Origin: Candidatus Uhrbacteria bacterium
GTDB taxonomy: Bacteria; Patescibacteriota; Patescibacteriia; UBA9934
Length of the DNA stretch: 64,000 nt
Reading direction: 5' to 3'
Assembly (NCBI GenBank): GCA_943350635.1
Contig: CALRAI010000001.1
Span: forward strand, 4,051-68,050
Program-made: the position numbers and the translations under genes
Notes under the pieces: generated by a model
What the model saw: only the letters and a program-made list of their open reading frames with translations
Told to the model about the DNA's origin: nothing
Database searches by the model: none
Shown: one piece after another, positions 1-64,000 of the stretch
How the letters are laid out: every line of letters begins with the position of its first letter
Numbering within the stretch: position 1 is the stretch's first letter

Positions 1-2
1 CA

Positions 3-434
3 ATTCTCGGAGACATATTAAGTTTTGCGCTTGGACGAAAGGGAATAGATCCCGCAAAACGATTTCCTCGCCTTTTTGCACAGGATACAGTGGACCGTGC
101 CGAAAAGTTTATGAAAGAGTACGGAGTGGCTGGAGTATTTTTTGGAAGATTTATTGGACCATTACGTCCATTCGTGCCGTTTATTGCTGGAGTATTTCGT
201 ATGCGTTTGCGATCGTTTATGGCGATGAACGTGTCGAGCGCGGTGGTGTGGGCAACCGCATATTTGGCGATTGGATTTTTCTTTGGACAATTTTGGACAT
301 CGATCCATCGCGGTTTGCGTTGGGTAGGCTTGGGGATTGTGATGATTGTTGTTGCATACATCGGACTGCGTATTGCGCGACGGGATCGTGAAAAGGGCAT
401 CGGCACACCAAGTGCCACAGAAAAATCAGAGTAG
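3..434 (+). CDS. DedA/SNARE-associated family membrane protein (N-terminus lies outside window)
   Basis: The frame is open from base 3. Motifs ILGDILSFALGRKGID and GVFFGRFIGPLRPFVPFIAG are typical of DedA. Hydrophobic C-terminus. Confidence 0.55.
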   Translation: MLGDILSFALGRKGIDPAKRFPRLFAQDTVDRAEKFMKEYGVAGVFFGRFIGPLRPFVPFIAGVFRMRLRSFMAMNVSSAVVWATAYLAIGFFFGQFWTSIHRGLRWVGLGIVMIVVAYIGLRIARRDREKGIGTPSATEKSE

Positions 435-475
435 CATGAAGGGCGATCCGTGAGGACCGCCCTTCCGTTATTCCG

Positions 476-1723
476 TCAGTTTTCGCCGAGGTCGTCGGTT
501 GTGGTATTACGCAGCCATTCGACGTCGTCCTGCACATCGTGATCTATGGCGCGAATCCGTTCGTGTTCCCGTTGCGTAAGATCGCGACGAACCACGGGTA
601 CCACGAGCGCGAGCAGGTCGTACATGCGCACCACGGCACGAGCTACGGATCCTGATGCAAACGGGGAATCTTCATTCCCGATAAGCCCGGATCGGCGTGC
701 GTCGATGGCGTGAGCAAGAAATCCGGTAATCCGGTCCAGTGCGCGAGCGATTGCTCGGTCGAACACCATACGAATCTTCCGTTGTTCAAGCATGTGCACC
801 ATTTCTGCGAACAGTCCGAGTTGTTGGTTACGCCAGTGCTGTAAATCCTCCCGAAGGAGAATTTCGAGCTGCCGTGCCGACATGTTCGCTTCGCCAATCG
901 CGCGATTCAGCCAGTACCGCAGCTCATCAGCGGATGCACGTTCCTTGTGATACCGCTCCAACGCCAAGGCGCTAGAATACGGAATTTTCCCTTCGCTCAC
1001 TGCGCCTTGAATGAACTCCGGAAGCCTTGTGTAGCGTAATGCCGCACGAACACGTTCCGGATTGTGTCCGATACGTTGCGCGAACGTGGCTACGGGAAGC
1101 TGAGGTTCTCGGACGCGCATGAGTTCGTAGAATACGCGGAAGCCCACCGCTTCTTCGTCCGGTTTGGGACGATGATGCGTGTTCTCCGCGAATTGGTCCG
1201 TGAGCGCATCGTAGGGCGTGAACCCTACCTTCAGATTGACGGGAACGACTGCGTGCGCGAAATGCCGCACGAAACAGATACCCGCGGGTTCCTGTTCGAT
1301 GGTCTCGCAACATGTACTACAGCCGTGTTCCCACAGCCTTTTGAGCGCACGAAATCGTCGTTCGCCGGCAATGAGCACGAAGAACATGGGCTCTCCCCGC
1401 AGTGCGCCTTCGGGGAGGTCGTTCACCGTGTGCTCGGTTCCCCACATTGCGTTCACCGCTCGCACGTAGCGCTCGGTAACCGCACGAGGGAACGCATACA
1501 CCGTTTGGGGATTCAACATGCCGCGCGCCGCGATGTCGTCGGCCAAATGCGGAATGTCCTGAAACGTTTTCCGCACCTGCGCAAGCGGGGCATACGTGCC
1601 CCACGAAATTGCCTGCACCGTGGTGTACGGACGAACCGCCTGATCAGAGAAGATGTCCTTCAGCTCACTCGGATCCAACGCATGGATCCGGCGAGCGTGT
1701 GCTATTGCCAGTTCCTGCGCCAT
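476..1723 (-). CDS. ParB/sulfiredoxin-like nuclease domain protein (415 aa)
   Basis: N-terminal ParB-N motifs (…LNPQTVYAF…FFVLIAGERRFRAL). Long C-terminal region has no recognised domain. GC is higher than neighbours. Confidence 0.55.
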   Translation of the reverse strand: MAQELAIAHARRIHALDPSELKDIFSDQAVRPYTTVQAISWGTYAPLAQVRKTFQDIPHLADDIAARGMLNPQTVYAFPRAVTERYVRAVNAMWGTEHTVNDLPEGALRGEPMFFVLIAGERRFRALKRLWEHGCSTCCETIEQEPAGICFVRHFAHAVVPVNLKVGFTPYDALTDQFAENTHHRPKPDEEAVGFRVFYELMRVREPQLPVATFAQRIGHNPERVRAALRYTRLPEFIQGAVSEGKIPYSSALALERYHKERASADELRYWLNRAIGEANMSARQLEILLREDLQHWRNQQLGLFAEMVHMLEQRKIRMVFDRAIARALDRITGFLAHAIDARRSGLIGNEDSPFASGSVARAVVRMYDLLALVVPVVRRDLTQREHERIRAIDHDVQDDVEWLRNTTTDDLGEN

Positions 1724-1850
1724 GATTCCTCCGTGGCTTTGCTGATTGTGGCACGAGGGTTCGCTGGGGGGAATTCACAGGTGTGGATGGCGGAGATGCG
1801 CGCTTCGAAAATGACATCGAGGCGCTTTTTGTGTAGGATATGCCAATCCT

Positions 1851-2861
1851 ATGGAAAATAATGTTCTCGAGCAAAACCTCCGCGATATCATCACTAAAGC
1901 ATTTCGTCTCGATCTCTCGCATCCATCGATGCTGGTTTTCGACGATCATTCTCCGCTTTCTTGTCGTCTTGCCGAGGCGTATAAAAACGTACTCACGAAC
2001 GCAATCGTCATCAATTTCGACGAAACCACACCGGAAGCCGTTCGTGCGGCAATCGACACGTTGGCTCCGGGAAATCTTGTGGTACTGGTGCAATCCGGGA
2101 GTTTTCGTTTGAACGAGTTCCGATTTCGCTTGGAACTCTTCAACCGCAATCTTGCCGTTATCGAACACCCACATCTTGGCCGCATGCCGGAGGAAGAACA
2201 CGAAATTTATCTCGATTCGCTGGCATACGACGAGGCGTATTATCACAGCGTTGGTCATTGGCTTAAGAAAAAGATTGATAGCGCCAAACAGATTATCGTG
2301 CGATGTGATGGGACGGAGTTGGTGTACGACGGCCCGTTCGAAGACGCGAAGCTGAACATTGGAGACTACACTGGCATGAAAAATATCGGAGGGATGTTTC
2401 CTATTGGGGAAGTATTTACGGAGGCGGGTGATTTTTCCCATGCCAACGGTACGGTGAAATTATTTGCGTACGCCGACGCAGATTTTCATGTGATCGTTCC
2501 GCCAGAGCCGGTAACCGTTCGTATAGAAAACGGCATTATTGTGGAGGCTATCAATCCGCCAGAATCTTTTACTGCGGTGCTGGATCAGATTCGTGCGGAC
2601 GAATTACTTTGGGTTCGCGAACTCGGGTTTGGCATGAATCGTGCCATGACGAAACATCGTCGGCTCACCGATATTGGAAGCTACGAGCGCATGTGTGGCA
2701 TTCATCTTTCCCTCGGGCAAAAGCATTCGGTCTATACCAAGGAAGGTTTCCCAAAACGCTCAAGTAAATACCACGTAGACGTCTTCGCGGACATCACCAC
2801 GGTGGAAATTGATGGGGAAGTCGTGTTTGAAAATGGGGGGTATACGAAAAATATTGCCTAA
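1851..2861 (+). CDS. hypothetical protein, possibly M29 (aminopeptidase T)-like
   Basis: Long clean ORF. The segment GGMFPIGEVFTEAG…GIHLSLG loosely resembles the aminopeptidase T family. Weak evidence. Confidence 0.35.
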   Translation: MENNVLEQNLRDIITKAFRLDLSHPSMLVFDDHSPLSCRLAEAYKNVLTNAIVINFDETTPEAVRAAIDTLAPGNLVVLVQSGSFRLNEFRFRLELFNRNLAVIEHPHLGRMPEEEHEIYLDSLAYDEAYYHSVGHWLKKKIDSAKQIIVRCDGTELVYDGPFEDAKLNIGDYTGMKNIGGMFPIGEVFTEAGDFSHANGTVKLFAYADADFHVIVPPEPVTVRIENGIIVEAINPPESFTAVLDQIRADELLWVRELGFGMNRAMTKHRRLTDIGSYERMCGIHLSLGQKHSVYTKEGFPKRSSKYHVDVFADITTVEIDGEVVFENGGYTKNIA

Positions 2862-2887
2862 TTTTAACTCTCACCCGCTGATGATTC

Positions 2888-3197
2888 GGTTCCTCCCTCC
2901 GCTTCGTGGCGACTCGGGTAAAAGTTTTTCTGCTGCGTCACAAGTCGTTACGCCACAACGGCTTGCTTCGCTCGCCTGTGGCTGGACTCCTGGAAGCCTC
3001 GCTGAAAAACTTTCACCACTCGTCCCCACTACGCTTCGGTCGATCGGTGAGCCTCATCCGATTCACTTGCGCTAGTGGCGAGGGTACATTTTTCCAACGA
3101 GCACGGGCCCTCCCAGCTGCAGGTGAGCAAAGCGAACCGTCGCAGCGTGAGGGATTCGCGCGGAGTGCAGAATAATGTACCCGAGCCACCAGCGAGT
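2888..3197. repeat. MITE-like palindromic intergenic repeat, copy A (full length)
   Basis: Terminal inverted repeats (…GTGGCGACTCGGGTAAA… / …TACCCGAGCCACCAGCG…). The internal halves are reverse complements of each other. About 85-90% identical to copies at 4262-4393 and 28645-28864. Confidence 0.6.
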
Positions 3198-3203
3198 GAT
3201 GTA

Positions 3204-3803
3204 CTACGCCTTCGATCTCCCCGTCATTGCGCTTGCGAGTGTTACCTCGTCCGCATACTCAATGTCGGCGCCCATCGGGAGTCCACGAGCTAGACGCGTC
3301 ATCGATTTCCCGAACGTCGAGAGCTGACGCTGTAGATACATAATCGTCGTTTCGCCGTGAACGTCGGGGGAGAACGCAAGAATGAATTCAGAAAGCGTTG
3401 GGGTATTTTTTACATGATCAAGTAGCGCCTTCACGTTGAGCGTTTCTGGCGTGCGGCCGTCGATAGGATTCAGCGTGCCGCCAAGCACAAAATAGCGGCC
3501 TTTATATACGCCTGTGGCTTCGATCGTAGAAATATCTCGCGCTTCGGCAACAACGCAAAGTTTTGTGGCGTCGCGATTGGGATCGCTACAAATTTCGCAC
3601 AGTTCCGTTTCTGCAAACGTAAAACACGTTTGGCAATGCGTAATATTGCCAAGCTCGACAATTGCTCTTCCAATACTCGCCAGTTCAAGTTTGCTGAAAT
3701 GTAAAAGAGAAAACGCGTAACGGAGTGCGGTTTTCGGCCCCACTCCCGGAAGGCGACCAAGTGCGGCCGCGGCATTATGAATGGGAGTGGGGAATCGTCG
3801 CAT
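3204..3803 (-). CDS. recR: recombination protein RecR
   Basis: HhH motif (LPGVGPKTALRYAF), C4 zinc finger (HCQTCFTFAETELCEIC) and Toprim region. Classic ybaB-recR pair. Confidence 0.9.
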   Translation of the reverse strand: MRRFPTPIHNAAAALGRLPGVGPKTALRYAFSLLHFSKLELASIGRAIVELGNITHCQTCFTFAETELCEICSDPNRDATKLCVVAEARDISTIEATGVYKGRYFVLGGTLNPIDGRTPETLNVKALLDHVKNTPTLSEFILAFSPDVHGETTIMYLQRQLSTFGKSMTRLARGLPMGADIEYADEVTLASAMTGRSKA

Positions 3804-3806
3804 GTG

Positions 3807-4100
3807 TTACAGTCCGAGATTTTTAAACGCATCAAGCCCACCCATCTCTTTCATTTTTTTCATGAGCTCTACTTGCAGCTTGCTGTTCACGTCATTGAGC
3901 GCTTCTTTTACGCCAGCTTCAATTTTCGATCGATCCAAGTCTTCATCGATTTTTACGCCAAGTGTTTCGTGACTGCCGTTTACGGTAATCATCACCTTTC
4001 CACCCGCACCAACACCAACAATAATTACCTCATCAAGCATTGCCTTCATTGCCTTACTCTGATCGCGCATGTCCTTGATCTGCTTTATTTTGTTGAACAT
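3807..4100 (-). CDS. ybaB: nucleoid-associated protein YbaB/EbfC
   Basis: MFNKIKQIKDMRDQ…GVGAGGKVMITVNGSHE… matches the YbaB family. Likely start at the Met at 4100 (the ORF is open further upstream). Confidence 0.8.
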   Translation of the reverse strand: MFNKIKQIKDMRDQSKAMKAMLDEVIIVGVGAGGKVMITVNGSHETLGVKIDEDLDRSKIEAGVKEALNDVNSKLQVELMKKMKEMGGLDAFKNLGL

Positions 4101-4120
4101 AGAGGGGTGAACGTCCGCAT

Positions 4121-4215
4121 TTGGTCGATTTTGGGCTTGCACCATCGAAAACTTTCTCAACGTACCAGGAGTACGTCTCAAAAGCTTTTCTCGATGCGCG
4201 CCCAAACTCGCCGCA
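4121..4215 (-). promoter_or_regulatory. conserved upstream element with ACGTAC…GTACGT hairpin (copy 1, upstream of ybaB)
   Basis: Shares TTTCGGTGCGC…TGAGACGTAC-N6-GTACGTTGA…GCAAGCC(G/C)AAAAT with the copies at 20086-20197 and 49300-49396. All three lie 60-100 nt upstream of minus-strand, highly expressed genes. Confidence 0.45.
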
Positions 4216-4261
4216 AATGTGAACGTTCAGTATTAGTAATGATTATTAATCATGGACGAGC

Positions 4262-4393
4262 GTTAGTGGCGAGGATGCATTGTTCCAACGAGCACGCGCC
4301 CCACAACTGCAGTCGAGCGTAGCGAGACGTTGCAGCGTAGGGGATTCGCGCGGAGTGCAGAACGATGTATCCAAGCCACCAGCGAGTACAGAT
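4262..4393. repeat. MITE-like repeat, copy B (partial, 3' half)
   Basis: About 130 nt, roughly 88% identical to 3064-3197 of copy A. Ends in the same …CCAAGCCACCAGCGAGT terminus. Confidence 0.55.
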
Positions 4394-4402
4394 AAAATAG
4401 TA

Positions 4403-5913
4403 TCAATATTGCTTCTTCGGCGGAAGGCCGACGCCTTTTGGAGGAATACCTGGTGGCAAGCCAACGTTATTCGGTTTTGGTTCCGTTGATCCATCGCTGG
4501 ACGACGATGCGCTGCTCGACGACATCATCGGCGCGCGTTGTCCTTCTAGGTTTTTAAACGACGCATGCGTTGCATCCCAGTACAGCGGCACCATGCCGGT
4601 TGGTCCGTTACGATGTTTAGCGATATGTACTTCCGCGCGGGTTTTTTCCTCCGGCGTGAGTTCTTCTGGTTGATAGTTTCTATCCGCAGCTTTGCGATAC
4701 AAGAACATGACGACGTCCGCATCCTGCTCAATACTTCCCGAGTCGCGAAGGTGAGCGAGCTTTGGAATAGCAGGCTTTGTCATTTCCACCGCACGAGAAA
4801 GCTGCGCCAACGCGAGCACAGGAACATTGAGCTCACGCGCAATCTGCTTTAACCCGCGAGAAATCTCCGCAACTTCCTGCACACGATTGTCCGTTTTCTT
4901 TCGCGCTTCCATAAGCTGCAAGTAGTCGATAACAATCATCGAAAGTCCGTGCTCGCTTTGGAGCCGACGAGCCTTGGTGCGAATACTCATGATGGTTGCA
5001 ATCGGCGAGTCGTCAATAAAGATCGGTGCTTCCGAAAGTTTGCCGAGCGCCTCGCCGATACGCGGAAAATCATCAGCGCTTTCGCTCAATCGACCAGTAC
5101 GCAGCTTCCACAAATCCACATTCGCTTCCGCGGAAATCATACGATCGACGAGCTGCTCCTTGCTCATTTCCAAACTGAAGAATCCCACCGGTTTTCCGGT
5201 TCGTAAGGCTACATTGCGAATAATGTCCATAGCAAACGACGTTTTTCCCACGGAAGGTCGCGCAGCCAAAATAATCAGATCGGAGTTCTGAAGCCCAGCA
5301 AGAAGATTATCGATTCCCACGAATCCCGTTGCAACACCACGAAGCTTTCCCTTTTCTTTGTGAAGCTCATCGATTCTGTCGAATGCTTCTGTGAGTAATG
5401 TATGCAACGGCGTGAACGATTGCTTAATGAAATTTTGTGACACGTTGAATAGCCGACGTTCTGCCTCGTCGAGTAACACGTCAACGTCTTGCGATTCGTC
5501 GAATCCAAGATCGGTAATGTCACTTGCGGCACGAAGTAACCGACGTAGCGCCGCTTTCTTTGCAATAATATCGGCGTGGTGAGCGACGTGTGCGGCGGTA
5601 GTCGTTACGTTCGTGAGTTCGACAAGCGCCGTTCGTCCACCAATTTGTTTGAGCACGCCTTTTTCCTCGAGTCTGTTTCCCAGCGTCAACACATCGATCG
5701 GCTCATGACGGTCGACGAGCTCGAGCATCACCTCGTACAAAATGCGATGGGAATCTTTATAGAAATCCTCCGATCGTAACGCGTCGCCAATCTTGAGTAG
5801 CACATCCTGATCCAACAAAAGCGAGCCCAGCAGCGAACGCTCGGCTTCAAGATTGTGAGGAGGAATGCGCCCAACGTCGGCCATAGATAGCGCTATGGTA
5901 ACCGACTCTGGCA
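4403..5913 (-). CDS. dnaB: replicative DNA helicase DnaB
   Basis: DnaB N-domain (NLEAERSLLGSLLLD), Walker A (ARPSVGKTSFAMD), Walker B (IVIDYLQLM) and an arginine finger region. Start chosen at MPESV (5913). Unusual ~50-aa Ser/Pro-rich C-terminal tail. Confidence 0.9.
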
Positions 5914-5998
5914 TGCGCAGAAAGTAAAAAACGGGGGTAACGTGTGAAGAAGATGTGTGCGAGTGGGGGATAAGCAAGAATGCTATAATGTTCGCACT

Positions 5999-7132
5999 AT
6001 GCAAAGCGATGGTTCTCGCGTGTGGTGTGCGGCAAGGCCGTTGATTGGCACCATGATCGGTGTGGGAATGTTGGGGTTACCGTTTGCGGTGGTTCGTGTG
6101 GGAGTATGGTTTGGTATGGTGGAACTCGTGCTTTCGGCGCTCGTTTGTTACTTGGTGCTGCGGTTATACGGCGATCTTATTGTGCTTCGTGGCGGAAAAG
6201 CGCGGTTTATCCAGGTGATCGATAAGGAACTTGGTCATTTTGGAACCGGCGTTGCATCCATTGCCTACATTGGCGCCACATTCGGCGCTTTGCTTGCATT
6301 TCTTCTTTTTGGCGGACAATTTTTGCGAACCGTAACGTTTGGAATTTTTCCAATGACGCCCACTGAATCGAGCATGGCGTTCTTTTTTCTGGCATCAATA
6401 CTCACCATTGGCGGATCGCTGTTCATTGCCCGAGTACAGCGCGTCCTTATCCCGATCTTTTTATTTTGTATCTGTTGTTTGGTGGTGGTGGCAGCTCCGA
6501 ACGCCACCGCAGCACACTTCGCTCTTCCGGCTTCGATGGATGGCCTTGGATTAACGTTTGGTGTGATGCTCTTTTCCTTTCATGGCATGTCTGCACTACC
6601 AGAGATGCGCGATATTCTTGGAAAGAAGGTTTCGTTGCTCTCCCGATCTATCGGGGTTGGTACGATGGTAGTTACTGCAGTGTATGCCGCATTCATTCTT
6701 GCAGTTATTGGTGTTACCGGCGCGCAAACCACGGAGAACGCTATTCGCGGCCTGAGCGTGCTCGGATCGTCCTTCGTTCTCTTTGCAAGCGGCATTGCGC
6801 TTCTGGTGACGTTCACGGTGTACACCAATGTCGCAAGCGCATTAACCAACACGTTTCTGTACGATTTGCGCATGCGGTTTGCTCACGCCTGGTTGCTTAC
6901 GGCGGGGATTCCACTCGTTGCATTTTTTGCTGGCGCACAAAAGATTTCCTCTGTTCTCTCAATTACCGGTGGTGTCCTTGGATCGCTCACGGGAATTATG
7001 ATGCTCATTGCGTACGAGCGTGCCCGAGTGAGCGCGGAACTTCCCAAAAACTCCCTCAATATTTCCCAGTGGGCAATTGCTCTCACATTCGTCATTTTCG
7101 TGAGCACGATGGTTTCGACGACACTGAGATGA
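5999..7132 (+). CDS. amino acid permease family transporter (about 11 TM)
   Basis: Polytopic membrane protein with an N-terminal LIGTMIGVGMLGLPFAV motif typical of amino-acid (aromatic/AAAP-like) permeases. Start taken at MQSDG. Confidence 0.6.
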   Translation: MQSDGSRVWCAARPLIGTMIGVGMLGLPFAVVRVGVWFGMVELVLSALVCYLVLRLYGDLIVLRGGKARFIQVIDKELGHFGTGVASIAYIGATFGALLAFLLFGGQFLRTVTFGIFPMTPTESSMAFFFLASILTIGGSLFIARVQRVLIPIFLFCICCLVVVAAPNATAAHFALPASMDGLGLTFGVMLFSFHGMSALPEMRDILGKKVSLLSRSIGVGTMVVTAVYAAFILAVIGVTGAQTTENAIRGLSVLGSSFVLFASGIALLVTFTVYTNVASALTNTFLYDLRMRFAHAWLLTAGIPLVAFFAGAQKISSVLSITGGVLGSLTGIMMLIAYERARVSAELPKNSLNISQWAIALTFVIFVSTMVSTTLR

Positions 7133-7312
7133 TGTACCTGGTATAACTGTCATCTCCGCGCAGAGCTTGTCCTCGACCTGATCGGGGACGGGGATCCAGA
7201 GCGCAACATCAGGGATGGATCCCCGCATACGCGGGGATGACGGAAGAGGACGTGATGGAAAAGAAGATTTCCAAAAACATCATATTTCGTTATTGTGTGT
7301 GCTGGAGGTTTT

Positions 7313-7682
7313 CATGGCTACTCGCCGTCAACAGATTCGCACCACTGCAGAAATGCTCATCGTCGATTTCTTGCGGCAGCACGTGCCGCTCAACCAACAA
7401 CGCTCCGAATGGCGTTTCACATTCGCAGACATCGACGTGGCGTTTCATCGCTATTACCACGCAAGGAAAGACGCTCACAACGCTGCATGCGCGGCATGCA
7501 AAAGCGAGCATCACTGCGTGCTCGTGGACGCGCTCCAGGCGCTGTGCCCAAATCCCGTGAGCGGAGTTTCCATGATCTTCCGTGCCCACATCCTCGCGAT
7601 TGGCGAGTTCGACACCTTCACCGACTCCGGTACGCTCTTCCCCCCGGCCTTCGGCCCCTTCCGTCCGCCAGACGACTCGTAG
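7313..7682 (+). CDS. hypothetical protein (GC-rich insert)
   Basis: Only protein-like frame in the GC-rich block. The opposite-strand ORF is Arg-rich antisense-looking. No domains recognised. Confidence 0.25.
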
Positions 7683-7880
7683 AGACTGCGCGCCAACCGT
7701 CACCTGCCACGTCTTCAACGGAAGCCGTCGCGCAAGTGACGGTTTTCTGTTTGTGTCTGATTTGAGGGAGTGATGGATTGAAAAAGCGAAACGCACCCGG
7801 AGGCGGCACGTTTGCCGCGCGGGTGCGCAAGTTATCACTCAATGAACTGGACGGTGGACTGGTCGACGCACGACTGTTGG

Positions 7881-8360
7881 CTACGGTCGCTTGCTGATGA
7901 CGATCTCATTGCCCGTGATCTCGACGATGCACGTCGCCGGCCGGCAGGTCGAGTTGTCGTCGATCTCGAACTGCGACTGCGAGTCGATGCTGTCCTGGAT
8001 ACGGCAGTCGAGCAGCTGAGCCTGCTCGATGAGTGCGACCATCTTGGGGTCGGCCTTCGGCAGGTTAAAGTCCATCACGTGATAGGTTTCCTGGTTGTCA
8101 AACATCGACCCACCACGGCCGTAGATAGTGTACTGGGTGGTGGAGTTTCTTTTCCGATCCCAGATCGTTTTGTCGCGACAGTCGTACGCCTCAAGGAAAC
8201 CCTGCTCGGCATTTCCACCGCCGACGATGTTGCACGGCTTGGCGGCGTAGCCACAGTCGAGCTCGGACACCAAGCCGATGTGGAAGAGCTCAAGGTCTTC
8301 GCCAGGGGCGATTTCGCCAGCGCAGGCGGAGAGAAGCAGGAACGGAAGGACGAAACGCAT
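7881..8360 (-). CDS. hypothetical lipoprotein
   Basis: Signal peptide with lipobox (MRFVLPFLLLSAC). Cys-containing secreted domain. GC-rich relative to backbone. Confidence 0.5.
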   Translation of the reverse strand: MRFVLPFLLLSACAGEIAPGEDLELFHIGLVSELDCGYAAKPCNIVGGGNAEQGFLEAYDCRDKTIWDRKRNSTTQYTIYGRGGSMFDNQETYHVMDFNLPKADPKMVALIEQAQLLDCRIQDSIDSQSQFEIDDNSTCRPATCIVEITGNEIVISKRP

Positions 8361-8608
8361 GGTGGACTCCAGTGCATTAGCACAGGGGGCGGAAATGCCC
8401 GTCTATTGGCACCACTGTATAGTGATGACTATGGACGGACATCGCTCTTTCAGTCTTCATCGTAACTAGTAATGATAGCGCAAAAATGGGCTTTTGTCAA
8501 CCAGAAATATGAAGAAAAGCCAATAAATACAGATATTTTACTGGAAATCGCCTGTGTACAAGTTTTGGGGAATTTTTGTAAAAGATTCGACGTTCCTGGC
8601 GGTGAGAT

Positions 8609-8932
8609 ATGTTAGAATTTAGCAAATACATTATGGAACTTCTCTTGTGGGATATTTACGAAATTCAATCTCAGTCCTCGCTTCACGGCGTGATGCTTCG
8701 AGGAAGACTGAGGAAATTTGCGAATCAACAAAGTATAAATCTCCTAACAGAAAATGAAGAAAACGGTGCGAGTGTACGCTTTGCAGTCCTTGCAGAATCT
8801 GATCCAGCTATCGTGACTACTTTTATCACGTCACTTGTTCCCGACGCTCACATCGAACGCGTTCGTGAGAAGGTATCGAATCCTGTTCTCTCTAAACTGC
8901 AAGTGAACGTCGATGACCGATATACGATTTAA
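8609..8932 (+). CDS. hypothetical protein
   Basis: Isolated AT-rich ORF just left of the island junction. No motifs recognised. Confidence 0.25.
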   Translation: MLEFSKYIMELLLWDIYEIQSQSSLHGVMLRGRLRKFANQQSINLLTENEENGASVRFAVLAESDPAIVTTFITSLVPDAHIERVREKVSNPVLSKLQVNVDDRYTI

Positions 8933-9012
8933 ATAGTAATATACAAAGCTTGGGCAACCAGTGGGCAACGAGAAAGAGAGAACAATAAAAATATCCAACA
9001 ACTGTTGGATAT

Positions 9013-9042
9013 TTTTGGTGCGCCGAGCGGGGATCGAACCCG
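9013..9042. repeat. distal att direct repeat (30 bp copy of tRNA-Lys 3' end)
   Basis: TTTTGGTGCGCCGAGCGGGGATCGAACCCG is identical to 19984-20013, which includes the 3' 27 nt of tRNA-Lys. Confidence 0.75.
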
Positions 9043-9400
9043 ATGATGGCAATTTACGAAAGATGAGCAATAACAGGCAAAAACGCAGGAAAAGCCATTG
9101 GCTGTTGCTGTTTCTCAATTCTCATAGTTACACATTGTTACTCGACAAAATACACAATCCATCACTTTATGGGCAACGGGTGGGCAACACCTCCGGGGAG
9201 TGATGGAATTTTGGCTCATCTGATTCGATGCTATCAATGACGATCAGATGCGATCTGGATTATGGAATCCGTTTGTTTATTTTAATTTCTCAATTCTCCT
9301 TATTTCAGTGGATGGAGCCTCTCCTCAAGAAAAGGGCAGCATGCATATCGGGTGATATACTTTGCAGAAGGATTGGCCCATTTAATTACTAAATACCCAT

Positions 9401-10105
9401 ATGGGCGATATAGAAGTGAAATACTCCTCCAGAGGGAAACAACCCCTAACCGCACAGAACCTTAAAACGAAGGGGTGGTGGAGATTCGCGCAAGTTATTT
9501 TTGTACTTGGATCAATTTTGCTGTTTGCCTTGACCCTCCTCTTTGCTGGTGCCGCGATTAGTGAAACCACTCCTCTCGTTCCCAGTGAAAGCTCGATTAC
9601 TTGCAACAATGGCCAGGTTTTTAACCTGAAGAGCTTTGATGAAAGTCTTAACATATACACGTACGGCTTCAGTCCTGTAGATAGTAATGGTCGATTCACA
9701 GACTATTCCGATGACGCAACAGCAAAAATGTTCTGCACAGCGTTGAACCGTGATCGCTTCGAACTCTCTCCTTTACCGGAAGGAAGCTCAATAACACCCG
9801 CGCGCAAGGCTGAACTTGATGCCATCATAATCAAGCAGCTTCAGAGTCAAACGCAAGAAGAGTGGGCTGCAAACATGACGAAAAATTCCGTCAGAAAGGC
9901 TAGTTATTCAGACCTCGAGGATATTCACTCTCGTGAGACTAGTAAGCAAGGTGAGAACATGGGCTATTCTATTGACGCAAAAAAGGATTATTCTGAGGTA
10001 TTCGTTATACTAGGCTTCTTCGTTTTAGCGTTGATCATCGAAGCAGGGCTTTTGTTTGTAGTAAGAGGAATTGTTCGGTACACACTTATTAGTAAGTTCT
10101 TTTAG
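9401..10105 (+). CDS. hypothetical membrane protein (N- and C-terminal TM)
   Basis: Two hydrophobic helices flank a Ser/Thr-rich extracellular region. Confidence 0.4.
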   Translation: MGDIEVKYSSRGKQPLTAQNLKTKGWWRFAQVIFVLGSILLFALTLLFAGAAISETTPLVPSESSITCNNGQVFNLKSFDESLNIYTYGFSPVDSNGRFTDYSDDATAKMFCTALNRDRFELSPLPEGSSITPARKAELDAIIIKQLQSQTQEEWAANMTKNSVRKASYSDLEDIHSRETSKQGENMGYSIDAKKDYSEVFVILGFFVLALIIEAGLLFVVRGIVRYTLISKFF

Positions 10106-10251
10106 CATTTTTCACGAATCGGGCCAGAAAGGAGCGTCATGAGAGCAAACTACAGCATTGCAAGAATGTATTACTCACGAATCTTTACCTTTTCCTTTTA
10201 CACGAACCATAAATTGGGCTGCGTGTGAGAAGGATTTCGTGTTTAGCGGAA

Positions 10252-10842
10252 CTATGAACTTCTGTTCTGTTCCGATTCATTGAGTACAAAACTAGCCCAT
10301 TGCGCTTTCATTTCTTGTTCTAAGAAATAATGACATGACCCAAAATAGCCGCGACAATACTTTTCGGTCAACCGAAGAAACAGAGGAGCTTTTACCTCGA
10401 TCATGAAACGACGGGCTTCTGGCGAAAGACCCTTAGATTGACGGAGGTTATCAGTCAAATCAGCCAGTTTTATACGCCAAGCATCTTCATCGTCCGCTTC
10501 GATCAATTTCGCCGTCATCAGCATCCAGCGCTCAGTGGAGTTTTCTATATCGAGCGGATGAGTGCCGAGTGCCACAAAGTGAATGGTTCGGTCAGTGAAT
10601 CCCATATCTCTAAGTTCCTGAAAGGAAACACCTCCATCTTCGACGACATCATGGAGTAATGCAGCAAGAAACAAGTCATCGTCGCAATCGTCACAATGGT
10701 GGCACGAAATAACGAGATCTCTCACTCGAAAGGAATGCAGATAGTTCGGTTCGTCTGGTAAGCTTTTACGAGTACCCTGAATACGCTCGCGAACGAGCGT
10801 CTCTGCCCTCCCTTTCAATTCTAAATACTGTGTGAGTTCCAT
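10252..10842 (-). CDS. HD-domain small alarmone hydrolase-like protein (SpoT/Mesh1-type HD)
   Basis: HSFRVRD…AALLHDVVEDGG…FG matches the (p)ppGpp hydrolase HD motifs H…HD…D of RelA/SpoT. 196 aa with no synthetase domain. Confidence 0.55.
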   Translation of the reverse strand: MELTQYLELKGRAETLVRERIQGTRKSLPDEPNYLHSFRVRDLVISCHHCDDCDDDLFLAALLHDVVEDGGVSFQELRDMGFTDRTIHFVALGTHPLDIENSTERWMLMTAKLIEADDEDAWRIKLADLTDNLRQSKGLSPEARRFMIEVKAPLFLRLTEKYCRGYFGSCHYFLEQEMKAQWASFVLNESEQNRSS

Positions 10843-11134
10843 ACAAAATACGTGAAGAATAAACGCAAAAGCGATTGAGAGATATGACCCAGATTGCTCT
10901 GGATGAAATCTCCCAACCGCTTAATGCAGTCAGTTCTCACATCGCTTGTGGCTCTCAGCAGATTTCCCTGATTGCCTACCCTCTTGGAGGGAGTGATGTG
11001 GGTGTTCGTCTTTACGACGGACGCACCTCTTTGCTCTTACTTCTTCACTATAACTGAAAAATGGGGTTTGGTCAAAGCATCCCAGTAAGCTAGAGTGATG
11101 TTTCGCTAATTTTATTCAGAGACTTTGTACTGGA

Positions 11135-12583
11135 TTATTCAATGCTTCCAGATGGTAGCTTTGTAAGATCTGTATTCGTTATACCCAAACCAAGCTCGCG
11201 CATGATTGAATACGCAGCTGAACCATCTTTCATGTAAACGCGAGTGCAAGTAGCCGGATCAACGTACCAAGCCTCTCCATGTTGCTCTACCTGAAGAAGA
11301 ATTGTTCCCCTCACTTGATTCGCGATTTTATTAGTTAGGCACACGTTTGGAGCATCTTTAATATCGGCAGCTTCCTCGACCGAGGGAATTGTTTCTAGAT
11401 CTTTATTGGTAATACCAAGGCCGAAGGATCGCATCATGTTATACGCGGTGGTTCCATCTTTCATATAATAACGTAGCGAATCTGATGGATAGATGTACCA
11501 TGCCTCGCCATGCTCTTCTACCTGGAGCAATATTGATCCTGAGAGGCGCTCAACTAAAGCCGTATCTAACTTTTCTGGGTCATAAGCTCCTGCAAGATCT
11601 ATATCTGTTGACGATGAGGAATCTATCGATTCGGTGTCAGTAGTATCTGTACTGACAGTCGCTGATGGTGTCGGAATGGAATAACTATACGTCCAGTAAT
11701 AATAACTGCTTCTATTTCCGTAGAGGTCTACTGCAGAGACATTAAGATAGTAGGTTCCTGGGCCATAAAGGGTCGCGAGACTGCCATTTGTGGTTTGATA
11801 TGTTCCGTACGTATAGGGATCTTGAGCGCTTGTTCCGAGATAAACATAATAGCCTGCAACCCCGCTCGCGTCTGATACCCCCTGCCAAGTGAAAAAGGGA
11901 GTCGAATCAGTTCCTGACTGCCAAGAACCAAGAGTTGACGCTGATGAATCTGCATAAACAGAAGCCGTGGCACTCGAAAAATCGGGTGCAGTAATGTCGG
12001 AATATGTATATGAAGAAGATGTGCTAGTCGAGATTGAATCAGAACTCCAGACCCGACATTCATCGTCCGAGTCAAAAAGATAGATTGTGTCGGAAATACC
12101 ATCAAGCGAATAACCTCCAATATCAATATAAATGTATTTATTTTCGTATCGCCACATGCTTAAACATCCAATCCCATACTCTACAAGGTAGTCATAACCT
12201 GATGTATCTTCAACTAAAATTTGATCAGATCCGATATCACTGAGTATGAAATATTTTTTTAAGTTTAGGGAATCAACCGAATTCACCGTACAGGCCTTTG
12301 TATCAAACATACCTTGAACAAGAATCGTATTTCCATATCCCGGAGAATAATAGGTATCAATCCAAAATGTCTCTCCAGTAGAGAAGTCAGAACTTGAGCA
12401 ATCCCAGGAATAGCCGATTTTATAATAAGATCCGTAACCGTCAGCGATAACTAGATCGTTGTAGGAGCTGCTCAATACTACAAAACCCTTAAGATTAGAT
12501 GCGAAAACATTCTTAATAGGCGCCAATATTGTAACCAGAATGCAGACAACGACTATCTGTAACTTAAAATTATTCATATACAT
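11135..12583 (-). CDS. secreted repeat protein with two C-terminal ~50-aa tandem repeats
   Basis: Signal peptide. Ser/Thr/Tyr-rich FN3-like middle region. C-terminal repeats SILLQVEEHGEAWYIYP…LGITNKDL and TILLQVEQHGEAWYVDP…LGITNTDL. Confidence 0.55.
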   Translation of the reverse strand: MYMNNFKLQIVVVCILVTILAPIKNVFASNLKGFVVLSSSYNDLVIADGYGSYYKIGYSWDCSSSDFSTGETFWIDTYYSPGYGNTILVQGMFDTKACTVNSVDSLNLKKYFILSDIGSDQILVEDTSGYDYLVEYGIGCLSMWRYENKYIYIDIGGYSLDGISDTIYLFDSDDECRVWSSDSISTSTSSSYTYSDITAPDFSSATASVYADSSASTLGSWQSGTDSTPFFTWQGVSDASGVAGYYVYLGTSAQDPYTYGTYQTTNGSLATLYGPGTYYLNVSAVDLYGNRSSYYYWTYSYSIPTPSATVSTDTTDTESIDSSSSTDIDLAGAYDPEKLDTALVERLSGSILLQVEEHGEAWYIYPSDSLRYYMKDGTTAYNMMRSFGLGITNKDLETIPSVEEAADIKDAPNVCLTNKIANQVRGTILLQVEQHGEAWYVDPATCTRVYMKDGSAAYSIMRELGLGITNTDLTKLPSGSIE

Positions 12584-12976
12584 AATTTAAATCTCTAGTA
12601 ACTCTTATCCAAAGTTTTTTAACCAATCATGAAAGTCTCGAATGATGGGTTTTCGCTTTCCAAGCTGTATAAACAAATGATCCTGACGAGCATCTTCTTC
12701 CTTTTGTTTTTGATCCCTTTCTTCTACAGTTTTCCGATATTCGATTTCACCGCGCAATAAAGCACGTCTCTCGGAACGGCAATGACCAGGTTTTATATAA
12801 AGAGTGCGTAAAACTTCTCAGGAAAAGAAATTTTCACACTCACGACATCCTATTTCTTTTGGGATTTTTCCCTCAGAAAACCACATCTGTGATTCATCAA
12901 TCTCATCATTACAAGCCGGACAGAGATATGTTGCGACTTGGAAAATAACCATATATAGGCTGGCGTAATTGATCGT

Positions 12977-13231
12977 TTATAAATTGTTGAAAAATCTTAC
13001 AACGATTGAGCCAAGATGGCTTGCAATAACGAATGCAATAATCATGCTTCCAAATCCAACAATCAAAACTAGCGCACTTTTTAAAACATTTGGCTTCTCT
13101 CCCTCAATAACAAGTCCTTCTATTTGTTTTTCAGAAGTCGGTTTCGCTTCTACTCCACAAGATGAACAGAATCTTGCGTTATCTATAGTTTTCTCTCCAC
13201 AATTCCTACAAAACATATATTTTACAAGCAA
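12977..13231 (-). CDS. zinc-ribbon membrane protein (small)
   Basis: CRNCGEKTIDNARFCSSCG double CxxC motif followed by a TM helix. Confidence 0.45.
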   Translation of the reverse strand: MLVKYMFCRNCGEKTIDNARFCSSCGVEAKPTSEKQIEGLVIEGEKPNVLKSALVLIVGFGSMIIAFVIASHLGSIVVRFFNNL

Positions 13232-13758
13232 TCAGCTTTACTAAATGATGCAAAATAACTTTGTCCCGTTTCACTGACCACATATGAATATTCCATATTT
13301 ATATCTCGGTTCAAAAGACTTTTTGTGTCACTATTTTGACAGAGACTTGTTCCAAGATAATTTTTCAAATATGCGTTTGAAAGACTGCTCGTATCCGCGC
13401 CAGTAAGGGTGTAATGATAACGAATAGCCCCGGGCTCTGCTGTAATGTCAGTAAGTGTTGTTAATTCATCCGTATGATACGGCAATGGCATGCTAGCCTT
13501 TGTTTGCCTAACTGTCTCGCTAATGAGTTCAGCTTTTGATGTGTTGCTTATGGAAGACGAAGAGATTCCTTGTGTTAAATAACGACCTACGCCGATTGCC
13601 AATATAGAAACGATAACAGAAATTACGCTAATAAACGTGGATTTTCTTTTTGTTCTTTCGACAGAGATGGCGGTTGATCCAGTAACAACTTTTTCTCCAC
13701 ATTTATTACAGAATTTTGCACCATCCTCAAGTTTATTGCCGCATTTTTTGCAATTCAT
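13222..13758 (-). CDS. zinc-ribbon membrane protein with extracytoplasmic domain
   Basis: MNCKKCGNKLEDGAKFCNKCGEKV, then a TM helix and a ~110-aa outside domain. Overlaps its neighbours, so operon-like. Confidence 0.5.
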   Translation of the reverse strand: MNCKKCGNKLEDGAKFCNKCGEKVVTGSTAISVERTKRKSTFISVISVIVSILAIGVGRYLTQGISSSSISNTSKAELISETVRQTKASMPLPYHTDELTTLTDITAEPGAIRYHYTLTGADTSSLSNAYLKNYLGTSLCQNSDTKSLLNRDINMEYSYVVSETGQSYFASFSKADCL

Positions 13759-13767
13759 AAAATATTG

Positions 13768-14088
13768 TTAGTAATCAAATGTTTCTTCGCAAACATACAA
13801 TCCGTTAGAACTATCGGGTACTTTACAATTCTTTCCGCACTCAAAGTCGTCGCTCGAATTATTTCGTTGCTGTTTTAGATTTGTAGCCCAGGAAAGACAT
13901 GAGGCGCGATCATCAAATTGCGGACTGTAAATGTATTGGTCTGTGCAAGCCAAGCAGCCATCAGGATAATAAAAACCGAGCCACGTTTCTTTTTGGGAAA
14001 GACAGCCTGCGCCAGACAAAAGCAAGGTGAGAATGAAGAGGGGCACGATTAGCGATCTTTTCATACTACTTCGATATATAGCTTCCAA
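13768..14088 (-). CDS. small secreted Cys-rich protein
   Basis: Signal peptide and 6 Cys residues. 106 aa. Confidence 0.4.
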   Translation of the reverse strand: MEAIYRSSMKRSLIVPLFILTLLLSGAGCLSQKETWLGFYYPDGCLACTDQYIYSPQFDDRASCLSWATNLKQQRNNSSDDFECGKNCKVPDSSNGLYVCEETFDY

Positions 14089-14992
14089 TAGCGGACTGTA
14101 GGAATGCGACGGCCTGCACGATGACGAAAATAAGCACCGGATTAATATCGACGAATAAACTTATAAACCAAGATATCACGAAAGTGAGGAGGAGGGATTT
14201 TATGATAGTTTGCATCGTCCAGCCCCCGCTGTGCTCTACTTTTGGCTTCTCCCTCTGATCGAGCAAGAATTCCAGATGCTTCAGTATTTCCGAACTGTTT
14301 CTGAATTCAAATTGGGAAATTCCGCAAAACTCTTGAGAACCCTGCTCAAAGAGCAGATCGTCAAAATTCTTTTTTACAAAATCAGCCTTTTCTTCTCGTT
14401 CACTATCTGAAAGATCTTCAGTTTTCTTGAACCAAATATTCTTTCCGTATTCGCTTTCCACGATTTGTAAGTCTGAGTCTGTGGCGTCCTTCACTTTATC
14501 CTCTATTCTATTTAAACCCATCTTTATCCTTTCGACCGTCTGCCTTAAATACTTTCTATAATCCTCTCGCGAGAGAGAATCCGAATGAAGAGAAAGGATG
14601 AAAAAGATCTCAGCATAAGACACGGCTAGATTTAACTTTTGCCATTCGATCTCCTTATTCAATCGCTCGAGAAGTTCTTTGCGATGGTACTCGGAGGGTG
14701 CCTCCAAGATGGACTCTAGCACTACGCCGTCTTTCACTTCTTCCTTTAGGGGCGGCTCGATGGATTTGTATTTTAAGCGAACGAAGACCTCAATCGGGTT
14801 TGTGTTTATTTTGTATTCGTAAATCTCGTTTATATAAAAACAGTCGTCATTTATGCTCCTGTGAGAATCGAATTCTTTCCTTTCTGGATAAAAGGTTAGG
14901 GTCAATGAGCTCCAATCATCATCAATTGAAATAGTCCTGTCTTCATCCATGACTTCAATGTTTGGAATGCTCATATTTATTTTGCAGTGCAA
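14066..14992 (-). CDS. hypothetical protein with C-terminal membrane anchor
   Basis: Charged coiled-coil-rich soluble region with a double TM at the C-terminus. Overlaps the flanking genes. Confidence 0.45.
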   Translation of the reverse strand: MHCKINMSIPNIEVMDEDRTISIDDDWSSLTLTFYPERKEFDSHRSINDDCFYINEIYEYKINTNPIEVFVRLKYKSIEPPLKEEVKDGVVLESILEAPSEYHRKELLERLNKEIEWQKLNLAVSYAEIFFILSLHSDSLSREDYRKYLRQTVERIKMGLNRIEDKVKDATDSDLQIVESEYGKNIWFKKTEDLSDSEREEKADFVKKNFDDLLFEQGSQEFCGISQFEFRNSSEILKHLEFLLDQREKPKVEHSGGWTMQTIIKSLLLTFVISWFISLFVDINPVLIFVIVQAVAFLQSAIGSYISK

Positions 14993-15873
14993 TGCTCGCT
15001 TAAGTAGTCATTGTACTTTTCAATTTGCTTATTATAAACGTCTATTTTGATCCGAAGAATATTTTCATCAGCTTGGTATAATCTCAAATCACCATTATAT
15101 TTGTCGACGAGTGAATTGTGCATTTCTATTTCAAAATCATCCGTCGAATCATAAATGTCATTTTCTATTTGTTTACGGAAAATATTCAAGTCAGCATCCT
15201 TTTGATCAAGAGACTTTCTTTCCAAAGATAACTCGGTACGCACAGTTTCTATTGGGGCCAGAATATCGGATTGTTCTGCGAAATAATTCGTACAATTATA
15301 TTCTCCTACCGTTACCATATCGTCATTCAGAATAGGATTAGAATTCACGGAATCAGTGCTGATTCCCGATAGACCGCCACCGAAAGATATCAAAGCGATT
15401 GCATAAATAGCGTCGAACCAGAAAATGCGCAATTTGTTCGCGATCCAGATCAAGACGACTAAAGGAAATGCGAGATAGTATAGGGGGCTTCCCCCGTTTT
15501 TGATCGCATTTTTACTAGAGCTATGAATATGCTCCATATCGTGATCACTTGGAAAGGAATGCATTCCCACCGAGATCGCTAGCCAAAGCAAAAAATACCA
15601 AAGGCCGCTTCCTGAAATTGCATTAGCTGCGATGAAGCTCAAGGCTACTGTACCTATTGAGTTCACCAATAACGGTCCGACAGAGATCCAGAAAGTCTGC
15701 TTGTATGTCTTTGGTTCTTCGTGTGAAACGTATCCTGCTGGATTTCCAAATTGAAAATAAACGACTTTATGGACACGAACGCCAAGATGATCGCAGAATA
15801 TTTTATGCGCCCATTCATGAACAACCACACCCGGGAACGTCAATAAAGAAATGAGCCAGCCAGGTATAAACAT
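14977..15873 (-). CDS. membrane zincin-like protein (HExxH in first TM; DUF3267/M50-like) with C-terminal coiled coil
   Basis: VVVHEWAHKIF motif inside the N-terminal hydrophobic region. At least 4 TM helices. Asp/His-rich loop. Coiled-coil tail. Confidence 0.45.
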   Translation of the reverse strand: MFIPGWLISLLTFPGVVVHEWAHKIFCDHLGVRVHKVVYFQFGNPAGYVSHEEPKTYKQTFWISVGPLLVNSIGTVALSFIAANAISGSGLWYFLLWLAISVGMHSFPSDHDMEHIHSSSKNAIKNGGSPLYYLAFPLVVLIWIANKLRIFWFDAIYAIALISFGGGLSGISTDSVNSNPILNDDMVTVGEYNCTNYFAEQSDILAPIETVRTELSLERKSLDQKDADLNIFRKQIENDIYDSTDDFEIEMHNSLVDKYNGDLRLYQADENILRIKIDVYNKQIEKYNDYLSEHCTAK

Positions 15874-15901
15874 ATTTTATTAACCTTACAATAACAGAAA
15901 A

Positions 15902-16042
15902 CACAAAGCCCGCCGCTAGCCGACACCTTGCGGTGTCCATACCCCTTTCGAGATATGACCATACAAAGGAAGCTGAACGACGGGTTCAGTACTTTGTATG
16001 GGTTTACTGCCATACCTCACGGTTGATCCGAGAGGGTTAGGC
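15902..16042. ncRNA. conserved structured element, copy 1 (nested hairpin CCATACAAAG…CTGAACGACGGGTTCAG…CTTTGTATGG)
   Basis: About 140 nt, alignable to 40373-40516 with compensatory changes in the outer stem. Lies in a divergent intergenic region of the island. Strand and function unknown. Confidence 0.4.
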
Positions 16043-16098
16043 AAATTCAATTTTCGAACGTTGTTATTATGGAATTTTTCGGCTAACGTTGTCAAAGA

Positions 16099-17010
16099 GT
16101 GAGGTTTATCGAAAGCTGTTTCGCGAACAAAGAATGCGTATTTATGAAGAATGCAAAAATAGTAATTGATGATTATTCCATTAGCCTATACACATCTCAT
16201 CTTAAGAGAGGAAATTACCGTGTCGGGGAAGTGATGCAGATATTGCTCTTGAGAAGCGACTTTAATGATTTTATATTGCGGTTAGAGTTGAGTGGACTTA
16301 CCCAGGTGGTGCCAAGTTCCGAAAATGAAGACAGTTGGATACATAACGGCATAATTACGCATAAACGTGTCGATGGCTATCTAGCGATAATATTGCAAAC
16401 TGATTTCTTTAAAAATCGTACAGAAATTTGGTTAATGAACTTTACCTCCATCGCAAAAAGAATACTCATAGAGTCCTACGCACGAGGAAGTGCTATGAAA
16501 TTGAGTCACAATGCGGAAGAAAAAATTGTTATTTCAAGCGATGATATTAACTACCCGAATATTTTATATTCATTGATTGAGATAGATGACGGCTTTCGTA
16601 AGATTCTAGATACGAATAAATTTGAGCAGGAACCGGATATGATGCCCATTTTTATAGAGAATGGTCGATTTTTTGAAATCAGCATCAATGCTCAAGTTAC
16701 GAAACCAGAGCTTATAAGTTTTATCGAAAAAAACTGGAGTGAAATAGAAAGAGATGTAAGGGGACGAAATCCTTCAGAAAAGAAAGAGAGAGCATCAAGT
16801 TCTTCAAATTTCTTACGTGATATTAAAATACTTAATAAATATAATGATTTTAAGAATGAAGGTTTTAAAAATCCGGATGTAAAAGTATTTTCCTGGTTAT
16901 TAAAAGAGGATCAGATAGAAATTGAGCCGAATACTGTGCGAAAAATAGTATCGAATCTTAATAAATCAATAAGAATGTTAAATAGCGATTCTTTAAAGGA
17001 TAAAATCTGA
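16099..17010 (+). CDS. hypothetical protein
   Basis: 303-aa ORF with a GTG start (an ATG at 16144 is an alternative). No motif recognised. Confidence 0.45.
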   Translation: MRFIESCFANKECVFMKNAKIVIDDYSISLYTSHLKRGNYRVGEVMQILLLRSDFNDFILRLELSGLTQVVPSSENEDSWIHNGIITHKRVDGYLAIILQTDFFKNRTEIWLMNFTSIAKRILIESYARGSAMKLSHNAEEKIVISSDDINYPNILYSLIEIDDGFRKILDTNKFEQEPDMMPIFIENGRFFEISINAQVTKPELISFIEKNWSEIERDVRGRNPSEKKERASSSSNFLRDIKILNKYNDFKNEGFKNPDVKVFSWLLKEDQIEIEPNTVRKIVSNLNKSIRMLNSDSLKDKI

Positions 17011-17133
17011 TACTCAACATTTTGTGCTAAATAAAATCGGCTATCTTTTCACGATTTCGTGAATTAATCTGGCTGCTTAAATTCGAACGACGTTCTATTT
17101 TTATAAAAGTACTCTCTCAAAGTACTTTTAATT

Positions 17134-17403
17134 TTGTTTATGCGTATGCAAGCAATATCGACAAATGACACGTTTCCTTCCCGCGATTGGGTACTTATCG
17201 CAACCCTCTCCTCCCTCGGCTTCCCGATTGAAGCCGTGGAGCAAGACTCACAGGCTCGGACAATCTTTCACATACAGCGCTCCGACAGCCTGGACGACGT
17301 TATACAGCGATTCTGGAGGCGTGAGCTGCGTGTTGAGCCTCAGGAGTTCAACCAGCACATGAAGCTCGTGAAGGCTCGCATGTATGACGCTAAGATTTTC
17401 TAA
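17134..17403 (+). CDS. hypothetical small protein
   Basis: 89-aa ORF preceded by the palindrome AAAAGTACT-N7-AGTACTTTT at 17096-17121. Confidence 0.35.
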   Translation: MFMRMQAISTNDTFPSRDWVLIATLSSLGFPIEAVEQDSQARTIFHIQRSDSLDDVIQRFWRRELRVEPQEFNQHMKLVKARMYDAKIF

Positions 17404-17427
17404 GACATTCAAAATTAATGCGTATAT

Positions 17428-17979
17428 ATGGCGAGAAAAAGAATGCTTCACGCAAAGATCTGGGACAGCAATCAATTCAACTCATTAAAACCACTACTTC
17501 GTTTACTTTACATAGGTTTGGTCACTATCGCGGATGACTATGGCTGTTTTCGTGCAGAGGGCACGTTTCTCAGGCGAAAGCTGTTACATTCAGACAGGAT
17601 TAGCCCGGCACAAATTGATGCAATGTTGCAGAAAATTAACGAAGTTGGATTGATTGAATATCGTCAAACAGAATTCGGTTCCATCGGCATTCATCCGAAG
17701 TGGGACACGTATCAGAAGCTCCGTAAGGACATTGCTAGGTCTAGCGACTTTCCTGACCTCGACGTATACGCCATGGATCTGCCATGGCTACGTGACGTCA
17801 ACATAAGAGAAGACAAGATAAATAAAGAAAGCTCAGAATCAGGGGAAGAAAAGAGAATTGAAATTAGTGAAAGAGAACTTGCGCCGATCTTCTCCGGAAG
17901 AGAGCAGACAGAGCGGGCTCTGGCTGCATTCAAGAAGAAACAGAAAGAGAAACTGAATCCATTCTCTGATCTTCTATGA
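17428..17979 (+). CDS. hypothetical protein (possible winged-helix DNA-binding/replication-associated)
   Basis: ORF immediately upstream of the xis/int module. The assignment is speculative. Confidence 0.4.
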   Translation: MARKRMLHAKIWDSNQFNSLKPLLRLLYIGLVTIADDYGCFRAEGTFLRRKLLHSDRISPAQIDAMLQKINEVGLIEYRQTEFGSIGIHPKWDTYQKLRKDIARSSDFPDLDVYAMDLPWLRDVNIREDKINKESSESGEEKRIEISERELAPIFSGREQTERALAAFKKKQKEKLNPFSDLL

Positions 17980-18533
17980 GTAAAAACTCTTGTGACGATT
18001 ATCAGAAATTATCAGTGTATCGGCTTCGGGATTTTGGATGCTTTTCATACTCTTCTTCGCATGATCTCTCCTGGGGGAAAGGTGAAAATCGGAGCAGTAT
18101 CGGCCTCACCACCTTCCTTGAAGACGATCCTATAAGAATGAGGCTCAGCTATATCTACTCCAGCCGATACAGTGATCGAAAGCTATCGGTGGACGATGAT
18201 GTTCTACTATCAAAAACTCAATGTCATTTCGGTGGCGTTCGTTGGTGGATGCATTGCCCGGTGCTTCGTAATAGCCTGCCATGTAATCGACGTACCGCAA
18301 TTCTTTTCATGGTTGGTGGCCGATTTGGATGCAGAGATTGCCATGATCTTACCTATGAAAGCCGAAAGATCAGGCCATCGCTACGGCCGTATCTCTCACT
18401 TCTTATACCAATGACCCTCGATCAAAAGTATGCACGTTCCCGATACTGGAAAGGGCGAAAAACCAAGCGAACTCGAAGAATAGATGCAAAGTGGGATGCG
18501 TGGGAAGAACCAACGGGATTAATGAACTTCTAA
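17976..18533 (+). CDS. hypothetical Cys-rich (zinc-binding?) protein
   Basis: CHFGGVRWWMHCP…CNRR…CRDCHD cysteine/histidine cluster. Overlaps the upstream gene by 4 nt. Confidence 0.4.
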   Translation: MSKNSCDDYQKLSVYRLRDFGCFSYSSSHDLSWGKGENRSSIGLTTFLEDDPIRMRLSYIYSSRYSDRKLSVDDDVLLSKTQCHFGGVRWWMHCPVLRNSLPCNRRTAILFMVGGRFGCRDCHDLTYESRKIRPSLRPYLSLLIPMTLDQKYARSRYWKGRKTKRTRRIDAKWDAWEEPTGLMNF

Positions 18534-18614
18534 TTATTTCGATCGTGTAGAATGGGAGCGTTGCTCATTGAGGAAGAAATTCCTCCCTGGAACGTCGCTC
18601 CTTAACAACTAAAT

Positions 18615-18863
18615 ATGACCAAAGATGAAAATCTCGCTTCTGAGAGTAGTTTTCTGAATCCACTTGAACTCGCTGAACTGCTACGACTCTCGCGTGCTAG
18701 CGTGTACCGCCTCGTGGAAAGGCGAAAGATCAGCTTCCATCGATTACCGAGAGGATTGCGGTTTAGTAGAAGAGATATTGATGGCTACTTACAGAAATGC
18801 AGGGTTGAATCTTTGGAGGATGTATATGAGCGCGAGAAAAATAAGACAAAGCTGGTGGGTTGA
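18615..18863 (+). CDS. xis: excisionase/AlpA-family HTH DNA-binding protein
   Basis: LELAELLRLSRASVYRLVERRKISFHRLPRGLRFSRRDIDGYL is a typical Xis/AlpA HTH_17. Directly precedes the integrase. Confidence 0.6.
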   Translation: MTKDENLASESSFLNPLELAELLRLSRASVYRLVERRKISFHRLPRGLRFSRRDIDGYLQKCRVESLEDVYEREKNKTKLVG

Positions 18864-19953
18864 TTTCCGCTTCGGATTTCAACGCTACCGTATACGCAGT
18901 CCAGAATGCAGTCGTGCTGGAGCGCAAGCATATGAAGCAACGCTTCGAAAGATGCTCGCCGCTGGGGAGAGTATTGATGAAGGTCAGAAAAAGTTAGTGA
19001 AGTTTCAAGACTTTGCCGCCGATTGGTTCCGGGTGTATGTGATGAACAATAACAAGTTATCAGTACAGCTAACACAACGAGGCATACTCGATATCCATCT
19101 ACTCCCACACTTCGGTAAGTACGGACTCCCGGAGATCACATCACAGGTGGTTGAACGTTATAAGGCAAAGAAGACCAACGAAGGACTTGCGCCAAAGTCG
19201 ATTAACAATCAACTTGGAGTACTCCGACGATGCTTGCAGATTGCTATGGAATGGGGCTCGCTTGATAAGCTCCCTATGATCAAGATGCTCAAAACTCCAC
19301 CACCTGTCGTTATATTCCTCAACGAGGCTGAATGTAAGGCTCTCTTAGCGGATCATATGGAACCAATGGCGAATCTGATGATTCTGACTGCGTTGCGCAC
19401 TGGGATGCGTTTGGGTGAGCTGTGTGGCCTATCGTGGGAGGATATCGACTTCAAGAGCGGGATTCTTACCGTAAGGCATTCGTTCGTTCGGGGTGAAATG
19501 AACTCCCCCAAAAGTAATAAGATCCGACATATTCCGATAACAGCCGATTTAACCGAAGCTTTGAAGAAGAGCGCAAAACCCTGTGGCCTTGTCTTCCACA
19601 TCGATAAGAAGCCGATCACGGGCTATGCAGGCTCGGAAATACTCGGTCGTGCATGTATTCGTACGGGTATAAAACACATCGGTTGGCACAAACTCCGTCA
19701 TACCTTCGCTTCACAGCTTGTGGCGCGTGGAGCGAACCTGAGGGCTGTTCAAGAGCTCCTTGGGCACTCAACGATTCAAATGACGGAACGATACGTGCAT
19801 CTCGCTCCTTCGTCGCTCCGACAGGCGATGTCAGTATTGGAAGAAACACCAAAGGGAGAAAGTTTGGGCAACCCGTGGGCAACGGCACTTATTCAACAAG
19901 TACGTTATGAAGCGTTACCAAAGCTCAAAATGACCATGAATGTTGGGAAATAA
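18826..19953 (+). CDS. int: tyrosine-type site-specific integrase
   Basis: N-terminal SAM-like domain. Catalytic R…HKLRHTFAS…LGHSTIQMTERYVHL (R-H-R-Y). Adjacent to tRNA-Lys. Start taken at MSARKIRQSWW. Confidence 0.9.
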   Translation: MSARKIRQSWWVDFRFGFQRYRIRSPECSRAGAQAYEATLRKMLAAGESIDEGQKKLVKFQDFAADWFRVYVMNNNKLSVQLTQRGILDIHLLPHFGKYGLPEITSQVVERYKAKKTNEGLAPKSINNQLGVLRRCLQIAMEWGSLDKLPMIKMLKTPPPVVIFLNEAECKALLADHMEPMANLMILTALRTGMRLGELCGLSWEDIDFKSGILTVRHSFVRGEMNSPKSNKIRHIPITADLTEALKKSAKPCGLVFHIDKKPITGYAGSEILGRACIRTGIKHIGWHKLRHTFASQLVARGANLRAVQELLGHSTIQMTERYVHLAPSSLRQAMSVLEETPKGESLGNPWATALIQQVRYEALPKLKMTMNVGK

Positions 19954-19986
19954 AAAGATTCCGATGCCATTAACATCAGAATCTTT

Positions 19987-20061
19987 TGGTGCGCCGAGCG
20001 GGGATCGAACCCGCGACCACGAGCTTAAAAGGCTCTTGCTCTACCACTGAGCTACCAGCGC
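19987..20061 (-). tRNA. tRNA-Lys (anticodon TTT)
   Basis: Folded by hand as a cloverleaf: acceptor GCGCTGG/TCGGCGC, anticodon loop CTTTTAA, T-arm GGTTCGATCC, encoded CCA. Confidence 0.85.
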
Positions 20062-20085
20062 ATGGGAGAGCTTCCTCGTTTTGTC

Positions 20086-20197
20086 TATTTTCGGCTTGCC
20101 ACGTCGTTCGCGAACGACGTGGCTTGCTGCGTCGCACATTCGTTCAACGTACTAAGAAGTACGTCTCACGAATTGTGCTCCTGGCGCACCGAAACTA
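20086..20197 (-). promoter_or_regulatory. conserved upstream element (copy upstream of tRNA-Lys) with an extra 24-bp perfect palindrome
   Basis: Same GTTTCGGTGCGC…GAGACGTAC-N6-GTACGTTGA…GCAAGCCGAAAAT as the ybaB and HU copies. CCACGTCGTTCGCGAACGACGTGG is inserted at 20098-20121. Confidence 0.45.
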
Positions 20198-20278
20198 GCC
20201 TAAAACGCGAAAGCTCTCATATAAATCTCGAACAAATAACGTGCGCAGGATATCAGATTCGGGGGAATCTGTGAAGGT

Positions 20279-22900
20279 TTGATGGGGTATACTTCTGGAA
20301 TGTCTCCTCTTTTGCCGTTTCACGCTATTGAAAAGCAGGACGCGCTTTTGTCGTTGAAGTCCTCGACGCATGGTCTTACGAGTGGTGAAGCTCGGAAGCG
20401 ACTTACTAGCGCTGACGTTTGGCGTGTGGTTCCACCAAAACCGCAGAGTGTGTTGCGATTGCTATGGAAACAGTGTGAGAGCCCGTTCACGGTGATTTTG
20501 TGTTTTGCTATTGGGGTTTCGTGGTTTACAGGGGAATTGTTGGATGCTGCCATTACAACTGTGATTGTTGTTGCGGATATTGCATTGGGATTCTTTCAGG
20601 AGTTTCACGCAGACCGCGAATTCTTTGCCTTGCAGAATTATCTTCCAAAAAAGGTAACCGTTCGGCGGGACGATACGTCAATAACGATTCCCGTTGATGA
20701 AGTTGTTCCTGGCGACATTGCAATATTTCGTGCAGGGCAAAATATTGTGTGCGATGGGCGCATTTTGGAATCTACCAATTGTTTTGTGAGCGAAGCGGCA
20801 TTATCGGGAGAATCGGTTCCGGTGGAAAAAACTACGGAGATATGCATAGCCACTATTGGTATTTTTGGAAGAACAAATATGGTGTATGCCGGGACGGCTA
20901 TACTTTCCGGGCAGGTAACGGTGCTGGTTACTGCGCTTGGCTTGCAAACAGAATTTGGAAAGATTGGAACGCTCACCACGAGCGTGGTGGATCAGCAAAC
21001 CCCACTTGAGGGAGAGATGAATCGGGTTTCACGTTTTCTTACGTATGTGATCTTAGTTCTTGCGACAGTGGTGTTTATTGCTGCGCTTTTGCGTGGAGAT
21101 TCGATTATTCTTGCGTGTTCTCTGGCTGCGGCGCTTGCGATTGCCGCAATTCCGGAAGGCTTGCCGATGACGTTAACCGTATTGCTTTCTACGGCGATGA
21201 GGAGAATGTTTAAGCGTGGCGTGCTGGTTCGTCATTTGAATGCCACAGAAACGCTTGGCTGTGTGAATGTGCTTTGCGTAGACAAGACGGGAACCATGAC
21301 CACGGGGGTGATGTCTGTGGTGGAAGTCCGAGCTCCGCTAGTGGTGGTTTCCGACGAAGAGCTTCTGCAACATGAGCTTTTTAGAGCGTTGGGGTGTTTT
21401 GCAAGCGTCCATGCCCAAACGGGAGAAGCTGCCTTTGCTGGTGCCGCAACGGCTGATGCGGTAATGCAATATGTTCGTGGAATCGAGCACAAGCATTCAT
21501 TGAAAAACTCATCCTTAGAAAAACAAAAGGGTGATGTTGTCTCTACAATTCCATTCGATCCGACGTATCGGCTGAGTGCGTGTCTGCCTTCTGGAGCAGA
21601 TCGAACAGTGTACGTGATGGGTGCCCCGAACGTGTTACTTGAACGCTGTGCTACGAGCGAAGAAGAACGTGTGTCGATTGCGAATGCCATCGATGAGATG
21701 GCGGCTCGTGGATTGCGAGTGGTGATGATTTCTGCAATGGCTCTTGGCGTTCGTCCACTTTCCGTCGATGCAATTGTGGACGGTAGAGTTCTTGGATTGC
21801 TGGGGATCGAGGATCCGCTTCGTGAAAGCGTTCCTGGTGCAATTCTTCATGCAAGCAAGGCGGGGATTCGTACAATTATGATGACGGGAGACCATCCAGA
21901 AACCGCGCGGCACATTGCCGCGGAAGCATTTGGTTCAACGGCGATATCCGTGATGCTCGGCGCAGATTTCGCGGAACAATCAGCAACGGACCGTCTTCGA
22001 TCGGTAATGTCGGTGAACGTGTTTGCTCGCATGCTTCCAGAACACAAGCTCTTGGTGGTGGCCGCGCTTCATGCAAATAATCTCCGTGTTGCTATGACGG
22101 GCGACGGTGTAAACGACGCTCCGGCATTAAAGGCGGCCGACGTGGGAATTGCCGTTGGTCATGCGACGGAAGTCGCAAAGGAGTCGTCGGACATCGTGCT
22201 CCTTGATGGAGATTTCGGAAGTATTACGGCTGCAATTGCAGAGGGGCGAACCGTGTTTACGAATGCACGAAATGTAACAATCTTTTTGCTAGCGCTTGGT
22301 TTGGGTGAGACGATGGGCGTTCTTGGTGCGTTCTTGTTTCATTTGCCACCGTTCCTGTCTCCACTTCTTATTTTGTGGTTGAATGTGATTACTGACGGAA
22401 TCCCAGGGTTATTCTTTGCCTTTGAGGGAGCAGACAAAGATGCGATGACCGAGGCGCCACGTTCGCAGCATGACGGCTTGGTTTCTCGTGAGGTGCGTAC
22501 GTTCCTTGTTCTGTCTACTTCAATTCTCGCCTTGGTTCTCTGTGGAATGTTGTATATGTATCAGCAACTTGGCGAAGACTCGTCAACGATTCTTACAACG
22601 GGGTATCTTTTTATTGGCTTGCTTGGTGTGCTATTTCTCTTTGTTACCCGATCGCTTCGAGCATCGTTCTTTACGAATATGTTCTCAAAAACCCCACTGT
22701 GGCTTGGAGTTGTTCTCGGGTTTGTCTTCTTGTCGATTCCGCTCTTTGTTCCAATATTCCGATCGTTCTTCGGCCTCGTGCCGTTGTCATTATCGATCGT
22801 AAGAGTTGTGGTAATCGCGATCTGTTGCGTGCTTATTCCCCTTGATTTCGCAAAACGAAAACTGGTTCATCGTACGCCGGTCGTTGATTTGATATCATAG
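20279..22900 (+). CDS. P-type cation-transporting ATPase (type II, Ca2+/Mg2+-like)
   Basis: DKTGTMT phosphorylation site, TGDHPETA, TGDGVNDAPALKAADVGIA hinge, and about 10 TM helices. Confidence 0.9.
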   Translation: MMGYTSGMSPLLPFHAIEKQDALLSLKSSTHGLTSGEARKRLTSADVWRVVPPKPQSVLRLLWKQCESPFTVILCFAIGVSWFTGELLDAAITTVIVVADIALGFFQEFHADREFFALQNYLPKKVTVRRDDTSITIPVDEVVPGDIAIFRAGQNIVCDGRILESTNCFVSEAALSGESVPVEKTTEICIATIGIFGRTNMVYAGTAILSGQVTVLVTALGLQTEFGKIGTLTTSVVDQQTPLEGEMNRVSRFLTYVILVLATVVFIAALLRGDSIILACSLAAALAIAAIPEGLPMTLTVLLSTAMRRMFKRGVLVRHLNATETLGCVNVLCVDKTGTMTTGVMSVVEVRAPLVVVSDEELLQHELFRALGCFASVHAQTGEAAFAGAATADAVMQYVRGIEHKHSLKNSSLEKQKGDVVSTIPFDPTYRLSACLPSGADRTVYVMGAPNVLLERCATSEEERVSIANAIDEMAARGLRVVMISAMALGVRPLSVDAIVDGRVLGLLGIEDPLRESVPGAILHASKAGIRTIMMTGDHPETARHIAAEAFGSTAISVMLGADFAEQSATDRLRSVMSVNVFARMLPEHKLLVVAALHANNLRVAMTGDGVNDAPALKAADVGIAVGHATEVAKESSDIVLLDGDFGSITAAIAEGRTVFTNARNVTIFLLALGLGETMGVLGAFLFHLPPFLSPLLILWLNVITDGIPGLFFAFEGADKDAMTEAPRSQHDGLVSREVRTFLVLSTSILALVLCGMLYMYQQLGEDSSTILTTGYLFIGLLGVLFLFVTRSLRASFFTNMFSKTPLWLGVVLGFVFLSIPLFVPIFRSFFGLVPLSLSIVRVVVIAICCVLIPLDFAKRKLVHRTPVVDLIS

Positions 22901-22906
22901 CCCTAT

Positions 22907-24367
22907 ATGGATTTATCAAGCATCCACAATTTTCAAGACGCCGTGGTAACCGTGATGGGATTAGGGCGCTACAAACGGGGGAGCGGCATGGGCGCAACCA
23001 AATGGTTGGTGCGACATGGAGCGCAGACGGTGATTACGGATTTGAAGAATGCGGAAGAACTGCATGAATCCGTCACGATGATTATGGATTGGTATCGACG
23101 ATACCGGGAACTGTACCCAGATCGTACGCTGTATCAGCCAGTATTTGTGCTGGGGGAGCATCGAAAAGATGATTTTATTGGTGTGGAATGTGTGGTGCAG
23201 AATCCTGGCGTGCCGAGTGAATCGGAATACATCGTGGCCGCCAAGGAACAACACGTGCCAATTGAATCCGACGTTAGCCTCTTCTTCCGCTTTTATCAGC
23301 ATCCCATTATTGCGGTGACGGGAACAAAGGGAAAAACCACATCAACGTTATTGCTTGGGGAAATGCTCAAGCGCAAGGACGAGAAAGCGGTAACAGCGGG
23401 AAATATTAAAGTGTCGCCACTCGAACATCTTGATGAGCTCATCGAAGAACCGAATGCAATCCCGGTGGTGCTCGAGCTTTCGTCGTGGATGTTAGAATCG
23501 TTGCCGCAAGCATTTACCGATCTGAAGCGCGGACCAGCGATCGCTATTTTGACGAATGTGTACCCGGATCACCTCGATCGATACCCATCCTTCGAAGCGT
23601 ACACGGCAAGCAAGCGCATTATCTTTGAACATCAATCACCGGATCAATTCACGCTGCTGAATGCAGATCATGATTTGGTGCGCTCGATGGAACCGTTGGT
23701 GAAAGGAAAGCTCTTCTGGTTCTCCAAAACGCCTCGCACAGAAAACGGATGTTATTACAAAGACGGCAACGTGGTGTTCCGTCGCGACGGTGTGGAAACG
23801 GTTATTCTTCCAGTTGCCGACGTTGCGCTGAAAGGCGATCACAACATCGAAAATATTTTGTCGGCTGCGTGTGGCGCAATGTTGGCAGATGTTGTGGTGG
23901 GGGACATTGCCGATGTGCTTCGGCATTTTGAGGGAGTAACGGACAGGCAAGAGATGGTACGCGAAGTAGATGAAATTACGTACATCAACGATACTGCCGC
24001 TACTGGGCCGGATGCCGTTACTGCCGCGCTCAAGCGATTTAATACGGAGGGAAAGAAGGAAATTGTGCTGCTCGCCGGTGGTGTGAATAAAAAGCTTGCA
24101 TACACAGCATTGGGGGAGGACATTGTAACGGCGTGTAAGGCGGTGTTCTTGTTCCCGGGGGACGCATCGGATTTGCTGGCAACGGCAATCCACGATCGTG
24201 TGCCAGTAACACGGGTGCAGAGCATGAAAGAAGCGGTACAGGGTGCTCGTGCAGTCGCGGTTCGCGGGGATACGGTATTGCTTTCTCCTGGCGCGGCAAG
24301 TTTCAACCTCTTCCGCAACGAATTTGAACGCGGGGAACAGTTTCGTGAGGAAGTGAGAAATTTGTAA
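22907..24367 (+). CDS. murD: UDP-N-acetylmuramoylalanine--D-glutamate ligase
   Basis: N-terminal Rossmann motif (VTVMGLGRYKRGSG), P-loop VTGTKGKTTST, GDHNIEN, and a Mur ligase C-domain. Confidence 0.8.
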   Translation: MDLSSIHNFQDAVVTVMGLGRYKRGSGMGATKWLVRHGAQTVITDLKNAEELHESVTMIMDWYRRYRELYPDRTLYQPVFVLGEHRKDDFIGVECVVQNPGVPSESEYIVAAKEQHVPIESDVSLFFRFYQHPIIAVTGTKGKTTSTLLLGEMLKRKDEKAVTAGNIKVSPLEHLDELIEEPNAIPVVLELSSWMLESLPQAFTDLKRGPAIAILTNVYPDHLDRYPSFEAYTASKRIIFEHQSPDQFTLLNADHDLVRSMEPLVKGKLFWFSKTPRTENGCYYKDGNVVFRRDGVETVILPVADVALKGDHNIENILSAACGAMLADVVVGDIADVLRHFEGVTDRQEMVREVDEITYINDTAATGPDAVTAALKRFNTEGKKEIVLLAGGVNKKLAYTALGEDIVTACKAVFLFPGDASDLLATAIHDRVPVTRVQSMKEAVQGARAVAVRGDTVLLSPGAASFNLFRNEFERGEQFREEVRNL

Positions 24368-24373
24368 TCGCCC

Positions 24374-25702
24374 ATGTCCTTCCTCTCCTCCATAAAATCT
24401 TTGGTGCCATCGTCCGTAATCACGAAGTATCATCACGTGCTTGCTTCAGTTGCAGAAATTGCCTACAGCCATCCGTCGAACGCAATGATCGTGATTGGTA
24501 TTACGGGAACCAATGGCAAGTCGTCGACGGTAAATTTTTTTGCGCAAATACTTACGAACCTTGGGTACGTTGTGGGATACACCTCAACAGCCGGGTTCAA
24601 TATTGCCGGCAAAGAAGTAGTGAACGCCATGAAGATGACGATGCCAGGGCGATTCACATTACAGCGCTTGTTGCGGAGCATGGTGAACGCCGGATGCACG
24701 GTGGCGATTGTGGAAACGTCGTCCCAGGGCCTTATTCAACACCGGCATGTTGGGGTGAATTACGACGCTGCGCTGTTCACGAATCTCACGCCGGAACATA
24801 TCGAAGCACACGGCGGATTTGAAAATTACAAACGTGCGAAGGGAATACTGTTCAAACATTTGACTGCGCGACAAAAGAAAACGATCGACGGGAAGAGGAT
24901 TCCCAAAGTAAATGTGGTGAATTCCGACGACGAACACAGTATGTACTACGGCGCATTCTCGGCAGATCGTCATGTGCGATTTGGTTTTTCTGGAGTCCCA
25001 TCGCCGGATCAGTTGGTTGCATACGTTGAGCGCGCCGATCGTGAAAAAGGCGTAACGCTTTCCGTGAACGGTACAGAAACGTCGTTACAACTTTCAGCAG
25101 ACTTTGAACACAAGAACGTGCTTGCTGCGATTGCTGGCGCGGTGGCAATTGGTATTCCGCTACATGATGTCATGAAGGCGGCATCCACGTTGCATTCGGT
25201 TGCTGGGAGATTCGAGCGTATCGACTGCGGGCAACCATTCACCGTTATTGTCGACTATGCGTATGAACCGTTTGCGCTGCTTGCGCTGTATCGATCGCTT
25301 CCGTCTGCTACGTCCGGTCGCATCATCGGTGTTCATGGATCAGCGGGTGGTGGTCGCGACGTTGCACGGCGCACGGAAATTGGGCGCGTCGCCGCAGAAC
25401 ATGAGGATATTGTTATCGTGACGAATGAGGATCCGTACGAGGAAGATCCGCGAAGCATTATTGATGCAGTAGCCGATGGTGCACGACGCGCAGGAAAAAT
25501 TGATGACGATACGTTGATTATTCGGGACGACCGACGAGAAGCAATTCAGTACGCTATGCACATTGCTCGAGCCGACGACGTTGTATTGATCACTGGAAAA
25601 GGATCGGAGCCGGTGATGGCTGTGGCGGGTGGAAAAATTCCGTGGGACGATCGTGAGGAAGCTCGTGAGGCACTAGCAAAACTTGGGTACACGAACCTAT
25701 GA
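24374..25702 (+). CDS. Mur ligase family protein lacking the N-terminal UDP-binding domain
   Basis: P-loop IGITGTNGKSST sits at residue ~44. Central TNLTPEHIEAHG motif and C-terminal KGSE motif are present. Specific substrate not assignable. Confidence 0.7.
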   Translation: MSFLSSIKSLVPSSVITKYHHVLASVAEIAYSHPSNAMIVIGITGTNGKSSTVNFFAQILTNLGYVVGYTSTAGFNIAGKEVVNAMKMTMPGRFTLQRLLRSMVNAGCTVAIVETSSQGLIQHRHVGVNYDAALFTNLTPEHIEAHGGFENYKRAKGILFKHLTARQKKTIDGKRIPKVNVVNSDDEHSMYYGAFSADRHVRFGFSGVPSPDQLVAYVERADREKGVTLSVNGTETSLQLSADFEHKNVLAAIAGAVAIGIPLHDVMKAASTLHSVAGRFERIDCGQPFTVIVDYAYEPFALLALYRSLPSATSGRIIGVHGSAGGGRDVARRTEIGRVAAEHEDIVIVTNEDPYEEDPRSIIDAVADGARRAGKIDDDTLIIRDDRREAIQYAMHIARADDVVLITGKGSEPVMAVAGGKIPWDDREEAREALAKLGYTNL

Positions 25703-26175
25703 CGCGAAAGTTTTTTACGCTCGAGCCCGAGGAGGAGTTTCTTGGTGTGTTGCGCCCAAGCTTGTGGACGTTGCTTCCACGGATTTTTGCCGCGTTGGTA
25801 TTGGTAGCGTTTCCGTTTGCCTTCTGGTCATCGTTGTTAAGCGCGGGACTGATATTTGGGGGATGTATCGCTGCAGCGTCGTTGTTCATTGGCATGCGGA
25901 GTCTTCGCGATACACGGCGATCGTATTTAGAAAATGGTGTGTACATTACGTCTCGTCGCGCCATCGATGTATTTGCGGGCCGCAGTGCATTTCGGGTAAC
26001 AGAAATACTGTGGAGCGACGTTGATCATATTCGTGTAGCACGAAAAGGGATTTCGTCCATGATCGGCTATGGCCATGTGCATATTCGTGGCACAAACGAC
26101 GATGGGTTTTCTTTAGTGGCAGGCCCCTTGTGGAAACCTGATCTCGTCGTTACAGCCTTGCCTAGAGTACAATAG
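25699..26175 (+). CDS. hypothetical membrane protein (bacterial PH-like)
   Basis: Two TM helices followed by a small soluble domain. Overlaps the upstream stop codon. Confidence 0.4.
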   Translation: MTRKFFTLEPEEEFLGVLRPSLWTLLPRIFAALVLVAFPFAFWSSLLSAGLIFGGCIAAASLFIGMRSLRDTRRSYLENGVYITSRRAIDVFAGRSAFRVTEILWSDVDHIRVARKGISSMIGYGHVHIRGTNDDGFSLVAGPLWKPDLVVTALPRVQ

Positions 26176-26183
26176 CTGCATCT

Positions 26184-26591
26184 ATGGTGAATGATCGTCC
26201 AAAACGTCGTCACTCAAAGCTTCGTATTGCTGCCGTGATTCACATCGTGCTTTTTTTGCTGATCGGTTTTGGTTTTGGGGAAGAGTATTTGCGGAACAAG
26301 GATATTGAGGATCAAATCGCTCGCATGCAGGCAGAAAACGCAGAGCTTGATGCGGATCGTCTTTCGTCGCTTAAGCTGATCGATACGCTTTCAAGCTCGT
26401 ATTACGTGGAAAGCGAAGCACGACAAAGCGGCATGGGAAAGCCTGGTGAACAGCTGATTATTGTGCAGGAGGGTGTGTTGAATGGATCAACAACAACGAC
26501 GACATCCACGCACAGCGATGTTCCAAATCCATTACGATGGTATCAATACTTTTTTGATCATGATGCGTTTGCTGAGCTTACGAACGTATGA
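26184..26591 (+). CDS. FtsB/DivIC-like septum formation protein
   Basis: Single N-terminal TM followed by a coiled coil (DIEDQIARMQAENAELDADRLS). Sits in a cell-division/cell-wall gene context. Confidence 0.45.
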   Translation: MVNDRPKRRHSKLRIAAVIHIVLFLLIGFGFGEEYLRNKDIEDQIARMQAENAELDADRLSSLKLIDTLSSSYYVESEARQSGMGKPGEQLIIVQEGVLNGSTTTTTSTHSDVPNPLRWYQYFFDHDAFAELTNV

Positions 26592-27481
26592 CCGTGGTGT
26601 GGCACCACGAACACCACGTGCATGAACGACGAGTCGCCCCACACCGCTCGCGAATGCTGTGGTGGATAGCTCTTTCGATATTGGTGTTGTGTGGAATTGG
26701 TGGAGGCAGTTGGTTTTTGTGGAAGGGTTGGCGGTGCGGAACATTACCGGTAATTGTTGAGCGCATGACATACGTGCCTATTGGGTACGAGGATGGCCAT
26801 GCGTTGTGGTTTCCGTCAATCGCGCGATTAGCACATGGCATTGCTGCGGCAGATGGACGCACCATGTTAACGGAGGCCGACTACGCACAGGCAATCGACG
26901 CGACCGTTCGGAGAAATGCATTGGAGGACATTGCGCGTGAAGAACATATTGTAGTATCCGACGCGGATGTGCGGGCAGCGGTGGAATGGTCCGACGACAT
27001 TCGCGCATTCATAACCATGGCCGGATGGAACGACAGCGAATATCTTGCGTACGTTGAACGATCGTTTGTGGTGTCGACTCGGGTAAATGCCGCAGTACTT
27101 GATGATGAGCAATACCAAGAAAAGTCTCACGAACGCATGGCGAATATTCAATCAAAGCTTGCCTTGGGCATTGCGTTTGCGGACGTCGCGCAAGAATATT
27201 CGGAGGATCCTGCCACAGCGCAGTCCAGGGGAAGTTTTGGCTACGTGCTGCCAAGGGATGTGGATCCGGCATTTGCGTCAGTATTTCTTTTGCCATCACA
27301 AACAGCTTCAGAGGTGATTACTACGGCAGATGCATACTGGATTCTTCGCACAGAGGACTCGGTAGTAGATGAAAGTGGCACGCGAGTGCTGCTCCGTGGA
27401 ATTGCGATCAAGAAACAATCACTCGCCGAAGTGCTCGACGCCAAAGCCTCGGCAATTGTGCCAAGGTTGTGGGTGAGATAA
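26588..27481 (+). CDS. parvulin-type peptidyl-prolyl cis-trans isomerase (SurA/PrsA-like)
   Basis: N-terminal TM, chaperone-like region and a PpiC rotamase domain (IAFADVAQEYSEDPATAQSRGSFGYV). Confidence 0.65.
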   Translation: MTVVWHHEHHVHERRVAPHRSRMLWWIALSILVLCGIGGGSWFLWKGWRCGTLPVIVERMTYVPIGYEDGHALWFPSIARLAHGIAAADGRTMLTEADYAQAIDATVRRNALEDIAREEHIVVSDADVRAAVEWSDDIRAFITMAGWNDSEYLAYVERSFVVSTRVNAAVLDDEQYQEKSHERMANIQSKLALGIAFADVAQEYSEDPATAQSRGSFGYVLPRDVDPAFASVFLLPSQTASEVITTADAYWILRTEDSVVDESGTRVLLRGIAIKKQSLAEVLDAKASAIVPRLWVR

Positions 27482-27512
27482 CAAAAAGTCCCCGAGAGAA
27501 TCGAGGACGTTT

Positions 27513-27588
27513 TGGAGCCATTTCCGGGAATCGAACCCGGGACCTCTGCTTTACGAAAGCATTGCTCTACCAGCTGAGCTAAAATGGC
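27513..27588 (-). tRNA. tRNA-Thr (anticodon CGT)
   Basis: Hand-folded: acceptor GCCATTT/AAATGGC, anticodon loop TTCGTAA, T-loop GGTTCGATTCC, CCA encoded. Confidence 0.8.
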
Positions 27589-27604
27589 GAAAATGGATGT
27601 TTCA

Positions 27605-27681
27605 TGGAGCAGGAAACGGGGATCGAACCCGCGACCTTCTGCTTGGGAAGCAGACGTTCTACCACTGAACTACTCCTGCCC
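27605..27681 (-). tRNA. tRNA-Gly (anticodon CCC)
   Basis: Hand-folded: acceptor GGGCAGG/CCTGCTC, anticodon stem TCTGC/GCAGA with loop TTCCCAA, T-loop GGTTCGATCC, CCA encoded. Confidence 0.8.
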
Positions 27682-27764
27682 AGTGGGCGAATGTATACCA
27701 TTCTTGAGGGAACTCGTCTAGATTCTTTTGTGAATGCTTTGAGTGTGAGATTATAGAGATAACT

Positions 27765-28616
27765 ATGAAAAAATCCTTTCGCTCACGCTTCTCAAGCCGA
27801 TACGTCGCGCTGCTTATTCCTTGCCTACTTATTGCGGTAGCCGTGACGTGGCGAGTGTATACATCGGAGGCGAACGTTACGGGACAAGTGGTGCTTTCAA
27901 GCGCCGCGCAACGTCATGTGGAGAACGTACAATGTACTGGAGCCTGCGAGAATATATTGCTGGTGAGCAACCAAGAACCAGGAGTTCGCTATTACGCGGG
28001 TGGCGATTGTCCCACATGTATCGAGGCGAATATTTGGGCAGGGCAAACGCGTGAAGGGGAAATCACCATCAACGGCTACGCGTTCTATGACGGCGTACAA
28101 GTAAACCTTGCACCACAAATTTTTGACGCAGAAGTGCTCGATGGACGACCTCTTGGGTGGGTGTTGCCATTATACCCACCAGGAACAGTATTTCCGTCGG
28201 ACGGACCGGATCCATTTATGGACCCATCATTTACTATTCGCCTGAAGGACACAGGTGATGAAAACGTGATCGACACGTTTGAATTTATTCCAACACCAGA
28301 ATCGTCGGCGGAGAATATTACCATCGTAACAGACCACGCTTCTGGGCGCGTTACAGCATTTGATACGTGCACGCAAACGAATAAGGATACGGATATTTAC
28401 GCGCTGTACCAGGCGCCAAACCTGCATGGTCCGCAAAATTCCGATTCGTACGCTGTGAACATTGAACATCGGGAATCGTTAGCTACCGGAACAATTACCG
28501 GAGGAACAAGCGTATTTCAAAAAGAATTTATCTTTGAAGAGCTTAGCGAACAAAAGCTTCATGTTACTGCAACCATCGGCGACGCAACGTTTACGTTCGA
28601 TCTTGTAAAGGATTAG
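27765..28616 (+). CDS. secreted hypothetical protein
   Basis: Signal peptide (MKKSFRSRFSSRYVALLIPCLLIAVAV). No known domain recognised. Confidence 0.5.
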   Translation: MKKSFRSRFSSRYVALLIPCLLIAVAVTWRVYTSEANVTGQVVLSSAAQRHVENVQCTGACENILLVSNQEPGVRYYAGGDCPTCIEANIWAGQTREGEITINGYAFYDGVQVNLAPQIFDAEVLDGRPLGWVLPLYPPGTVFPSDGPDPFMDPSFTIRLKDTGDENVIDTFEFIPTPESSAENITIVTDHASGRVTAFDTCTQTNKDTDIYALYQAPNLHGPQNSDSYAVNIEHRESLATGTITGGTSVFQKEFIFEELSEQKLHVTATIGDATFTFDLVKD

Positions 28617-28644
28617 TACTCCGCTCCACTCCTCAACGGGTCCT

Positions 28645-28864
28645 GTTCTTATTACTCACTCACCGGTGGCTCGGGTGAATCAGATGAGTCTCACTGATCG
28701 ACCAGAGCGGAGTGGGGACGAGCGGTGAACATTTTTCAGCGAGGCTTCGTGAATGCACAGCTGCAGTCGAGCTGAAAGCGAGACGTCGCAGCGTAGCGTT
28801 GTGTGACGCAGCAGAAAAATGTTTACCCGAGTCGCCACGAAGCGGCGGGAGGAGCCCGAGCCAT
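28645..28864. repeat. MITE-like repeat, copy C (inverted orientation)
   Basis: Its reverse complement aligns with copy A, including both terminal inverted repeats. Lies in the 5' region previously included in the ftsE ORF. Confidence 0.55.
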
Positions 28865-28879
28865 GCTATACTTCACTCT

Positions 28880-29563
28880 ATGATCACGTTCAAAAACGTG
28901 ACAAAAGAATATCCACCAAAAACACACGCGCTCGCGGGTGTAAGTTTTCGTATCAACGCGGGTGAGTTTGTTTCTATTACGGGGCAAAGCGGTTCCGGAA
29001 AATCCACGGTAGCAAAAATGATTTTTGCGGAGGAGCGACCTACGAGTGGTCAAATTCTTATTGGCGACTGGGACATTTCAAAAATTGGTCGTGCGGATAT
29101 TCCAATATTGCGGCGTCAGATTGGTGTAGTGTTTCAGGACTTTAAATTGCTACCGAAAAAAACTGCGTTCGAAAATGTTGCATTTGCGCTGCATGTGGCA
29201 GGTGAATCGGGTAAGCGCATTCGTGAGGTGGTCCCACATGTACTCAAAATTGTCGGGCTTGCTGAAAAGGGACATCGGTATCCCCGTCAGCTTTCCGGAG
29301 GTGAACAGCAGCGTGTTTCTATTGCACGAGCCCTTGTTCATCGTCCCAAAATTATTGTTGCAGACGAGCCAACGGGAAATCTTGACGCCATTACAGCGCG
29401 GGAAATTATGGAGTTGTTTACGCGTATTAACGACTTTGGAACCACGGTGCTTCTTGTTACCCACGATCGGGACATTGTGAACGGCCTGCATAAAAGAGTT
29501 ATTACATTACGCGATGGTAAGGTCTCGTCGGACGCAGAAAAGGGAAAATATCTTCTCACGTAA
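28880..29563 (+). CDS. ftsE: cell division ATP-binding protein FtsE
   Basis: Walker A (GQSGSGKST), ABC signature (LSGGEQQRVSIARAL), Walker B (IIVADEPTGNLD). Followed by ftsX. Start at MITFKNV; the upstream ORF extension overlaps the MITE. Confidence 0.9.
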   Translation: MITFKNVTKEYPPKTHALAGVSFRINAGEFVSITGQSGSGKSTVAKMIFAEERPTSGQILIGDWDISKIGRADIPILRRQIGVVFQDFKLLPKKTAFENVAFALHVAGESGKRIREVVPHVLKIVGLAEKGHRYPRQLSGGEQQRVSIARALVHRPKIIVADEPTGNLDAITAREIMELFTRINDFGTTVLLVTHDRDIVNGLHKRVITLRDGKVSSDAEKGKYLLT

Positions 29564-29565
29564 TT

Positions 29566-30477
29566 ATGCGAACATTCTTCCGCATTATTCGGTTCGCGAT
29601 GCAGAGTATGCTACGGAATTTTTGGTTGTCGTTTGTAACAGTTTCCGTGTTTGTCCTTACATTGATCACGGTGAACGCGGTGATTATTTTGAACGTGCTC
29701 GCGAATGCATCGGTGAAAAGTGTGGAAGGTCGCGTGCAAGTAACGGTATATTTCACGTCCGACGCTTCGGTAGATACAGTAAAGAGTACACAAAGCTACT
29801 TGCTCGGATTATCCCAGGTGAAAGACGTTTCGTACGTTACGGCGGAGGACGCGTTGATAGCGTTCAAGGAAACGCACAAAAGCGATCCCGTCATTCTTGG
29901 GGCGTTGGACGAAGTGGATGGGAATCCGCTCGGTCAGGCGCTCAAGATTCGTGCATACAATGCCGCAGACTTTCCGTTTATTTTAGAGGCGTTGGAAACT
30001 CCAGAGTACGCGCCGTTTATTAAGGACAAAAATTACAACAACTACGAATCGGCGCTGAAGGTGTTGGGAAATTTCTCGGAAAAGATCCGTATCGGCTTTT
30101 TGGTACTTGCGTTGTTCTTTGGATTTATTGCCATGCTCATCGTCTTCAATACCATTCGCGTAGCCATTTACGTTCATCGTGAGGAAATTGGTGTGATGAA
30201 GCTTGTGGGTGCCAACGACTGGTTTATTCGCGGGCCATTTTTGTTGGAGTCGATATTTTACGCATTCATCGCCACGGGAATCATGGCAGGAATTATTGCC
30301 ACAACGCTGCGCTTTGCGAATCCGTACATCGTAGCCTTCTTCCAGGGTGTGGACGTAGATTTGGTGGCATACTACTCCACCAACGCGTTGCCAATGTTCG
30401 GTGCTCAATTTGGCATTCTTGCGTTCCTTGGGCTTGCAACTACAGCCTTTGCCATGCGCCGGTACTTGAGAGTGTAA
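29566..30477 (+). CDS. ftsX: cell division permease FtsX
   Basis: 4 TM helices with a large periplasmic loop between TM1 and TM2. Lies 3 nt after ftsE. Confidence 0.85.
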   Translation: MRTFFRIIRFAMQSMLRNFWLSFVTVSVFVLTLITVNAVIILNVLANASVKSVEGRVQVTVYFTSDASVDTVKSTQSYLLGLSQVKDVSYVTAEDALIAFKETHKSDPVILGALDEVDGNPLGQALKIRAYNAADFPFILEALETPEYAPFIKDKNYNNYESALKVLGNFSEKIRIGFLVLALFFGFIAMLIVFNTIRVAIYVHREEIGVMKLVGANDWFIRGPFLLESIFYAFIATGIMAGIIATTLRFANPYIVAFFQGVDVDLVAYYSTNALPMFGAQFGILAFLGLATTAFAMRRYLRV

Positions 30478-30546
30478 AGAGCCTGATGCTTTGAGCGTGT
30501 TGGGCGTTACGAAGATTGATGGGTTCGGGTGTCTCGAATGTGCTCG

Positions 30547-30590
30547 TGTAAGACAATGTAAGACACTGACTTACACAAGATTGTAAGCAC
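30547..30590. promoter_or_regulatory. iteron/operator-like array of TGTAAG(A/C) half-sites
   Basis: TGTAAGACA (x2, 10-bp spacing), inverted CTTACA, then TTGTAAGCA. Immediately upstream of the GC-rich insert. Confidence 0.35.
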
Positions 30591-30668
30591 CCCCTCACTC
30601 CCGCTCAACCCTTCAAAAGAATCAGTTTCTGTGCTACCTTCGTTCCGCCAATATCGGCAGGAGTTCCC

Positions 30669-31289
30669 ATGATTCGCGACATTCAACTCATCGTTCTCGA
30701 CGGTCAACCTGGTGGCGGGAAGGACTTTTTCCTTCAAATGCTGGAGGCGGATCCGTGGTTCATGCGGAACGCCGTCATCGAAACGGAAGCCGCGGCGCTA
30801 CTGTACACCGCCCACAAGGTGCAGCCGGGGGAGTTCGGCACCGTTTCCCAGGACACGATCGACGCGTTTCAGAACGCCATTGCGAGCCTGTGCATGTTCA
30901 AGCGCTCGCTTGCCGTGGACCGTGCAGTGCGCGACGGCAAGAAGCTCGTGGTGTTCAACCGCTTCATACCGAGTGGTGCGGCGTATCTGCAGTGGGGGAT
31001 TGTGGATCTGATGGCAATCACGAATTTGTCCGAGGTCGAGATGAACAGCGGCATCGACCACGTGATCTGCCCTGGCCCGCCGCCGGAGGAGCACTACGTC
31101 ACCAACGAATATCGGTTCGAGACGTATGCAGAAGCGTGCGTGCTCGGTGCTCGGGCTCGTCAGGCGTACATCGACTTGGGCTTCGTACCAGGCACCACAC
31201 TGCACGACATCCCCGGCGGCGACGACTTCGACGCCAAGTGCGCGCTGTTCATGGCCACGATCCGCCAACTCACCGGTGCCGAGCACTAG
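30669..31289 (+). CDS. P-loop protein (nucleotide kinase-like), GC-rich foreign gene
   Basis: LIVLDGQPGGGKDF Walker-A-like motif ending in GKD, as in phage dNMP kinases. About 65% GC versus roughly 50% backbone. Confidence 0.4.
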   Translation: MIRDIQLIVLDGQPGGGKDFFLQMLEADPWFMRNAVIETEAAALLYTAHKVQPGEFGTVSQDTIDAFQNAIASLCMFKRSLAVDRAVRDGKKLVVFNRFIPSGAAYLQWGIVDLMAITNLSEVEMNSGIDHVICPGPPPEEHYVTNEYRFETYAEACVLGARARQAYIDLGFVPGTTLHDIPGGDDFDAKCALFMATIRQLTGAEH

Positions 31290-31333
31290 CCACGATCGGC
31301 AATCAGCTCAGCACAACACCCACGAAAACACGA

Positions 31334-31367
31334 CGCCCTGCCAACTCTTTCGAGCTGACAGGGCGTT
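31334..31367. terminator. GC-rich hairpin terminator (bidirectional)
   Basis: CGCCCTG-N17-CAGGGCG followed by TTT. Lies between convergent genes. Confidence 0.5.
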
Positions 31368-31403
31368 TGCGTGCGTACTGCGGTCACCGTGTCGAACAGT
31401 GAG

Positions 31404-32318
31404 CTACTTCTTGATCTTGGCCATGGCCGTCTCGCACGCGGCGATGAACGGCAGCATGTCCTCCTTCTTGAAGTAGTAGCTGTACTGGGTCGCGAGCTCG
31501 ACCATGCGGTCGACGCTCGACCAGGTCTTCCGAATGCCGACCACGTCTCGGTGGAGCCGTGTGACGACGCCGGGGCACAGGTTGCGGATGCGGGCGATGA
31601 ACGCCTGCTCTTCCGCGCGCCGTGCATCCGCCGCGATCTCCCATTCGTTCTTCGGCGCATTGCTGTGCTTCGGAACGTACTGGATCGTCTCCACCGGCTT
31701 GGGGGCCGGAACGCGCTGGATCATCGGCGGGGCGATCACGATCGGGGCCACGGCCATCGCACGGAGCTGCTCCAGGGACACGCCCTGTCCGGGCTTGCGA
31801 CGGGAGCTCGGGGCATCGATCTTGCGATCGACGACCACGGGCTTCGGAGCGGCGTAGCGTTGCAGCCACGCGAGGCGGTCGGCTTCGTTGGCCTTCCGCA
31901 CGTCCTCGAGCCAACGGAGGTTCTCTTCCACGCGAGCGGCTTCGGCAGCGGCTTCGGCACGCTCGTTCTCCAGACGCATCGCCTCGGCCCTCGCTGCGGC
32001 GGCGCGACGCTGCTCGGCGGCCTTGCGCGCGGCCTCGATGGCCACGGCAGGATCCGGCTTGACCACCACCGTCTTGGCGACGATGACGACGGGCGCGATG
32101 ATGTCGTTGGAGGGGCGGATGCGCCGCTTGGGCTGCGCGACCGGTTCGGGCCGCTTGGCCTCAACCTCGACGGCGATCTGGTCCTCGCGCCGCCAGACGG
32201 TGGGCGTGCGGCCGTTGTAGCCGGTGTCGAGGGTCGAGACGGCGCCGCGGGTGGCGCTGAGGCGGTGGCCGATGAGGTTGAGAAACTGGTCTTCGATGCG
32301 ATTGGCGGAAGCGGTCAT
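31404..32318 (-). CDS. hypothetical Ala/Arg/Glu-rich coiled-coil protein (GC-rich insert)
   Basis: The long minus ORF is the most protein-like of several overlapping GC-rich frames. Start chosen at MTASANRIEDQ. Confidence 0.35.
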   Translation of the reverse strand: MTASANRIEDQFLNLIGHRLSATRGAVSTLDTGYNGRTPTVWRREDQIAVEVEAKRPEPVAQPKRRIRPSNDIIAPVVIVAKTVVVKPDPAVAIEAARKAAEQRRAAAARAEAMRLENERAEAAAEAARVEENLRWLEDVRKANEADRLAWLQRYAAPKPVVVDRKIDAPSSRRKPGQGVSLEQLRAMAVAPIVIAPPMIQRVPAPKPVETIQYVPKHSNAPKNEWEIAADARRAEEQAFIARIRNLCPGVVTRLHRDVVGIRKTWSSVDRMVELATQYSYYFKKEDMLPFIAACETAMAKIKK

Positions 32319-32467
32319 GTGAAGATCTCCGGGGATTGGGGAAGCGAACGGGGGTGGTGAACAAAGAGCAATCAGTAACAAAATATGATAGCACAATTTG
32401 TGCCTTTTGTAAAGGGGAATGTACCGGTAAAATAGCGAATATTAGCGAAAAAAGATGAAGATTTTCC

Positions 32468-33397
32468 CTATTTAAACGTTGTTTCTTGTGCCTGTTCGGT
32501 TGTATGTTCTCGACCCTCTTGCATAAACTCTAAAATCTTCTCACTACGCATCTCCTCTTCGGTTTCGTATATTCCAGATCTGGCAATATCTGCTGCAAGT
32601 ATTGACTCGTCTATTCCGAATTCCACAGGAAACACTGTTTGTGAAAGAATAAAAGCTGCTTGTCCCATGCACCATTCGTCCTTATTCTCCATGGTAAGTA
32701 ATTCCTTGAAGAGCTTGAGCGCATCGCGTCCATCGCCTTGTTCGCGAGACTCCCTTGCTTCCGCGAGAGCATCAGCTCGCTCCTGATCCAAAGACACAAT
32801 AAGCGAGCTTGGTCCAAAGCGTAGTCCACTATCCGAATATGGAAGATCTTCGTGTTCGCGGATTGTTTGGGCAACCTTGATATTTCCGTAGTTGAGATCC
32901 TCAATTGCTAAAAGATCACTTTCTATAGTGGAATCATGAAAGGCTTTGAAATGTGTTACTTCATGTCCGAGTAGCTCGGCGCTCCAGTCTTCTTCGACGT
33001 CGCTATTTAATACAATAAAATTATCAAGACGTTGAGACGGGGTAAGGTCTTGCGGCGAATGATACCCAATAGCATTCGCGTCTCCGCCAATCATTGCAGA
33101 CGTTGGCCCAGCAAAAAAACGATCGTGTTCAATATAGAATCGCAAATCATCTCGCGATCCTTCTATTTCAGCAACCATGAGCTCCGGGTCGTTTACTGCT
33201 CCGTTTCTATCAACCCACCCACCGTCCATGGAGCGTACCATTTCAAGAACAAGAGGCGTTGCACGATCCGCAACGTCCGCTAAATATTCAACGTTTTCTC
33301 GTTGCGCATCTGTGAGTCTACTCGTGCCCGGTGGCAATGCTCCGCAACCCGTTGTGGCCGCAAGACCGGTGACGATGAGCGCTTTTGGAAAGGTCAT
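32468..33397 (-). CDS. putative secreted zinc metalloprotease lipoprotein
   Basis: Lipobox (LAATTGC) and an HExxH motif (LLGHEVTHF). Confidence 0.5.
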   Translation of the reverse strand: MTFPKALIVTGLAATTGCGALPPGTSRLTDAQRENVEYLADVADRATPLVLEMVRSMDGGWVDRNGAVNDPELMVAEIEGSRDDLRFYIEHDRFFAGPTSAMIGGDANAIGYHSPQDLTPSQRLDNFIVLNSDVEEDWSAELLGHEVTHFKAFHDSTIESDLLAIEDLNYGNIKVAQTIREHEDLPYSDSGLRFGPSSLIVSLDQERADALAEARESREQGDGRDALKLFKELLTMENKDEWCMGQAAFILSQTVFPVEFGIDESILAADIARSGIYETEEEMRSEKILEFMQEGREHTTEQAQETTFK

Positions 33398-33406
33398 ACC
33401 TCGTGA

Positions 33407-33798
33407 CTATTTAAACGATGGACACGGCGTCGTAACGAACACAGAACCAGCAAGGAGGCTGCCTTCTGGCCAAACAAGTTGAGTGCTGTCAAAAACAAGG
33501 CGCGTACCGTCCACGAGCACCACGGCGCCGTCCTCCAAAGTTCCCGGACCGGTTGATGGCGGTTCAATATCCTTACCATCGCGTCGTTCAAGAATGGTAA
33601 TAGATGCATTCGGTGAAGTGTCCTCTATAGCGACATATGTTTGTATGCCGTTCTGCTCCAATACGAAGCATCGTTGAACGACAGAGGAGCTGTGTTGCCA
33701 CAAAGGAATGATAATGAAAAGGAGAACGGTAACAAAAGATACAGCGACGACTCCATACAGAACGGGATGTGCCTTGATGCGGTTGAGAAAGGTAGTCA
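33407..33798 (-). CDS. membrane-anchored hypothetical protein
   Basis: N-terminal TM (VLYGVVAVSFVTVLLFIIIPLW) followed by a small outside domain. Start at MTTFLN. Confidence 0.4.
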
Positions 33799-33861
33799 TA
33801 TAGCGAGAATTGTGCAGAAGAGGGGATGAGTCTTTTATGGATATATGCGTACATAATAGCA

Positions 33862-33898
33862 CTATGGTCCGGGAAATGTATGGTAATTCGCGTGTGGC
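33862..33898. repeat. degenerate att-like repeat (tRNA-Gln 3'-end-like plus GGTAATTCGCGTGTGGCGA)
   Basis: TGGTCCGGGAAATGTATGGTAATTCGCGTGTGGCGA versus TGGTTCCGGGACATGGATGGTAATTCGCGTGTGGCGA at 35121. Confidence 0.4.
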
Positions 33899-33901
33899 GA
33901 A

Positions 33902-34744
33902 ATGATACGTGTGTACACAGGACAAATATGGAATAAAGATAGTATAATTATACATATGCCTATTGAATCACAAGAGAATTCGCAAAACAGTGTCGAGGTG
34001 AAGGACGATGGATATAACTACGAGCGATGGGAAGTTCGACTTGGCGGGCTTTTTACTCAACTTGGTATTGTTCGTGCGTTGGCTGAGGGAGATTTTTCTG
34101 ACGAAGAAAAAGAGCGAATTATTAGGGCAAATGCTGATGAATGGAAGGATATTGTTGCGAAGTTTGGGGAGAACGATCGAGTGGTGCTTCAGAAAGCAAT
34201 AGATGAACTCGGTACGCACACAAAAATCGCCGCACGAGAAATTTGTGACAAACTTGCTGAAGCGATTCGTTTTGCGGGGAAGATGATTCGTCAAACGGCA
34301 CCGTCCGTACAGCAACGCGATGCTATCGATGCTGAGCGAGAACTTGAGGGAGATGCTGCTCATCCTACGCATGAATGGCTGAAAGGAATGGAGGGGGCAT
34401 ACCTTGCGTCACATCTTTCAGATATTACTGCAGAAATAGAGCATAATCATGGAGAAGCGCACATGCTGTATTACGAAATCGGCTCTATTCAGCGCATTGG
34501 TGTACTTATCGAAAACCTACGAGAAAAGATTGATGAAGGAAGGATTGATATTGGAGATCGTGGAGCGGAAGATTGCGCCGATGCAATTCTTGCTGCACGG
34601 AATATGGTGGTGCGCGCAATTATCGCACCGCTTCCGTCTAAACGCTGTCCAGAAATCGATCTTACAAAAATTGATATCGCGATGTTGGATGAAGTTGCAG
34701 ACATTGGCGGCTGGCTTGGCGTGGTAAAAGGGTGGAGTGCATAG
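33902..34744 (+). CDS. hypothetical protein
   Basis: 280-aa acidic, helical protein. No motif recognised. Confidence 0.45.
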   Translation: MIRVYTGQIWNKDSIIIHMPIESQENSQNSVEVKDDGYNYERWEVRLGGLFTQLGIVRALAEGDFSDEEKERIIRANADEWKDIVAKFGENDRVVLQKAIDELGTHTKIAAREICDKLAEAIRFAGKMIRQTAPSVQQRDAIDAERELEGDAAHPTHEWLKGMEGAYLASHLSDITAEIEHNHGEAHMLYYEIGSIQRIGVLIENLREKIDEGRIDIGDRGAEDCADAILAARNMVVRAIIAPLPSKRCPEIDLTKIDIAMLDEVADIGGWLGVVKGWSA

Positions 34745-34756
34745 TGCGAGGTATTA

Positions 34757-35057
34757 TGAAAACGCTGTTTTCATTCCGGGCGAAAGTATGGCTGTATTCC
34801 GGAATGGCGGCGTGGCATTTTGTTACCTTGCCTAAGGATATTGCTCACGACATTGCGGAGCGGTTCTCTCCGCTAAAAAAAAGGGTGGGGATCGATTCGG
34901 GTTGAAATGACCCTTGGCGAAACACGGTGGAAAACATCAATTTTTCCGGACAAAAAAAGAGGAAGCTATGTGCTTCCGCTTAAAGCAAGTATACGAAAGA
35001 AAGAACACGTTTTTGCAGAGGACACAGTGGCACTCGAGTTGAAAATCATTCTATAAC
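34757..35057 (+). pseudogene. DUF1905-family gene disrupted by a frameshift at an A8 homopolymer
   Basis: MKTLFSFRAKVWLYSGMAAWHFVTLPKDIAHDI… continues in another frame after A8 (34872-34879) as …TLGETRWKTSIFPDKKRGSYVLPLKASIRKK…VALELKII. Together these match the DUF1905 pattern. Confidence 0.5.
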
Positions 35058-35120
35058 CATCCTTTCCTACATTCTTTAATAAAACCAACAAAAATCCCCA
35101 GCGTGTGCTGAGGATTTTTG

Positions 35121-35138
35121 TGGTTCCGGGACATGGAT
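35121..35138. repeat. 18-bp exact copy of the tRNA-Gln 3' end (att-like)
   Basis: TGGTTCCGGGACATGGAT is identical to 43494-43511 (tRNA-Gln 3' end). Confidence 0.6.
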
Positions 35139-35228
35139 GGTAATTCGCGTGTGGCGAGCGAGCTCGCCGCGCGAATGACATCCGTATCCCGTACGCCGCG
35201 GTGCGGCTGGCCAGCGTGCGCTGGCGAA

Positions 35229-35266
35229 CCATAAAAATACCAGCCGTGGGGCTGGTATTTTTATGG
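35229..35266. terminator. perfect 17-bp-arm palindrome (bidirectional terminator-like)
   Basis: CCATAAAAATACCAGCC-GTGG-GGCTGGTATTTTTATGG. Confidence 0.55.
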
Positions 35267-35620
35267 TTCTGCGGCCCGGTCTAGATTGAAGCCTTTAAGG
35301 GGACTTTGGGGCACCCTTCTCCCTGCTCACCAACCCTGTTCCGGTCGCATAGAACTGGAGAGTGAAACTGGCAAAAAATGGAATATAGGCCGGAGGGTAA
35401 AATGAGACAAATGAGACACTACATGGGCTGTTTCAAACGACTGTCTCACACACTAACTTTTCGGCTTATGTTCGCCTAATTCTGACGGTAAAGTGGTTTA
35501 TTTTTGACTGTCTCATCTTCCAATTGAATAAAGTCGAATTTCGCCAGTCTCTGCGTCCTGCGCCACGTTGTCGATTAGGCGCTTCATTCCGTCGAGATAG
35601 ATAGTTGGCACTCACTGATC

Positions 35621-36574
35621 CTATTTAAATGGCTTTTGAAGTTTTGATTGCACAACTTCGCTTATTTTATGGGCATCCCCGTGGCTCAACATGCCAAGAT
35701 ACGAGGATACGGATTCCTCTTTGCTCTCTGTTCCAAGATTATTCATCATTCTGCGTTTGGTGGTCGTACGAAGAACCCGATGATGCGGAAAATGCACCCA
35801 GCCTAGGAAATCAATTCCCGAGGCGATTGTGGCAATGGAGACTTTGTTTGGGTGCAACGCGAGGTGTAACCGTGACTCTAAAAATTCAGCGATCTGCGGC
35901 AGGAGATGTTCTAAATATTCTCTGCCTTCATGCAGGACGACAAAATCGTCGGCGTAGCGGATGTAATGTGCTGCCTTCAAATTGCGCTTTATGAAGTGAT
36001 CAAACACGTTCATGTAGATATTGACCAAAAGTTGGCTCGTAAGGTTACCGAGCGGAAGTCCGACGCCGGGCCTGCCGTCCGTGTGAAAACTCCCGATCAC
36101 TTCCGCGAGGAGCCAAAGAATATCTGTGTCGTTGACATGCCTTTTGATGACGTCGAGGAGAATCGCATGATCGATGTTGGCAAAGAACTTTCGTATGTCG
36201 CATTTCAACACCCAAGCGGTACGGGTGTGGTTTTTGGAAACCTTGGCGGCAAATTCTCGAAGACGATTGATTGCGCGATGCGTACCCCTCCCCTCGCGAC
36301 AGGAGTACGAATCAAAAATGAATTTACGATCGAAGAATGGATATAGGATTCGATAGATTGCGTGATGCAGGAGCCGATCACGGACGGTCGCTTTATGAAT
36401 ATCCCTTGGCTTCGGGTCGTTAATCTTAAAGGCATGGTATCCGCCGTGCCGGTAGGACCTATTGGCGAGGTCGCCGTGCAACGCGACGAGATTATCCATG
36501 AGGCTTGCCGCGAAGAGGGCAACGTCTTCCCGTTTCCTTTTTCCAGACAAAAACTCCTGCCAGGCGGCAAGCAA
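35621..36574 (-). CDS. diversity-generating retroelement reverse transcriptase
   Basis: RT motifs including YADDFVVL, and the DGR-specific LGNLTSQLLVNIY (GxxxSQ in place of group II QGxxxSP). 317 aa. TR/VR pair nearby. Confidence 0.85.
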   Translation of the reverse strand: MLAAWQEFLSGKRKREDVALFAASLMDNLVALHGDLANRSYRHGGYHAFKINDPKPRDIHKATVRDRLLHHAIYRILYPFFDRKFIFDSYSCREGRGTHRAINRLREFAAKVSKNHTRTAWVLKCDIRKFFANIDHAILLDVIKRHVNDTDILWLLAEVIGSFHTDGRPGVGLPLGNLTSQLLVNIYMNVFDHFIKRNLKAAHYIRYADDFVVLHEGREYLEHLLPQIAEFLESRLHLALHPNKVSIATIASGIDFLGWVHFPHHRVLRTTTKRRMMNNLGTESKEESVSSYLGMLSHGDAHKISEVVQSKLQKPFK

Positions 36575-36622
36575 ATTTTCAACAGAAATGATATCCTGAT
36601 ACGTACTATGGAGCCGCGCCCT

Positions 36623-36667
<45 letters not shown>

Positions 36668-36708
36668 CCGGAAGCGCGTCGATTCTCCAGCGCGTCAAAG
36701 AGGGATAT

Positions 36709-37032
36709 TTGGTTTGGATGAACATTGCGCCGCATATTGCAAAGGGTGCGCGTTTTACGATTGGCGCCAGGATTGAAAGTAAGTTTCTCGACCTGTTGGA
36801 GTTGAGTTACGCCGCCTATTTTACCGACAAAGAAAAGAAGGTTGCAAAGATTGCCGAGTGTGTCTTCGTGCTCGATACGCTCAAGTTTCTCATCACCACA
36901 GCATGGGAAGGAAGACTGATAGCCAATAAGCAGTGCGAGGACGTTGCCAAAAAGCTGGACGAGATCGGCAAGATGTTCGGGGGCTGGAAGAAGAATCTCG
37001 AAAACCCTGAACGAAAAAACCGCGCCATGTAA
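36709..37032 (+). CDS. Avd-like four-helix-bundle protein (accessory variability determinant / 23S rRNA IVS protein family)
   Basis: …KFLDLLELSYAAY…LKFLITTAWEGRLI…EDVAKKLDEIGKMFGGW resembles the C-terminal two-thirds of TIGR02436-type proteins. TTG start in the ORF track (an ATG lies at 36718). Opposite strand to RT, TR and target. Confidence 0.45.
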   Translation: MVWMNIAPHIAKGARFTIGARIESKFLDLLELSYAAYFTDKEKKVAKIAECVFVLDTLKFLITTAWEGRLIANKQCEDVAKKLDEIGKMFGGWKKNLENPERKNRAM

Positions 37033-37046
37033 GCGCGGAATCAAGC

Positions 37047-37183
37047 ACTTTCGAAGACGGAAGACGAACTCATTGTTCGCATTCCACTTGTTCGTCGGCT
37101 TCGCCCAATTGTTGTTGAGCCACGACCCATCGTCATTGCGTTCCACGTTGAAGACGTTCGGGTTGCCGTCCGAGTCGGATTGC
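37047..37183 (-). repeat. DGR template repeat (TR)
   Basis: About 135 nt that aligns to 37507-37640. Every one of the ~17 mismatches is an A in TR (coding strand) versus C/G/T/A-change in VR. AAC/AAT-rich (NNNWAKPTNKWNANNEF). Confidence 0.85.
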
Positions 37184-37482
37184 ATGGCGTGCCGCCCTTG
37201 CCACTGCCCGCCTATCTAGGAAAGAGGTCGAGCTGTATTTTATGCGTGATCGAAAATCACCAAGCGCGCCATACCAAGTACTTCATTTTTGTTTGGACAC
37301 TCTACGCATCCTCCGAAAGAAGCCGTAGCCACCTTCGTTCTCAACACGCAGGTGCCGAAAGGGTCTCGATAAGCCGTGGCCGACCGATGTAACCAATCTG
37401 CACTCCAGAATACCAAAAATTTTCCGATCCGCCTACGGCGGAAAGCATCAAAGGGTCAAAGAAACAAAGTTTCAAGAAGTAA

Positions 37483-39693
37483 CTAAGGCCTCAAGGGTTT
37501 CTTGCGAAGACGGAAGACGAACTCATAGCTCGCATCCCACACGTCCGCCGGCTTCGCCCAATCGTCGCGGAGCCACGACCCATCGTCATTGCGTCCCACG
37601 TAGAAGACGCCCGGGCTGCCGCCCGAGTCGGAAATTTGCTTCATGCCAACGTACACATATTCGTTCATTGGTTGATTTGTGTACTGCAAACGGAATTGCG
37701 GACCGACCTCTGGCGGACAAAGCTCGAGACCCAGCTCTTCAGCTCGGGCGTAAATTTGATCTGTCGTTGCACCGCTTGGGAAACCCAAATCTTCTACGCG
37801 AAGGCGGATAAGCTTCGCTTCCTCTGGAGATTTGAGTTTCCACTTTTTCCAATCTGGTTGCTTTGGGTCGGGCTCGCGAAGGGAACGCTTGAAGTCATCG
37901 TGTTCCATCATTGATTTGGCGTATCCGTAAATTTGGAATCCGCTACGTTCAAGAAGATTTTCAAGTTCCTGTTCGTCCTTGCCACCGATCTCAATGCTTT
38001 GACGGCGAATGCGGCTCTCAGGGAATTTGGTGTAAACATGCTCTACGCCTTCCGGTAGCTGATCGAAAATGCCAGGCTCAAGCTTGCCGACGTAGGCTTT
38101 AGTCGATTCGTTGATCTGATCAACCGAACGGGCAATTTGGCTTTCATCGCACTCAAAGACGACAAGCATGTCCTCATCAGGATTACGCTCACGGTGCAGT
38201 TCGACAACACGAGGATCCTTGTCGTAGCCGAAACCCTCGATAGGAGCATTGATTTCGTAGAGGAAAAGAAGGTCTTGTTTTGTGAGCGGCTTACCGGCAA
38301 CGGTCTTTTGTTCGACGAGGGTCAAGAGTCTCATGTCGCCGGCTTTCTTCTCGTAAGCCGTGCCATCTGGAAATTCTTTCATCTTTGCTCCGACAACTGG
38401 CGCGATATGCGGATCGAGGTTCTGATCGGGCGCGATACCACGAACCTCGGCAATCTTATCGCCTTCCATACGAATAGCGGCACGGGGAATGCTGCTTGCG
38501 CCGGATTCATCTTGCGAATAGTAAACATAAAAGTCGCCACGGGAGAGCTGGGACTTTGCCACCTCTTCTCCGGCGGTACACCAACCGGTCTTGTGGCGCT
38601 CGATGGATTGGACGAGCAGGGTTGGCTCGGAGCCTTGGGCATACTTCACCCATTGTCCCGTAGTGTTATGCAAGAGCGTTTCGCTGGTCGGGATGAGCTT
38701 GGCAAATTCAAGGGCATAGAGTCTGGCAAAATCCTTGGCATCCAAAGCCGATTGAACTTCCGGTTCGAGATTTCGTTCGTCGACAGGCGTTGCAATTTCA
38801 AACGTTGACGGATCAAACGGAGCCATGTCAAGTTCCGCGATGATTCGTTCGCGGTCAACGGGCGCGGCTGGGTTTTGTTTCTTGGCTTCGGCAATCTTTT
38901 GTCCGATAACAAGCTGGCGTTCCTTGTTGTGCTTTTTTTCTGCTCGTTCCAGCTCCTGCCGTGACGCTGCAAGCTGTTCCTTGTAAATACGATCATGTTC
39001 AACGTGATCGCGAACCTTTCCAAGAACTGCCTGGTCCAATTCGGGGAACGGATTCATGGTCTCTTCGTCCCTGGAGGGAAAGGTTTTGGTGTCCTTATCA
39101 AAACTCGAGAGTCCGGTGACGCTTCTCATTGCCCAGTACCTGAACCAGTCTGGGTAGGCGGCTCCGGCATCATCGGTTGCAAGATAGTCGATCCACTTGT
39201 CCAGTGATCGCTTTTGGTCTTCGATCTTGGCGACGATTTCCTCGGCCATCTGCTTTTGTTCGTTCGGAAGTTCCTGAAGCTCTTCCCCGATGTCTGATCC
39301 TTTGGCGATAGCCTGTACCGCGCGCGTAATCTGATCGTGGACATCATCGGGAATGTCCGTGTCGCCATGTCCTAGGGCACGCGCCTGTTTTTGTTGGTGC
39401 CCCAAATATTCCTCGGTGGCGACGTCAGGTTTCACGATCAGGGCTTCGTGCATGAAGCGCTTCATCATGGAGAGGTTGCGTGCCTTGCGGTCAAAGCTCT
39501 CGTGGCCCTTGATCGGCGGCGGATTGAGCACCACGTCCAGGCGGTCTAGATATGCCTGTATACGTTCCGCTGGGATATTCCGAACACGCTCGCGTGTTCG
39601 AGATTCTTTGCGCGCAACAGCCCTCTCCGCTTCCGGCGATTTCTCAAGCTGGTATTTCTGTCGAAGAAATTCGGGGTTTGATCCTTTTTCCAT
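37483..39693 (-). CDS. DGR target protein with C-terminal C-type lectin/FGE-sulfatase-like variable domain
   Basis: 737-aa soluble protein with no signal peptide. C-terminus fits the CLec VR pattern (G-x-x-x-GSW…W…FVFRL) and contains the VR. Start taken at MEKGSN. Confidence 0.75.
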   Translation of the reverse strand: MEKGSNPEFLRQKYQLEKSPEAERAVARKESRTRERVRNIPAERIQAYLDRLDVVLNPPPIKGHESFDRKARNLSMMKRFMHEALIVKPDVATEEYLGHQQKQARALGHGDTDIPDDVHDQITRAVQAIAKGSDIGEELQELPNEQKQMAEEIVAKIEDQKRSLDKWIDYLATDDAGAAYPDWFRYWAMRSVTGLSSFDKDTKTFPSRDEETMNPFPELDQAVLGKVRDHVEHDRIYKEQLAASRQELERAEKKHNKERQLVIGQKIAEAKKQNPAAPVDRERIIAELDMAPFDPSTFEIATPVDERNLEPEVQSALDAKDFARLYALEFAKLIPTSETLLHNTTGQWVKYAQGSEPTLLVQSIERHKTGWCTAGEEVAKSQLSRGDFYVYYSQDESGASSIPRAAIRMEGDKIAEVRGIAPDQNLDPHIAPVVGAKMKEFPDGTAYEKKAGDMRLLTLVEQKTVAGKPLTKQDLLFLYEINAPIEGFGYDKDPRVVELHRERNPDEDMLVVFECDESQIARSVDQINESTKAYVGKLEPGIFDQLPEGVEHVYTKFPESRIRRQSIEIGGKDEQELENLLERSGFQIYGYAKSMMEHDDFKRSLREPDPKQPDWKKWKLKSPEEAKLIRLRVEDLGFPSGATTDQIYARAEELGLELCPPEVGPQFRLQYTNQPMNEYVYVGMKQISDSGGSPGVFYVGRNDDGSWLRDDWAKPADVWDASYEFVFRLRKKPLRP
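37507..37640 (-). repeat. DGR variable repeat (VR) at the 3' end of the target gene
   Basis: Encodes …GRNDDGSWLRDDWAKPADVWDASYEFVFRLRK. Differs from TR only at TR-adenine positions. Confidence 0.85.
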
Positions 39694-39833
39694 ATGCGGG
39701 AATGGTAGCAAAAACAGCCCAGAATTGGTAGCGCACGTCCACACCTATTTAGGTGGCCTTGAGTTACTACATCTTTTTTGCCCCATTCAAAACGCCACCC
39801 CAGATGGATGGCGTTTTATCTTGTAATTTCTCC

Positions 39834-40313
39834 CTACTTCGTCACGAGCGTGCAGTCCTTCACGAGCACGTTCCCAAGAAGTCCGTTCACGCGTCCTTGC
39901 ATGGTCACCTTGGTGCCCTCTGCCAATGCGCTTGCTTCCGCGATCGCATCGTCGTCGAGCATGCATTGCACGGAGCCGATAATGTCGCCGGTCTTAAGCG
40001 AGATGTATGGCTTGTCGAGAATGTCTTTGCCGATGTTGTCGACTGTACCGCTCACTTCCACGAGCTTACCCTTGTAGGTATTATCGGCGGAAATTTCGTT
40101 CGCCTTATAGTCGGAATAAAGCTTCGTCGACGTGACGACGATCGCTTCTTCCGCCGGCGCGGTATTGGCCTGATTCGATCCTGACGAACTGGTACCCGAC
40201 GAACCACTACCACCGCCAGATGAGGCGATGACAATGACGACGATAATGGCGAGGAGCCAGAACCACCACTTTTTATAAATCGGACGCTTCACCTTGGTTG
40301 GATTGTCACTCAT
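39834..40313 (-). CDS. membrane-anchored OB-fold (tRNA_anti-like/BOF) protein
   Basis: KKWWFWLLAIIVVIVI TM helix, Gly/Ser linker, and C-terminal …YKGKLVEVSGTVDNI… fold. Start at MSDNPTK. Confidence 0.45.
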   Translation of the reverse strand: MSDNPTKVKRPIYKKWWFWLLAIIVVIVIASSGGGSGSSGTSSSGSNQANTAPAEEAIVVTSTKLYSDYKANEISADNTYKGKLVEVSGTVDNIGKDILDKPYISLKTGDIIGSVQCMLDDDAIAEASALAEGTKVTMQGRVNGLLGNVLVKDCTLVTK

Positions 40314-40372
40314 ACGAATATGAATGTTAATAATAAGCGAACTTTCGAGTGATGCTGGGTGAGGCTTTATAG

Positions 40373-40516
40373 CACAAAGCCCGCCGCCAGCATTGTGACT
40401 TTCATCACCGCACCCCTTTCGGAGTACGACCAACCAAGGCTTTGCTGAACGACGGGTTCAGTGCCTTGGTTGGGTTTAGCACCATGCCATGGTCGATGTC
40501 CGATCATGGTTTAGGC
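40373..40516. ncRNA. conserved structured element, copy 2
   Basis: Aligns with 15902-16042. Inner hairpin CTGAACGACGGGTTCAG is identical. Outer stem CCAACCAAGGC/GCCTTGGTTGG covaries with CCATACAAAG/CTTTGTATGG in copy 1. Confidence 0.4.
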
Positions 40517-40606
40517 GACTCTAAGTTGTACGCACATAGTAGCTTATTGCAGAAAACTACTCAAATTGAGTTGCCTACAGTTTGCTTTAGGGATTTTTGA
40601 GGAGAT

Positions 40607-41386
40607 TTGATAGTATTTACAGTAAATATGTCGTTTCGCTTTGATAACCAACTACCAAAAAAGGATGTTTTATCGACCAGCGCATTCCCCGCACTGGAGA
40701 AGCTTTTGGATAATAAAGTATTCTTCCAAGCGATTGAAAATATTGCTAAGGTCGCCGAGCAAATCAATGAGCCAATGAGAAAGTTGGCCGAAATCACGGA
40801 GAAACTCAACGAACCCATGAGGCACATCACTCGTGCAGTCGAGCAAATGCAAACCTCCTTTGGGTTTGATGAGATGCAAAAGTTGGCATCACGTTTTGCC
40901 GATCTTCATACGAACCTCCTTCCAAATTGGGGCGAGGTCATTCGGGCGTACGACGTCCTCAAGCCACCAGTCACGGATGAAGAGTTGGTTGACCTACCTG
41001 CCGAGTCAGAAATAGTGAAGACGGAGATGGTTCGCGATGCGATCATAGCCGTGGGCGTCGAGGCAACGCTGCGATTGGAAAAGACGCTTCCCAAACGAAA
41101 GTTGCGACTCGGTGTGAATCATCGACTGTATGATCGTCAAAATCTCGAAGTGTACGTCGATCTGTCCGATCCGATGTTTGGCCTTGCGAACACACTGAGA
41201 AAGCGTCTTACTCCAACACCAGTGCTTACGGAGGCGTCAAAGTACAAAAATGACACAACCACTCGACGAGGGATACAGCGATTTAATCAGTTGGGTTATA
41301 CTAAGTTTAATCTCGCAGGCAGTATCGTCGTCGAAGACAAAGACTCTGGCTACCGCTTTGCCAAATTCGTGAACGTCAAACTATAA
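40607..41386 (+). CDS. hypothetical protein
   Basis: 259-aa ORF with no motif recognised. Followed by a terminator hairpin. Confidence 0.45.
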   Translation: MIVFTVNMSFRFDNQLPKKDVLSTSAFPALEKLLDNKVFFQAIENIAKVAEQINEPMRKLAEITEKLNEPMRHITRAVEQMQTSFGFDEMQKLASRFADLHTNLLPNWGEVIRAYDVLKPPVTDEELVDLPAESEIVKTEMVRDAIIAVGVEATLRLEKTLPKRKLRLGVNHRLYDRQNLEVYVDLSDPMFGLANTLRKRLTPTPVLTEASKYKNDTTTRRGIQRFNQLGYTKFNLAGSIVVEDKDSGYRFAKFVNVKL

Positions 41387-41424
41387 ATTTGCCAGTGGAT
41401 AAATAAAATTGCCAGTAGGTAGTC

Positions 41425-41455
41425 AAAAACAGGGCTAAGAAAAGCCCTGTTTTTG
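41425..41455 (+). terminator. rho-independent terminator
   Basis: AAAAACAGGGCT-AAGAAA-AGCCCTGTTTTT. Confidence 0.5.
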
Positions 41456-41460
41456 TATGG

Positions 41461-42825
41461 TTGGGTGTAGCAGGGCGACTATCGGGTGTAGCGGCGTGGG
41501 TGATGCAATATCCCCATAACTCTTCACCAACACCTATGCCAAAAGACATAGAACAAACAGCAAAGATCGCCGTTCAATACGTCCCGATAGATTCACTCAA
41601 AAACACAAAATACAACCCGAGAAAACATGATGCGGCCGCAGCGGAAAAGCTGAAAGACAGCATCCGTCGTTACGGTCTCGTCGACCCTATCCTTGTAAAC
41701 AGCGCGCCGAAACGCAAAGGCGTCATCATCAACAAACATTTTCGTTGGAAGGTCGCCAAGGAACTTGGTATTGAGCAAGTACCCGTCGTGTTCCTCAACA
41801 TTCCAAATCCTGAACGCGAGAAGGAACTTAACCTTCGCCTCAATCGGAACACTGGCGAATGGGACTGGAATTTGCTGAAGGACTTTGATCTCGACCTCCT
41901 TCTTGATGTCGGGTTCGATGACGTCGATCTGAGCCATGTGTGGGATGACTCACTCGAAACCGAGGACGATGACTTCAATATCAAAAAAAAACTGGCCAAG
42001 ATTAAGAAGCCAACGACAAAACCTGGCGACATATTTCAGCTCGGCGTGCATCGGCTTATTTACAGCGACTCCACGGATGCAAATGTCGTGAAGAAGCTTG
42101 TAGGGAAAGTTGGTATCGACATGATTTATTCTGACCCTCCGTACAACATCGCCCTCGACTACTCCAAGGGCGTGAGTACTTCCGGTAAGTACGGCGGAAA
42201 AACGAACGATAAAAAAACCACCGTCGATTACCGCGCATTCCTCAGGTCGGCAATGGAGAATGGCCTCGCCGTTGCCAAGTCGGACGCACACGTCTTCTTT
42301 TGGTGCGACGAAAACTACATTGGCGTCGTGCAAAGTCTTTACCAAGAGGTTGGTGTCGCGAACAAGCGCGTGTGTTTGTGGGTGAAGAATAACTTCAACA
42401 TGACGCCGCAAGTGGCTTTCAACAAAGCCTATGAGCCCTGTGTCTACGGCACACGCGGTAAACCGTACCTTGCGCCGAAGATTCAGAACTTGAACGAGCT
42501 GATGAATAAAGAGATCGGCAACGGCAATCGCGTAGCCGATGACATCTTGGATCTTATGAGTATTTGGTTGGCGAAGCGACTGCCCGCGCAAGAATACGAA
42601 CATCCGACGGAAAAGCCGCCCACCCTGCACGAGAAAGCTCTCCGACGCTGCACGAAACCGGGCGACGCAGTTCTCGACCTGTTCGGCGGCTCGGGTTCGA
42701 CGCTCATCGCTTGCGAGCAGTTAAAACGACGCGCGTTCCTGGTTGAGATTGAACCAATATTCTGTGACTTAATCATTCGTCGATATGAAGCCCTCACCAA
42801 AACAAAAGCCAAGCGCATCAATTAA
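41461..42825 (+). CDS. ParB-like nuclease domain fused to DNA N4/N6 methyltransferase
   Basis: N-terminal ParB-N (VQYVPIDSLKNTKYNPRKHD…GLVDPILVN). MTase motifs IYSDPPYNI and EHPTEKP with a C-terminal SAM-binding region. Start may be MPKDIEQ (41536). Confidence 0.7.
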   Translation: MGVAGRLSGVAAWVMQYPHNSSPTPMPKDIEQTAKIAVQYVPIDSLKNTKYNPRKHDAAAAEKLKDSIRRYGLVDPILVNSAPKRKGVIINKHFRWKVAKELGIEQVPVVFLNIPNPEREKELNLRLNRNTGEWDWNLLKDFDLDLLLDVGFDDVDLSHVWDDSLETEDDDFNIKKKLAKIKKPTTKPGDIFQLGVHRLIYSDSTDANVVKKLVGKVGIDMIYSDPPYNIALDYSKGVSTSGKYGGKTNDKKTTVDYRAFLRSAMENGLAVAKSDAHVFFWCDENYIGVVQSLYQEVGVANKRVCLWVKNNFNMTPQVAFNKAYEPCVYGTRGKPYLAPKIQNLNELMNKEIGNGNRVADDILDLMSIWLAKRLPAQEYEHPTEKPPTLHEKALRRCTKPGDAVLDLFGGSGSTLIACEQLKRRAFLVEIEPIFCDLIIRRYEALTKTKAKRIN

Positions 42826-43393
42826 GTTAGGCGACATTTTTCTCCTCGGTGAGCATCGCCTCATGTGCGGGGACGCGCGCGACGCGGATGCAGTCGTGAA
42901 GTTCGTCGGGAAGGAGCGTGTCGCTGCCATTGTTTCCGACCCTCCATACGGTGTGGCCTATGTTGAGAGCAAAGCGGGGTTCAAGCAGAAGCTCGGTAAA
43001 GAGAAAATTATCGTCAACGATCACGAACAATCCGAGGACGAATATCGCATCTTCACCAAAGACTGGATGCTCGCCATTCGGCCATTGCTCGCGCGACACA
43101 ATAGCCTCTATGTGTTTAACGCCGACAAGATGATCTTCGCCCTACGTGAAGGCATGCGTGACGCAGGCTATGTGTTTACTCAACTCCTCATTTGGGCAAA
43201 GACGCACGCAGTTGTCGGTCGCATGGATTATCTGCCACAGCACGAACTTATTGCCTACGGCTGGTACGGACGGCACCAATTCCAGAAGGCAAAGGACAAA
43301 TCGATCTTGGTTTATCCTAAGCCTTCATCGAGCAAGATGCATCCGACCATGAAGGGAGGCAAGCTGATCGTTGAAAAGACCAAGAAAACCTAA
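42785..43393 (+). CDS. DNA N4/N6 methyltransferase (short paralogue)
   Basis: LGDIFLLGEHRLMCGD (the same N-terminal motif as the upstream MTase domain), SDPPYGVAY, and HPTMKGGK. Confidence 0.65.
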   Translation: MKPSPKQKPSASIKLGDIFLLGEHRLMCGDARDADAVVKFVGKERVAAIVSDPPYGVAYVESKAGFKQKLGKEKIIVNDHEQSEDEYRIFTKDWMLAIRPLLARHNSLYVFNADKMIFALREGMRDAGYVFTQLLIWAKTHAVVGRMDYLPQHELIAYGWYGRHQFQKAKDKSILVYPKPSSSKMHPTMKGGKLIVEKTKKT

Positions 43394-43418
43394 GGGTCGC
43401 CAAACAATCAGCCCAAAC

Positions 43419-43452
43419 GAAAACCCGCACTCAATGAAGAATGCGGGTTTTC
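43419..43452. terminator. bidirectional terminator hairpin
   Basis: AAAACCCGCA-N12-TGCGGGTTTT lies between the MTase and tRNA-Gln. Confidence 0.55.
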
Positions 43453-43493
43453 TTGGTCACCCCCTGTCCCGGTCTGTAGGAACAGGTCGTGAT

Positions 43494-43566
43494 GGTTCCG
43501 GGACATGGATTCGAACCATGGTTCACGGCTTCAAAGGCCGCTGTCCTGCCGTTAGACGATCCCGGA
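43494..43566 (-). tRNA. tRNA-Gln (anticodon TTG)
   Basis: Hand-folded: acceptor TCCGGGA/TCCCGGA, anticodon stem GCGGC/GCCGT with loop CTTTGAA, T-arm CATGG-TTCGAAT-CCATG, CCA encoded. Confidence 0.8.
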
Positions 43567-43645
43567 GCGGTTACGACGCATTGCTGATCGAGGAGAAGTG
43601 TAGCGCAAAGGACGAAGGGAATCAATAACGGTATACTCTCTGTGC

Positions 43646-44440
43646 ATGAGTAAAGTGTCTGTGATTCAAGGGGATCAGCGACGAAAGGCGGTGTACGAAT
43701 CGCTGTATGGTTTGGGTATGGAGTTTGTGGACCGAATCAAAGCGACGAAATCCATACTTGTGGTGCCGAATATTTCATCGGCGGATAGTGCTTTTGCCAT
43801 ACACGCCGACGCACTTCGGGGAACAATCGATGCCATTCGTGTGCATTCTCGGGCTCCTATCAGTATCGGTGCTGCGGGAATGTATGGAACGAAAGCGGTG
43901 TTTCAACGCTTGGGATACGATCGACTGCTCCGTGAATACGATCATCTCCGATGTGTTGATTTTTACGACGACTCGCTCATCGAAAGTTTTATCGACGACG
44001 GAGCAATGATGATTCGTCGTCCAGCAACGGCGATGTCGAGAAGTTTCGTGATCTCTATAGCGCCGATTATTCCAAGTCGCACAGAATACATTTCTTTTTG
44101 CATCGAAAACTGGATCCGTAACTCATGGATCGTGCCGCCACGCTCGAGTGCCACGGGAATGGTGTGGAATCATGAGCCGTGGCTGGAAGGAAAGCGGGAT
44201 CGAGTTATCGGAGAGTTGTACCATCAGAAGCCATGCGACCTCGCGATTATCGACGGGATCGAGACACGAAGCATTGTTCTTGCGGGATTCGATCCTGTGG
44301 CGGTGGATACGGTTGGCGCTTCGCTTACTGGAATTGATGTTGCATCGGATTCTTACCTTTCTCTGCTTTCCGAACGGGGACACGGAGAATGCGCGTTATC
44401 CAAGATTGATGTTCCCTTGGGGATTGTTTCGCCTCGATAA
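43646..44440 (+). CDS. hypothetical protein (possibly DUF362-like)
   Basis: 264-aa ORF. The family assignment is tentative. Confidence 0.4.
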   Translation: MSKVSVIQGDQRRKAVYESLYGLGMEFVDRIKATKSILVVPNISSADSAFAIHADALRGTIDAIRVHSRAPISIGAAGMYGTKAVFQRLGYDRLLREYDHLRCVDFYDDSLIESFIDDGAMMIRRPATAMSRSFVISIAPIIPSRTEYISFCIENWIRNSWIVPPRSSATGMVWNHEPWLEGKRDRVIGELYHQKPCDLAIIDGIETRSIVLAGFDPVAVDTVGASLTGIDVASDSYLSLLSERGHGECALSKIDVPLGIVSPR

Positions 44441-44470
44441 TCGGGAATCATTCGTGTATCATTTCCCCAT

Positions 44471-44959
44471 ATGCCTACCTGTATTTTTCCTGGTCGATTT
44501 CAGCCGTTTCACGAAGGTCATATGCTCGTGGTGCAGGGGATGATGAAAATTCACGGAAATGCCGTTATTGCCATTTGCGATGGAAAGTCGGAGCACGGAG
44601 CAGATACTCCGTTTACGGTGGCACAGCGTCATGAAATGATCAGTGCCGCGCTTTTGGCCGCAGATATTACCGAAGCAACGATTGTGGACGTGATCGACAA
44701 GCCGTCGGACGAGCAATGGGTGGACGCAGTTATCGATGCTGCAGGGAGTCCTCGTGAGCCTTTAGTGTGGAGTGGTCGTGAGGAGATTCGCGCAATGTTT
44801 GAGGAAAAAAAGATTGAAACAAAAAAGATTGTTCCGGTTCCCGGTATCGACGGTGCCGCAATCCGATCAGCGATCGTCGCCGGAAAAGTAGATGAATGGC
44901 GAAAGAAAATTCCTGCGGGGGCATTAGATGTGGTGATGGAGATTACCCGCCTTTCTTAA
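44471..44959 (+). CDS. nicotinamide-nucleotide adenylyltransferase (archaeal NadM-type cytidylyltransferase)
   Basis: CIFPGRFQPFHEGH (HxGH nucleotidyltransferase motif). 162 aa. Confidence 0.7.
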   Translation: MPTCIFPGRFQPFHEGHMLVVQGMMKIHGNAVIAICDGKSEHGADTPFTVAQRHEMISAALLAADITEATIVDVIDKPSDEQWVDAVIDAAGSPREPLVWSGREEIRAMFEEKKIETKKIVPVPGIDGAAIRSAIVAGKVDEWRKKIPAGALDVVMEITRLS

Positions 44960-45743
44960 ATCCATCAATCGCCTTCAGCACTTCCAATGGCACCGCAAAT
45001 ACTACAGTGTTCGACGCATCGGACGAGATGTCATTGATCGAATTCAGCGTGCGAAGATGCAAGGCTCCTGGCGCTGCAGAGAGCGTAGCTGCGGCGCGTG
45101 CAAGATTTTCTGCGGCAGCGACTTCACCTTCAGAGTTAATGATCACGGCACGTCGTTCGCGTTCTGCTTCCGCCTGTTTCGCGATAGTACGCACCATGTC
45201 TGGCGGCAAGTTAATGTCTTTCAATTCTACTGCGGTTACTTCCACGCCCCATCCGCCAGTTGCTGCTTCTACAAGTTGCTCAATGCGGCTTGAGATTTGC
45301 TGACGCTGGGAGAGGAGTTCATCCAAAGTAACTTCACCAACTACATTACGCATGGTCGTTTGCGCAAGTTGGAGTACAGCCCAGTGCACGTGTTCAACTT
45401 CTATAACGGACTTTTGCGCATCAATAATTTTGTAATAAATCACGGCGGTAATTTTTGCGGAAACGTTGTCCTTGGTAATTGCATCCTGTGGGGGAACCTC
45501 AACCGCTTTCAAGCGAAGATCCACTTTGGTCATGGATTGGAACACCGGAAGAACCAAGCGCCATCCTGGATTGATCATGCTGGTGTAGCGGCCCATGGTG
45601 AATTTTACGCCACGTTCAAACTGGTTGATCTGACGGAGGGAAACAAGACACACCACCGCAACCACGAGAAGAAGAAAATAAAACATACAGAGGAATAAAG
45701 AATCGATGCATATATCATTACGCCGAAAGGCCTCTATCCGCAA
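44943..45743 (-). CDS. SPFH/band-7 (stomatin-like) membrane protein
   Basis: N-terminal TM, then an SPFH core (…KDNVSAKITAVIYYKIID…) and a coiled-coil Ala/Glu-rich tail. Confidence 0.75.
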   Translation of the reverse strand: MRIEAFRRNDICIDSLFLCMFYFLLLVVAVVCLVSLRQINQFERGVKFTMGRYTSMINPGWRLVLPVFQSMTKVDLRLKAVEVPPQDAITKDNVSAKITAVIYYKIIDAQKSVIEVEHVHWAVLQLAQTTMRNVVGEVTLDELLSQRQQISSRIEQLVEAATGGWGVEVTAVELKDINLPPDMVRTIAKQAEAERERRAVIINSEGEVAAAENLARAAATLSAAPGALHLRTLNSINDISSDASNTVVFAVPLEVLKAIDGFKKGG

Positions 45744-46659
45744 GATGTGACTGGTGGTGTTCTAGGAAAAGCAGCACCTGGAGCATTTCCTTGTGTGGAT
45801 CATTTTTCTGTACGACGGCACGATAAATGGCTTGAAGAAACGGAAATTCTGGCAAGGAAAGATTGGGAATGTTTACAACACACGGCAGTGTATTCATTAC
45901 CTCGCTTCCTCGATGTGGGGGAAGGCCTTGGGCCAAAAGATTTCCCGTCATGTAATTCGTCGAGTTTGTACTTTGTGCCGTTGCGACCAAATCCCCAAGT
46001 CCCGCAGGTCCTAATGCGGTTTCTCGTCGTCCACCTTGCTGTTCAACAATCATCATCATTTCTTCAACGGCTTGAGAAACAAGGGATCCATGAATATTGC
46101 TTCCCATGTGTAATCCGTCGCACATTCCTAAACCAAGCGCGTAGATATTTTTGAGCGCCGCCGAAAGCACCGTTCCAGCAATATCGTCCGTTTAACGAAC
46201 CACAAGCGGTGTATGCCGAAACAGCATGGCAACCGTATTGCGTGCCGTTGTATTCAAGCTCGCAGCAACGCCGGTGGCCGGAAGCCCGTTGAGCAATTCC
46301 TCGGAGATCATTGGTCCGCCAAGAAACACAAAGGGATTGTGTTGAGGAAGGTGCTGAGGAAAGAGTGTGTCCACACGTTGGCACGTTTCCTTCTCAAATC
46401 CCTTGGACACACTGACGATGATCGTTTTCTCCTGAAGGTACGGATGGATTTCTTGCAGAACCGATCGTGTCGTCCACGTAGGAACACATGCAATAAGCAC
46501 ATCGCAGGAGGGAAGAATCGATTGCAGTGGTGATTGATGGGGGAGAATGTCGCTATTCTTATCCCAACACGTTACCGTAAGATTCGGCTGTGGTTTGAGG
46601 ACATGGTGCAATGCCTTGCCCATTTCTCCGTATCCAAGAATAACAACATGTGTGACCAT
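45718..46659 (-). pseudogene. gpsA: glycerol-3-phosphate dehydrogenase [NAD(P)+] interrupted by a single in-frame TAA
   Basis: N-terminal NAD-binding part (VVILGYGEMGKAL) in ORF 46192-46659 and C-terminal part (AGTVLSAALKNIYALGLG…) in ORF 45718-46170 are in the same frame, separated only by TAA at 46189-46191. Confidence 0.6.
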
Positions 46660-46781
46660 AGATACAGTAAGTATACTCGAGCGCCGTACGATAATGAAAA
46701 AAAAGTGAAGGAATCCGTTGAGTGTAGGCATCGACTGATTTATACTGTTGCGGTATCGCAATATTCTTTATTGGACACTCT

Positions 46782-48026
46782 ATGCAAAAGGATTTGCTCA
46801 AGCAACACTATCCTGCGTTCGTTATCGGTTTTGTCGGTGCGTTATTGTGTCAGATTGTCATTATCGGCATCGCGGCAGGATTGTATGTTGGTACGCCGCT
46901 CAAACAGGTAGTTCGTGAAAAACTTCAATCGATCGTAGAAAAAGCAGTAACCGATAAAAATCTTACAGATTCTGCTGGGCAACATTCGGATGTTATCGAC
47001 GTGGTGGACGCGGTGAACCCCGCTGTTGTTTCTATAGTGATCAGCAAAGACGTGCCAAAAATGGAACAGATTTTTAACCAAGGAAATCCATCAAGTCCAT
47101 TTGGAATGTTTGGATTAAATTTCCCGCAGTACCAACAAAATGGTACGGAAGAAAAAGAAATTGGCGGCGGAAGTGGATTTATTGTGTCTGAAGACGGATA
47201 CATCGTCACGAACGCTCACGTGGTAAGCGATAAAGACGCGAAATACACCGTACTTTTAAACGACGAAACCAAACACGACGCCACGGTGGTTGCTGCAGAT
47301 GCCACGCTCGACATTGCTGTACTCAAAATTGATTCCACGGGATTGCCGTTCCTTGAGTTTGGTGATTCGGACACGGTGAAAGTCGGTCAATCTGTGGTGG
47401 CTATTGGAAATGCGTTAGGGCAATTCCGCAACACGGTTTCGGTAGGAGTTATTTCCGGACTTGCGCGATCAATTACCGCCGGAGACAATAATGGATCGGA
47501 ATTCTTGTCCGACGTGTTGCAAACAGACGCCGCAATTAATCCTGGAAATTCCGGTGGTCCGTTACTCGATTTATCAGGGAAGGTGATTGGTGTGAACGTA
47601 GCCACGAGCAGTGGAGGGGAAAATATTTCCTTCTCGTTGCCAAGTAATTTGGTTCGCGCCACCGTAGAGTCCATTGAAAAAAATGGGAAAGTCGTTACCG
47701 CATACCTTGGTGTGCGATATGTGATGATCGATGCGGAATATGCAAAGGCGAACACCATCGCTGTTGATCATGGCGCTCTAGTGCAGCGTGGCGATGACGG
47801 AAAGACAGTTGCGGTGATTCCAGGATCCCCGGCAGACAAAGCGGGTATTGAGGAGAACGATATTATCATCACTGTCGACGACGTAACACTCGACGAAAAT
47901 CACCCGTTGCACGTGGTACTTCGTCAAAAAACCGTTGGCGATGTGATTACCATGAAGGTATTACACGACGGCGTTGAAAAAACGGTTACTGCAACGCTTG
48001 CCGAACGACCAGCAGAAACGGAATAA
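46782..48026 (+). CDS. htrA: HtrA/DegP-family serine protease with PDZ domain
   Basis: N-terminal TM. Catalytic triad context (TNAHVV…D…GNSGGPLLD). C-terminal PDZ domain. Confidence 0.85.
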   Translation: MQKDLLKQHYPAFVIGFVGALLCQIVIIGIAAGLYVGTPLKQVVREKLQSIVEKAVTDKNLTDSAGQHSDVIDVVDAVNPAVVSIVISKDVPKMEQIFNQGNPSSPFGMFGLNFPQYQQNGTEEKEIGGGSGFIVSEDGYIVTNAHVVSDKDAKYTVLLNDETKHDATVVAADATLDIAVLKIDSTGLPFLEFGDSDTVKVGQSVVAIGNALGQFRNTVSVGVISGLARSITAGDNNGSEFLSDVLQTDAAINPGNSGGPLLDLSGKVIGVNVATSSGGENISFSLPSNLVRATVESIEKNGKVVTAYLGVRYVMIDAEYAKANTIAVDHGALVQRGDDGKTVAVIPGSPADKAGIEENDIIITVDDVTLDENHPLHVVLRQKTVGDVITMKVLHDGVEKTVTATLAERPAETE

Positions 48027-48040
48027 GTAGTGTACGATGG

Positions 48041-48934
48041 GTGCATATGAAACACCCCATCTCCATTGCACTGTTCAGCTTGGCGGGCATTCTTGGCATA
48101 ATGTTGATATGTTTATTCATTTTTCGACCCTGGAATGGTGCGGTGATTCCAAAAGATTGGACAACAAATGGCGACGAGAACGTTCCCCCTATCGTTCCAG
48201 GCAACGGAGGCGATGCGGTAGTGGTACCTACGGAGATAGTGTCAACGTCTGGAAATATTGCAGTATCGAGCCCTGCCGCGAACGCAACAATTGGCTTACC
48301 ATTGGTATTTGTTGGAAAAGCTCGAGTATTTGAAAGTGTCTTCAATTATCGACTGCTCGACACAAACGGGGACGAGCTTGTTACCGGACATGCCATGAGC
48401 AATGCGCCAGATATGGGGGAGTTTGGATACTTCACCGTGACAACGAGCTACAACAAGCCAAACGGAACCACAGGAACGCTCGAAGTATTCGCATATAGCG
48501 CAAAAGATGGTTCTGTCATTGATTTGGTTTCTGTGCCGGTAGTCTTTCCTGTGGTTGAGTCGATGGTGGTGAAGACGTATTGGCTGGAAAGCGGTGAAAC
48601 GGATTGCGACACCGTTGTTGCAACAAAACGACGTGTGCCAAAAACAGTCGCCACTGCTCATGCGGCACTTACGGAATTACTTTCTGGCCCAGGTGGCACA
48701 GAATCCGCGCAGAATCTCACTACATCCATTCCTTCCGGCGTCACCATTACATCACTGTCCATTACGGACGGTGTTGCAACAGTAGTCTTCTCGAGCGGCC
48801 TTGAAACCGGCGGTTCGTGTCGTGTGACATCGATTCGTGCGCAGATCGAAGCGACATTGAAGCAATTTTCAACCGTCACGTCGGTGGTGATCTCGACGGC
48901 TGGAAAAACACCAGAGGAATCATTGCAGCCGTAA
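48041..48934 (+). CDS. secreted protein with Ig-like (Gmad2) and GerMN-like domains
   Basis: Signal anchor, Ig-like beta-rich region, and a GerMN-type C-terminal region. Domain calls are tentative. Confidence 0.4.
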   Translation: MHMKHPISIALFSLAGILGIMLICLFIFRPWNGAVIPKDWTTNGDENVPPIVPGNGGDAVVVPTEIVSTSGNIAVSSPAANATIGLPLVFVGKARVFESVFNYRLLDTNGDELVTGHAMSNAPDMGEFGYFTVTTSYNKPNGTTGTLEVFAYSAKDGSVIDLVSVPVVFPVVESMVVKTYWLESGETDCDTVVATKRRVPKTVATAHAALTELLSGPGGTESAQNLTTSIPSGVTITSLSITDGVATVVFSSGLETGGSCRVTSIRAQIEATLKQFSTVTSVVISTAGKTPEESLQP

Positions 48935-48948
48935 TAATAAATCACAAA

Positions 48949-48982
48949 CAAAAAAACTCCCCGATTGCTCGGGGAGTTTTTT
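48949..48982. terminator. bidirectional rho-independent terminator
   Basis: AAAAAA-CTCCCCGATTGCTCGGGGAG-TTTTTT lies between convergent genes. Confidence 0.6.
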
Positions 48983-48993
48983 GAATGAACTGT

Positions 48994-49284
48994 TTAGAGA
49001 AGAGCTTCCTTTGCAGCCTTGCTCACGCCGAACTTGAGAACGGTGCGTGCAGGGATCTTGATGGTTGCACCCGTTGCTGGGTTGCGACCCATACGTGCGG
49101 CACGCTGCTTCTTGACCATCTTTCCAAGGCCTGGGAATGCAACTTCACCAGCGCGCTTGATTTCTCCGTAGATGAGTGCAACGAAGCTGTCGTACATTTC
49201 ACCAGCTTGCTTCTTGCTTACTCCCCAACGTTCTGAAAGTTCTGCCATGATCTGAGACTTGGTCAAACGCTTTGCTGCTGCCAT
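48994..49284 (-). CDS. hup: DNA-binding protein HU
   Basis: MAAAKRLTKSQIMAELSERWGVSKKQAGE…GKMVKKQRAARMGRNPATGATIKIPA matches the HU/IHF family. 96 aa. Confidence 0.9.
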   Translation of the reverse strand: MAAAKRLTKSQIMAELSERWGVSKKQAGEMYDSFVALIYGEIKRAGEVAFPGLGKMVKKQRAARMGRNPATGATIKIPARTVLKFGVSKAAKEALL

Positions 49285-49299
49285 AGAATGTTGGGCTTC

Positions 49300-49396
49300 C
49301 TTATTTCGCCCATTTTCGGCTTGCACCGTCGAAAATTTTTTCAACGTACAACGAAGTACGTCTCAAACATTTTCTTGATGCGCACCGAAACTGGTC
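49300..49396 (-). promoter_or_regulatory. conserved upstream element (copy upstream of HU)
   Basis: Same motif set and hairpin (TGAGACGTAC-TTCGTT-GTACGTTGA) as the ybaB and tRNA-Lys copies. GCAAGCCGAAAAT lies about 34 nt before the ATG. Confidence 0.45.
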
Positions 49397-49545
49397 TGAA
49401 ATAAGAAACCCCAGTTAGTAAATTAAATGATTACGTCGGAAAGCTTAGCAATTTTCACACTTCACCGAAAGCAGGTTATTCACAGGGGGAAAATGGTTGC
49501 GTGAATATCTCATTTCAGATATGAAGAGAGTAAGAAAATTTTTAT

Positions 49546-50757
49546 ATGTCCTTTTGGCAATTTTGGCAACGCGAAAAACGAGGAATAACTATGCTTGTGT
49601 TTGCGTTGAGCGGCACGGCAATTGCGTGTACGTATTTCTGGTTCCGTTCAGTACCGCTTTCTGTTTCTGCGGTGACACCACGAGTGAATAGCGCAGTGGA
49701 CGCGGTGCTTGCAGCGCGAAACGCAGTAGCGCTTTCTCAAGACGATGTGCAATTTGGGAACGATCAAACGGTGAATATTCTGGTGCTCGGAATGGATTCA
49801 CGCAAAGAAGGAATTGAACAACACTGTGACGCGATCCACATGGTGTCCGTCAACACGAAAGATTGGACGGTGCTAGTGACGAGTGTGCCGCGAGGAACCT
49901 ACGCGTACATTCCTCCGGGAAATTATAACGACAACGAATATTATCTTTCGAACGCCTGTGCGTTTGCGGGGATTGATTACGGCGTGAGTCAGATTGAACG
50001 CGTTGTTGGTGTGAAAGCAGACTATGTGGCAACGGTAGGATTTTCTCAGCTCCTTGGTATTCTCCGAACCATCGAATTGCCAACCACCGAAAGTTTGCAG
50101 TGGCTTCGTACTCGTCAGGCGTACAAAATTGGGGATCCACAACGGAGCAAGAACCAAGCAGTATTTTTGAAGGATGTTGCATTGAAGCTGCTGGAGGGTG
50201 ATGGTATTCCCGACGTAGTATTCCGCATGCTGTACCGTTTCGTGGATACGGATATGAGCGAGTCAACGGCACGAGCCTTGTACGACGGATTGCTCTTACA
50301 CACGATTCGCGATCGCCCACACGACATCGCGCTTGTGATGAAGCCGCATTACGACGTAAAAGAGATTCATTTCGATCCTGAGAACGCCAGTGAGCAAATT
50401 GACGCCTTGCTTGCAAAACTTCGTGGGCGTTTAAACTCGTTCGATCTGGCGAATCGCACCATCGACGACGTGCAACACGATTTGGGAGTGTATTTGGAGA
50501 ATGTTCTGGACGGTAAGGAAGGATCCATCAGCGACGTCGTCAGTCAGCAATTGTGGTTGCAGGTGGAAGACGAAGGCCAGCGAGAGGCGTTCCAGTATCG
50601 ATATACTGAGGCGTATGCTTTGAAGCTGAACGAGTCGAATAATGCTGCTGCAGTGCAATATGTTGCGGACTACATTCTAGAGAAACACACGCTCGGATTG
50701 TTGGTGTGGGAAATGAAGGGGAGAGCGTTGTTGGAAGGATTCGTGGGTAAGAAATAA
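49546..50757 (+). CDS. LytR-CpsA-Psr (LCP) family cell-envelope phosphotransferase
   Basis: TM anchor, then the LCP core (NILVLGMDSRKEG…DAIHMVSVN…). The alternative start at 49591 is also plausible. Confidence 0.65.
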   Translation: MSFWQFWQREKRGITMLVFALSGTAIACTYFWFRSVPLSVSAVTPRVNSAVDAVLAARNAVALSQDDVQFGNDQTVNILVLGMDSRKEGIEQHCDAIHMVSVNTKDWTVLVTSVPRGTYAYIPPGNYNDNEYYLSNACAFAGIDYGVSQIERVVGVKADYVATVGFSQLLGILRTIELPTTESLQWLRTRQAYKIGDPQRSKNQAVFLKDVALKLLEGDGIPDVVFRMLYRFVDTDMSESTARALYDGLLLHTIRDRPHDIALVMKPHYDVKEIHFDPENASEQIDALLAKLRGRLNSFDLANRTIDDVQHDLGVYLENVLDGKEGSISDVVSQQLWLQVEDEGQREAFQYRYTEAYALKLNESNNAAAVQYVADYILEKHTLGLLVWEMKGRALLEGFVGKK

Positions 50758-50767
50758 GAGAAGAAAC

Positions 50768-50799
50768 AAAAAACTCCTCGATCGCTCGAGGAGTTTTTT
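50768..50799. terminator. bidirectional rho-independent terminator
   Basis: AAAAAA-CTCCTCGATCGCTCGAGGAG-TTTTTT. Near-identical to the terminator at 48949. Confidence 0.6.
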
Positions 50800-50809
50800 G
50801 ATGAATTGA

Positions 50810-51040
50810 TTATTCAATGAAGTAGCGAAGATCAAGTTTGCTTCCGGCCGCGACCCATTTTGCAAGGGTACGGATACCACGGCTGCTCACCATGAGCACA
50901 ACAGGCTTGCCCGTTGCTGGATTGATCACGGTTTTCTTTTGCAAATTTGGCATCTGGCGACGCTTCGATTTGACGTTGGAATGGCTGACGTTGTTTCCCG
51001 TCAGTGGCGTTTTGCCAGTAATCATGCAGACTTTGCTCAT
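50810..51040 (-). CDS. rpmB: 50S ribosomal protein L28
   Basis: MSKVCMITGKTPLTGNNVSHSNVKSKRRQMPNLQKK… matches L28. Confidence 0.85.
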   Translation of the reverse strand: MSKVCMITGKTPLTGNNVSHSNVKSKRRQMPNLQKKTVINPATGKPVVLMVSSRGIRTLAKWVAAGSKLDLRYFIE

Positions 51041-51105
51041 AGAAAATACTTGGTTTCGAATGCCGGAATGCTACCTGAACCCCAAGAATTTGGCAAGGAC
51101 TAGCC

Positions 51106-52479
51106 ATGCTATACTGTGAACAATGTATGGAGGAACATACGTCAAAATCCAAGGCGCTGGCGCATGTTGTCGCGGTGAATATGGGGTATGGCCACGAGCG
51201 GGCGGCGTTTGCGTTGCGACATTTGGCGCCCGGGGGAAATATTACGGTAGCGAATGATTATCCGGGGATTCCGGATCGGGAACGCAGGCTATGGAGTGCA
51301 GGGAAGGGATTCTATGAGTTTGTATCGCGATTCAAGAATGTGCCGTTGCTGGGGACTGCAGCATTTGGAATTTTAGACGGCATGCAGCGTATTCCGGAGT
51401 TTTATCCAAAGTGCGATTTATCCAAGCCAAGTTTACAGGTTCGGCAAACGTACGCGCTCATTCGATCGCAGGGCATGTGTCGGGATCTCATCAGCCGATT
51501 CGCCGAGCGACCATTACCGATAGTATCGACATTTTTTACTCCCGCATTTGCCGCGGAAGAATTTGGATATCCGGAAGACATTTACATCGTGCTTTGCGAC
51601 GCCGATGTGAGCCGAGCATGGGTTCCGCTTAATCCAAAGAAAAGTAGAATCAAATATCTTGCGCCAACAGGACGAGTGGTTGAACGATTAAAACTGTACG
51701 GTGTCAAAGAAAAAAATATTACGTTGACGGGATTTCCGTTGCCGTACGAATCGGTGGGCGGCTCGCATTCGCCGGAATATGTTCGCGCCGATTTGTGCAG
51801 ACGCATGTGTAATTTGGATCCTCACGGGAATTTTGTTGCTAAAGCACAAACACTGCTTGATGCAACATTTGGTGGAAGACATTGTGCAATGAAGCCAAGC
51901 ACGCCGAGTATCACCTTTGCCGTGGGTGGTGCAGGAACGCAGCGAGAGCTTGTTGCATTGGCACTGCGATCGTTGGCGGAAAGTATTCGCAAGAATCGAA
52001 TAACCGTAAATCTCGTTGCGGGAACCAGACCCGAAGTGAATGAATATTTTGAACGTGAAGTACGATTATGCGGTTTGGTTGCGGCGCAGCGTGCAGGAAA
52101 GGTGTCGATTCTTTTTGAAACGGATCGTCCAAAATACTTTTCGTCGTTTACCAAACTCATGCGCAAGACGGACATGTTGTGGACGAAGCCTTCCGAACTT
52201 TCATTTTACACAGGGCTTGCACTTCCGATTATTATGGCGCCAACGGTGGGAAGTCAGGAAGATTTTAATCGCGCGTGGCTTACCTATGTTGGCGGGGGAG
52301 CCGATGGCTTAGCGCCGCAATACATGAACGAGTGGTTGTTCGACTGGATAGCGAGTGGCGCATTGGCACGCATGGCATGGAGTGGATTTACGAACGCACC
52401 AACACATGGCGCGTATCGCATTGAATCGCTGCTTCGTGGTGACGAAAGCGTGTGGCGAAGTTTACCGATTGTTGTTTGA
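51106..52479 (+). CDS. putative glycosyltransferase (MGDG synthase/UgtP-like N-terminus)
   Basis: ALAHVVAVNMGYGHERAAFAL resembles the GT28 N-terminal motif (…G.GH…A). The remainder is unassigned. Confidence 0.4.
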   Translation: MLYCEQCMEEHTSKSKALAHVVAVNMGYGHERAAFALRHLAPGGNITVANDYPGIPDRERRLWSAGKGFYEFVSRFKNVPLLGTAAFGILDGMQRIPEFYPKCDLSKPSLQVRQTYALIRSQGMCRDLISRFAERPLPIVSTFFTPAFAAEEFGYPEDIYIVLCDADVSRAWVPLNPKKSRIKYLAPTGRVVERLKLYGVKEKNITLTGFPLPYESVGGSHSPEYVRADLCRRMCNLDPHGNFVAKAQTLLDATFGGRHCAMKPSTPSITFAVGGAGTQRELVALALRSLAESIRKNRITVNLVAGTRPEVNEYFEREVRLCGLVAAQRAGKVSILFETDRPKYFSSFTKLMRKTDMLWTKPSELSFYTGLALPIIMAPTVGSQEDFNRAWLTYVGGGADGLAPQYMNEWLFDWIASGALARMAWSGFTNAPTHGAYRIESLLRGDESVWRSLPIVV

Positions 52480-52480
52480 T

Positions 52481-53887
52481 ATGCCAGCAAAAAAGATTGC
52501 ACGCAAAACCGGATTTGATGTGGTGATTATCGGCGGGGGATCCGCCGGGCTTTCGGCGGCGTTCGCTGCGCGTCAAGAAGACGCGAGTGTTGCGATTGTT
52601 TCAATGGAGAAGCTTGGAGGGAGTTGTCCGAACTACGCATGCGTGCCGACGAAATCGATGTTGGCTGCCGCGGTGCGATACGACGATATTCGGAGAAATG
52701 CATCGATGTTTGGTATCGATGTGAAAGGCATACGGTTCAATCTTGCGGCGATGATGGAGCGAAAAGATGCGGTGGTGAATGCCATGACCGGACATCGTCG
52801 GTTAGAAAAGATTTTAGAAAGCGAGAAGGTGACGATTTTTCGCGGCGCAGCAAGTTTTATCGACGACGAATCGATTCGTGTGGGGACGCATATTGTGAGC
52901 GCAAAAACATTCGTGATTGCAACAGGAACCGTGCCAAGAATTCCGCCAATTGCGGGAATTGACACGGTGCCATACTGGACACCGCGTGACGCAACACAAA
53001 TCACAGAGCTTCCTGAGTCGATTGCAATTTTGGGGAGTGGCCCGATCGGGTGTGAATTTGCCACATTTTTTTCCTTGCTTGGCATTCCGGTGATTGTGTT
53101 CGATATTGCAAGCAGGCCAATGCCTCGTGAAGATGCGGAAACTGCGGCACTTGCCACAAAAGCGCTTATGCATCGCGGCGTGGTGTTTCATGAAGATACT
53201 CGCGTGCTCGGCGTCGCAAAGAGTGGAGATCATCTTCGGCTCACGTATCAGACAGGATCCGCAATGCGGAAGACGATTCGTGTGGAAAAACTTCTCGTTG
53301 CTTCTGGCTGCGCACCAAACATCGAATCATTGAATCTCGACGCTGCGGGAGTAAAACGAAAGACGATGCATGGGATAACAATCGAAACAACGATGAAGGT
53401 GAAGGGAAAGCCGATCTTTTTTGCGGGCGATGTGACGGGACTTATTGCGTATACGCACACCGCGCACCACGAAGGAGTCGTTGCTGGAAAGAATGCGGCG
53501 CTGTTGGCGCGAGGCGTAAAGAAGCTGGAAAGCGTGGATCTTCGTGTGGTGCCACGTGCGGTGTTTGTTTCGCCAGAACTGGCATCCGTTGGAGTAATGA
53601 TCGATGATCTCGTCGCACAGAAAAAACAATTCACCATTTGGAAGTTTCCGGTTGGCGCACTCGGCCGATCTGTTATTGAAGGCGAACGGACTGGTTTGCT
53701 CAAGGTGTTCGTGGAGAAGAAGTCGAATTTGGTGCTTGGGGCTTCAATGCTTGGCGATCGTGCTGGGGAAGTGATTCACGAGCTGGCGCTGGCAATGTAT
53801 GCCGGCATTCCGTTTGACGATGTGCAACGCATGATCCACGCCTATCCAACGATGAACGAAGCGATTCCTGGACTGATTCCTGCCTAG
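52481..53887 (+). CDS. FAD-dependent pyridine nucleotide-disulfide oxidoreductase (dihydrolipoamide dehydrogenase-like)
   Basis: GGGSAGLSAA FAD-binding motif, redox disulfide (GGSCPNYACVPTK), NAD-binding motif (ILGSGPIGCEFA), and a dimerisation domain. Confidence 0.75.
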   Translation: MPAKKIARKTGFDVVIIGGGSAGLSAAFAARQEDASVAIVSMEKLGGSCPNYACVPTKSMLAAAVRYDDIRRNASMFGIDVKGIRFNLAAMMERKDAVVNAMTGHRRLEKILESEKVTIFRGAASFIDDESIRVGTHIVSAKTFVIATGTVPRIPPIAGIDTVPYWTPRDATQITELPESIAILGSGPIGCEFATFFSLLGIPVIVFDIASRPMPREDAETAALATKALMHRGVVFHEDTRVLGVAKSGDHLRLTYQTGSAMRKTIRVEKLLVASGCAPNIESLNLDAAGVKRKTMHGITIETTMKVKGKPIFFAGDVTGLIAYTHTAHHEGVVAGKNAALLARGVKKLESVDLRVVPRAVFVSPELASVGVMIDDLVAQKKQFTIWKFPVGALGRSVIEGERTGLLKVFVEKKSNLVLGASMLGDRAGEVIHELALAMYAGIPFDDVQRMIHAYPTMNEAIPGLIPA

Positions 53888-53906
53888 TGGTTACGCTGGT
53901 TGGTAT

Positions 53907-54950
53907 ATGCCTTTGTGGTGGCCTGTTCCTGTTGCTGTTGCGTTTCTCCTCTCCGCGTGGCTTACGCCGGCAGCGCGATTGATTGCGTTGCGACTTGGGG
54001 TGGTGGATTCACCGGATGGCGGCAGAAAATTGCATCGTGGGCCAACGCCACTTCTTGGTGGTTTGGCGATTATTACGAGCTTTATTCTTGTGACGGTTAT
54101 TGTCCTGCTCTCATCATCCGAGCTTACAAGCGGCGCGATCACCTTCAAACATTTCATCGGATTCTTCCTTGGAATCGGTATTCTCACGATTGGTGGGGTC
54201 GTGGACGATCGATTTTCGACTTCCGCAAAATACTCCATGGCGCTATTTATTCTTGCTTCTTTTGTTGCAGTTCTTGGAGGAATCAATGTTGCGAAGCTCA
54301 CGAATCCGTTTGGCGGCGTCATTATTCTAGCGCCGATTGTTGCATCGGCTGTGGCATTCATTTGGATTCTTGCCATGACGATGACGACGAAGCTTCTCGA
54401 CGGTGTTGATGGCTTAGCATCGAGCGTTGCGCTTGTGGGTTCAGTTATGATTGCTGCGCTCGCACTGACTCCTACGTACTTTCAGTCCGACGTTGCATTA
54501 CTTTCCCTGATCTTTGCGGCGTCGATTCTTGGTTTCTTACTCTGGAATTGGTACCCGGCGCATATTTTCTTGGGGGAATCGGGGAGCACGGTGCTTGGAT
54601 TCACGGTGGGCGTGCTCTCGGTGATTGCGGGAAGCAAAATGGCAACGGCACTCCTTGTGCTTGGTATTCCAGCTATTGATGTGGGTGTTGTGGCATTTCG
54701 CAGGTGGCGCAAGGGAAAGAATCCGTTTACCACAGCAGACAGAACGCACTTCCATTTGATGCTCCGCGATGCGGGGCTGTTACCGTGGCAAGTGGCGCTG
54801 CTGTATGCGGTGATTGCCTGTGTTTTTGGAGTAACGAGTCTGGTTTTTGCTAGCTGGCAGAAGGTGATTGCGCTGGGAATTTTAGGAATATTGGCCATTT
54901 TTGGCATGATGCTGTTGGCAAAACACCTTGACGATTCGCGGGCTTCCTGA
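53907..54950 (+). CDS. glycosyltransferase family 4 (WecA/TagO/MraY-family polyprenyl-phosphate sugar-1-phosphate transferase)
   Basis: About 10 TM helices. GVVDSPDGGRKLHRGPTPLLGGLA loop typical of WecA-like enzymes. Confidence 0.65.
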   Translation: MPLWWPVPVAVAFLLSAWLTPAARLIALRLGVVDSPDGGRKLHRGPTPLLGGLAIITSFILVTVIVLLSSSELTSGAITFKHFIGFFLGIGILTIGGVVDDRFSTSAKYSMALFILASFVAVLGGINVAKLTNPFGGVIILAPIVASAVAFIWILAMTMTTKLLDGVDGLASSVALVGSVMIAALALTPTYFQSDVALLSLIFAASILGFLLWNWYPAHIFLGESGSTVLGFTVGVLSVIAGSKMATALLVLGIPAIDVGVVAFRRWRKGKNPFTTADRTHFHLMLRDAGLLPWQVALLYAVIACVFGVTSLVFASWQKVIALGILGILAIFGMMLLAKHLDDSRAS

Positions 54951-55029
54951 TAGGATTTTGGCACATTTTGGCTTGCAACAGGCAAAAAAGCGTAAGGGTT
55001 TCCTTACCGCCTTCGCAGCACAACCGCAT

Positions 55030-55341
55030 ATGTTTGCAGTAATTACCGCAGGTGGAAAACAGCACATCGTCCGCGAGGGCCAGGTGCTCAGCGTAGAAAA
55101 GATCGACATGGAAGTTGGTTCGCCACTTTCTTTCGACGTATTGCTCCTTGCTTCGGACGACGGAGCGACAGTAAAAGTTGGTACGCCAACCGTGAAGGAT
55201 GCAAAGGTAACCGCGGTTATTTCCGAGCACGGTCGTGCAGAGAAAATCTCGGTTATTAAGTACAAGCCAAAGACGCGTTATCGCCGCAACGTCGGTCATC
55301 GTCAGCCTTGGACAAAAATCACCATTCAAACCGTCGCGTAA
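55030..55341 (+). CDS. rplU: 50S ribosomal protein L21
   Basis: MFAVITAGGKQHIVREGQVLSVEKI…VIKYKPKTRYRRNVGHRQ matches L21. Confidence 0.85.
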   Translation: MFAVITAGGKQHIVREGQVLSVEKIDMEVGSPLSFDVLLLASDDGATVKVGTPTVKDAKVTAVISEHGRAEKISVIKYKPKTRYRRNVGHRQPWTKITIQTVA

Positions 55342-55349
55342 TTGCGATC

Positions 55350-55380
55350 AAAAGCTCCAGGCATTGCGCCTGGAGCTTTT
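55350..55380 (+). terminator. rho-independent terminator after rplU
   Basis: AAAAGCTCCAGGC-ATTGC-GCCTGGAGCTTTT. Confidence 0.55.
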
Positions 55381-55548
55381 GTGTTATTCCGATTCTTCCT
55401 CCTGTGGTATTTCAACCGTCACCCAGGAATCATCACGCGTGCAGCGATACGCTTCCCGAACGTATCGCTTTCGTCTATCTCCGGTGCTTGTGTCTTTCTT
55501 GGTGAGTCGCATGGATCGATGGCATTTTGGACATTCCATATGTGAAAA

Positions 55549-56172
55549 CTATAGCACAGCATTCGGCCATTCCTCGATCTCCGTCATTCTCGCTTCAATG
55601 GAGTCAGCGTTTCGCAGCCGCGCAATCTGCGATCGATTCAGAATCGGCGTATGTGCAATCGTCGTTAAATACTCGGGAATATACCAAATCGGTTCCTCGC
55701 CCGTCTCCCATTCTTCTCGATCAAACCGAGAAAGATCGACAGGTTTTGAAAAACTTCTCAACGTTTTCTTTCGATTCGATTGGAGAAAATACTCATGAAA
55801 GTAGCTCATAACGAGCTCACGAATTGACCGGTATACCGGCTCACGATACCGCAATACTCCATGATTCGTCTTCGATATTGCACCCCAGTAGCCGCCAATC
55901 TGAAATACGGCAATCACATGGTCTTGGTCCTGGTTTGTGGAAACAAGATCCACAATGAGCGGTCGATATCCATGAAATCGTAATACCGCCGCAGCAAACA
56001 CCGCTCCTTCAACACACTGTGCTTCTCGATCATGCAACACGCGTCGTGGAGAAGAACATGTCTCGTTGCTGCCAACAATCCGAAATCGCAATGCATTCAC
56101 AAAATCCTGAATCTTCGCCGGCGAATTCAGCGTCTTCAATATTCGTCGTTCTTCCGTGGTCCACGATGCCAT
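55549..56172 (-). CDS. hypothetical protein, possibly papain-like/transglutaminase-like cysteine peptidase fold
   Basis: EAQCVEGAVFAAAVL (Q…C) and a downstream His (DHVIAVFQIGGYWG) suggest a Cys-His fold. Tentative. Confidence 0.3.
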   Translation of the reverse strand: MASWTTEERRILKTLNSPAKIQDFVNALRFRIVGSNETCSSPRRVLHDREAQCVEGAVFAAAVLRFHGYRPLIVDLVSTNQDQDHVIAVFQIGGYWGAISKTNHGVLRYREPVYRSIRELVMSYFHEYFLQSNRKKTLRSFSKPVDLSRFDREEWETGEEPIWYIPEYLTTIAHTPILNRSQIARLRNADSIEARMTEIEEWPNAVL

Positions 56173-56196
56173 AGAACTACAGTGTATCGCGATTCA

Positions 56197-56232
56197 AAAC
56201 ACCCACCAATTTCTTGGTGGGTGTTCTTTGGA
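56197..56232. terminator. bidirectional terminator hairpin
   Basis: AACACCCACCAA-TTTC-TTGGTGGGTGTT. Confidence 0.5.
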
Positions 56233-56420
56233 ACTACGCTGCTGGTTCCTCTGCAGGAGCTGCAGTCTCTACTGGCTCAGCTTCCACTGGCTCTGCTGCT
56301 GGAGGAACGGTTGTGGTGGTATCGTCGGTCATACGGTTCGAGGTTTGGAGCCATAAAGCAGGCCGCCATATCTGAGTACGCACCATAGCAGCTTAGGGGA
56401 ATAATAGATAGGGCACGATG

Positions 56421-59147
56421 TCATTCCTGTGCGTCTGCGACCTCGATACCCGTCATCCATCCCGAGGAAATAGGGAGCCCGATAGTGATACTGGGATCAT
56501 GATTGTGCCACACCTTATGCTCCACTTGGCGAAATGTTTCGAGGGTGATGGGTTTTTCAGGATTGTGTTCGCTGACCGTACTCAGAAACTTGCTGTCAAC
56601 ATTTTCGACGCCACCACCAAATGCCAATGCATCGTCGTTCGCGGCAGTAATAAGAATCATTCCTGCTGTATCAACATTGCTCATGCGGAGAAAACGAAGA
56701 AGATGTTCGGCAAAATCATATCCAGAACATCCTCCAAGAAATAGTCGAAGATTCGGTGCGTTCTGAGAGCGACGAAGTGCTTCTCCAAGTTCTGCTGCGC
56801 TAATAAAGGAGTCGTCGTCAAGATAAAATTTATCGGTTGTTCCATGTCCATCAAGCACAATGGTCGCGCTTCCGGTATGCACGCGACTGATCGCGTCGAG
56901 AAGTGCGCGTTTCTGTACTGATCCCTTGCCGGAATACAAAACATTTTTTGCATCTCCTCCATGCCGAACAAGGAGCTGATCGATGATCGCTTGGGTATTG
57001 AATCGCGTTTCTTCGCCAGCGCCAACAATGAGCTTGGTGTTTGGGCCAAAGATTTCTGTATGTTTTACGGCATTCCACTGTGAGTCGATGTCCCGTATTG
57101 CTCTTGCAATATTTTCATCAGTGACGAGGAGCTGGAGGTCGATCAGTCGTCGAAACGTGGCTTGTGCCATCGAACACAGATTGACGAATGAAACGGTGCC
57201 GTCGGCATGCGAATCAATATATGTATTGAACGATGGCGATGTCACGATGGTTTCGAACGCAAGCATGGGAATCGTAATGAATTGCTCACCCGAAATTGCG
57301 GGTTTTTTGTCGGTTGCAGCCACGGCGGTTTTCAGTTGATGATGGTAATTCATCCCATGCACATCCTCAAGAATTTCCGGCGTAAATCGCATGCCCTTGT
57401 GCGCCATCGATTCAGCAGTTTTTGCATAGGTCACTGTGTCTTGTTCAATATTCGTTGCATGCACCTTGAGGGCATCCCATTGCTCCGGTGTCACTGCAGT
57501 TTTCCAAGTGGAGAGGGTGGATTCCGATGTATTTTCATTATCACGAACCCATGTTGCATACGCATACGGTTGCGCCTCTTCCAGGGTATAGAGCAGAAAA
57601 TATGCATCGACGTTATGCGTACGTCGCAAAAGATCACCAAGACTCAGTGCATCGGCAAAATTGTCCTTGGCGAGTGTGGAAAGAACGAGTCGGTTATCGT
57701 CTTGTGTAAAATGCTCTAATGGAAAATCCTTGTACGGCAGTATCTTTCCGTTGTGTGCTTGCGCAAACATCAACGCTTGCTTTTTGAGGGGTATAGACCG
57801 ATCGAAGGAGGAACTGCGTTTTTCAAAAATGAGCGAGAGTGCAGCCGAAGAATAGGAAGGATCGGTAACGGTGCCCAATATCCATTGGAGCTTAAGCTCA
57901 TCTTCATCGGGCAATCCTTTAAATAAAGAATGGGTGAACCGCGCATCCTGCCAGGAATTGTTGGCAGTTACTGGTCGGGTCCACATTCTTCTTGCAATGA
58001 TATTGCGTGCGGCAGTCTCGCGGTACGGCAGAAGTTCTGGGGAAGAATACTCATTAAAAACTTCTAAAAAAACGAGCGGATTATATTCGGAGGAATAGGC
58101 AAGTCCTCGACGAATGCCAGAAAATTGCTGAATATTTTCTGGTGTAAGAATTCGAGGATTGATTTCGGTAAGATTATTGGTAAGTATTTCAAAATACGCA
58201 TCATTCACGAGTATCTTGAGCTCGGTACGTTCGGCGCTGGTGAAGGGAATCTCCAGTTCGTCCGACTGTTTCCAATAGCCAATAGTCCAGAGTGGGGCTT
58301 TTATGGAAGCATGTCGAAGAAGCTCCATACGCTTCTTTCCAGAAGTGAAGGATGAAAAAATGGTTGTTTCCGATTGTATACTTCGTAAAGCATATTCAGG
58401 AATTTCCGCGGCACAGGTATCAAGGAAACGATCCCATCCGTATGCCTGCGCGATGACTTTTTGCATGGTCGACGAGGTATGAGCAATATCCGCGACGCCT
58501 TGTAGCGATTCTGGGGATTCGGTGATTGCATGAACGGTGGCATCGATAAGAATGCGTTCACGTTCTTTTGGGTTGGAGATAGCAAGGCTGAATGATTCTT
58601 GCGTGCGCCACCATGCTTCCAGGAATTTGAGAGGATGCTCGGTGGATTCAAGAAGAATTGCTTGTCGAAGCAGTGTTTCCGTTTCAGGCATGAGCGCACC
58701 TTGATACCAATAGTGTTCAAATACATTGTGATGCATCGTATCCATCGATGCTTCGATTGCGGAAAAAACATACGGATCAGTAACGTCGAGGTCAACAAAA
58801 ATATCGCGAGACGTAGAATTGGGATCCATGGACTGTATCGCGCTGGAGAGCGCGGGTTGCCCCCAAAAAATATCGGCACGCAAGAAATCGGACGTGTGAT
58901 GAATGAAATCGTGGGGAAATTTTTTCGCAAGAAACTGTGCAATCTTTTCTGCTTCGGGATCCATTGCCCATTCCGGTATATGTTCAAGAAGCTGTTGCGT
59001 GGCGTATGCGTCGTGCTTCTGTGCCTCCTGAAAATACAATGCCGTGGGAAACGTGCTTGCTTCAGCGGGGTGCGACGCTATGCCAACATTGATTCCTAAG
59101 CCAACGGCGGCGCCCATTATAGTGTTGCGAAGCTTCATATTGGCCAA
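56421..59147 (-). CDS. large secreted protein (908 aa) with C-terminal clan CD (C11/caspase-like) cysteine peptidase-like domain
   Basis: Signal peptide. C-terminal IVLDGHG…FLGGCSGYDF resembles the His-Gly / Cys dyad of clostripain/gingipain-type peptidases. Confidence 0.5.
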   Translation of the reverse strand: MANMKLRNTIMGAAVGLGINVGIASHPAEASTFPTALYFQEAQKHDAYATQQLLEHIPEWAMDPEAEKIAQFLAKKFPHDFIHHTSDFLRADIFWGQPALSSAIQSMDPNSTSRDIFVDLDVTDPYVFSAIEASMDTMHHNVFEHYWYQGALMPETETLLRQAILLESTEHPLKFLEAWWRTQESFSLAISNPKERERILIDATVHAITESPESLQGVADIAHTSSTMQKVIAQAYGWDRFLDTCAAEIPEYALRSIQSETTIFSSFTSGKKRMELLRHASIKAPLWTIGYWKQSDELEIPFTSAERTELKILVNDAYFEILTNNLTEINPRILTPENIQQFSGIRRGLAYSSEYNPLVFLEVFNEYSSPELLPYRETAARNIIARRMWTRPVTANNSWQDARFTHSLFKGLPDEDELKLQWILGTVTDPSYSSAALSLIFEKRSSSFDRSIPLKKQALMFAQAHNGKILPYKDFPLEHFTQDDNRLVLSTLAKDNFADALSLGDLLRRTHNVDAYFLLYTLEEAQPYAYATWVRDNENTSESTLSTWKTAVTPEQWDALKVHATNIEQDTVTYAKTAESMAHKGMRFTPEILEDVHGMNYHHQLKTAVAATDKKPAISGEQFITIPMLAFETIVTSPSFNTYIDSHADGTVSFVNLCSMAQATFRRLIDLQLLVTDENIARAIRDIDSQWNAVKHTEIFGPNTKLIVGAGEETRFNTQAIIDQLLVRHGGDAKNVLYSGKGSVQKRALLDAISRVHTGSATIVLDGHGTTDKFYLDDDSFISAAELGEALRRSQNAPNLRLFLGGCSGYDFAEHLLRFLRMSNVDTAGMILITAANDDALAFGGGVENVDSKFLSTVSEHNPEKPITLETFRQVEHKVWHNHDPSITIGLPISSGWMTGIEVADAQE

Positions 59148-59155
59148 AATTCTCC

Positions 59156-59884
59156 TTACAGTGTTTTACTCACTAACGTTCCAACACTTTCTCCATTCAC
59201 AATCCGTTGAATATTTCCCTTGGTGAGCAAGTCGAACACGCGAATCGGCAATCCGTTATCCATTGCAAGGGAAACGGCGGCGTTGTCCATAACGCAAATA
59301 TTTTCGTCGCGAATGGCGTCGAGATGCGAGATGGATTCGAGCTTTACAGCATCGGTATGTTTGTTGGGATCTTTGGAATACACGCCATCGACTTTCGTGG
59401 CTTTTAACACGATGCCGCATCCCAGCTCCAGCGCCGTCGATACTGCAGCAGTGTCGGTTGTTACGTATGGATTCCCTGTGCCACCACCAACAATAACAAT
59501 GCGACCTTTCTCCAAATGACGAATTGCACGACGACGGATAAACGGTTCGGCAACCACATCAATCTTGATTCGTGTCTGCAGACGCGCCGGTTGGCCAAAA
59601 TGCTCAAGAATGTCCACGAGCGCCATACCATTCATGACTGTGGCGAGCATTCCCATGTAATCTGCAGTTGCACGTTCAATCATCACTTCATTTTTCGACA
59701 GCGTTGCACCACGAAGAAAGTTTCCTCCACCAACAACGATCACAATCTGTGCGCCAGTGGTTTTGACCACGGTGTGAAGCTCCTCGGCAAGTCCAAGAAG
59801 AAAATCCGTATCTATGCCAAATTTTTGTGCGCCCGCGAACTGCTCACCGGAAAGTTTGAGGAGAATACGTTGGGGGGATTTCAT
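59156..59884 (-). CDS. pyrH: uridylate kinase
   Basis: RILLKLSGEQFAG…VIVVGGGNFLRG…ATKVDGVYSKDP match the UMP kinase motifs. Confidence 0.85.
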   Translation of the reverse strand: MKSPQRILLKLSGEQFAGAQKFGIDTDFLLGLAEELHTVVKTTGAQIVIVVGGGNFLRGATLSKNEVMIERATADYMGMLATVMNGMALVDILEHFGQPARLQTRIKIDVVAEPFIRRRAIRHLEKGRIVIVGGGTGNPYVTTDTAAVSTALELGCGIVLKATKVDGVYSKDPNKHTDAVKLESISHLDAIRDENICVMDNAAVSLAMDNGLPIRVFDLLTKGNIQRIVNGESVGTLVSKTL

Positions 59885-59951
59885 AGCAAAAGTGTAGCAT
59901 AAAAACCGAATCGGCTGCGCTTTTGGCGCAGCCGTCGTGTAGCCCGTATGG

Positions 59952-60605
59952 CTAGTTCGCAAGGAGGATTACGATGGTGTCGTCCGGAATGACGGCGCCA
60001 AGCGTTGGTTTCCCAACCGGCAGCTCTGCCAAAGGCGGGCTTCCCATACGTTCATGCGTTTCTGCGGTAACCCGTACAAAGCACATTTCTCCCTGCATTC
60101 TGCAACCACCCACGTTGCGCTCGCGAGGTACCCCCGTTTTCTGTATGGGGCAGCAACACGTTGCCTCCCACACGTGTTGGGGGAGCTGGTTGTACCGAAC
60201 GGGTTTCATGTTCGCTCGCCAGCCCACAGTCATTGCTGCGCCGTTGATGGTGGTGGCGAGAATATTCTTTTCGCGGTGGTGCCCGAGAATCGCGCGGTAC
60301 AGACGGAGTCCCACATGAGGATGGCTTCCGTTTCCCGCCTGGGCCGATCCTCGAACGCTGGGGTGCACCCATACCGCTCCGAACTCGTACCAGTTGTCGG
60401 CAGTGAGTGGCTCGATTGCGCCGTGACCGACGATCTCATCGCCACGAAGCGCGATGGCAGAGAGTCCCTGTTCCCAGAAGCTGAAGAGCTCGTCCACGGT
60501 TTTGGGGAGAAGCGGCTGCATCGTCGTTCCGTTCACGACGATGTGTGACGACGATGTGGCTGCAGCAACCACAGAGAGAAGTTCGCGAATGTGAATGCTG
60601 TTCAT
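59952..60605 (-). CDS. possible GNAT-family acetyltransferase
   Basis: Weak GNAT-like core (…GHGAIEP…VHPSVRGSAQAG…). The region is GC-rich with competing frames. Confidence 0.3.
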   Translation of the reverse strand: MNSIHIRELLSVVAAATSSSHIVVNGTTMQPLLPKTVDELFSFWEQGLSAIALRGDEIVGHGAIEPLTADNWYEFGAVWVHPSVRGSAQAGNGSHPHVGLRLYRAILGHHREKNILATTINGAAMTVGWRANMKPVRYNQLPQHVWEATCCCPIQKTGVPRERNVGGCRMQGEMCFVRVTAETHERMGSPPLAELPVGKPTLGAVIPDDTIVILLAN

Positions 60606-60793
60606 TGTGCCTCGTAAGGAGAAATGGGGGTTATGAATCTTTGCACAAACAAAAAAGCGACCAAGGTTTCCCGTAGTCGCTCTGCTGCAATACGCAACGT
60701 TAAGCGCTAAGGGAAATTCCCTTGCACTTCTTTCCGTCGAAACGTATTACGCTATTGTTCATACGCATCAAATAAACCATATCAAGAATTCTT

Positions 60794-61705
60794 GTGTCAA
60801 GTGTTTCTGTGCGTTATGGTTGTTCATATATGATCTCGAACGAGGAACGTATTCTCAAAATTCATGGAGTGCTCCCGGCGCCATCGGTGACGATTATTGG
60901 TGGCACGCATGGGAATGAACGAACGGGAATTGAGGTTGTGCGCAAGCTTCAGGATGAAATTTCTTCTGGCAAACGGGTCGTTGCTGGTGGAACACTTACG
61001 CTTATTCTTGGAAATCCGCTTGCGATTGAAAAAAATGTTCGCGCAATTGATGGACGTGATTTGAATCGATATTTTTCTGCAACGATGCTCGCTGCGGACG
61101 ACGGAAGCGAAGAATTTCGTCGCGCAGGAATTCTCGCAAGCCACATTCGAACTTCCGATATTGTTATTGATATTCATGCAACGAACAAACCATCTGTTCC
61201 ATTCGTGGCATCAAAGAACGACGAAGCACATCGCAACGTATTTCGATGGTTCCATCCGCAATGCGTGCTCACGGACCCGCACTATATTTTTGGCGGGGGA
61301 GTGCCGGTAACAATTGACGAGTACGCCGACAGTCTTGGAAAGATTGGCTTGTGTTTTGAAACGGGTTGGGTGGGAGACGAAACAATGATTCCAGCGGTAT
61401 ACGATTCTGTGGTTCGGTATTGCACTTCGATTGGAATCTTTGCTCCTGCTGAAGACGCTGCTCCAACAATAGACTCAGTGATCTACGAAATTACTGCAGC
61501 AGTTCTGCGTAACGATCTTCCATTTGTGTTCGCTGAAGGTCGTGGGTTGCGGTCATTTGAAAAAATTAGTGCAACTGAAGTTGTGGGATATCACGGAAAC
61601 GATCCGGTGTATGCGGAGAGCGACGGTGTGATTATTTTTCCAAAACTTCCTGAGCATCAACACGTTGGGAAGCCGGTGTGTTACGTGGCAAAAAAAATCA
61701 CTTAG
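60794..61705 (+). CDS. succinylglutamate desuccinylase/aspartoacylase (AstE/AspA) family zinc hydrolase
   Basis: VTIIGGTHGNERTG zinc-binding motif and overall family architecture. Confidence 0.6.
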   Translation: MSSVSVRYGCSYMISNEERILKIHGVLPAPSVTIIGGTHGNERTGIEVVRKLQDEISSGKRVVAGGTLTLILGNPLAIEKNVRAIDGRDLNRYFSATMLAADDGSEEFRRAGILASHIRTSDIVIDIHATNKPSVPFVASKNDEAHRNVFRWFHPQCVLTDPHYIFGGGVPVTIDEYADSLGKIGLCFETGWVGDETMIPAVYDSVVRYCTSIGIFAPAEDAAPTIDSVIYEITAAVLRNDLPFVFAEGRGLRSFEKISATEVVGYHGNDPVYAESDGVIIFPKLPEHQHVGKPVCYVAKKIT

Positions 61706-62661
61706 GACAAAACGCGCATGGACGGCACTGCCCAGCCGTAGCGAGATTCCAATACTTCGAGTTCACGGATTGGAGTGTGTGTTCCATGTGGTCCGGAGGA
61801 AACCCAGCCCTCGTCCTCAAGCGCGCGCATACGCTTCCATGGTTTGCGCAAATCAGCATTGGAAGCAAGAAGGGGAACATCAAAATCATGACAGCCAAGC
61901 TCTTCCGGAACATCGGCGTCATAAATATTCCCAGCAGTCAGGCAACGCCACTTTGCGGATGCGCAGAGCTGCTCGTAGAGCCGACCTTCGTTGGAATGTT
62001 TTTTGAAATACGGTTCGTCTTTCCAGCCAGCATCGGCGGAGGTTGTACGACCAACTCCGTATGAAAGCCGAACGGTGATAGGAAGAAATGGTTCGTGAAG
62101 CTTTGCCTTTTCTTGTAAGAATGCGCGGGTGGCAGTGGCATCTTTTTCCGACGGCGCAACACCGAACGAAATGCTTTTCCCTTTTTTGGTCATGCCGTGC
62201 AAATGCCAATGTGGTGGAAGCTGGGAAGCGCGCGCATAGCCAGCGCCATTTCCCATAACCACAACGGGAAATTCCTTAGTGACACGGAAACCAATCCAGG
62301 TACTGATTGGGAATCGCTGATATATCCATGGAAAACGTACGCCCCAAGAAATAGAAATATCTCCAGTAGTTTGATCAAGGCGAATAACACGTGGGCGGTA
62401 GGCAATACCAAATGAGAGGGCGGCGATAACTGCACACCATAGGGTAGGTAGTAGCACGAATCGTTCTTGCGCGAGAAGAAAAATAACAGGAAGACCGAGC
62501 GCCATGAGTCCAATAGCCAAGAACGGCATGAAGACGGGGACGATAATTCGCGTGCTCAGAATACGGGTATTTTTCACAGCGACGTTGTATGATGTTGTAA
62601 TTTTTTTATTGTGCGCACCGTTTGCACAATGAACACCACCGCATACCCGATCCACACGCAA
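61702..62661 (-). CDS. hypothetical membrane protein
   Basis: N-terminal TM helices and a soluble C-terminal domain with no confident assignment. Confidence 0.35.
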   Translation of the reverse strand: MRVDRVCGGVHCANGAHNKKITTSYNVAVKNTRILSTRIIVPVFMPFLAIGLMALGLPVIFLLAQERFVLLPTLWCAVIAALSFGIAYRPRVIRLDQTTGDISISWGVRFPWIYQRFPISTWIGFRVTKEFPVVVMGNGAGYARASQLPPHWHLHGMTKKGKSISFGVAPSEKDATATRAFLQEKAKLHEPFLPITVRLSYGVGRTTSADAGWKDEPYFKKHSNEGRLYEQLCASAKWRCLTAGNIYDADVPEELGCHDFDVPLLASNADLRKPWKRMRALEDEGWVSSGPHGTHTPIRELEVLESRYGWAVPSMRVLS

Positions 62662-62843
62662 TAGCGAATATCCAAACTGACAGGAATACTCGTTCCCTCC
62701 GCGAATGCCCGAACGCCTTCATACAGCAAAAGTATGCCGATAAAAACCGGAAGGGAATAGAATATTCCATACACATAGGACCTGACGAGAGCGGTGACGA
62801 CATGCCTGAACGTCTTCATAGGTCATTCTCCGGGAAAAATCGC

Positions 62844-63308
62844 CTAGGATGATGCGAGCGCATTGTTCAGCGCATCAGCGAATGGTTGTCCATAAAGCAC
62901 TTTTCCATTGTCGCCGCGATATCCAAAGCCAACGCCCATACCTTGCGGGCTCTTCCCAATGTGATAATCGATGATGCAGTTACTGGTTCGGTGCCCAACC
63001 ACGATTCTGGCGCGTTCATTGCCATTGCGAGTTATGAACACTGGTGTTCCGTGGTTGGACGCAATGCCGATCTTTTCGGTGGTAATGGTGATGCGTGTGA
63101 CAATGGGAATCGTAAGTCCCAATACGCCAAAGCCAATGAACACGAGACCGAGAACAGTCAAACAGAGCATAACGATGATGGAGCCGAGCTCGTTGGTAAC
63201 TGAGGTAATAGTGAGAACGATACCTCCGATTCCAGCGGGAATGAGAAAAATTGCCGGCAGAAGCCGATGGCTCCAATATTCCCGTGGCGAGCGAGTGAAT
63301 GTCGTCAT
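62844..63308 (-). CDS. hypothetical membrane protein (2 TM)
   Basis: Two hydrophobic helices with a soluble domain between and after them. Confidence 0.35.
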   Translation of the reverse strand: MTTFTRSPREYWSHRLLPAIFLIPAGIGGIVLTITSVTNELGSIIVMLCLTVLGLVFIGFGVLGLTIPIVTRITITTEKIGIASNHGTPVFITRNGNERARIVVGHRTSNCIIDYHIGKSPQGMGVGFGYRGDNGKVLYGQPFADALNNALASS

Positions 63309-63314
63309 ACGCGA

Positions 63315-64000
63315 TTATTTCGCATAGCCAGAAACATAGACCATAAGATATGTTCCGTCTGCGAGTTTTGCTACGGTAGAGTCTTGAAGATATCCGCTTC
63401 CGTCTGTTGCAGTCGGCGATGCATCGAGCGCAACGTCCGATGCGGTCCACGTTGATCCATCAACGCTCGTGAAAGACCGAATATTCTTTTCGCTCATGAG
63501 GGAAAAGCCGAACATACGCCAAATGGAATTTTCGATGAGTGGATTGGAGAGGAAATAGCCTGAGCGATTGAGTGATATTGGTGTTGATGCGGAAAGGGTA
63601 AATGTTGCCCCATCAAGCGACGTGGCATGGTATTGGGAAGGTTTACTTGGATCAGCATTAATCACGATCATGTGCCAGACGCCATCAACAAGCATGGTTG
63701 TAGAGTCGATGACGCTGATTGCGCTGGCGAGCGCATGACCCTTGTAGGTGAATGTGATTCCATCGGTGCTGTCTGCATATGAAATGCCAAGAGTCTGAGA
63801 CTTCTGAGGAACGTTATCGGTAAAATACATTCGAATCGTTCCGTCGTCGCGGATCACTACATCCGGATCGCTTGGAGGACGAGTAGATGGCCAGTTTTTG
63901 TAGGTAAGGAATTGATAGGTCCATGTGGCACCATTGTCCTGAGACACGGCCACCGCGGTGGTTTCTTTTCCGGTTTCTATTCCTTGCCCGATGTAATACA
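63315..64000 (-). CDS. beta-propeller glycoside-hydrolase/sialidase-like protein (partial; N-terminus outside window)
   Basis: Repeated D-x-(S/T)-x-W-like and DGTIRMYF… beta-propeller-like segments. The ORF remains open at the window edge. Confidence 0.35.
   Translation of the reverse strand, partial: YYIGQGIETGKETTAVAVSQDNGATWTYQFLTYKNWPSTRPPSDPDVVIRDDGTIRMYFTDNVPQKSQTLGISYADSTDGITFTYKGHALASAISVIDSTTMLVDGVWHMIVINADPSKPSQYHATSLDGATFTLSASTPISLNRSGYFLSNPLIENSIWRMFGFSLMSEKNIRSFTSVDGSTWTASDVALDASPTATDGSGYLQDSTVAKLADGTYLMVYVSGYAK

Follow-up and report, generated by a model that had tools for sequence, protein, structure and literature searches.

The eight minus-strand genes g1 to g8 lie in the cargo half of an integrative element of approximately 11 kb in a tRNA-Lys gene of a Patescibacteria (CPR, ultrasmall) genome. 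Within the window (the whole stretch of DNA analysed, 64,000 nt), a repeat search and alignment identified a 30-nt direct repeat, 100 % identical between 9013-9042 and 19984-20013, and a tyrosine integrase is present beside tRNA-Lys. These features mark the genes as mobile-element cargo, as the preliminary description had proposed. The GC content is 0.37-0.45 within the element and approximately 0.50 outside it. The boundaries and the genes flanking the cargo are:

9013..9042, no strand: attL core, a 30-nt exact copy of the tRNA-Lys 3′ end (direct-repeat family D3).
9401..10105, plus strand: gL_234, a two-TM protein, convergent with g8.
16099..17010, plus strand: gR_303, a divergently transcribed backbone gene with homologues in the same position in elements L004 and L023 (28-30 % identity).
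17134-17403, plus strand: DUF5659 backbone gene (Pfam DUF5659, 8.7e-8).
17428-17979, plus strand: replication-initiator-like backbone gene (phrog_1408 replication initiation, 9e-14).
17976-18533, plus strand: Cys-rich 185-aa protein (p185), a backbone gene.
18664..19953, plus strand: tyrosine integrase (Phage_integrase, 2.8e-33), adjoining tRNA-Lys.
19984..20061, minus strand: tRNA-Lys(UUU) (19987-20061), with the attR core within at 19984-20013.

No family match to gR_303 was found in Pfam, PADLOC, phrog, and TIGR profile searches. Homologues of the backbone genes in 17134..18533 are located upstream of the LOOT RNA, described below, in L019, L026, L032, L011, and L004. gL_234 is related to a 306-aa protein of L004 (36 % identity over 219 aa), in which the homologous segment comes after the g1 homologue.

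All eight reading frames of the cargo are present at the coordinates originally given. The tight packing reported for the set holds for g1 to g7, which are spaced by -23 to +24 nt, the value varying with the start codon chosen, but not for g8, which is separated from g7 by 292 nt and has its own promoter-like site and structured leader. The first seven genes are:

14977..15873, minus strand: g1, a polytopic membrane zincin (DUF3267, HEWAH) with a C-terminal tail of about 130 aa, from Pfam, alignment, and hydrophobicity.
14066..14992, minus strand: g2, an uncharacterised family with an N-terminal beta-meander, a helical domain, and two C-terminal TM helices (AF2 model).
13768..14088, minus strand: g3, a predicted small Cys-rich exported protein (106 aa, 7 Cys, N-terminal hydrophobic segment).
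13222..13758, minus strand: g4, a 178-aa zinc-ribbon single-pass membrane protein (Zn_Ribbon_1, 31.0 bits against a cut-off of 25; TM segment 40-58).
12977..13231, minus strand: g5, an 84-aa (79 from ATG) zinc-ribbon single-pass membrane protein (Zn_Ribbon_1, 28.2 bits against 25; TM segment 52-70).
12605..12952, minus strand: g6*, a 115-codon frame with one in-frame TGA (12818-12820), from read-through translation.
11135..12583, minus strand: g7, a predicted exported protein of 482 aa with an N-terminal hydrophobic segment and two HGEAWY repeats.

Six of these seven products are predicted to be membrane-anchored or exported. The description of g1 as a polytopic HExxH membrane protein is borne out by a match to Pfam DUF3267, 'putative zincin peptidase' (34.2 bits, cut-off 27.1), by three to four predicted hydrophobic segments, and by HEWAH at residues 19-23, which is invariant in an alignment of 17 homologues. 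In CPR, this zincin domain is mostly a stand-alone protein of about 170 aa. The assignments of g3 as small, Cys-rich, and secreted, of g4 and g5 as single-pass zinc-ribbon proteins (each with CxxC-N10-CxxC), and of g7 as secreted with two C-terminal GEAWY repeats likewise agree with the features listed. In g2, reported as a TM-anchored coiled coil, the membrane anchor stands, as two C-terminal TM helices, but the AF2 model (pLDDT 89.8) holds a beta-meander and a helical domain and is more than a coiled coil. Its start is likely to be the ATG at 14974. The g2 family has 102 representatives at E<=1e-3, with no sequence match in Pfam or PDB, and fold searches with g2 and g7 returned nothing specific. 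The third zinc-ribbon gene, g6, is not frameshifted, as had been suggested; it is a single frame of 44 codons, the TGA, and 70 codons, ending 21 nt before g7. Although its N-terminal 44 aa contain CPAC...CREC, it matches no Zn_ribbon family in Pfam.

The C-terminal domain of g4, about 120 aa, is predicted to be extracellular. In g7, an all-beta N-terminal domain (~30-185) precedes a middle part that varies, and a Ser/Thr-rich linker then leads to two GEAWY repeats of about 65 aa (~340-480). This C-terminal repeat pair is fused in CPR to S1C/S8 proteases, CAP, SH3, and PBP domains (at least 2308 matches). Full-length g7 homologues are few among the matches listed, at 37-40 % identity.

Based on the features of its upstream region, g8 is a predicted transcription unit separate from g1 to g7:

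11047..11075, minus strand: promoter-like site of the g8 unit, TTGACC-17-TATAGT, 10 of 12 consensus matches.
10843..11046, minus strand: structured 5′ leader of g8 (~190 nt), conserved in six independent g8-homologue loci.
~11004-11022, minus strand: small upstream hairpin of the leader (predicted structure).
~10937-11002, minus strand: aptamer-like three-way-junction domain of the leader (predicted structure).
~10869-10922, minus strand: long hairpin of the leader, then a U-tract (~10852-10868); terminator-like.
10252..10842, minus strand: g8, a 196-aa HD-domain hydrolase of the small alarmone hydrolase/Mesh1 type, from PDB, TIGR, and phrog matches.

The promoter-like site is kept in L039 (TTGACC..TATAGT) and is looser in L046 (TTGACT..TATACT). 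The leader, including the terminator-like hairpin and U-tract, is found in all six g8-homologue loci. RNAalifold gives 42 pairs, 15 of them with compensatory changes; the share of paired cells in the alignment is 97.2 %, compared with 35-44 % for slid controls, and none of 500 shuffles attains the observed values. As read off the six-locus alignment, the first domain contains GAAAUCU, to which AGAUUUC on the 5′ side of the terminator hairpin is complementary. No match was found among 4227 Rfam families, even at E<=10, and in all sequence examined the motif occurs solely upstream of g8 homologues. Since it is conserved in all six g8-homologue loci with compensatory pairs and matches no Rfam family, the leader is a riboswitch candidate outside the known families, or alternatively it may bind a protein or tRNA. 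Neither this leader nor the LOOT RNA was included in the preliminary description.

The identification of g8 as a small-alarmone-hydrolase-type HD enzyme, made previously, is supported at the level of sequence. Among solved structures, Drosophila Mesh1 (3nqw, E=3.3e-6) is the best relative, in alignment with which H36, H64-D65, E68-D69, D128, and N132 (H..HD..ED..D..N) are all present, and there are matches to TIGR00691 spoT_relA (6e-8) and phrog_990 (1.3e-15). It is somewhat unlikely that g8 is instead a housekeeping HD phosphohydrolase of CPR acting on another nucleotide, with a leader that senses that metabolite and an incidental location in the element. Such a role would suit the approximately 100 homologues in Patescibacteria at 50-81 % identity (55-81 % across several CPR lineages), one homologue lying between tgt and queA/queH, as well as a Pfam HD_4 score (23.5 bits) below the cut-off of 27.2 and the weak similarity to long RSH hydrolase domains (E ~1e-3). 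However, the Mesh1 alignment retains all of the metal-binding and ED-motif residues, TIGR00691 is matched, and in five of the six cases the context is the edge of a mobile element or a defence-type neighbourhood.

Upstream of g1 there are two further features:

16066..16095, minus strand: predicted sigma-70-type promoter, TTGACA-18-CATAAT, 11 of 12 consensus matches, about 22 nt upstream of the LOOT 5′ end.
15897..16043, minus strand: LOOT RNA (Rfam model 15922-16043) with its conserved 3′ tail, GCUAGCGGCGGGCUUUGUG, the predicted 5′ leader of g1 to g7.

The LOOT RNA (Rfam RF03000; Weinberg et al. 2017, PMC5737381) is matched over its full length, 1-121, at 91.5 bits (gathering score 46.4), and 48 nt separate the end of the match from the g1 ATG. 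Elsewhere in the window, a second copy reaches 77.7 bits. The 3′ tail of LOOT was found to be conserved at four loci and then at 19 unique loci. The promoter hexamers are the same in L004, and a sequence scan found no promoter-like site between LOOT and g1. Every one of the 19 unique related loci for which sufficient sequence was available has an ATG reading frame on the same strand, starting 31-81 nt after the conserved tail. Eight of 18 loci have, at the start codon or adjacent to it, a 10-11-nt segment that pairs along its whole length with the 3′ strand of the long LOOT hairpin; in L018 and WIN-LOOT2, 9 of 11 positions of the segment are identical and the remaining pairs are G-U. Five different hairpin sequences are involved, each matched by its own leader, against a rough chance expectation of ~0.005 per locus. 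These loci were all retrieved with one sequence pattern and therefore sample one subfamily. The window copy ahead of g1 (LOOT1) has no hairpin-strand copy at the ribosome-binding site (8 of 10 with wobble pairs, within chance) and only a weak form of the extra 3′ hairpin.

The co-oriented reading frames, together with the copying of the hairpin strand at the ribosome-binding site in eight loci, point to LOOT as a cis-acting leader for variable cargo. That it is instead a trans-acting sRNA gene of the element, a chance neighbour of independently expressed g1 to g7, appears improbable. Rfam types the family as 'Gene; sRNA', LOOT1 lacks the hairpin-strand copy, and a weak 5-bp hairpin precedes a U-rich run (GGGCUUUGUGUUUU) at the end of the conserved tail, an arrangement flagged as terminator-like. 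However, this hairpin is not conserved in other LOOT copies, the U-run of LOOT1 is only ~24 nt from the g1 ATG with no promoter-like site between, the downstream co-oriented frame is present in 19 of 19 loci, and leader segments covary with the LOOT hairpin in eight of 18.

Comparison of about ten neighbourhoods shows that each gene family of the set has its own distribution. L004 is the closest sister element, with the same backbone, the same LOOT RNA, and a g1 that is 78 % identical, and none of g2 to g8 follows that g1. L004, L005, and L023 retain p185 (77 %), DUF5659 (93 %), the divergent gene of ~300 aa, LOOT, and g1 (78-84 %); downstream of g1 they have a gL_234-related protein and nothing resembling g2 to g8. 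A separate element has a g1 homologue of 50 % identity with a DnaJ-domain protein after it. L011, which retains DUF5659, the divergent gene, and LOOT, has an operon of 161, 84, 243, 521 (the g7 homologue), 279, and 141 aa, in which the neighbours of the g7 homologue are unrelated. At the loci examined, g8 homologues stand alone beside a serine recombinase, a type I restriction enzyme, a Schlafen-like helicase, or queuosine genes.

The proposal that the eight genes form one functional module is thus not upheld, the genes having been found not to co-occur elsewhere in the neighbourhoods compared, the observation that the preliminary description itself named as counting against it, and g8 being a predicted separate unit. 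It is very unlikely that g1 to g7, with or without g8, are one envelope system, in which a membrane protease and partner sensors make up a new superinfection-exclusion or abortive-infection module: the close packing behind one common leader, the envelope location of most products on a mobile element, the defence-type genes in LOOT-led slots elsewhere, the zinc-ribbon membrane proteins directly after LOOT in L018, L027, and L036, and a weak g3 homologue (35 % identity, E=1e-5) two genes past a g7 homologue in L014 would suit it, but none of the other loci compared has the set, g1 is all that the nearest sister element shares with it, other homologues of g1 and g7 lie beside unrelated genes, g6 carries a nonsense codon, g8 has its own unit and distribution, and a PADLOC search of the proteins gave 0 matches. 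The PADLOC result also agrees with the earlier statement that none of the products could be assigned to a system known by name. A role in defence or anti-defence is plausible by context only: the LOOT-led slot elsewhere holds methylases, an OLD-family nuclease, and a DGR, and stand-alone phage SAHs neutralise all of the toxSAS toxins tested (PMC7229694).

The best explanation, to which, with the leader and function proposals that follow, we assign a probability of about 0.6, is that the eight genes are a mosaic of independently mobile cargo in two separately controlled units, rather than a single eight-gene defence system. In the first unit, the near-consensus predicted promoter (16095-16066) would transcribe LOOT as the 5′ leader of the g1 to g7 string, LOOT being the probable fixed head of a slot that has different cargo in different elements of the family. 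Because about half of the loci repeat its hairpin strand across the ribosome-binding site, LOOT could act as a strand-exchange switch on translation of the first gene, LOOT1 being without the copy. The envelope proteins of this unit may alter the carrier surface, excluding incoming phage or elements or changing attachment. In the second unit, g8 would be expressed from its own promoter-like site, behind a riboswitch-like attenuator leader ending in the terminator hairpin, and would be switched on only once the leader senses its signal. Gene and leader probably move together among CPR mobile elements and chromosomal sites, and g8 may degrade (p)ppGpp or (pp)pApp in the carrier, for example in escape from alarmone-based growth arrest.

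Among known systems, g8 resembles the phage and prophage SAHs PbcSpo and PaSpo, and Drosophila and human Mesh1, the latter also acting on NADPH, in its single HD domain of ~190 aa and its H..HD..ED..D..N residues, and the phage enzymes in being carried by mobile elements. It differs in sharing just ~32 % identity with any GenBank phage protein, over 60 % of its length, in having no neighbouring synthetase toxin, and in always standing behind a structured leader. Its leader is like transcription-terminating riboswitches in having a conserved multi-helix domain with covariation and then a terminator, the 5′ strand of which can pair with a conserved first-domain segment, and in its constant place ahead of a single gene family. 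A functional analogue is the ppGpp riboswitch (ykkC subtype 2a), although there is no match to ykkC in sequence or structure. Similarly, g1 shares with the DUF3267 membrane zincins (Pfam PF11667), of which we know of no member of tested function, the HExxH in the first membrane-proximal segment and the GYVxHE and FPSxxD motifs, invariant in the 17 homologues, but has a C-terminal tail with two conserved Cys that only a minority of homologues share. The window LOOT matches RF03000 over all model helices, but where Rfam types an sRNA gene, a co-oriented reading frame is always close by here; beyond the model there is a conserved 3′ extension, GCURGCGGNGGGCUUUGUG, usually closed as an extra hairpin, and beyond the Rfam description, often, the hairpin-strand copy. 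From general knowledge of phage and satellite hotspots, the LOOT-led slot resembles the accessory ('moron' or cargo) slots of prophages, satellites, and integrative elements, including defence hotspots, in combining a conserved backbone (integrase, replication-like gene, DUF5659) with a fixed position for variable genes, here methylases, an OLD-family nuclease, nucleases, a DGR, and envelope proteins in the related elements. Unlike those slots, it is headed by a conserved structured RNA, beyond a promoter alone, and its hosts are Patescibacteria.

Two structured RNAs lie on the strand of the eight minus-strand open reading frames at 10252-15873 (g1 to g8, g1 being farthest upstream): a LOOT RNA ahead of g1 and a leader ahead of g8. 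It is possible, with a probability of roughly one in three, that both are cis-acting switches that have so far gone unrecognised. The g8 leader would then be a new riboswitch class, perhaps sensing (p)ppGpp or (pp)pApp and turning on the enzyme that degrades its own ligand, and LOOT would be a portable expression platform placed before the cargo of Patescibacteria elements, gating translation by the exchange of a hairpin strand with a copy at the ribosome-binding site. A large part of bacterial diversity belongs to the Patescibacteria, of which hardly any have been cultured and in which very few regulators are known; their stringent-response machinery is poorly known, and LOOT has been an orphan RNA since 2017.

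The frames are carried by an integrated mobile element of about 11 kb. At each border it has one copy of an exact 30-nt direct repeat (TTTTGGTGCGCCGAGCGGGGATCGAACCCG; 9013-9042 and 19984-20013), of which the second is the 3′ end of tRNA-Lys(UUU). With this border repeat and an integrase adjoining the tRNA, it is a tRNA-integrating element with a tyrosine recombinase:

18664-19953: tyrosine integrase, abutting the tRNA (Phage_integrase, 2.8e-33)
19987-20061: tRNA-Lys

The GC content is about 0.50 outside the element and drops to 0.37-0.45 within it, and it is present, with identical chromosomal surroundings, in three public assemblies. Other genes of the element encode a DUF5659 protein, a protein resembling replication initiators (phrog_1408, 9e-14), and p185, a Cys-rich protein of 185 aa. 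The named sources of g1, g7, and g8 homologues are all Patescibacteria (Magasanikbacteria, Parcubacteria, Uhrbacteria, Taylorbacteria), and there was no match to phages for the g1 protein, nor to GenBank phages for the DNA of the whole region. A repeat, GGGCAAC-N-GTGGGCAAC, is present in three copies near the att cores (8945-8970, 9164-9189, and 19859-19884), which may be integrase arm-type sites. One of these copies is outside attL, within a low-GC stretch (about 8470-9012), perhaps left over from a former tandem element.

The eight minus-strand frames of the preliminary description were all recovered, with exactly its coordinates. The tight packing with overlaps that it described is true of g1 to g6, where the gaps are -23 to +24 nt and the overlap is smaller with ATG starts, but not of g8, which is 292 nt from g7. 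Likewise, g6 had been called frameshifted, and is instead continuous with the small ORF that follows it, being interrupted by a single in-frame TGA:

12605-12952, minus strand: g6 and the following small ORF, one 115-codon frame (44 codons, TGA at 12818-12820, 70 codons)

The end of this frame is 21 nt from g7, and g1 to g7 are contiguous when the full frame is counted. Its sequence is identical in the other assemblies of the element. This could be a nonsense-mutated gene, or a case of read-through or recoding; a genetic code in which TGA is a sense codon was rejected, given the long table-11 ORFs all along the window. The GC content of g8 is 0.457, above 0.34-0.42.

Based on family matches and conserved residues, the products of the first seven genes largely answer to what had been said of them. 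The first two are as follows:

14977-15873, minus strand: g1, 298 aa, Pfam DUF3267 'putative zincin peptidase'
14066-14992, minus strand: g2, without family match

The reported HExxH membrane protein, g1, scores 34.2 bits against DUF3267 (PF11667; cut-off 27.1), and its HEWAH is at residues 19-23; H19-E20-x-x-H23 is invariant in 17 homologues, as are the GYVxHE and FPSxxD motifs. By family match it is a putative zincin membrane peptidase, its relatives being mostly stand-alone zincin domains of about 170 aa. The g2 family is uncharacterised, with about 100 representatives and no relative in Pfam or among PDB sequences; its structure, predicted with confidence (pLDDT 89.8), combines a beta-meander with a helical domain and ends in two TM helices, and fold comparison gave no specific match. 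The small Cys-rich protein, g3, indeed has seven Cys in 106 aa and an N-terminal hydrophobic segment. Both g4 and g5 are zinc-ribbon single-pass membrane proteins as proposed, with Zn_Ribbon_1 (PF13240) scores of 31.0 and 28.2 (cut-off 25), CxxC..CxxC, and a single hydrophobic segment each; g6 did not match Zn_Ribbon_1. The 482-aa g7 has the GEAWY repeats ascribed to it, in the form of two HGEAWY repeats, and a hydrophobic segment at the N-terminus. The two repeats, at the C-terminus, form a module that is very common in CPR genomes, with at least 2308 matches, and that is found fused to S1C/S8 proteases and to CAP, SH3, and PBP domains. Foldseek comparison of the g7 model, in which the middle third is unreliable, with the PDB gave no match with E below 0.07. 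In the proposed mechanism, the envelope proteins encoded among g1 to g7 would alter the carrier surface, through exclusion or changed attachment.

It had been suggested that the eight genes form one system, possibly for defence, a reading to be refuted if they did not co-occur elsewhere. Among about ten neighbourhoods of g1, g7, and g8 homologues, the set occurs nowhere beyond the window's own element, and each neighbourhood has at most one gene in common with the window. The nearest sister element (L004/L005/L023) retains p185 (77 %), DUF5659 (93 %), a divergent gene of about 300 aa, and g1 (78-84 %), after which come a protein related to gL_234 (a two-TM protein at 9401-10105, plus strand) and then unrelated genes. 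A g1 homologue of 50 % identity (L006) is in a different element, with a serine recombinase and PrimPol/D5 primase, and the next gene encodes a DnaJ-domain protein; in the 350-nt gap before the homologue (7650-8001), nothing reached the gathering score of the LOOT model. Another g1 homologue stands alone beside a tRNA. Full-length g7 homologues are few and their neighbours are unrelated. The statement that no named defence system is matched is upheld by PADLOC-DB 2.0, in which all ten proteins gave 0 families at E<=0.1. An eight-gene defence system therefore does not hold within these neighbourhoods, and the cargo is an ordinary mobile-element mosaic.

The last gene, g8, encodes a single-domain HD hydrolase of 196 aa. 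Its designation as an alarmone hydrolase is supported by the best solved relative, Drosophila Mesh1 (3nqw, E=3.3e-6), by TIGR00691 (spoT_relA, 6e-8), and by the alignment of H36, H64-D65, E68-D69, D128, and N132 with the metal-binding and ED-motif residues of Mesh1, although Pfam HD_4 is matched with only 23.5 bits, under the cut-off of 27.2; many homologues carry precomputed PF13328. The best phage matches are phosphohydrolases of jumbo Klebsiella/Serratia phages, at only 32 % identity. There is no RelA_SpoT match in the neighbouring g7 and gL_234, and a synthetase toxin is also absent from the homologue neighbourhoods. In the literature, alarmone degradation by g8 finds support by analogy only: stand-alone small alarmone hydrolases (SAHs) of phages neutralise all tested small alarmone synthetase toxins (toxSAS), and 90 prophage-like regions were found with SAHs (PMC7229694). 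Under the proposed mechanism, g8 would degrade an alarmone and be induced through its leader.

This leader occupies the interval upstream of g8:

11075-11047, minus strand: promoter-like TTGACC-17-TATAGT, predicted
within 10843-11075, minus strand: structured leader of about 190 nt, between the promoter-like site and g8

It is kept in all six of the g8-homologue loci that were compared, the window and five others with differing neighbours. L042 has a large serine recombinase there; the neighbours in L039 are HTH_17, a methylase, and DUF3800, those in L043 type I HsdR with a DEAD helicase, and those in L046 MazG with a Schlafen-like helicase. In the fifth, L049, a g8 homologue that is 63 % identical (3001-3645) and has the same leader is between tgt and queA/queH; this is a chromosomal queuosine gene cluster, unlike the mobile-element edges at which the other homologues are found.

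RNAalifold predicted 42 pairs in the leader, with compensatory changes in 15 of them. Cells on the predicted structure are paired in 97.2 % of cases, against 35-44 % in slid-partner controls, and none of 500 shuffles reached the observed number of covarying pairs. Domain 1 is a long stem around a three-way junction, with invariant GGGUAGGCAAUCAGGGAAAUCUGC..AGCC; domain 2 is a long hairpin followed by a U-tract in 6/6 loci, a predicted terminator. In the alignment, the 5′ strand of this terminator contains AGAUUUC, the complement of GAAAUCU in domain 1, which suggests an antiterminator. Among the Rfam 15 covariance models there was nothing relevant on the window leader at E<=10 and nothing on L039 and L042 at E<=0.01. 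In all sequence searched the motif is found only upstream of g8 homologues, and scans of IMG/VR with two g8-leader patterns were empty. The leader thus has a covarying structure, one gene family downstream, and an expression platform, and its anatomy makes it a candidate for a transcription-terminating riboswitch; it could also be a protein-binding leader.

The other RNA, LOOT1, is outside the coordinates covered by the preliminary description, with its 3′ end 48 nt from the g1 ATG:

15922-16043, minus (operon) strand: LOOT RNA (RF03000), 91.5 bits against an Rfam gathering score of 46.4, model positions 1-121 of 121
16095-16066, minus strand: near-consensus promoter TTGACA-18-CATAAT, predicted, 11/12 matches

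No promoter-like site was found in the interval between LOOT1 and g1. This predicted geometry gives good support to co-transcription of LOOT1 with the operon, in which case a first unit would be transcribed from 16095-16066 through LOOT into g1 to g7. An intrinsic terminator at the tail of LOOT1 was considered and dropped; the 5-bp hairpin there is weak, and other copies do not conserve it. LOOT as an attC-like DNA recombination site was likewise rejected, the att site of the element being the tRNA and LOOT having GNRA tetraloops typical of RNA.

LOOT also precedes g1 in L004, and a different operon in L011. Alignment showed a conserved extension past the 3′ end of the Rfam model, GCURGCGGNGGGCUUUGUG, and a search pattern built on it matched five loci in species genomes and 18 in metagenomes; an IMG/VR scan with the pattern was empty. 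The five genome loci, in Patescibacteria, Saccharibacteria, Gribaldobacteria, and one genome labelled Gammaproteobacteria, were all confirmed by Rfam. An extra hairpin closes the tail in 15/20 copies and is weak in LOOT1. All 19 unique loci whose downstream sequence is long enough have a same-strand ATG ORF that begins 31-81 nt past the tail, and 15 of these first products have hydrophobic segments. Zinc-ribbon membrane proteins, the only gene type to recur across LOOT-led cargo, are encoded by the first gene in 3/19 (L018, L027, and L036), and the window operon has two more (g4 and g5). Enzymes in other LOOT-led cargo include a membrane-anchored SNase, an OLD-family ATPase-nuclease, and N6/N4 DNA methylases, one of them fused to Mrr; DUF4352 and OB-fold membrane proteins also occur. 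In five groups of loci, LOOT has homologues of DUF5659, the replication-initiator-like protein, and p185 on its upstream side.

Whole-leader RNAduplex comparisons gave long looped duplexes that were uninformative, and direct strand matching was used instead. Eight loci out of 18 have, at the start codon or adjoining it, a stretch of 10-11 nt that copies the 5′ strand of the long LOOT hairpin and can pair with the 3′ strand throughout its length; in L018 and in the second LOOT of the window the copy is 9/11 identical, the remainder being G-U pairs, and this second LOOT (40395-40517) pairs at 11/11. There are five distinct hairpin sequences, each with its own matching leader, and L019 has a sixth, matched at 8/9. 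Such three-way covariation, of the two hairpin strands and the leader copy, points to a switch at the ribosome-binding site that works by strand exchange. For LOOT1 the strand copy is 8/10 with wobble pairs, within chance, and we infer the regulatory output of LOOT at the flagged operon from its relatives only. Rfam gives the type of LOOT as sRNA; its position argues for a 5′ leader, because of the co-oriented ORF 31-81 nt downstream in 19/19 loci and the strand copy in 8/18. The literature found on LOOT comprised the list in the discovery paper and a structure-prediction paper.

The second LOOT heads a diversity-generating retroelement cassette (35621-40517):

40395-40517, minus strand: second LOOT RNA, 77.7 bits
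39834-40313: TM and tRNA_anti-like OB protein
37483-39744: 753-aa target protein
about 37020-37185: template repeat, differing from the variable region (37483-37640) only at template adenines
36709-37032, plus strand: bAvd-like gene
35621-36574: reverse transcriptase
41461-42825: ParB-methylase gene, on the other side of the second LOOT
43493-43566: tRNA-Gln, on the other side of the second LOOT

Elsewhere in the window, about 30000-33000 has a GC content of 0.58, against about 0.50 around it, and long overlapping ORFs on both strands, for which Pfam gave nothing except a weak AAA_28 match.

A structured RNA heading variable element cargo offers a testable role for an orphan Rfam family, and the g8 leader, which goes one-to-one with a gene of the alarmone-hydrolase type, is a concrete candidate for a riboswitch; its ligand would reveal the purpose of these hydrolases in Patescibacteria. 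Either RNA could become a native expression switch in the genetic tools now under construction for Patescibacteria, for which riboswitches have been named as promising (PMC11665869).

As a cargo cluster, these genes are a further instance of a familiar thing, the accessory genes of integrative elements. The departure from the known lies in how they are controlled: a variable slot has an orphan Rfam RNA as its constant leader, and one enzyme family has a structured leader of its own, hitherto undescribed. The g8 locus differs from the toxSAS-SAH toxin-antitoxin module, the defining feature of which, an adjacent synthetase toxin gene, was not found beside g8. The g8 leader resembles known riboswitch and attenuator leaders in its covariation, its single downstream gene family, and its hairpin with U-tract.

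Follow-up and report, generated by a model that had tools for sequence, protein, structure and literature searches.

What does a stand-alone alarmone hydrolase do as cargo of a mobile element in Patescibacteria, ultra-small bacteria in which, to our knowledge, a classical stringent response is not known? The question arises in a 64,000-nucleotide stretch of a Patescibacteria (Uhrbacteria-like) genome, hereafter the window, where a sequence-only reading had noted a 196-aa SpoT-type HD hydrolase without synthetase, TGS or ACT domains and had placed its gene at the end of an island cargo operon. We analyzed the encoded protein, the element that carries it, and the DNA upstream of the gene (Table 1). 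The most unusual feature of the locus, a structured leader RNA, was absent from that reading.

Table 1. Features of the integrated element and of the hydrolase module, in window coordinates.
Feature	Position	Strand	Evidence
attL, 30-bp direct repeat that reproduces the end of tRNA-Lys (3') exactly	9013..9042		exact repeat
Tandem TGGGCAAC-N3-TGGGCAAC, candidate integrase arm-type site	9170..9188	+	
Predicted stand-alone RSH-type HD hydrolase (small alarmone hydrolase, SAH)	10252..10842	-	196 aa, ATG start
Conserved structured leader RNA, riboswitch-like, ~185 nt	10857..11042	-	covariation, covariance model
Intrinsic terminator, hairpin and U-tract	10867..10920	-	sequence, covariation, MFE fold
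P3 hairpin GGCAATCAG-[GGAAATCTG]-CTGAGAGCC	10950..10976	-	stem co-varies, loop invariant
Promoter-like site TTGACC-17-TATAGT, predicted driver of leader and hydrolase	11047..11075	-	consensus scan, conservation
Replication-initiator-like protein	17428..17979	+	phrog_1408 E 9e-14
Tyrosine integrase	18664..19953	+	Pfam Phage_integrase 2.8e-33; phrog_1 9.6e-63
attR, the other 30-bp repeat copy, which overlaps tRNA-Lys at its 3' end	19984..20013		exact repeat
tRNA-Lys(UUU), integration target	19987..20061	-	ARAGORN, Rfam

The hydrolase matches the Pfam HD_4 family (PF13328), the HMM proposed for it earlier, with an E-value of 4.9e-5, but its 23.5 bits stay below the gathering score of 27.2. Because several close relatives pass that score (for example, P0103 with 31.8 and P0114 with 37.7 bits), we read the shortfall as divergence and not as exclusion, and we base membership in the RSH family on profile and fold evidence. 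A match to TIGR00691 (E 6e-8) is confined to positions 17-131 of 687, the hydrolase part of RelA/SpoT, and an AF2 model (pLDDT 96.2, pTM 0.91) shows one helical domain; a protein of this size has no room for synthetase, TGS or ACT domains. In a Foldseek comparison of the model with the PDB, the best 40 matches were all RSH hydrolases (TMq about 0.6-0.75), led by MESH1, the Rel HD domain, RelH, PaSAH and a (p)ppApp hydrolase (TM 0.65-0.75). A single-sequence search of the PDB returned Mesh1 as the best match (E 3.3e-6) together with Rel/RelA HD domains, and all 21 matches of a family profile were RSH hydrolases (Mesh1 best at 7.7e-18, Rel at 1.9e-17). Matches in BFVD are stand-alone viral proteins resembling “(p)ppGpp hydrolase”.

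We identified the catalytic and metal-binding residues as R25, H36, H64-D65, E68-D69, D128 and N132, whose roles we take to be those established in Rel/Mesh1 structures; the AALLHDVVEDGG segment spans residues 60-71. Across 73-95 relatives, H36, H64, D65, E68, D69, K125, D128 and N132 are invariant, among them every His and Asp of this set (H36, H64, D65, D69, D128), and R25/K26 are more than 90% conserved (R25 among 73 relatives). The RSH-specific motifs HDxxED and (K/R)xxDxxxN are likewise invariant and align with those of Mesh1/Rel. By its modeled fold, catalytic residues and architecture, the protein is an SAH with a predicted intact active site, which bears out the original assignment, including its quoted signature.

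Roughly 100 homologs share 40-81% identity with the hydrolase, which is therefore a real conserved gene and not a chance ORF. They come from metagenomes and MAGs only, and all named members are Patescibacteria. Identity to any solved SAH is 15-24% (22-24% to MESH1), and the best relatives from cultured phages (by tblastn) and IMG/VR reach 32-37%. Judged by identity, and not by placement among the 11 SAH subfamilies (Jimmy et al, 2020), the hydrolase belongs to a diverged family of its own. A scan of viral contigs with the family alignment and tblastn against cultured phages returned distant viral SAHs alone (≤37% identity), none with the leader. Long Rel/SpoT genes dominated a similar scan of genome contigs, ALLHD[VI][VI]ED being a generic pattern, and none of the matches listed was a family context; these long Rel/SpoT loci later served us both as negative controls and for building a synthetase HMM. 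Three longer relatives of the hydrolase are fused to a Zeta-toxin/AAA_33-type P-loop kinase domain.

The gene lies inside an ~11-kb element (9013-20013) that integrated at a tRNA gene by means of a tyrosine recombinase: integrase, tRNA target and flanking repeats are all present. The 30-bp repeat is perfect and occurs only twice in the window, where no copy is expected by chance, and the GC content of the element drops to 0.37-0.46, versus ~0.50. These features uphold the mobile-element location claimed for the gene. The tandem arm-type motif has two further copies, one within the element (19865-19883) and one just outside attL (8951-8969), giving three matches where none is expected by chance. 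An integrase remnant to the left of attL was considered and dropped, as alignment did not support it and the arm-type repeat alone is shared. Most of the cargo has no family assignment, and PADLOC gave none of the element's genes a defense or anti-defense assignment. We searched the 64-kb window and 1.13 Mb of related CPR loci for synthetase domains, including toxSAS, and found none, a weak negative given that the HMM was built from long RSHs only and lacked a toxSAS positive control. Relatives carrying a 90%-identical RecR yielded no empty attachment site; their synteny differs beyond a permease, and tRNA-Lys is absent from that position.

Upstream of the gene we found a leader RNA comprising a 5' hairpin, a long-range closing stem, the P2 and P3 hairpins, a GACTRAYC linker and a terminator. 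RNAalifold assigned 39 pairs to the leader alignment, 22 of them with compensatory changes. These positions are 94.8% paired, compared with 38-48% in slid-partner controls, and they hold 180 double-change cells, compared with 22-46 in the controls (0/500 shuffles). In the P3 stem, pairs 93/109, 94/108 and 95/107 each show 10-18 double changes. The leader thus contains a conserved structured domain with covariation, a multi-stem junction with invariant unpaired nucleotides, and its minimum free energy is -72.2 kcal/mol (z -5.9). A covariance model scores the leader at 137.1 bits (E 4.7e-29) as its sole true match in the window, finds one match per family locus at 132-180 bits, including L173, which was not in the training set, and finds nothing in ~2.5 Mb of loci that carry unrelated RSH or viral SAH genes. 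Rfam 15 gave nothing relevant at E≤10 for positions 10820-11120, the ykkC/ppGpp/PRPP and c-di-GMP models included, and no match at the gathering score in 8 other loci. A likeness to ykkC/ppGpp riboswitches that we had judged by eye was rejected when model support proved absent. We also rejected as coding a 60-aa ORF opposite the leader (10875-11057, + strand), because conservation here is at the level of nucleotides and structure and extends to both strands.

The leader ends in a ~22-bp terminator hairpin (10871-10920) followed by a U-tract (10867-10870), 25 nt upstream of the ATG. Helices 4 and 5 of the terminator are 97-99% paired with compensatory changes, and its 5' arm contains an invariant 16-mer, GGTTGGGAGATTTCAT (10899-10914). 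The P3 loop, GAAATCT, is complementary to AGATTTC of this arm, a pairing compatible in 35 of 35 sequences; over the alternative pairings of the arm with the linker and the P3 loop, 455 of 455 cells are compatible, with 32 wobble-preserving changes. These numbers carry a selection effect: 27 of the 35 aligned leaders came from a search with the 16-mer, which imposes invariance of the terminator arm and P3 loop on them, and the remaining 8, all family loci, were located by way of the protein. Because the search pattern fixes one partner, covariation of the candidate antiterminator is not double-sided. A search of viral contigs anchored on the P3 loop gave one true leader instance, already known, so the invariance of the terminator arm still describes a sample chosen partly by pattern.

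The promoter-like site upstream of the leader matches the consensus at 10 of 12 positions in a scan that as a whole does not exceed chance, and its -35 and -10 boxes occupy the same position in all aligned homologous loci. Nucleotide similarity to three homologous loci in other elements (L171, L286 and L004) begins precisely at the -35 box and stops inside the ORF. With its own conserved promoter and a terminator-containing leader, and with similarity starting at -35, the gene is a self-contained unit and not the end of a cargo operon as first described. Promoter, leader and hydrolase gene together form a discrete module that occurs in different mobile elements and defense islands. The leader precedes a hydrolase homolog in 9 of 9 genomic contexts, 8 of which are mobile or defense islands without conserved neighbors. 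The closest homolog (81% identity) adjoins a serine recombinase, and other contexts feature restriction-modification systems, a Shedu-like gene, AbiE, GmrSD, a PanA toxin-antitoxin pair, Fic and an AAA_13 ATPase. For one homolog, the setting is a housekeeping cluster of queuosine/tRNA-modification genes. Among further loci with the motif, an HD_4 gene lies downstream in 22 of 34, and other genes preceded by the leader encode small unknown proteins and a PanA-type antitoxin. Every leader locus has the terminator followed by a same-strand ORF, which begins 50-275 nt downstream.

We think it probable, with some reserve, that this is an RNA-switched 3'-pyrophosphohydrolase module that detoxifies alarmone-type toxins or defenses. 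The hydrolase would be an active, metal-dependent SpoT/Mesh1-type enzyme that strips the 3'-pyrophosphate (or phosphate) from nucleotides, with (p)ppGpp/(p)ppApp-type alarmones or possibly pyrophosphorylated tRNA ends as substrates, and would serve as self-contained cargo and not as a core stringent-response gene. By default, transcription from the module promoter would stop at the strong intrinsic terminator. Two other partners are open to the invariant 5' arm of the terminator, the CTRAYC linker upstream of it and the loop of P3. A signal that stabilized such an alternative fold would allow RNA polymerase to continue into the hydrolase gene, making the leader an ON-switch. The signal would most simply be a small-molecule ligand, plausibly the hydrolase's own substrate or a related nucleotide. 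Alarmone sensing is the obvious hypothesis for a leader linked to a predicted alarmone-metabolizing gene; the leader is found ahead of non-hydrolase genes too, so the signal it responds to may be something other than the hydrolase substrate. The module may act as an inducible detoxifier, protecting the cell or the element from alarmone-producing toxins or abortive-infection systems. The anti-toxSAS or anti-defense role raised in the first reading would agree with published work on phage SAHs (PMC7229694) and with the defense-island settings. A bolder version, which we hold to be rather unlikely, is that the leader represents a new riboswitch class sensing a nucleotide of the alarmone type or one derived from a toxin, such as (p)ppGpp, (p)ppApp or a 3'-phosphorylated relative of these, and turning on a mobile “antidote regulon” in Patescibacteria, which would include the hydrolase, the PanA-type antitoxin and several unknown small proteins. 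If this is true, mobile elements of ultra-small bacteria would carry an RNA that senses attack by alarmone toxins.

Other explanations differ from the detoxifier reading over either the RNA or the enzyme. Instead of a metabolite riboswitch, the leader might be an attenuator that depends on a protein or a tRNA, or else a small RNA gene in its own right, such as an RNA antitoxin or regulator, that merely travels with the hydrolase. We regard this as doubtful though far from negligible: the leader does have its own promoter and a strong terminator, its aptamer-like domain and terminator coexist in the MFE fold, and the genes downstream are heterogeneous, one being an antitoxin. Against it stand the invariable presence of the downstream ORF at close range, and a junction whose invariant unpaired nucleotides recall ligand-binding aptamers. 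The 5' arm of the terminator, moreover, is conserved far beyond the needs of pairing and is complementary to two conserved segments, a hallmark of an expression platform. As for the enzyme, a generic HD phosphohydrolase unrelated to alarmones (a YfbR/dNTPase-like 5'-nucleotidase) is very improbable. The generic Pfam HD model does match weakly (E 0.032), and phrog_990, which also matches, is annotated merely as “metal-dependent phosphohydrolase”, but every significant sequence, profile and fold match is an RSH-type hydrolase and the RSH-specific motifs are invariant. The YfbR, 5'-nucleotidase and dNTPase families, named from the outset as the competing assignment, are absent from the significant PDB and BFVD matches, a 5'-deoxynucleotidase reaching E 0.39 at best in BFVD.

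A Mesh1-like metabolic phosphatase acting on NADPH, PAPS or another phosphorylated nucleotide, with the leader sensing the metabolite, seems improbable to us. The nearest solved structures by sequence and fold are indeed metazoan Mesh1/MESH1, including NADPH and PAPS complexes, the kinase fusions of three relatives hint at phosphorylated substrates of the nucleotide-sugar or NAD type, and an orphan bacterial SAH with promiscuous activity has been reported (PMC9765508). Identity to MESH1 is nevertheless low, bacterial Rel/SpoT HD domains match comparably well, and defense islands and mobile elements are an atypical setting for central cofactor metabolism. Still less probable is a housekeeping role: in a reduced CPR genome, the protein would stand in for SpoT/Rel as the (p)ppGpp hydrolase that the host ordinarily uses, and would lie in the island by coincidence. 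An intact RSH active site, the homolog among queuosine genes and the failure to find a long RSH in the window would fit such a role. The gene nonetheless lies within an integrated low-GC element, the contexts of the family are predominantly mobile or defense islands and lack conserved neighbors, the edge of the module falls at its own promoter, and the search described above detected no synthetase whose product would need turnover.

Stand-alone alarmone hydrolases of phages and islands are already known, so the protein by itself adds one more, diverged, member to an established class. What is new is the tight, mobile coupling of a hydrolase family to a well-supported structured leader RNA with a terminator platform. 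This RNA is absent from Rfam and from the literature we searched, which yielded nothing relevant on CPR riboswitches, SAH leaders or a stringent response in Patescibacteria. Should the RNA prove to be a riboswitch, it would be an orphan candidate with unusually informative gene links (an alarmone hydrolase, an antitoxin and defense-island neighbors) and among very few regulatory mechanisms defined for Patescibacteria. The module could reveal the means by which reduced epibiotic bacteria, or the mobile elements in them, detect and neutralize nucleotide-based toxins, and a ~185-nt RNA together with a 196-aa enzyme makes the hypothesis open to direct testing.

The element resembles tRNA-targeting tyrosine-integrase islands in having an integrase at a tRNA 3' end, a duplicated repeat, skewed GC and a replication gene; it differs in its very small size (11 kb), its CPR host and its cargo, mostly without family. 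ppGpp riboswitches mainly control genes for amino-acid biosynthesis and transport, not hydrolases. The class itself (ykkC subtype 2a) is validated (PMC6003355), and it and other nucleotide-signal riboswitches likewise place a multi-stem domain before an intrinsic terminator; our leader differs in architecture, with no detectable similarity to ykkC or Rfam 15. Phage-borne stand-alone SAHs cross-neutralize all tested toxSAS toxins, and PbcSpo of phage PVP-SE1 and PaSpo of phage SSU5 are, like the hydrolase described here, stand-alone enzymes carried as mobile-element cargo (PMC7229694). The carrier in our case is a small integrase/Rep element and not a recognizable phage, and our long-RSH HMM detected no toxSAS partner in the window or the 1.13 Mb of related loci. 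With Mesh1/MESH1, P. aeruginosa SAH, C. glutamicum RelH and the B. caccae (p)ppApp hydrolase, the protein shares a predicted single-domain, all-helical HD_4 fold of ~180-200 aa and the metal and catalytic motifs (H...HD..ED...D...N), with synthetase, TGS and ACT domains absent throughout. It differs from these SAHs in its low identity and its score below the HD_4 gathering threshold, and in the dedicated structured leader RNA that always precedes the hydrolases of its family.

A sequence-only reading of this DNA had proposed a stand-alone SpoT-type HD hydrolase, and we confirmed the ORF as genuine. It opens with ATG, encodes 196 aa, and carries the quoted segment (AALLHDVVEDGG) at residues 60-71. 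Pfam HD_4 (PF13328) matched the protein at E 4.9e-5, though its 23.5 bits lie below the 27.2-bit gathering score. In NCBIfam, the RelA/SpoT models align to the protein solely through their hydrolase part (TIGR00691 positions 17-131 of 687, E 6e-8). Among solved structures, Drosophila Mesh1 (3nqw, E 3.3e-6) is the top sequence match, ahead of hydrolase domains from Rel/RelA. Residues H36, H64, D65, E68, D69, K125, D128, and N132 are invariant in 73-95 relatives, and R25, K26, and G27 are >90% conserved in the same set. The conserved positions line up with the motifs that supply metal ligands and catalytic residues in Mesh1 and Rel; we assume, from established knowledge of the Mesh1 and Rel structures, that they have the corresponding roles.

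The family alignment yielded a very confident AlphaFold2 model (pLDDT 96.2, pTM 0.91), which in the PDB most closely matches human MESH1, Drosophila Mesh1, Rel/SpoT hydrolase domains, RelH, the small alarmone hydrolases (SAHs) of P. aeruginosa and T. denticola, and the B. caccae (p)ppApp hydrolase. A family profile matched 21 PDB sequences, all RSH hydrolases (best Mesh1, 7.7e-18). The alternative named in the sequence-only reading, a generic YfbR/dNTPase-type HD protein, is disfavoured: all significant PDB matches are RSH hydrolases, and no YfbR/dNTPase-type protein is found among those of the model. Fold, motifs, and architecture are those of a stand-alone SpoT/Mesh1-type hydrolase, whose activity is a prediction. 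The closest structures also include NADPH and PAPS complexes of MESH1, and three long relatives (P0114, P0107, and P0142) have the hydrolase domain fused to an N- or C-terminal Zeta-toxin/AAA_33-type P-loop kinase domain, with Walker A motifs GPVGSGKS and GGVGSGKT. Because of these complexes and fusions, it is possible that the hydrolase acts on a different phosphorylated nucleotide, and the kinase-phosphohydrolase fusion might hint at the substrate class.

We identified ~100 homologs of the SpoT/Mesh1-type protein (40-81% identity), every one from metagenomes or MAGs; the few that are named come from Candidatus Uhrbacteria, Taylorbacteria, or the "Patescibacteria group". Viral relatives in phrog_990 (E 1.3e-15), BFVD, IMG/VR, and jumbo Klebsiella/Serratia phages all show ≤37% identity. 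Against a 1.84-billion-protein representative library, the number of representatives retrieved by the family profile rose without a sharp break from 70 (E≤1e-30) to 37,414 (E≤1e-3), which argues that the family is a diverged branch of the SAH/RSH-HD continuum.

The proposed mobile-element location was borne out. A tyrosine integrase abuts tRNA-Lys(UUU), and a perfect 30-bp repeat occurs twice in the window (0 expected by chance). Between the repeats, GC falls to 0.37-0.46 from ~0.50-0.54, and among the element's products is a replication-initiator-like protein (phrog_1408, E 9e-14). The left repeat, attL, is 1.2 kb from the hydrolase gene, which is inside the element. The flanking genes (ParB-like, RecR, DnaB, permease, P-type ATPase, and Mur ligase) are chromosomal, and the named relatives of this RecR are all Patescibacteria or Uhrbacteria. 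We looked for an unoccupied integration site in relatives and found none. Two copies of a tandem TGGGCAAC-N3-TGGGCAAC motif lie inside the element, one near each att site, and are plausibly integrase arm sites; a third, 43 nt outside attL, may be left over from an earlier tandem insertion in the unassigned 7.2-9.0 kb region, where alignment gave no support for an integrase remnant.

Elsewhere on the element, a 482-aa protein combines a signal-peptide-like N-terminus with a long low-complexity region rich in Ser, Thr, and Tyr and, C-terminally, two repeats (...ILLQVE(E/Q)HGEAWY..P...YMKDG..AY..M...GLGITN.DL); it had no match in Pfam, PHROG, or PADLOC, and is probably surface or secreted cargo. 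The LOOT RNA motif (Rfam RF03000) also occurs twice in the window, and the proteins downstream of the two copies are unrelated to each other.

Features of the window, with loci that carry the leader ahead of other genes
Feature	Position	Strand	Detail
Hydrolase ORF	10252-10842	-	
Leader RNA (R1 copy)	10857-11042	-	137.1 bits, E 4.7e-29
ORF opposite leader	10875-11057	+	60 aa
-35/-10 site	11075-11047	-	TTGACC-17-TATAGT, within 292-nt gap
482-aa protein	11135-12583	-	
Tyrosine integrase	18664-19953		Pfam 2.8e-33; phrog_1 9.6e-63
tRNA-Lys(UUU)	19987-20061		abutted by integrase
30-bp direct repeat	9013-9042, 19984-20013		perfect; includes tRNA 3' end
TGGGCAAC-N3-TGGGCAAC	8951-8969, 9170-9188, 19865-19883		3 copies, 0 expected by chance
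LOOT, in element	15922-16043	-	91.5 bits; just upstream of DUF3267 (putative zincin) membrane-protein gene string
LOOT, chromosomal	40395-40517	-	77.7 bits; upstream of tRNA_anti-like OB-fold protein
Leader with non-hydrolase genes or fusion			L181, L193, L222, L275, L292, L257; L191, L205, L206, L221, L261, L280, L303; L201, L229, L240; L230

The hydrolase had further been placed at the end of an island cargo operon, and this part did not hold: 292 nt separate it from the upstream 482-aa gene, it has its own -35/-10 site, and nucleotide similarity to three other loci (L171, L286, and L004) has its edge right at the -35 box (11077-11075), continuing from there through the leader into the ORF. 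We compared nine genomic contexts (the window, L004, L006, L008, L009, L010, L171, L172, and L173), and found that the neighbours differ and are unrelated from one to the next, being mostly mobile or defence genes. They include restriction-modification systems of Type I, III, and IIG; a Shedu-like SduA_C gene, AbiE, GmrSD, Fic, an AAA_13 ATPase, and a Schlafen-like helicase; a PanA (HTH plus Panacea) toxin-antitoxin pair; serine recombinases, RCR Rep, and HTH_17 genes; and, in one of the nine, a queuosine gene cluster. In L173 a PanA-type gene is immediately downstream of the hydrolase. tRNA genes adjoin several contexts (L172 4757-4827, L009 15671-15741, L173 10953-11025, and L006 1-51), in L009 with a serine recombinase beside the tRNA gene, which points to recurrent insertion of different carrier elements at tRNA genes. 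What all nine share is nucleotide conservation ahead of the hydrolase gene: the window and L004, for example, are 97% identical over a 35-nt block there and 66% identical in the proteins. The closest homolog (81% protein identity, 94.6% leader identity) adjoins a serine recombinase, not a tyrosine integrase. Similarity that starts at the -35 box, together with this different recombinase, argues that promoter, leader, and hydrolase gene are a discrete cargo module moving between elements.

From the 5' end, the nine aligned leaders have conserved -35/-10 boxes, a variable 5' hairpin, and a long-range stem holding two hairpins, P2 (CTCCC...GGG) and P3 (GGCAAYCNG-[GGAAATCTG]-CNGRGAGCC), with TAGG and GACTRAYC as invariant segments; the 3' part is a ~22-bp hairpin and U-tract ending 25 nt before the ATG. 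Rfam 15 gave no match at E≤10 for the window and none at gathering score for the eight other loci. A scan for the invariant 16-mer GGTTGGGAGATTTCAT found at least 120 stretches in metagenome contigs and 12 in viral contigs; among the matches listed, 47 of 132 also have the second conserved block, correctly spaced. In a 35-sequence alignment (A5), RNAalifold predicted 39 pairs, 22 with compensatory changes. We found 94.8% of cells paired (38-48% in slid-partner controls) and 180 changed on both sides (22-46 in controls), and none of 500 shuffles attained any observed measure. The window leader folds at -72.2 kcal/mol (z = -5.9), with junction domain and terminator formed together. A covariance model (R1) found one true copy in the window and one ahead of each family gene (132-180 bits), including L173, which was outside the training set, and no copy in ~2.5 Mb of unrelated RSH loci and viral SAH loci. 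The ORF opposite the leader, annotated in public assemblies as encoding 57 aa (L001/L002), is most likely spurious, since conservation there is structural and nucleotide-level.

The leader may also contain a switch. Conservation of the terminator is far higher in its 5' arm (GCGGTTGGGAGATTTCAT...) than in its 3' arm; GGTTGG in the 5' arm is complementary to the upstream linker CTRAYC, and AGATTTC to the P3 loop GAAATCT. These alternative pairings are possible in 455 of 455 cells (31-62% with slid partners), and all 32 CTRAYC changes preserve wobble pairing. The search pattern fixed the 16-mer and P3 loop block in 27 of the 35 A5 sequences, those from the 16-mer scan, and in 41 of a 50-sequence alignment, so double-sided covariation was not obtainable for the alternative fold; the unbiased loci are eight family loci in A5 and nine in all, and a search re-anchored to escape this bias gave nothing new. 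We infer from these complementarities that transcription would terminate at the leader by default, and that stabilisation of the alternative, pseudoknot-like fold would allow read-through.

All nine examined hydrolase-family genes follow the leader. The matches listed include 34 further complete motifs whose downstream sequence extends at least 700 nt, and 22 of the 34 have a same-strand HD_4/SAH-like gene no more than ~0.75 kb away; one such leader-linked protein (258 aa) matches HD_4 at E 3.4e-15, and in several loci a small gene intervenes between leader and hydrolase. Elsewhere the leader precedes a ~115-aa Cys-rich family (in L257 fused to the C-terminus of an HD_4 protein), a ~80-110-aa family with motifs "GDIIY...FGDSWA", a third small family, or, once, an HTH_3 plus SocA_Panacea (PanA-type) antitoxin; the three small families have no Pfam assignment. 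Hydrolases are thus the main genes behind this leader, though not the only ones, and the leader's signal therefore need not be the hydrolase's substrate. Among the matches listed, the only genuine copy on an IMG/VR "viral" contig (L303 4869-5060, minus strand, IMGVR_UViG_3300025323_000435; 145.6 bits) precedes a 79-aa "GDIIY...FGDSWA" protein, not a hydrolase.

Stand-alone SAHs, including phage PbcSpo and PaSpo, neutralise all tested toxic alarmone synthetases, and phages have been proposed to use SAHs to bypass alarmone-based abortive infection (PMC7229694). By analogy, the mobile and defence-island contexts and the Panacea-type antitoxin under the same leader would fit a detoxifying or counter-defence role. 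A search of the window and 1.13 Mb of related loci found no synthetase domain, a weak negative, and PADLOC gave no assignment.

Compared with known SAHs, the hydrolase is a diverged new member of the same class, and carriage of an SAH on a mobile element is a theme already known. What is new is that the hydrolase is obligately associated with a structured leader RNA that has strong support and a terminator platform; neither Rfam 15 nor the literature searched describes this RNA, which may be a new riboswitch class. Also new is the evidence for promoter, leader, and hydrolase as a portable module in Patescibacteria.

Follow-up and report, generated by a model that had tools for sequence, protein, structure and literature searches.

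The window analyzed here, a stretch of 64,000 nucleotides of Candidatus Uhrbacteria DNA, holds two copies of one structured RNA, each lodged between a pair of divergent genes: copy A (15922-16043) between the genes at 14977-15873 (minus strand) and 16099-17010 (plus strand), and copy B (40395-40517) between those at 39834-40313 (minus) and 40607-41386 (plus). Two homologous structured elements of ~140 nt in divergent intergenic regions, with compensatory changes in an enclosing stem, are what the original prediction had described, and that much is plainly there, at the coordinates that it gave (15902-16042 and 40373-40516). A pairwise alignment finds CACAAAGCCCGCCGC, CCCCTTTCG and CTGAACGACGGGTTCAG common to both copies, compensatory changes set their enclosing stems apart (CCATACAAAG/CTTTGTATGG versus CCAACCAAGGC/GCCTTGGTTGG), and the nested MFE folds of the two leaders have z values of -4.3 and -5.1. 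The prediction had also found no match to a known RNA family, and there it has to be corrected. By covariance-model scoring, both copies are full-length LOOT RNAs (Rfam RF03000, model positions 1-121) on the minus strand, which a second correction makes the functional strand, with 91.5 bits for copy A and 77.7 bits for copy B against a gathering score of 46.4. The two elements are additional members of a known family, not a new RNA class. A LOOT-specific pattern occurs at these two sites of the window only (0.00 expected), and the gathering score was reached by all 18 of the further CPR LOOT loci tested.

The LOOT RNA motif was reportedly described by Weinberg et al. in 2017 (NAR 45:10811) and, to our knowledge, had previously been without a host organism. 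Mentions of it in the accessible literature are limited to its use as a “metagenomic-based” example or to its unusual covariation, and we found no function for it there (the family has been in Rfam since release 14). The Rfam 14 paper is one place where it appears as an example of a “metagenomic-based RNA” (PMC7779021).

Copy A reads on the minus strand, as do its promoter-like site and the gene after it, and carries the helices P1 (with a CCUAAC/UAUGG internal loop), P1a, P3, P4 (GAAA loop) and P5 (GCAA loop). It is preceded by a promoter-like site, TTGACA-18-CATAAT (16066-16095, 11 of 12 matches), from which a transcription start is predicted ~16 nt before the Rfam model. The 5' strand of P3, CCAUACAAAG (15992-16001), pairs with CUUUGUAUGG (15959-15968) at -11.9 kcal/mol, and the apex of that hairpin, segment X (15970-15991, core CCCGUCG at 15978-15984), is the 5' strand of a long-range helix (-21.4 kcal/mol) whose 3' strand, the tail X' (GGCUAGCGGCGGGCUUUGUGU, 15901-15921, core CGGCGGG at 15909-15915), lies beyond the Rfam model, which ends at 15922. 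Twenty-eight nucleotides past X' comes the ATG of the next gene (14977-15873, 298 aa; PF11667, 3.4e-08), the product of which is a putative membrane zincin peptidase of the DUF3267 type with a HEWAH motif; no downstream partner for the 3' strand of P3 was detected at this copy. All of this sits within an island of 11 kb that has an exact repeat of 30 nt, from the 3' end of tRNA-Lys, at each of its borders (9013-9042 and 19984-20013) and carries a tyrosine integrase (18664-19953); these tRNA-Lys att repeats (at 9013 and 19984) are the only repeats that bound it.

Copy B, on the same strand, is similarly built and more elaborately furnished. By eye, a weak promoter-like TTGAGT-17-TACTAT can be made out at 40536-40564, where a promoter scan called none, and the conserved ACAACUU leader then follows. 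Its P3 5' strand, CCAACCAAGGC (40463-40473), pairs with GCCUUGGUUGG (40430-40440) at -19.5 kcal/mol, and its segment X, ACUGAACCCGUCGUUCAGCAA (40442-40462), pairs with the tail X', AUGCUGGCGGCGGGCUUUGUG (40373-40393), at -22.9 kcal/mol. Beyond the tail lie X2, AUAAAGCCUCACCCAGCAUC (40351-40370), an alternative local partner of X' that forms in the MFE fold (-24.3 kcal/mol), and a third copy of the P3 5' strand, UCCAACCAAGGUG (40290-40302), which is complementary to the P3 3' strand (-18.9 kcal/mol) and falls on codons 4-8 of the downstream ORF; a 10-mer of the P3 5' strand has three occurrences against 0.09 expected. That ORF (39834-40313, 159 aa) encodes a membrane-anchored OB-fold protein (tRNA_anti-like; PF12869, 1.2e-27) and is the first gene of a minus-strand run leading into a DGR (35621-39744), which comprises a target ORF of 753 aa (37483-39744) containing the VR (37501-37632), the TR (37048-37179; the TR/VR repeat is 132 nt long, with 86% identity) and the reverse transcriptase (35621-36574; RVT_1, 1.5e-25). 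By gene order and shared strand, copy B heads the DGR operon. The mobile setting that had been proposed for both copies stands for copy A, which is inside the tRNA-Lys island; copy B adjoins a DGR, and as no integrase was found for element B in the window, the mobility of that element is only putative. For the ParB-methylase adjoining copy B, an exact-protein look-up returned nothing on record.

Where else do such RNAs occur? Scanning species-representative genomes with a pattern gave at least 120 stretches, 117 of them LOOT-like, and these lie almost all in MAGs labelled Patescibacteria/CPR; among the LOOT loci that were fetched, none is a close relative of the window. Among the genes upstream are large serine recombinases, XRE repressors, ParB-methylases, terminases and Rep proteins. 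The genes downstream are diverse, and an N-terminal hydrophobic segment is found in 60% of them, as against 3-7% of the divergent upstream genes. An orphan motif thereby gains a host lineage, on the strength of those MAG labels, and a genomic niche: integrated mobile elements, directly before cargo genes that mostly encode envelope proteins. A conserved downstream gene family was looked for and rejected, the largest cluster of immediately downstream co-oriented ORFs having 3 members, and the commonest downstream Pfam, N6_N4_Mtase, accounts for 5 of the 75 co-oriented ORFs scanned. A general link between LOOT and DGRs was rejected as well, because a reverse transcriptase lies downstream only at copy B and at one other locus (L126).

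The case for the structure itself comes from 48 sequences, aligned with MAFFT and fitted to no structure, and from 500 shuffles. In this alignment, 90.4% of cells pair, compared with 68.3% in the shuffles (none of the 500 was as high) and 35-46% in slid controls, so that the selection on secondary structure that the original prediction had read from two copies holds family-wide. Taken singly, P1, P1a, P3, P4 and P5 have 83-96% of their cells paired, and changes on both sides are seen in 44 of the 52 pairs (P1 2/4, P1a 5/7, P3 8/10, P4 8/8, P5 6/6, and 15/17 in X:X'). The last of these is a long-range helix of 15-17 bp that joins the apex of the P3 hairpin to the 3' tail, the tail running into a U-rich stretch; 89.9% of its cells pair. 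Two alignment-free comparisons bear on it: X binds its own tail at -25.3 kcal/mol and foreign tails at -14.9 kcal/mol, and the own tail ranks 0-2 of 30 at 97 of 118 loci. The same kind of comparison between the conserved 5' ACAAYU and the 3' region gave -8.39 kcal/mol (own) versus -8.44 kcal/mol (foreign), that is, no pairing, and this null result doubles as a negative control for the permutation tests. X:X' is not covered by the 121-position Rfam model, and these data suggest that LOOT contains a long pseudoknot helix that the model is missing.

The apical P3 hairpin, drawn in Rfam with 6-8 bp, is present in the MFE folds of both copies, and its local folds have a mean z of -2.3 versus shuffles; in the window register it is paired in 64.7% of cells against 63.7% when shuffled, with no covariation in its favor, and for the same bases the 3' tail is a much stronger partner than the local one. 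What had been taken for an “identical inner hairpin” was thus probably misread: together with the flank CACAAAGCCCGCCGC, which at copy A is X', it makes up the two strands of the covarying long-range helix. The GAAA loop on P4 and the CCUAAx/yAUGG internal loop in P1 are invariant (48 of 48 sequences), the latter resembling the 11-nt GAAA-tetraloop receptor, and P5 carries a GNRA loop. The conserved nucleotides look nearly all structural (tetraloop, receptor, junction A's), and nothing in LOOT stands out as a ligand pocket. A helix of 15-17 bp on a hairpin loop that P3 closes is under steric strain; P3 and the complete X:X' helix perhaps do not form together, or X:X' may join two molecules. 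Both points weigh against a switching leader.

What, then, would such a molecule do for the elements that carry it? Its position is the first clue. Hexamers resembling a -10 box pile up so as to end 16-30 nt before CCUAA at 74 of 117 loci (42 with a -35), the conserved ACAAYU follows the promoter-like site family-wide, and the next ORF (starts were called by an ATG-only longest-ORF rule) is co-oriented at 94 of 100 loci, mostly starting 10-50 nt past the tail. This arrangement suggests that, in Patescibacteria/CPR mobile elements, LOOT serves cargo genes as a structured 5' leader, and of the roles once floated for the two copies, that of a cis-regulator is the best supported.

One might prefer to think of LOOT as a stand-alone, trans-acting sRNA with its own promoter, ending at the U-rich run after the GC-rich X:X', with the downstream gene expressed by read-through or independently. 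Its Rfam type is indeed “Gene; sRNA,” there is a promoter-like site immediately before it, its G/C-rich X' strand leads into CUUUGUGUUUU-like sequence and three quarters of the loci have no complementarity to the downstream start region. We nevertheless consider this reading unlikely. The start of the co-oriented ORF so soon after the tail leaves too little room for a separate promoter; a conserved single-stranded seed region is not apparent; and the U-rich run lies within the covarying helix (columns 60/160 have 23 double changes, and columns 62-64/156-158 are paired), which makes it unlike a bare terminator tail. A terminator scan found none at copy B and, at copy A, only hairpins of 5-7 bp, none of which is X:X'; with its U-rich strand paired with covariation and ~50-55 nt enclosed in the two window copies, X:X' does not have the form of an intrinsic terminator.

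The second clue lies in pairings that compete with the scaffold. At 25 of 114 loci (~22%, where 1.6 loci would be expected), the P3 3' strand has a partner in the downstream region of its own locus (-14 kcal/mol or below), and the target ends 0-5 nt before the ATG. X' pairs with X2 at -16 kcal/mol or below at 38 of 112 loci (17.9 expected), and across loci the one feature goes with the other (Spearman 0.44, p 1e-6). For copy B the energies of the two states nearly coincide (-42.4 versus -43.2 kcal/mol), and at one locus (L103) the P3 3' strand finds a better complement in the downstream copy than in the P3 5' strand. Against a switch, loci with a downstream target have, by crude duplex sums, a LOOT fold more stable than the alternative by 9.5 kcal/mol on average. 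The downstream partner of the P3 3' strand went undetected in copy A and in about three quarters of the relatives, and a switch at the ribosome-binding site (RBS) is therefore not a universal function of the family.

We propose that each window copy is transcribed on the minus strand from a promoter just before it and forms the 5' leader of the gene that follows. The RNA folds into a compact scaffold of P1, P1a, P3, P4 and P5, to which the long-range X:X' is added. The LOOT fold (P3 plus X:X') would leave the downstream translation start region free; in the alternative fold, X' would pair with X2 just after it, and the freed P3 3' strand would pair with the ribosome-binding/start region and close it. 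To this reading, of LOOT as a cis-acting 5' leader with a conformational switch, we give a probability of roughly 0.5. We infer the interconversion of the states in vivo, the direction of the regulation and its trigger, for which folding kinetics, Mg2+ or temperature, a protein or a ligand are candidates. The likeness to translational riboswitches and bistable leaders (for example, the fold-back pairings of hok mRNA) lies in mutually exclusive helices in a 5' leader, one of them over the start region, and in competing pairings that covary together; LOOT differs in having no known ligand, pocket or toxin ORF and in preceding genes that are unrelated to one another.

A bolder version, which we hold tentatively and at somewhat less than even odds, is that LOOT would be a lineage-specific riboregulator of Patescibacteria/CPR mobile elements, a bistable, pseudoknotted 5' leader that gates horizontally carried genes for envelope proteins, methylases and, in this window, DGR-diversified surface proteins, its variable P3 and X serving as element-specific addresses. 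If the riboregulator reading is true, then a major radiation of uncultured bacteria would have a regulatory RNA class for its accessory genome, and the current Rfam model omits one fifth of the molecule. That model and the window copies share the same helices (P1, P1a, P3, P4 with GAAA and P5 with GNRA, and, in the MFE folds, the apical hairpin); absent from the model or from the accessible literature are the tail at the 3' end with the covarying helix that it forms with the P3 apex, the promoter and ACAAYU leader conserved in the family, and the Patescibacteria mobile-element host with the 5'-leader position. LOOT thus gains a fuller structure, with alternative pairings that can be tested, and a concrete hypothesis, control of cargo (including a DGR operon) by CPR mobile elements; the Rfam model merits a 3' extension of ~25 nt.

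Could the RNA be doing no switching at all? As a constitutive structural module (a 5' stabilizer, a translation-context element or an RNA that assembles with itself, X to X' between molecules), LOOT would have good reason for keeping its conserved positions mostly in tertiary motifs (GAAA loop, receptor-like loop, GNRA loop); pairing in trans would relieve the strain of an intramolecular 17-bp loop-tail helix, and at most loci the LOOT fold has the edge in stability over the alternatives. We rate the idea as rather improbable because it leaves the matched RBS copies, the X2 partners and their co-occurrence unexplained.

Slightly more doubtful still is a kinship in function with the c4 antisense RNA of phages P1 and P7, reportedly the work of Citron and Schuster in 1990. 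In phage P1 c4, the mimic, the antisense and the target are a1b1, a'b' and a2b2, respectively. LOOT would, by analogy, be an immunity antisense RNA cut from the leader, the P3 3' strand of which acts at the start of the first operon gene both in cis and on incoming related elements, with the P3 5' strand as an internal mimic. There are parallels: LOOT would be co-transcribed with its target in a temperate element, three copies of the specificity sequence (mimic, antisense and a target over the RBS of the next gene) are found in copy B and in ~22% of loci, the P3 sequences vary between elements, as immunity specificities would, and XRE repressors and integrases adjoin. Against them stand the lack of any sequence or structure match (no c4-family Rfam model reached its gathering score in the window), a size twice that of c4 together with tertiary-structure motifs, an antisense strand buried in an 11-bp stem rather than shown in loops, a target that is missing at most loci, copy A among them, and downstream genes that are envelope or methylase cargo, not antirepressors.

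We regard it as very improbable that the element works at the DNA level, whether for attachment or recombination, as a single-strand origin or as an IS/MITE end common to both copies. Its place in mobile elements next to recombinase and Rep genes and the several inverted repeats within it would fit such a role. Many G-U pairs, however, are seen on just one of the two strands (e.g., UG:34 at columns 70/151 and GU:27 at columns 116/138), and both the GNRA loops and the receptor-like motif belong to RNA. The element keeps one orientation with respect to the ORF that follows, it has neither terminal inverted repeats nor target duplications, and copy A lies inside its island, with ~4 kb between it and the nearer att repeat (19984-20013). 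A role in origin or transfer, which had been suggested earlier, is unlikely given the fixed orientation and the one-strand G-U pairs, and a shared IS/MITE end does not account for the likeness of the copies, because similarity, between them and to relatives, is confined to the ~155-nt RNA itself (~15897-16054 in A and ~40370-40489 in B). The P3-strand repeat before the ATG was also considered as an att core or target-site duplication and rejected; it would mark off no more than the 3' half of the RNA, and it tracks RNA complementarity.

Two further phage-borne systems invite comparison with the switching leader that we favor. The put RNAs of phage HK022, which act in cis in antitermination, are likewise structured RNAs that immediately follow a promoter and open an operon in a temperate element; they are ~70 nt long, with two stem-loops and without a pseudoknot or tetraloop receptor. 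GOLLD and ROOL, too, are orphan RNAs with a high degree of structure that are carried along by prophages, frequently close to tRNA genes; they are several times the size of LOOT, do not sit as leaders immediately ahead of ORFs and have no similarity to it. A blastn search of phage and plasmid collections with copy A gave no match. Among viral contigs, a loose pattern made 24 matches, of which two (L007 and L027) are real by nhmmer and by a stricter pattern; the others we discard as chance.

Are the two ~140-nt elements of the window something new? The original prediction placed them in no known RNA family, and that statement is wrong, because an Rfam scan of the window at gathering thresholds calls both as full-length LOOT RNA (RF03000; threshold 46.4 bits): copy A at 16043..15922 (91.5 bits) and copy B at 40517..40395 (77.7 bits), each on the minus strand. 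They are new members of a catalogued family, not a novel RNA. LOOT reportedly originates from the survey of Weinberg et al. in 2017. It has been termed a “metagenomic-based RNA” (PMC7779021), it is listed among families with an R-scape-refined structure (PMC11701678), and it has served as an extreme example of cross-covariation, its six helices holding about 43 base pairs (PMC7657543); none of these three papers gives a function. What we add is a probable host lineage, a mobile-element and leader context, an unmodelled pseudoknot helix, and a set of alternative pairings.

Reading and aligning the two sites bears out, at the sequence level, what had been claimed for them: they are homologous structured elements with common blocks (CACAAAGCCCGCCGC, CCCCTTTCG and CTGAACGACGGGTTCAG), they differ in a 10-11 bp stem by fully compensatory changes, and both lie, by ORF reading, in divergent intergenic regions. 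Their likeness is confined to a unit of ~155 nt and stops at its borders, as judged by pairwise alignment and by the relatives. Copy A sits in an 11-kb integrated island whose att sites are exact 30-nt direct repeats of the tRNA-Lys 3' end (9013-9042 and 19984-20013), in the company of a tyrosine integrase adjoining the tRNA, HTH_17 and DUF5659. Copy B is the head of a DGR operon: downstream of it, and on the same minus strand, lies a complete-looking DGR (35621-39744) made up of a 753-aa target ORF with VR (37501-37632), a TR (37048-37179; the pair spans 132 nt at 86% identity) and an RVT_1 reverse transcriptase (35621-36574). The other flank of copy B holds a ParB-methylase gene and tRNA-Gln, and no integrase was found in the region that carries it. 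A reverse transcriptase lies near LOOT in just one other locus (L126), on the opposite strand.

Scanning one genome per species with a pattern built from invariant LOOT positions gave at least 120 matching stretches; three (L107, L112, L116) read as un-LOOT-like and were excluded as false pattern matches. Rfam recovered LOOT in all 18 relative loci that were re-scanned (65-100 bits). Among the matches listed, almost every record title is that of a MAG labelled Patescibacteria/CPR, including Saccharibacteria, Paceibacterota/Parcubacteria, Microgenomates, Doudnabacteria and Gracilibacteria, among others. A few carry the labels Gammaproteobacteria (L035, L054, L066, L075, L080 and others), Bdellovibrionales (L049, L060) or Pacearchaeota (L061); the neighbouring hits are all CPR, and the labels may reflect either mislabelled bins or genuine transfer. 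LOOT was found in only two IMG/VR contigs, and blastn with copy A found none in the phage and plasmid collections. One Doudnabacteria MAG has, like the window, two LOOT loci per genome, here on two contigs (L030, L077), and in a Saccharibacteria MAG (L084) the first copy is followed, about 100 nt further on, by another LOOT-like start (GCCTAAAC...GGCATGGCATCAAAT), which suggests tandem elements.

The claim of selection on secondary structure holds across the family. When 48 sequences were aligned with MAFFT, fitted to no structure, and scored against the supplied one, 90.4% of cells pair, versus 68.3% in shuffles (0 of 500 as high) and 35-46% with slid partners, and each of the helices P1, P1a, P3, P4 and P5 is backed by compensatory changes. 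Within P1 is an invariant CCUAAx...yAUGG loop, which we take to resemble the 11-nt GAAA-tetraloop receptor, and on P4 an invariant GAAA loop. In most sequences the sixth base of CCUAAx co-varies with the first of yAUGG (CCUAAC with UAUGG in copy A, 16036 with 16014; CCUAAA with CAUGG in copy B, 40510 with 40486; a few, such as L067 and L069, are exceptions), which suggests a conserved non-Watson-Crick pair in this receptor-like loop.

The long-range helix missing from the Rfam model, because that model stops at P5, connects X, the ~20 nt at the apex of the P3 hairpin, with X', the ~20 nt after P5 that include a U-rich run. In the same alignment its 17 pairs have 89.9% of cells paired, and 15 have changed on both sides; computed without an alignment, the pairing energy is -25.3 kcal/mol for X with the tail of the same locus and -14.9 with the tails of other loci, the former being ranked 0-2 of 30 in 97 of 118 loci. 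The “identical inner hairpin” of the original prediction is X, and its “shared flank” is X'. Read as a local hairpin, X lacks covariation in the window's register, although most sequences can form a weak local hairpin (mean -5.5 kcal/mol, z -2.3). By helix geometry, a 15-17 bp X:X' helix on a P3-closed loop with short linkers would be strained, so P3 and the full X:X' may alternate, or X:X' may pair between molecules.

What, then, does such an RNA precede? In a set of 121 copies (117 of the genome loci, two IMG/VR contigs and the two window copies), -10-like hexamers end 16-30 nt before CCUAA in 74 of the 117 loci, 42 of these with a -35, and in copy A TTGACA-18-CATAAT precedes the Rfam model by about 16 nt. 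These promoter-like sites, and the conserved ACAAYU motif that follows them family-wide, suggest that LOOT lies at the extreme 5' end of its transcript. In 94 of 100 loci the following ORF runs in the same direction, and it usually starts 10-50 nt past the element, leaving no space for a separate promoter. Downstream genes are highly diverse (DNA methylases, a superinfection-immunity protein, a nuclease, peptidoglycan-binding and Ig-like proteins, zinc ribbons; in the window, copy A precedes DUF3267 and copy B precedes a membrane-anchored OB-fold protein), and 60% encode an N-terminal hydrophobic segment, versus 3-7% of the divergent upstream genes. Upstream genes, mostly divergent, include large serine recombinases (27 loci), ParB-methylases (13), DUF5659 (12), XRE repressors (7), terminase large subunits (6) and Rep proteins (4), and 60 of the 121 loci have one or more of these hallmarks within four ORFs. 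The picture is of LOOT as the leader of cargo genes in integrated mobile elements.

Some of these leaders could pair in a second way. A 16-mer, AAAnCC plus the P3 5' strand, recurs at no more than four mismatches in 27 of 114 loci (control, 3), in all but two of them 46-80 nt past the P4 loop and typically ending 0-6 nt before ATG; scored by energy, 25 of 114 loci (1.6 expected) have a P3 3' strand that can pair at -14 kcal/mol or better with the region downstream in the same locus. X2, immediately after X', pairs with it at -16 kcal/mol or better in about a third (38 of 112; 17.9 expected), and the two features co-occur across loci (Spearman 0.44, p 1e-6). Copy B holds all four pairings: X:X' (-22.9 kcal/mol) and P3 (-19.5) sum to -42.4, and X':X2 (-24.3) and P3 3' with UCCAACCAAGGUG of codons 4-8 (-18.9) to -43.2. 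In copy A the computed pairing energies show neither a start-region complement nor an X2 partner, and in the subset that has these features crude duplex sums favour the LOOT fold over the alternative by 9.5 kcal/mol on average.

The reading with the best support, to which we give roughly even odds (about 0.5), is that LOOT is a cis-acting 5' leader that can switch between two folds, the LOOT fold leaving the start region free and the alternative covering it; such a switch cannot hold for the whole family, since the start-region copy is missing from most loci. That LOOT is instead a stand-alone sRNA seems unlikely, a constitutive structural or self-assembling module is a more doubtful proposal, and a c4-like immunity antisense RNA is slightly more doubtful again. 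Action as a DNA site is very unlikely, because the G-U pairs are restricted to one strand, the tertiary motifs are specific to RNA, and orientation is fixed relative to the ORF.

The window has other repeats. An element of ~140 nt with three conserved blocks occurs three times at 73-83% identity (4111-4224, 20070-20212 and 49295-49408), once between tRNA-Lys and a cation-ATPase ORF at 20279; it has no Rfam match at gathering score and may represent a further regulatory RNA or leader. A direct repeat of ~130 nt (3069-3197 and 4260-4387; 82-88% identity) recurs 1.19 kb apart, and two similar terminator-like hairpins (AAAAAACTCCCCGATTGCTCGGGGAGTTTTTTGA; 48936-48984 and 50753-50801) lie behind consecutive plus-strand genes.
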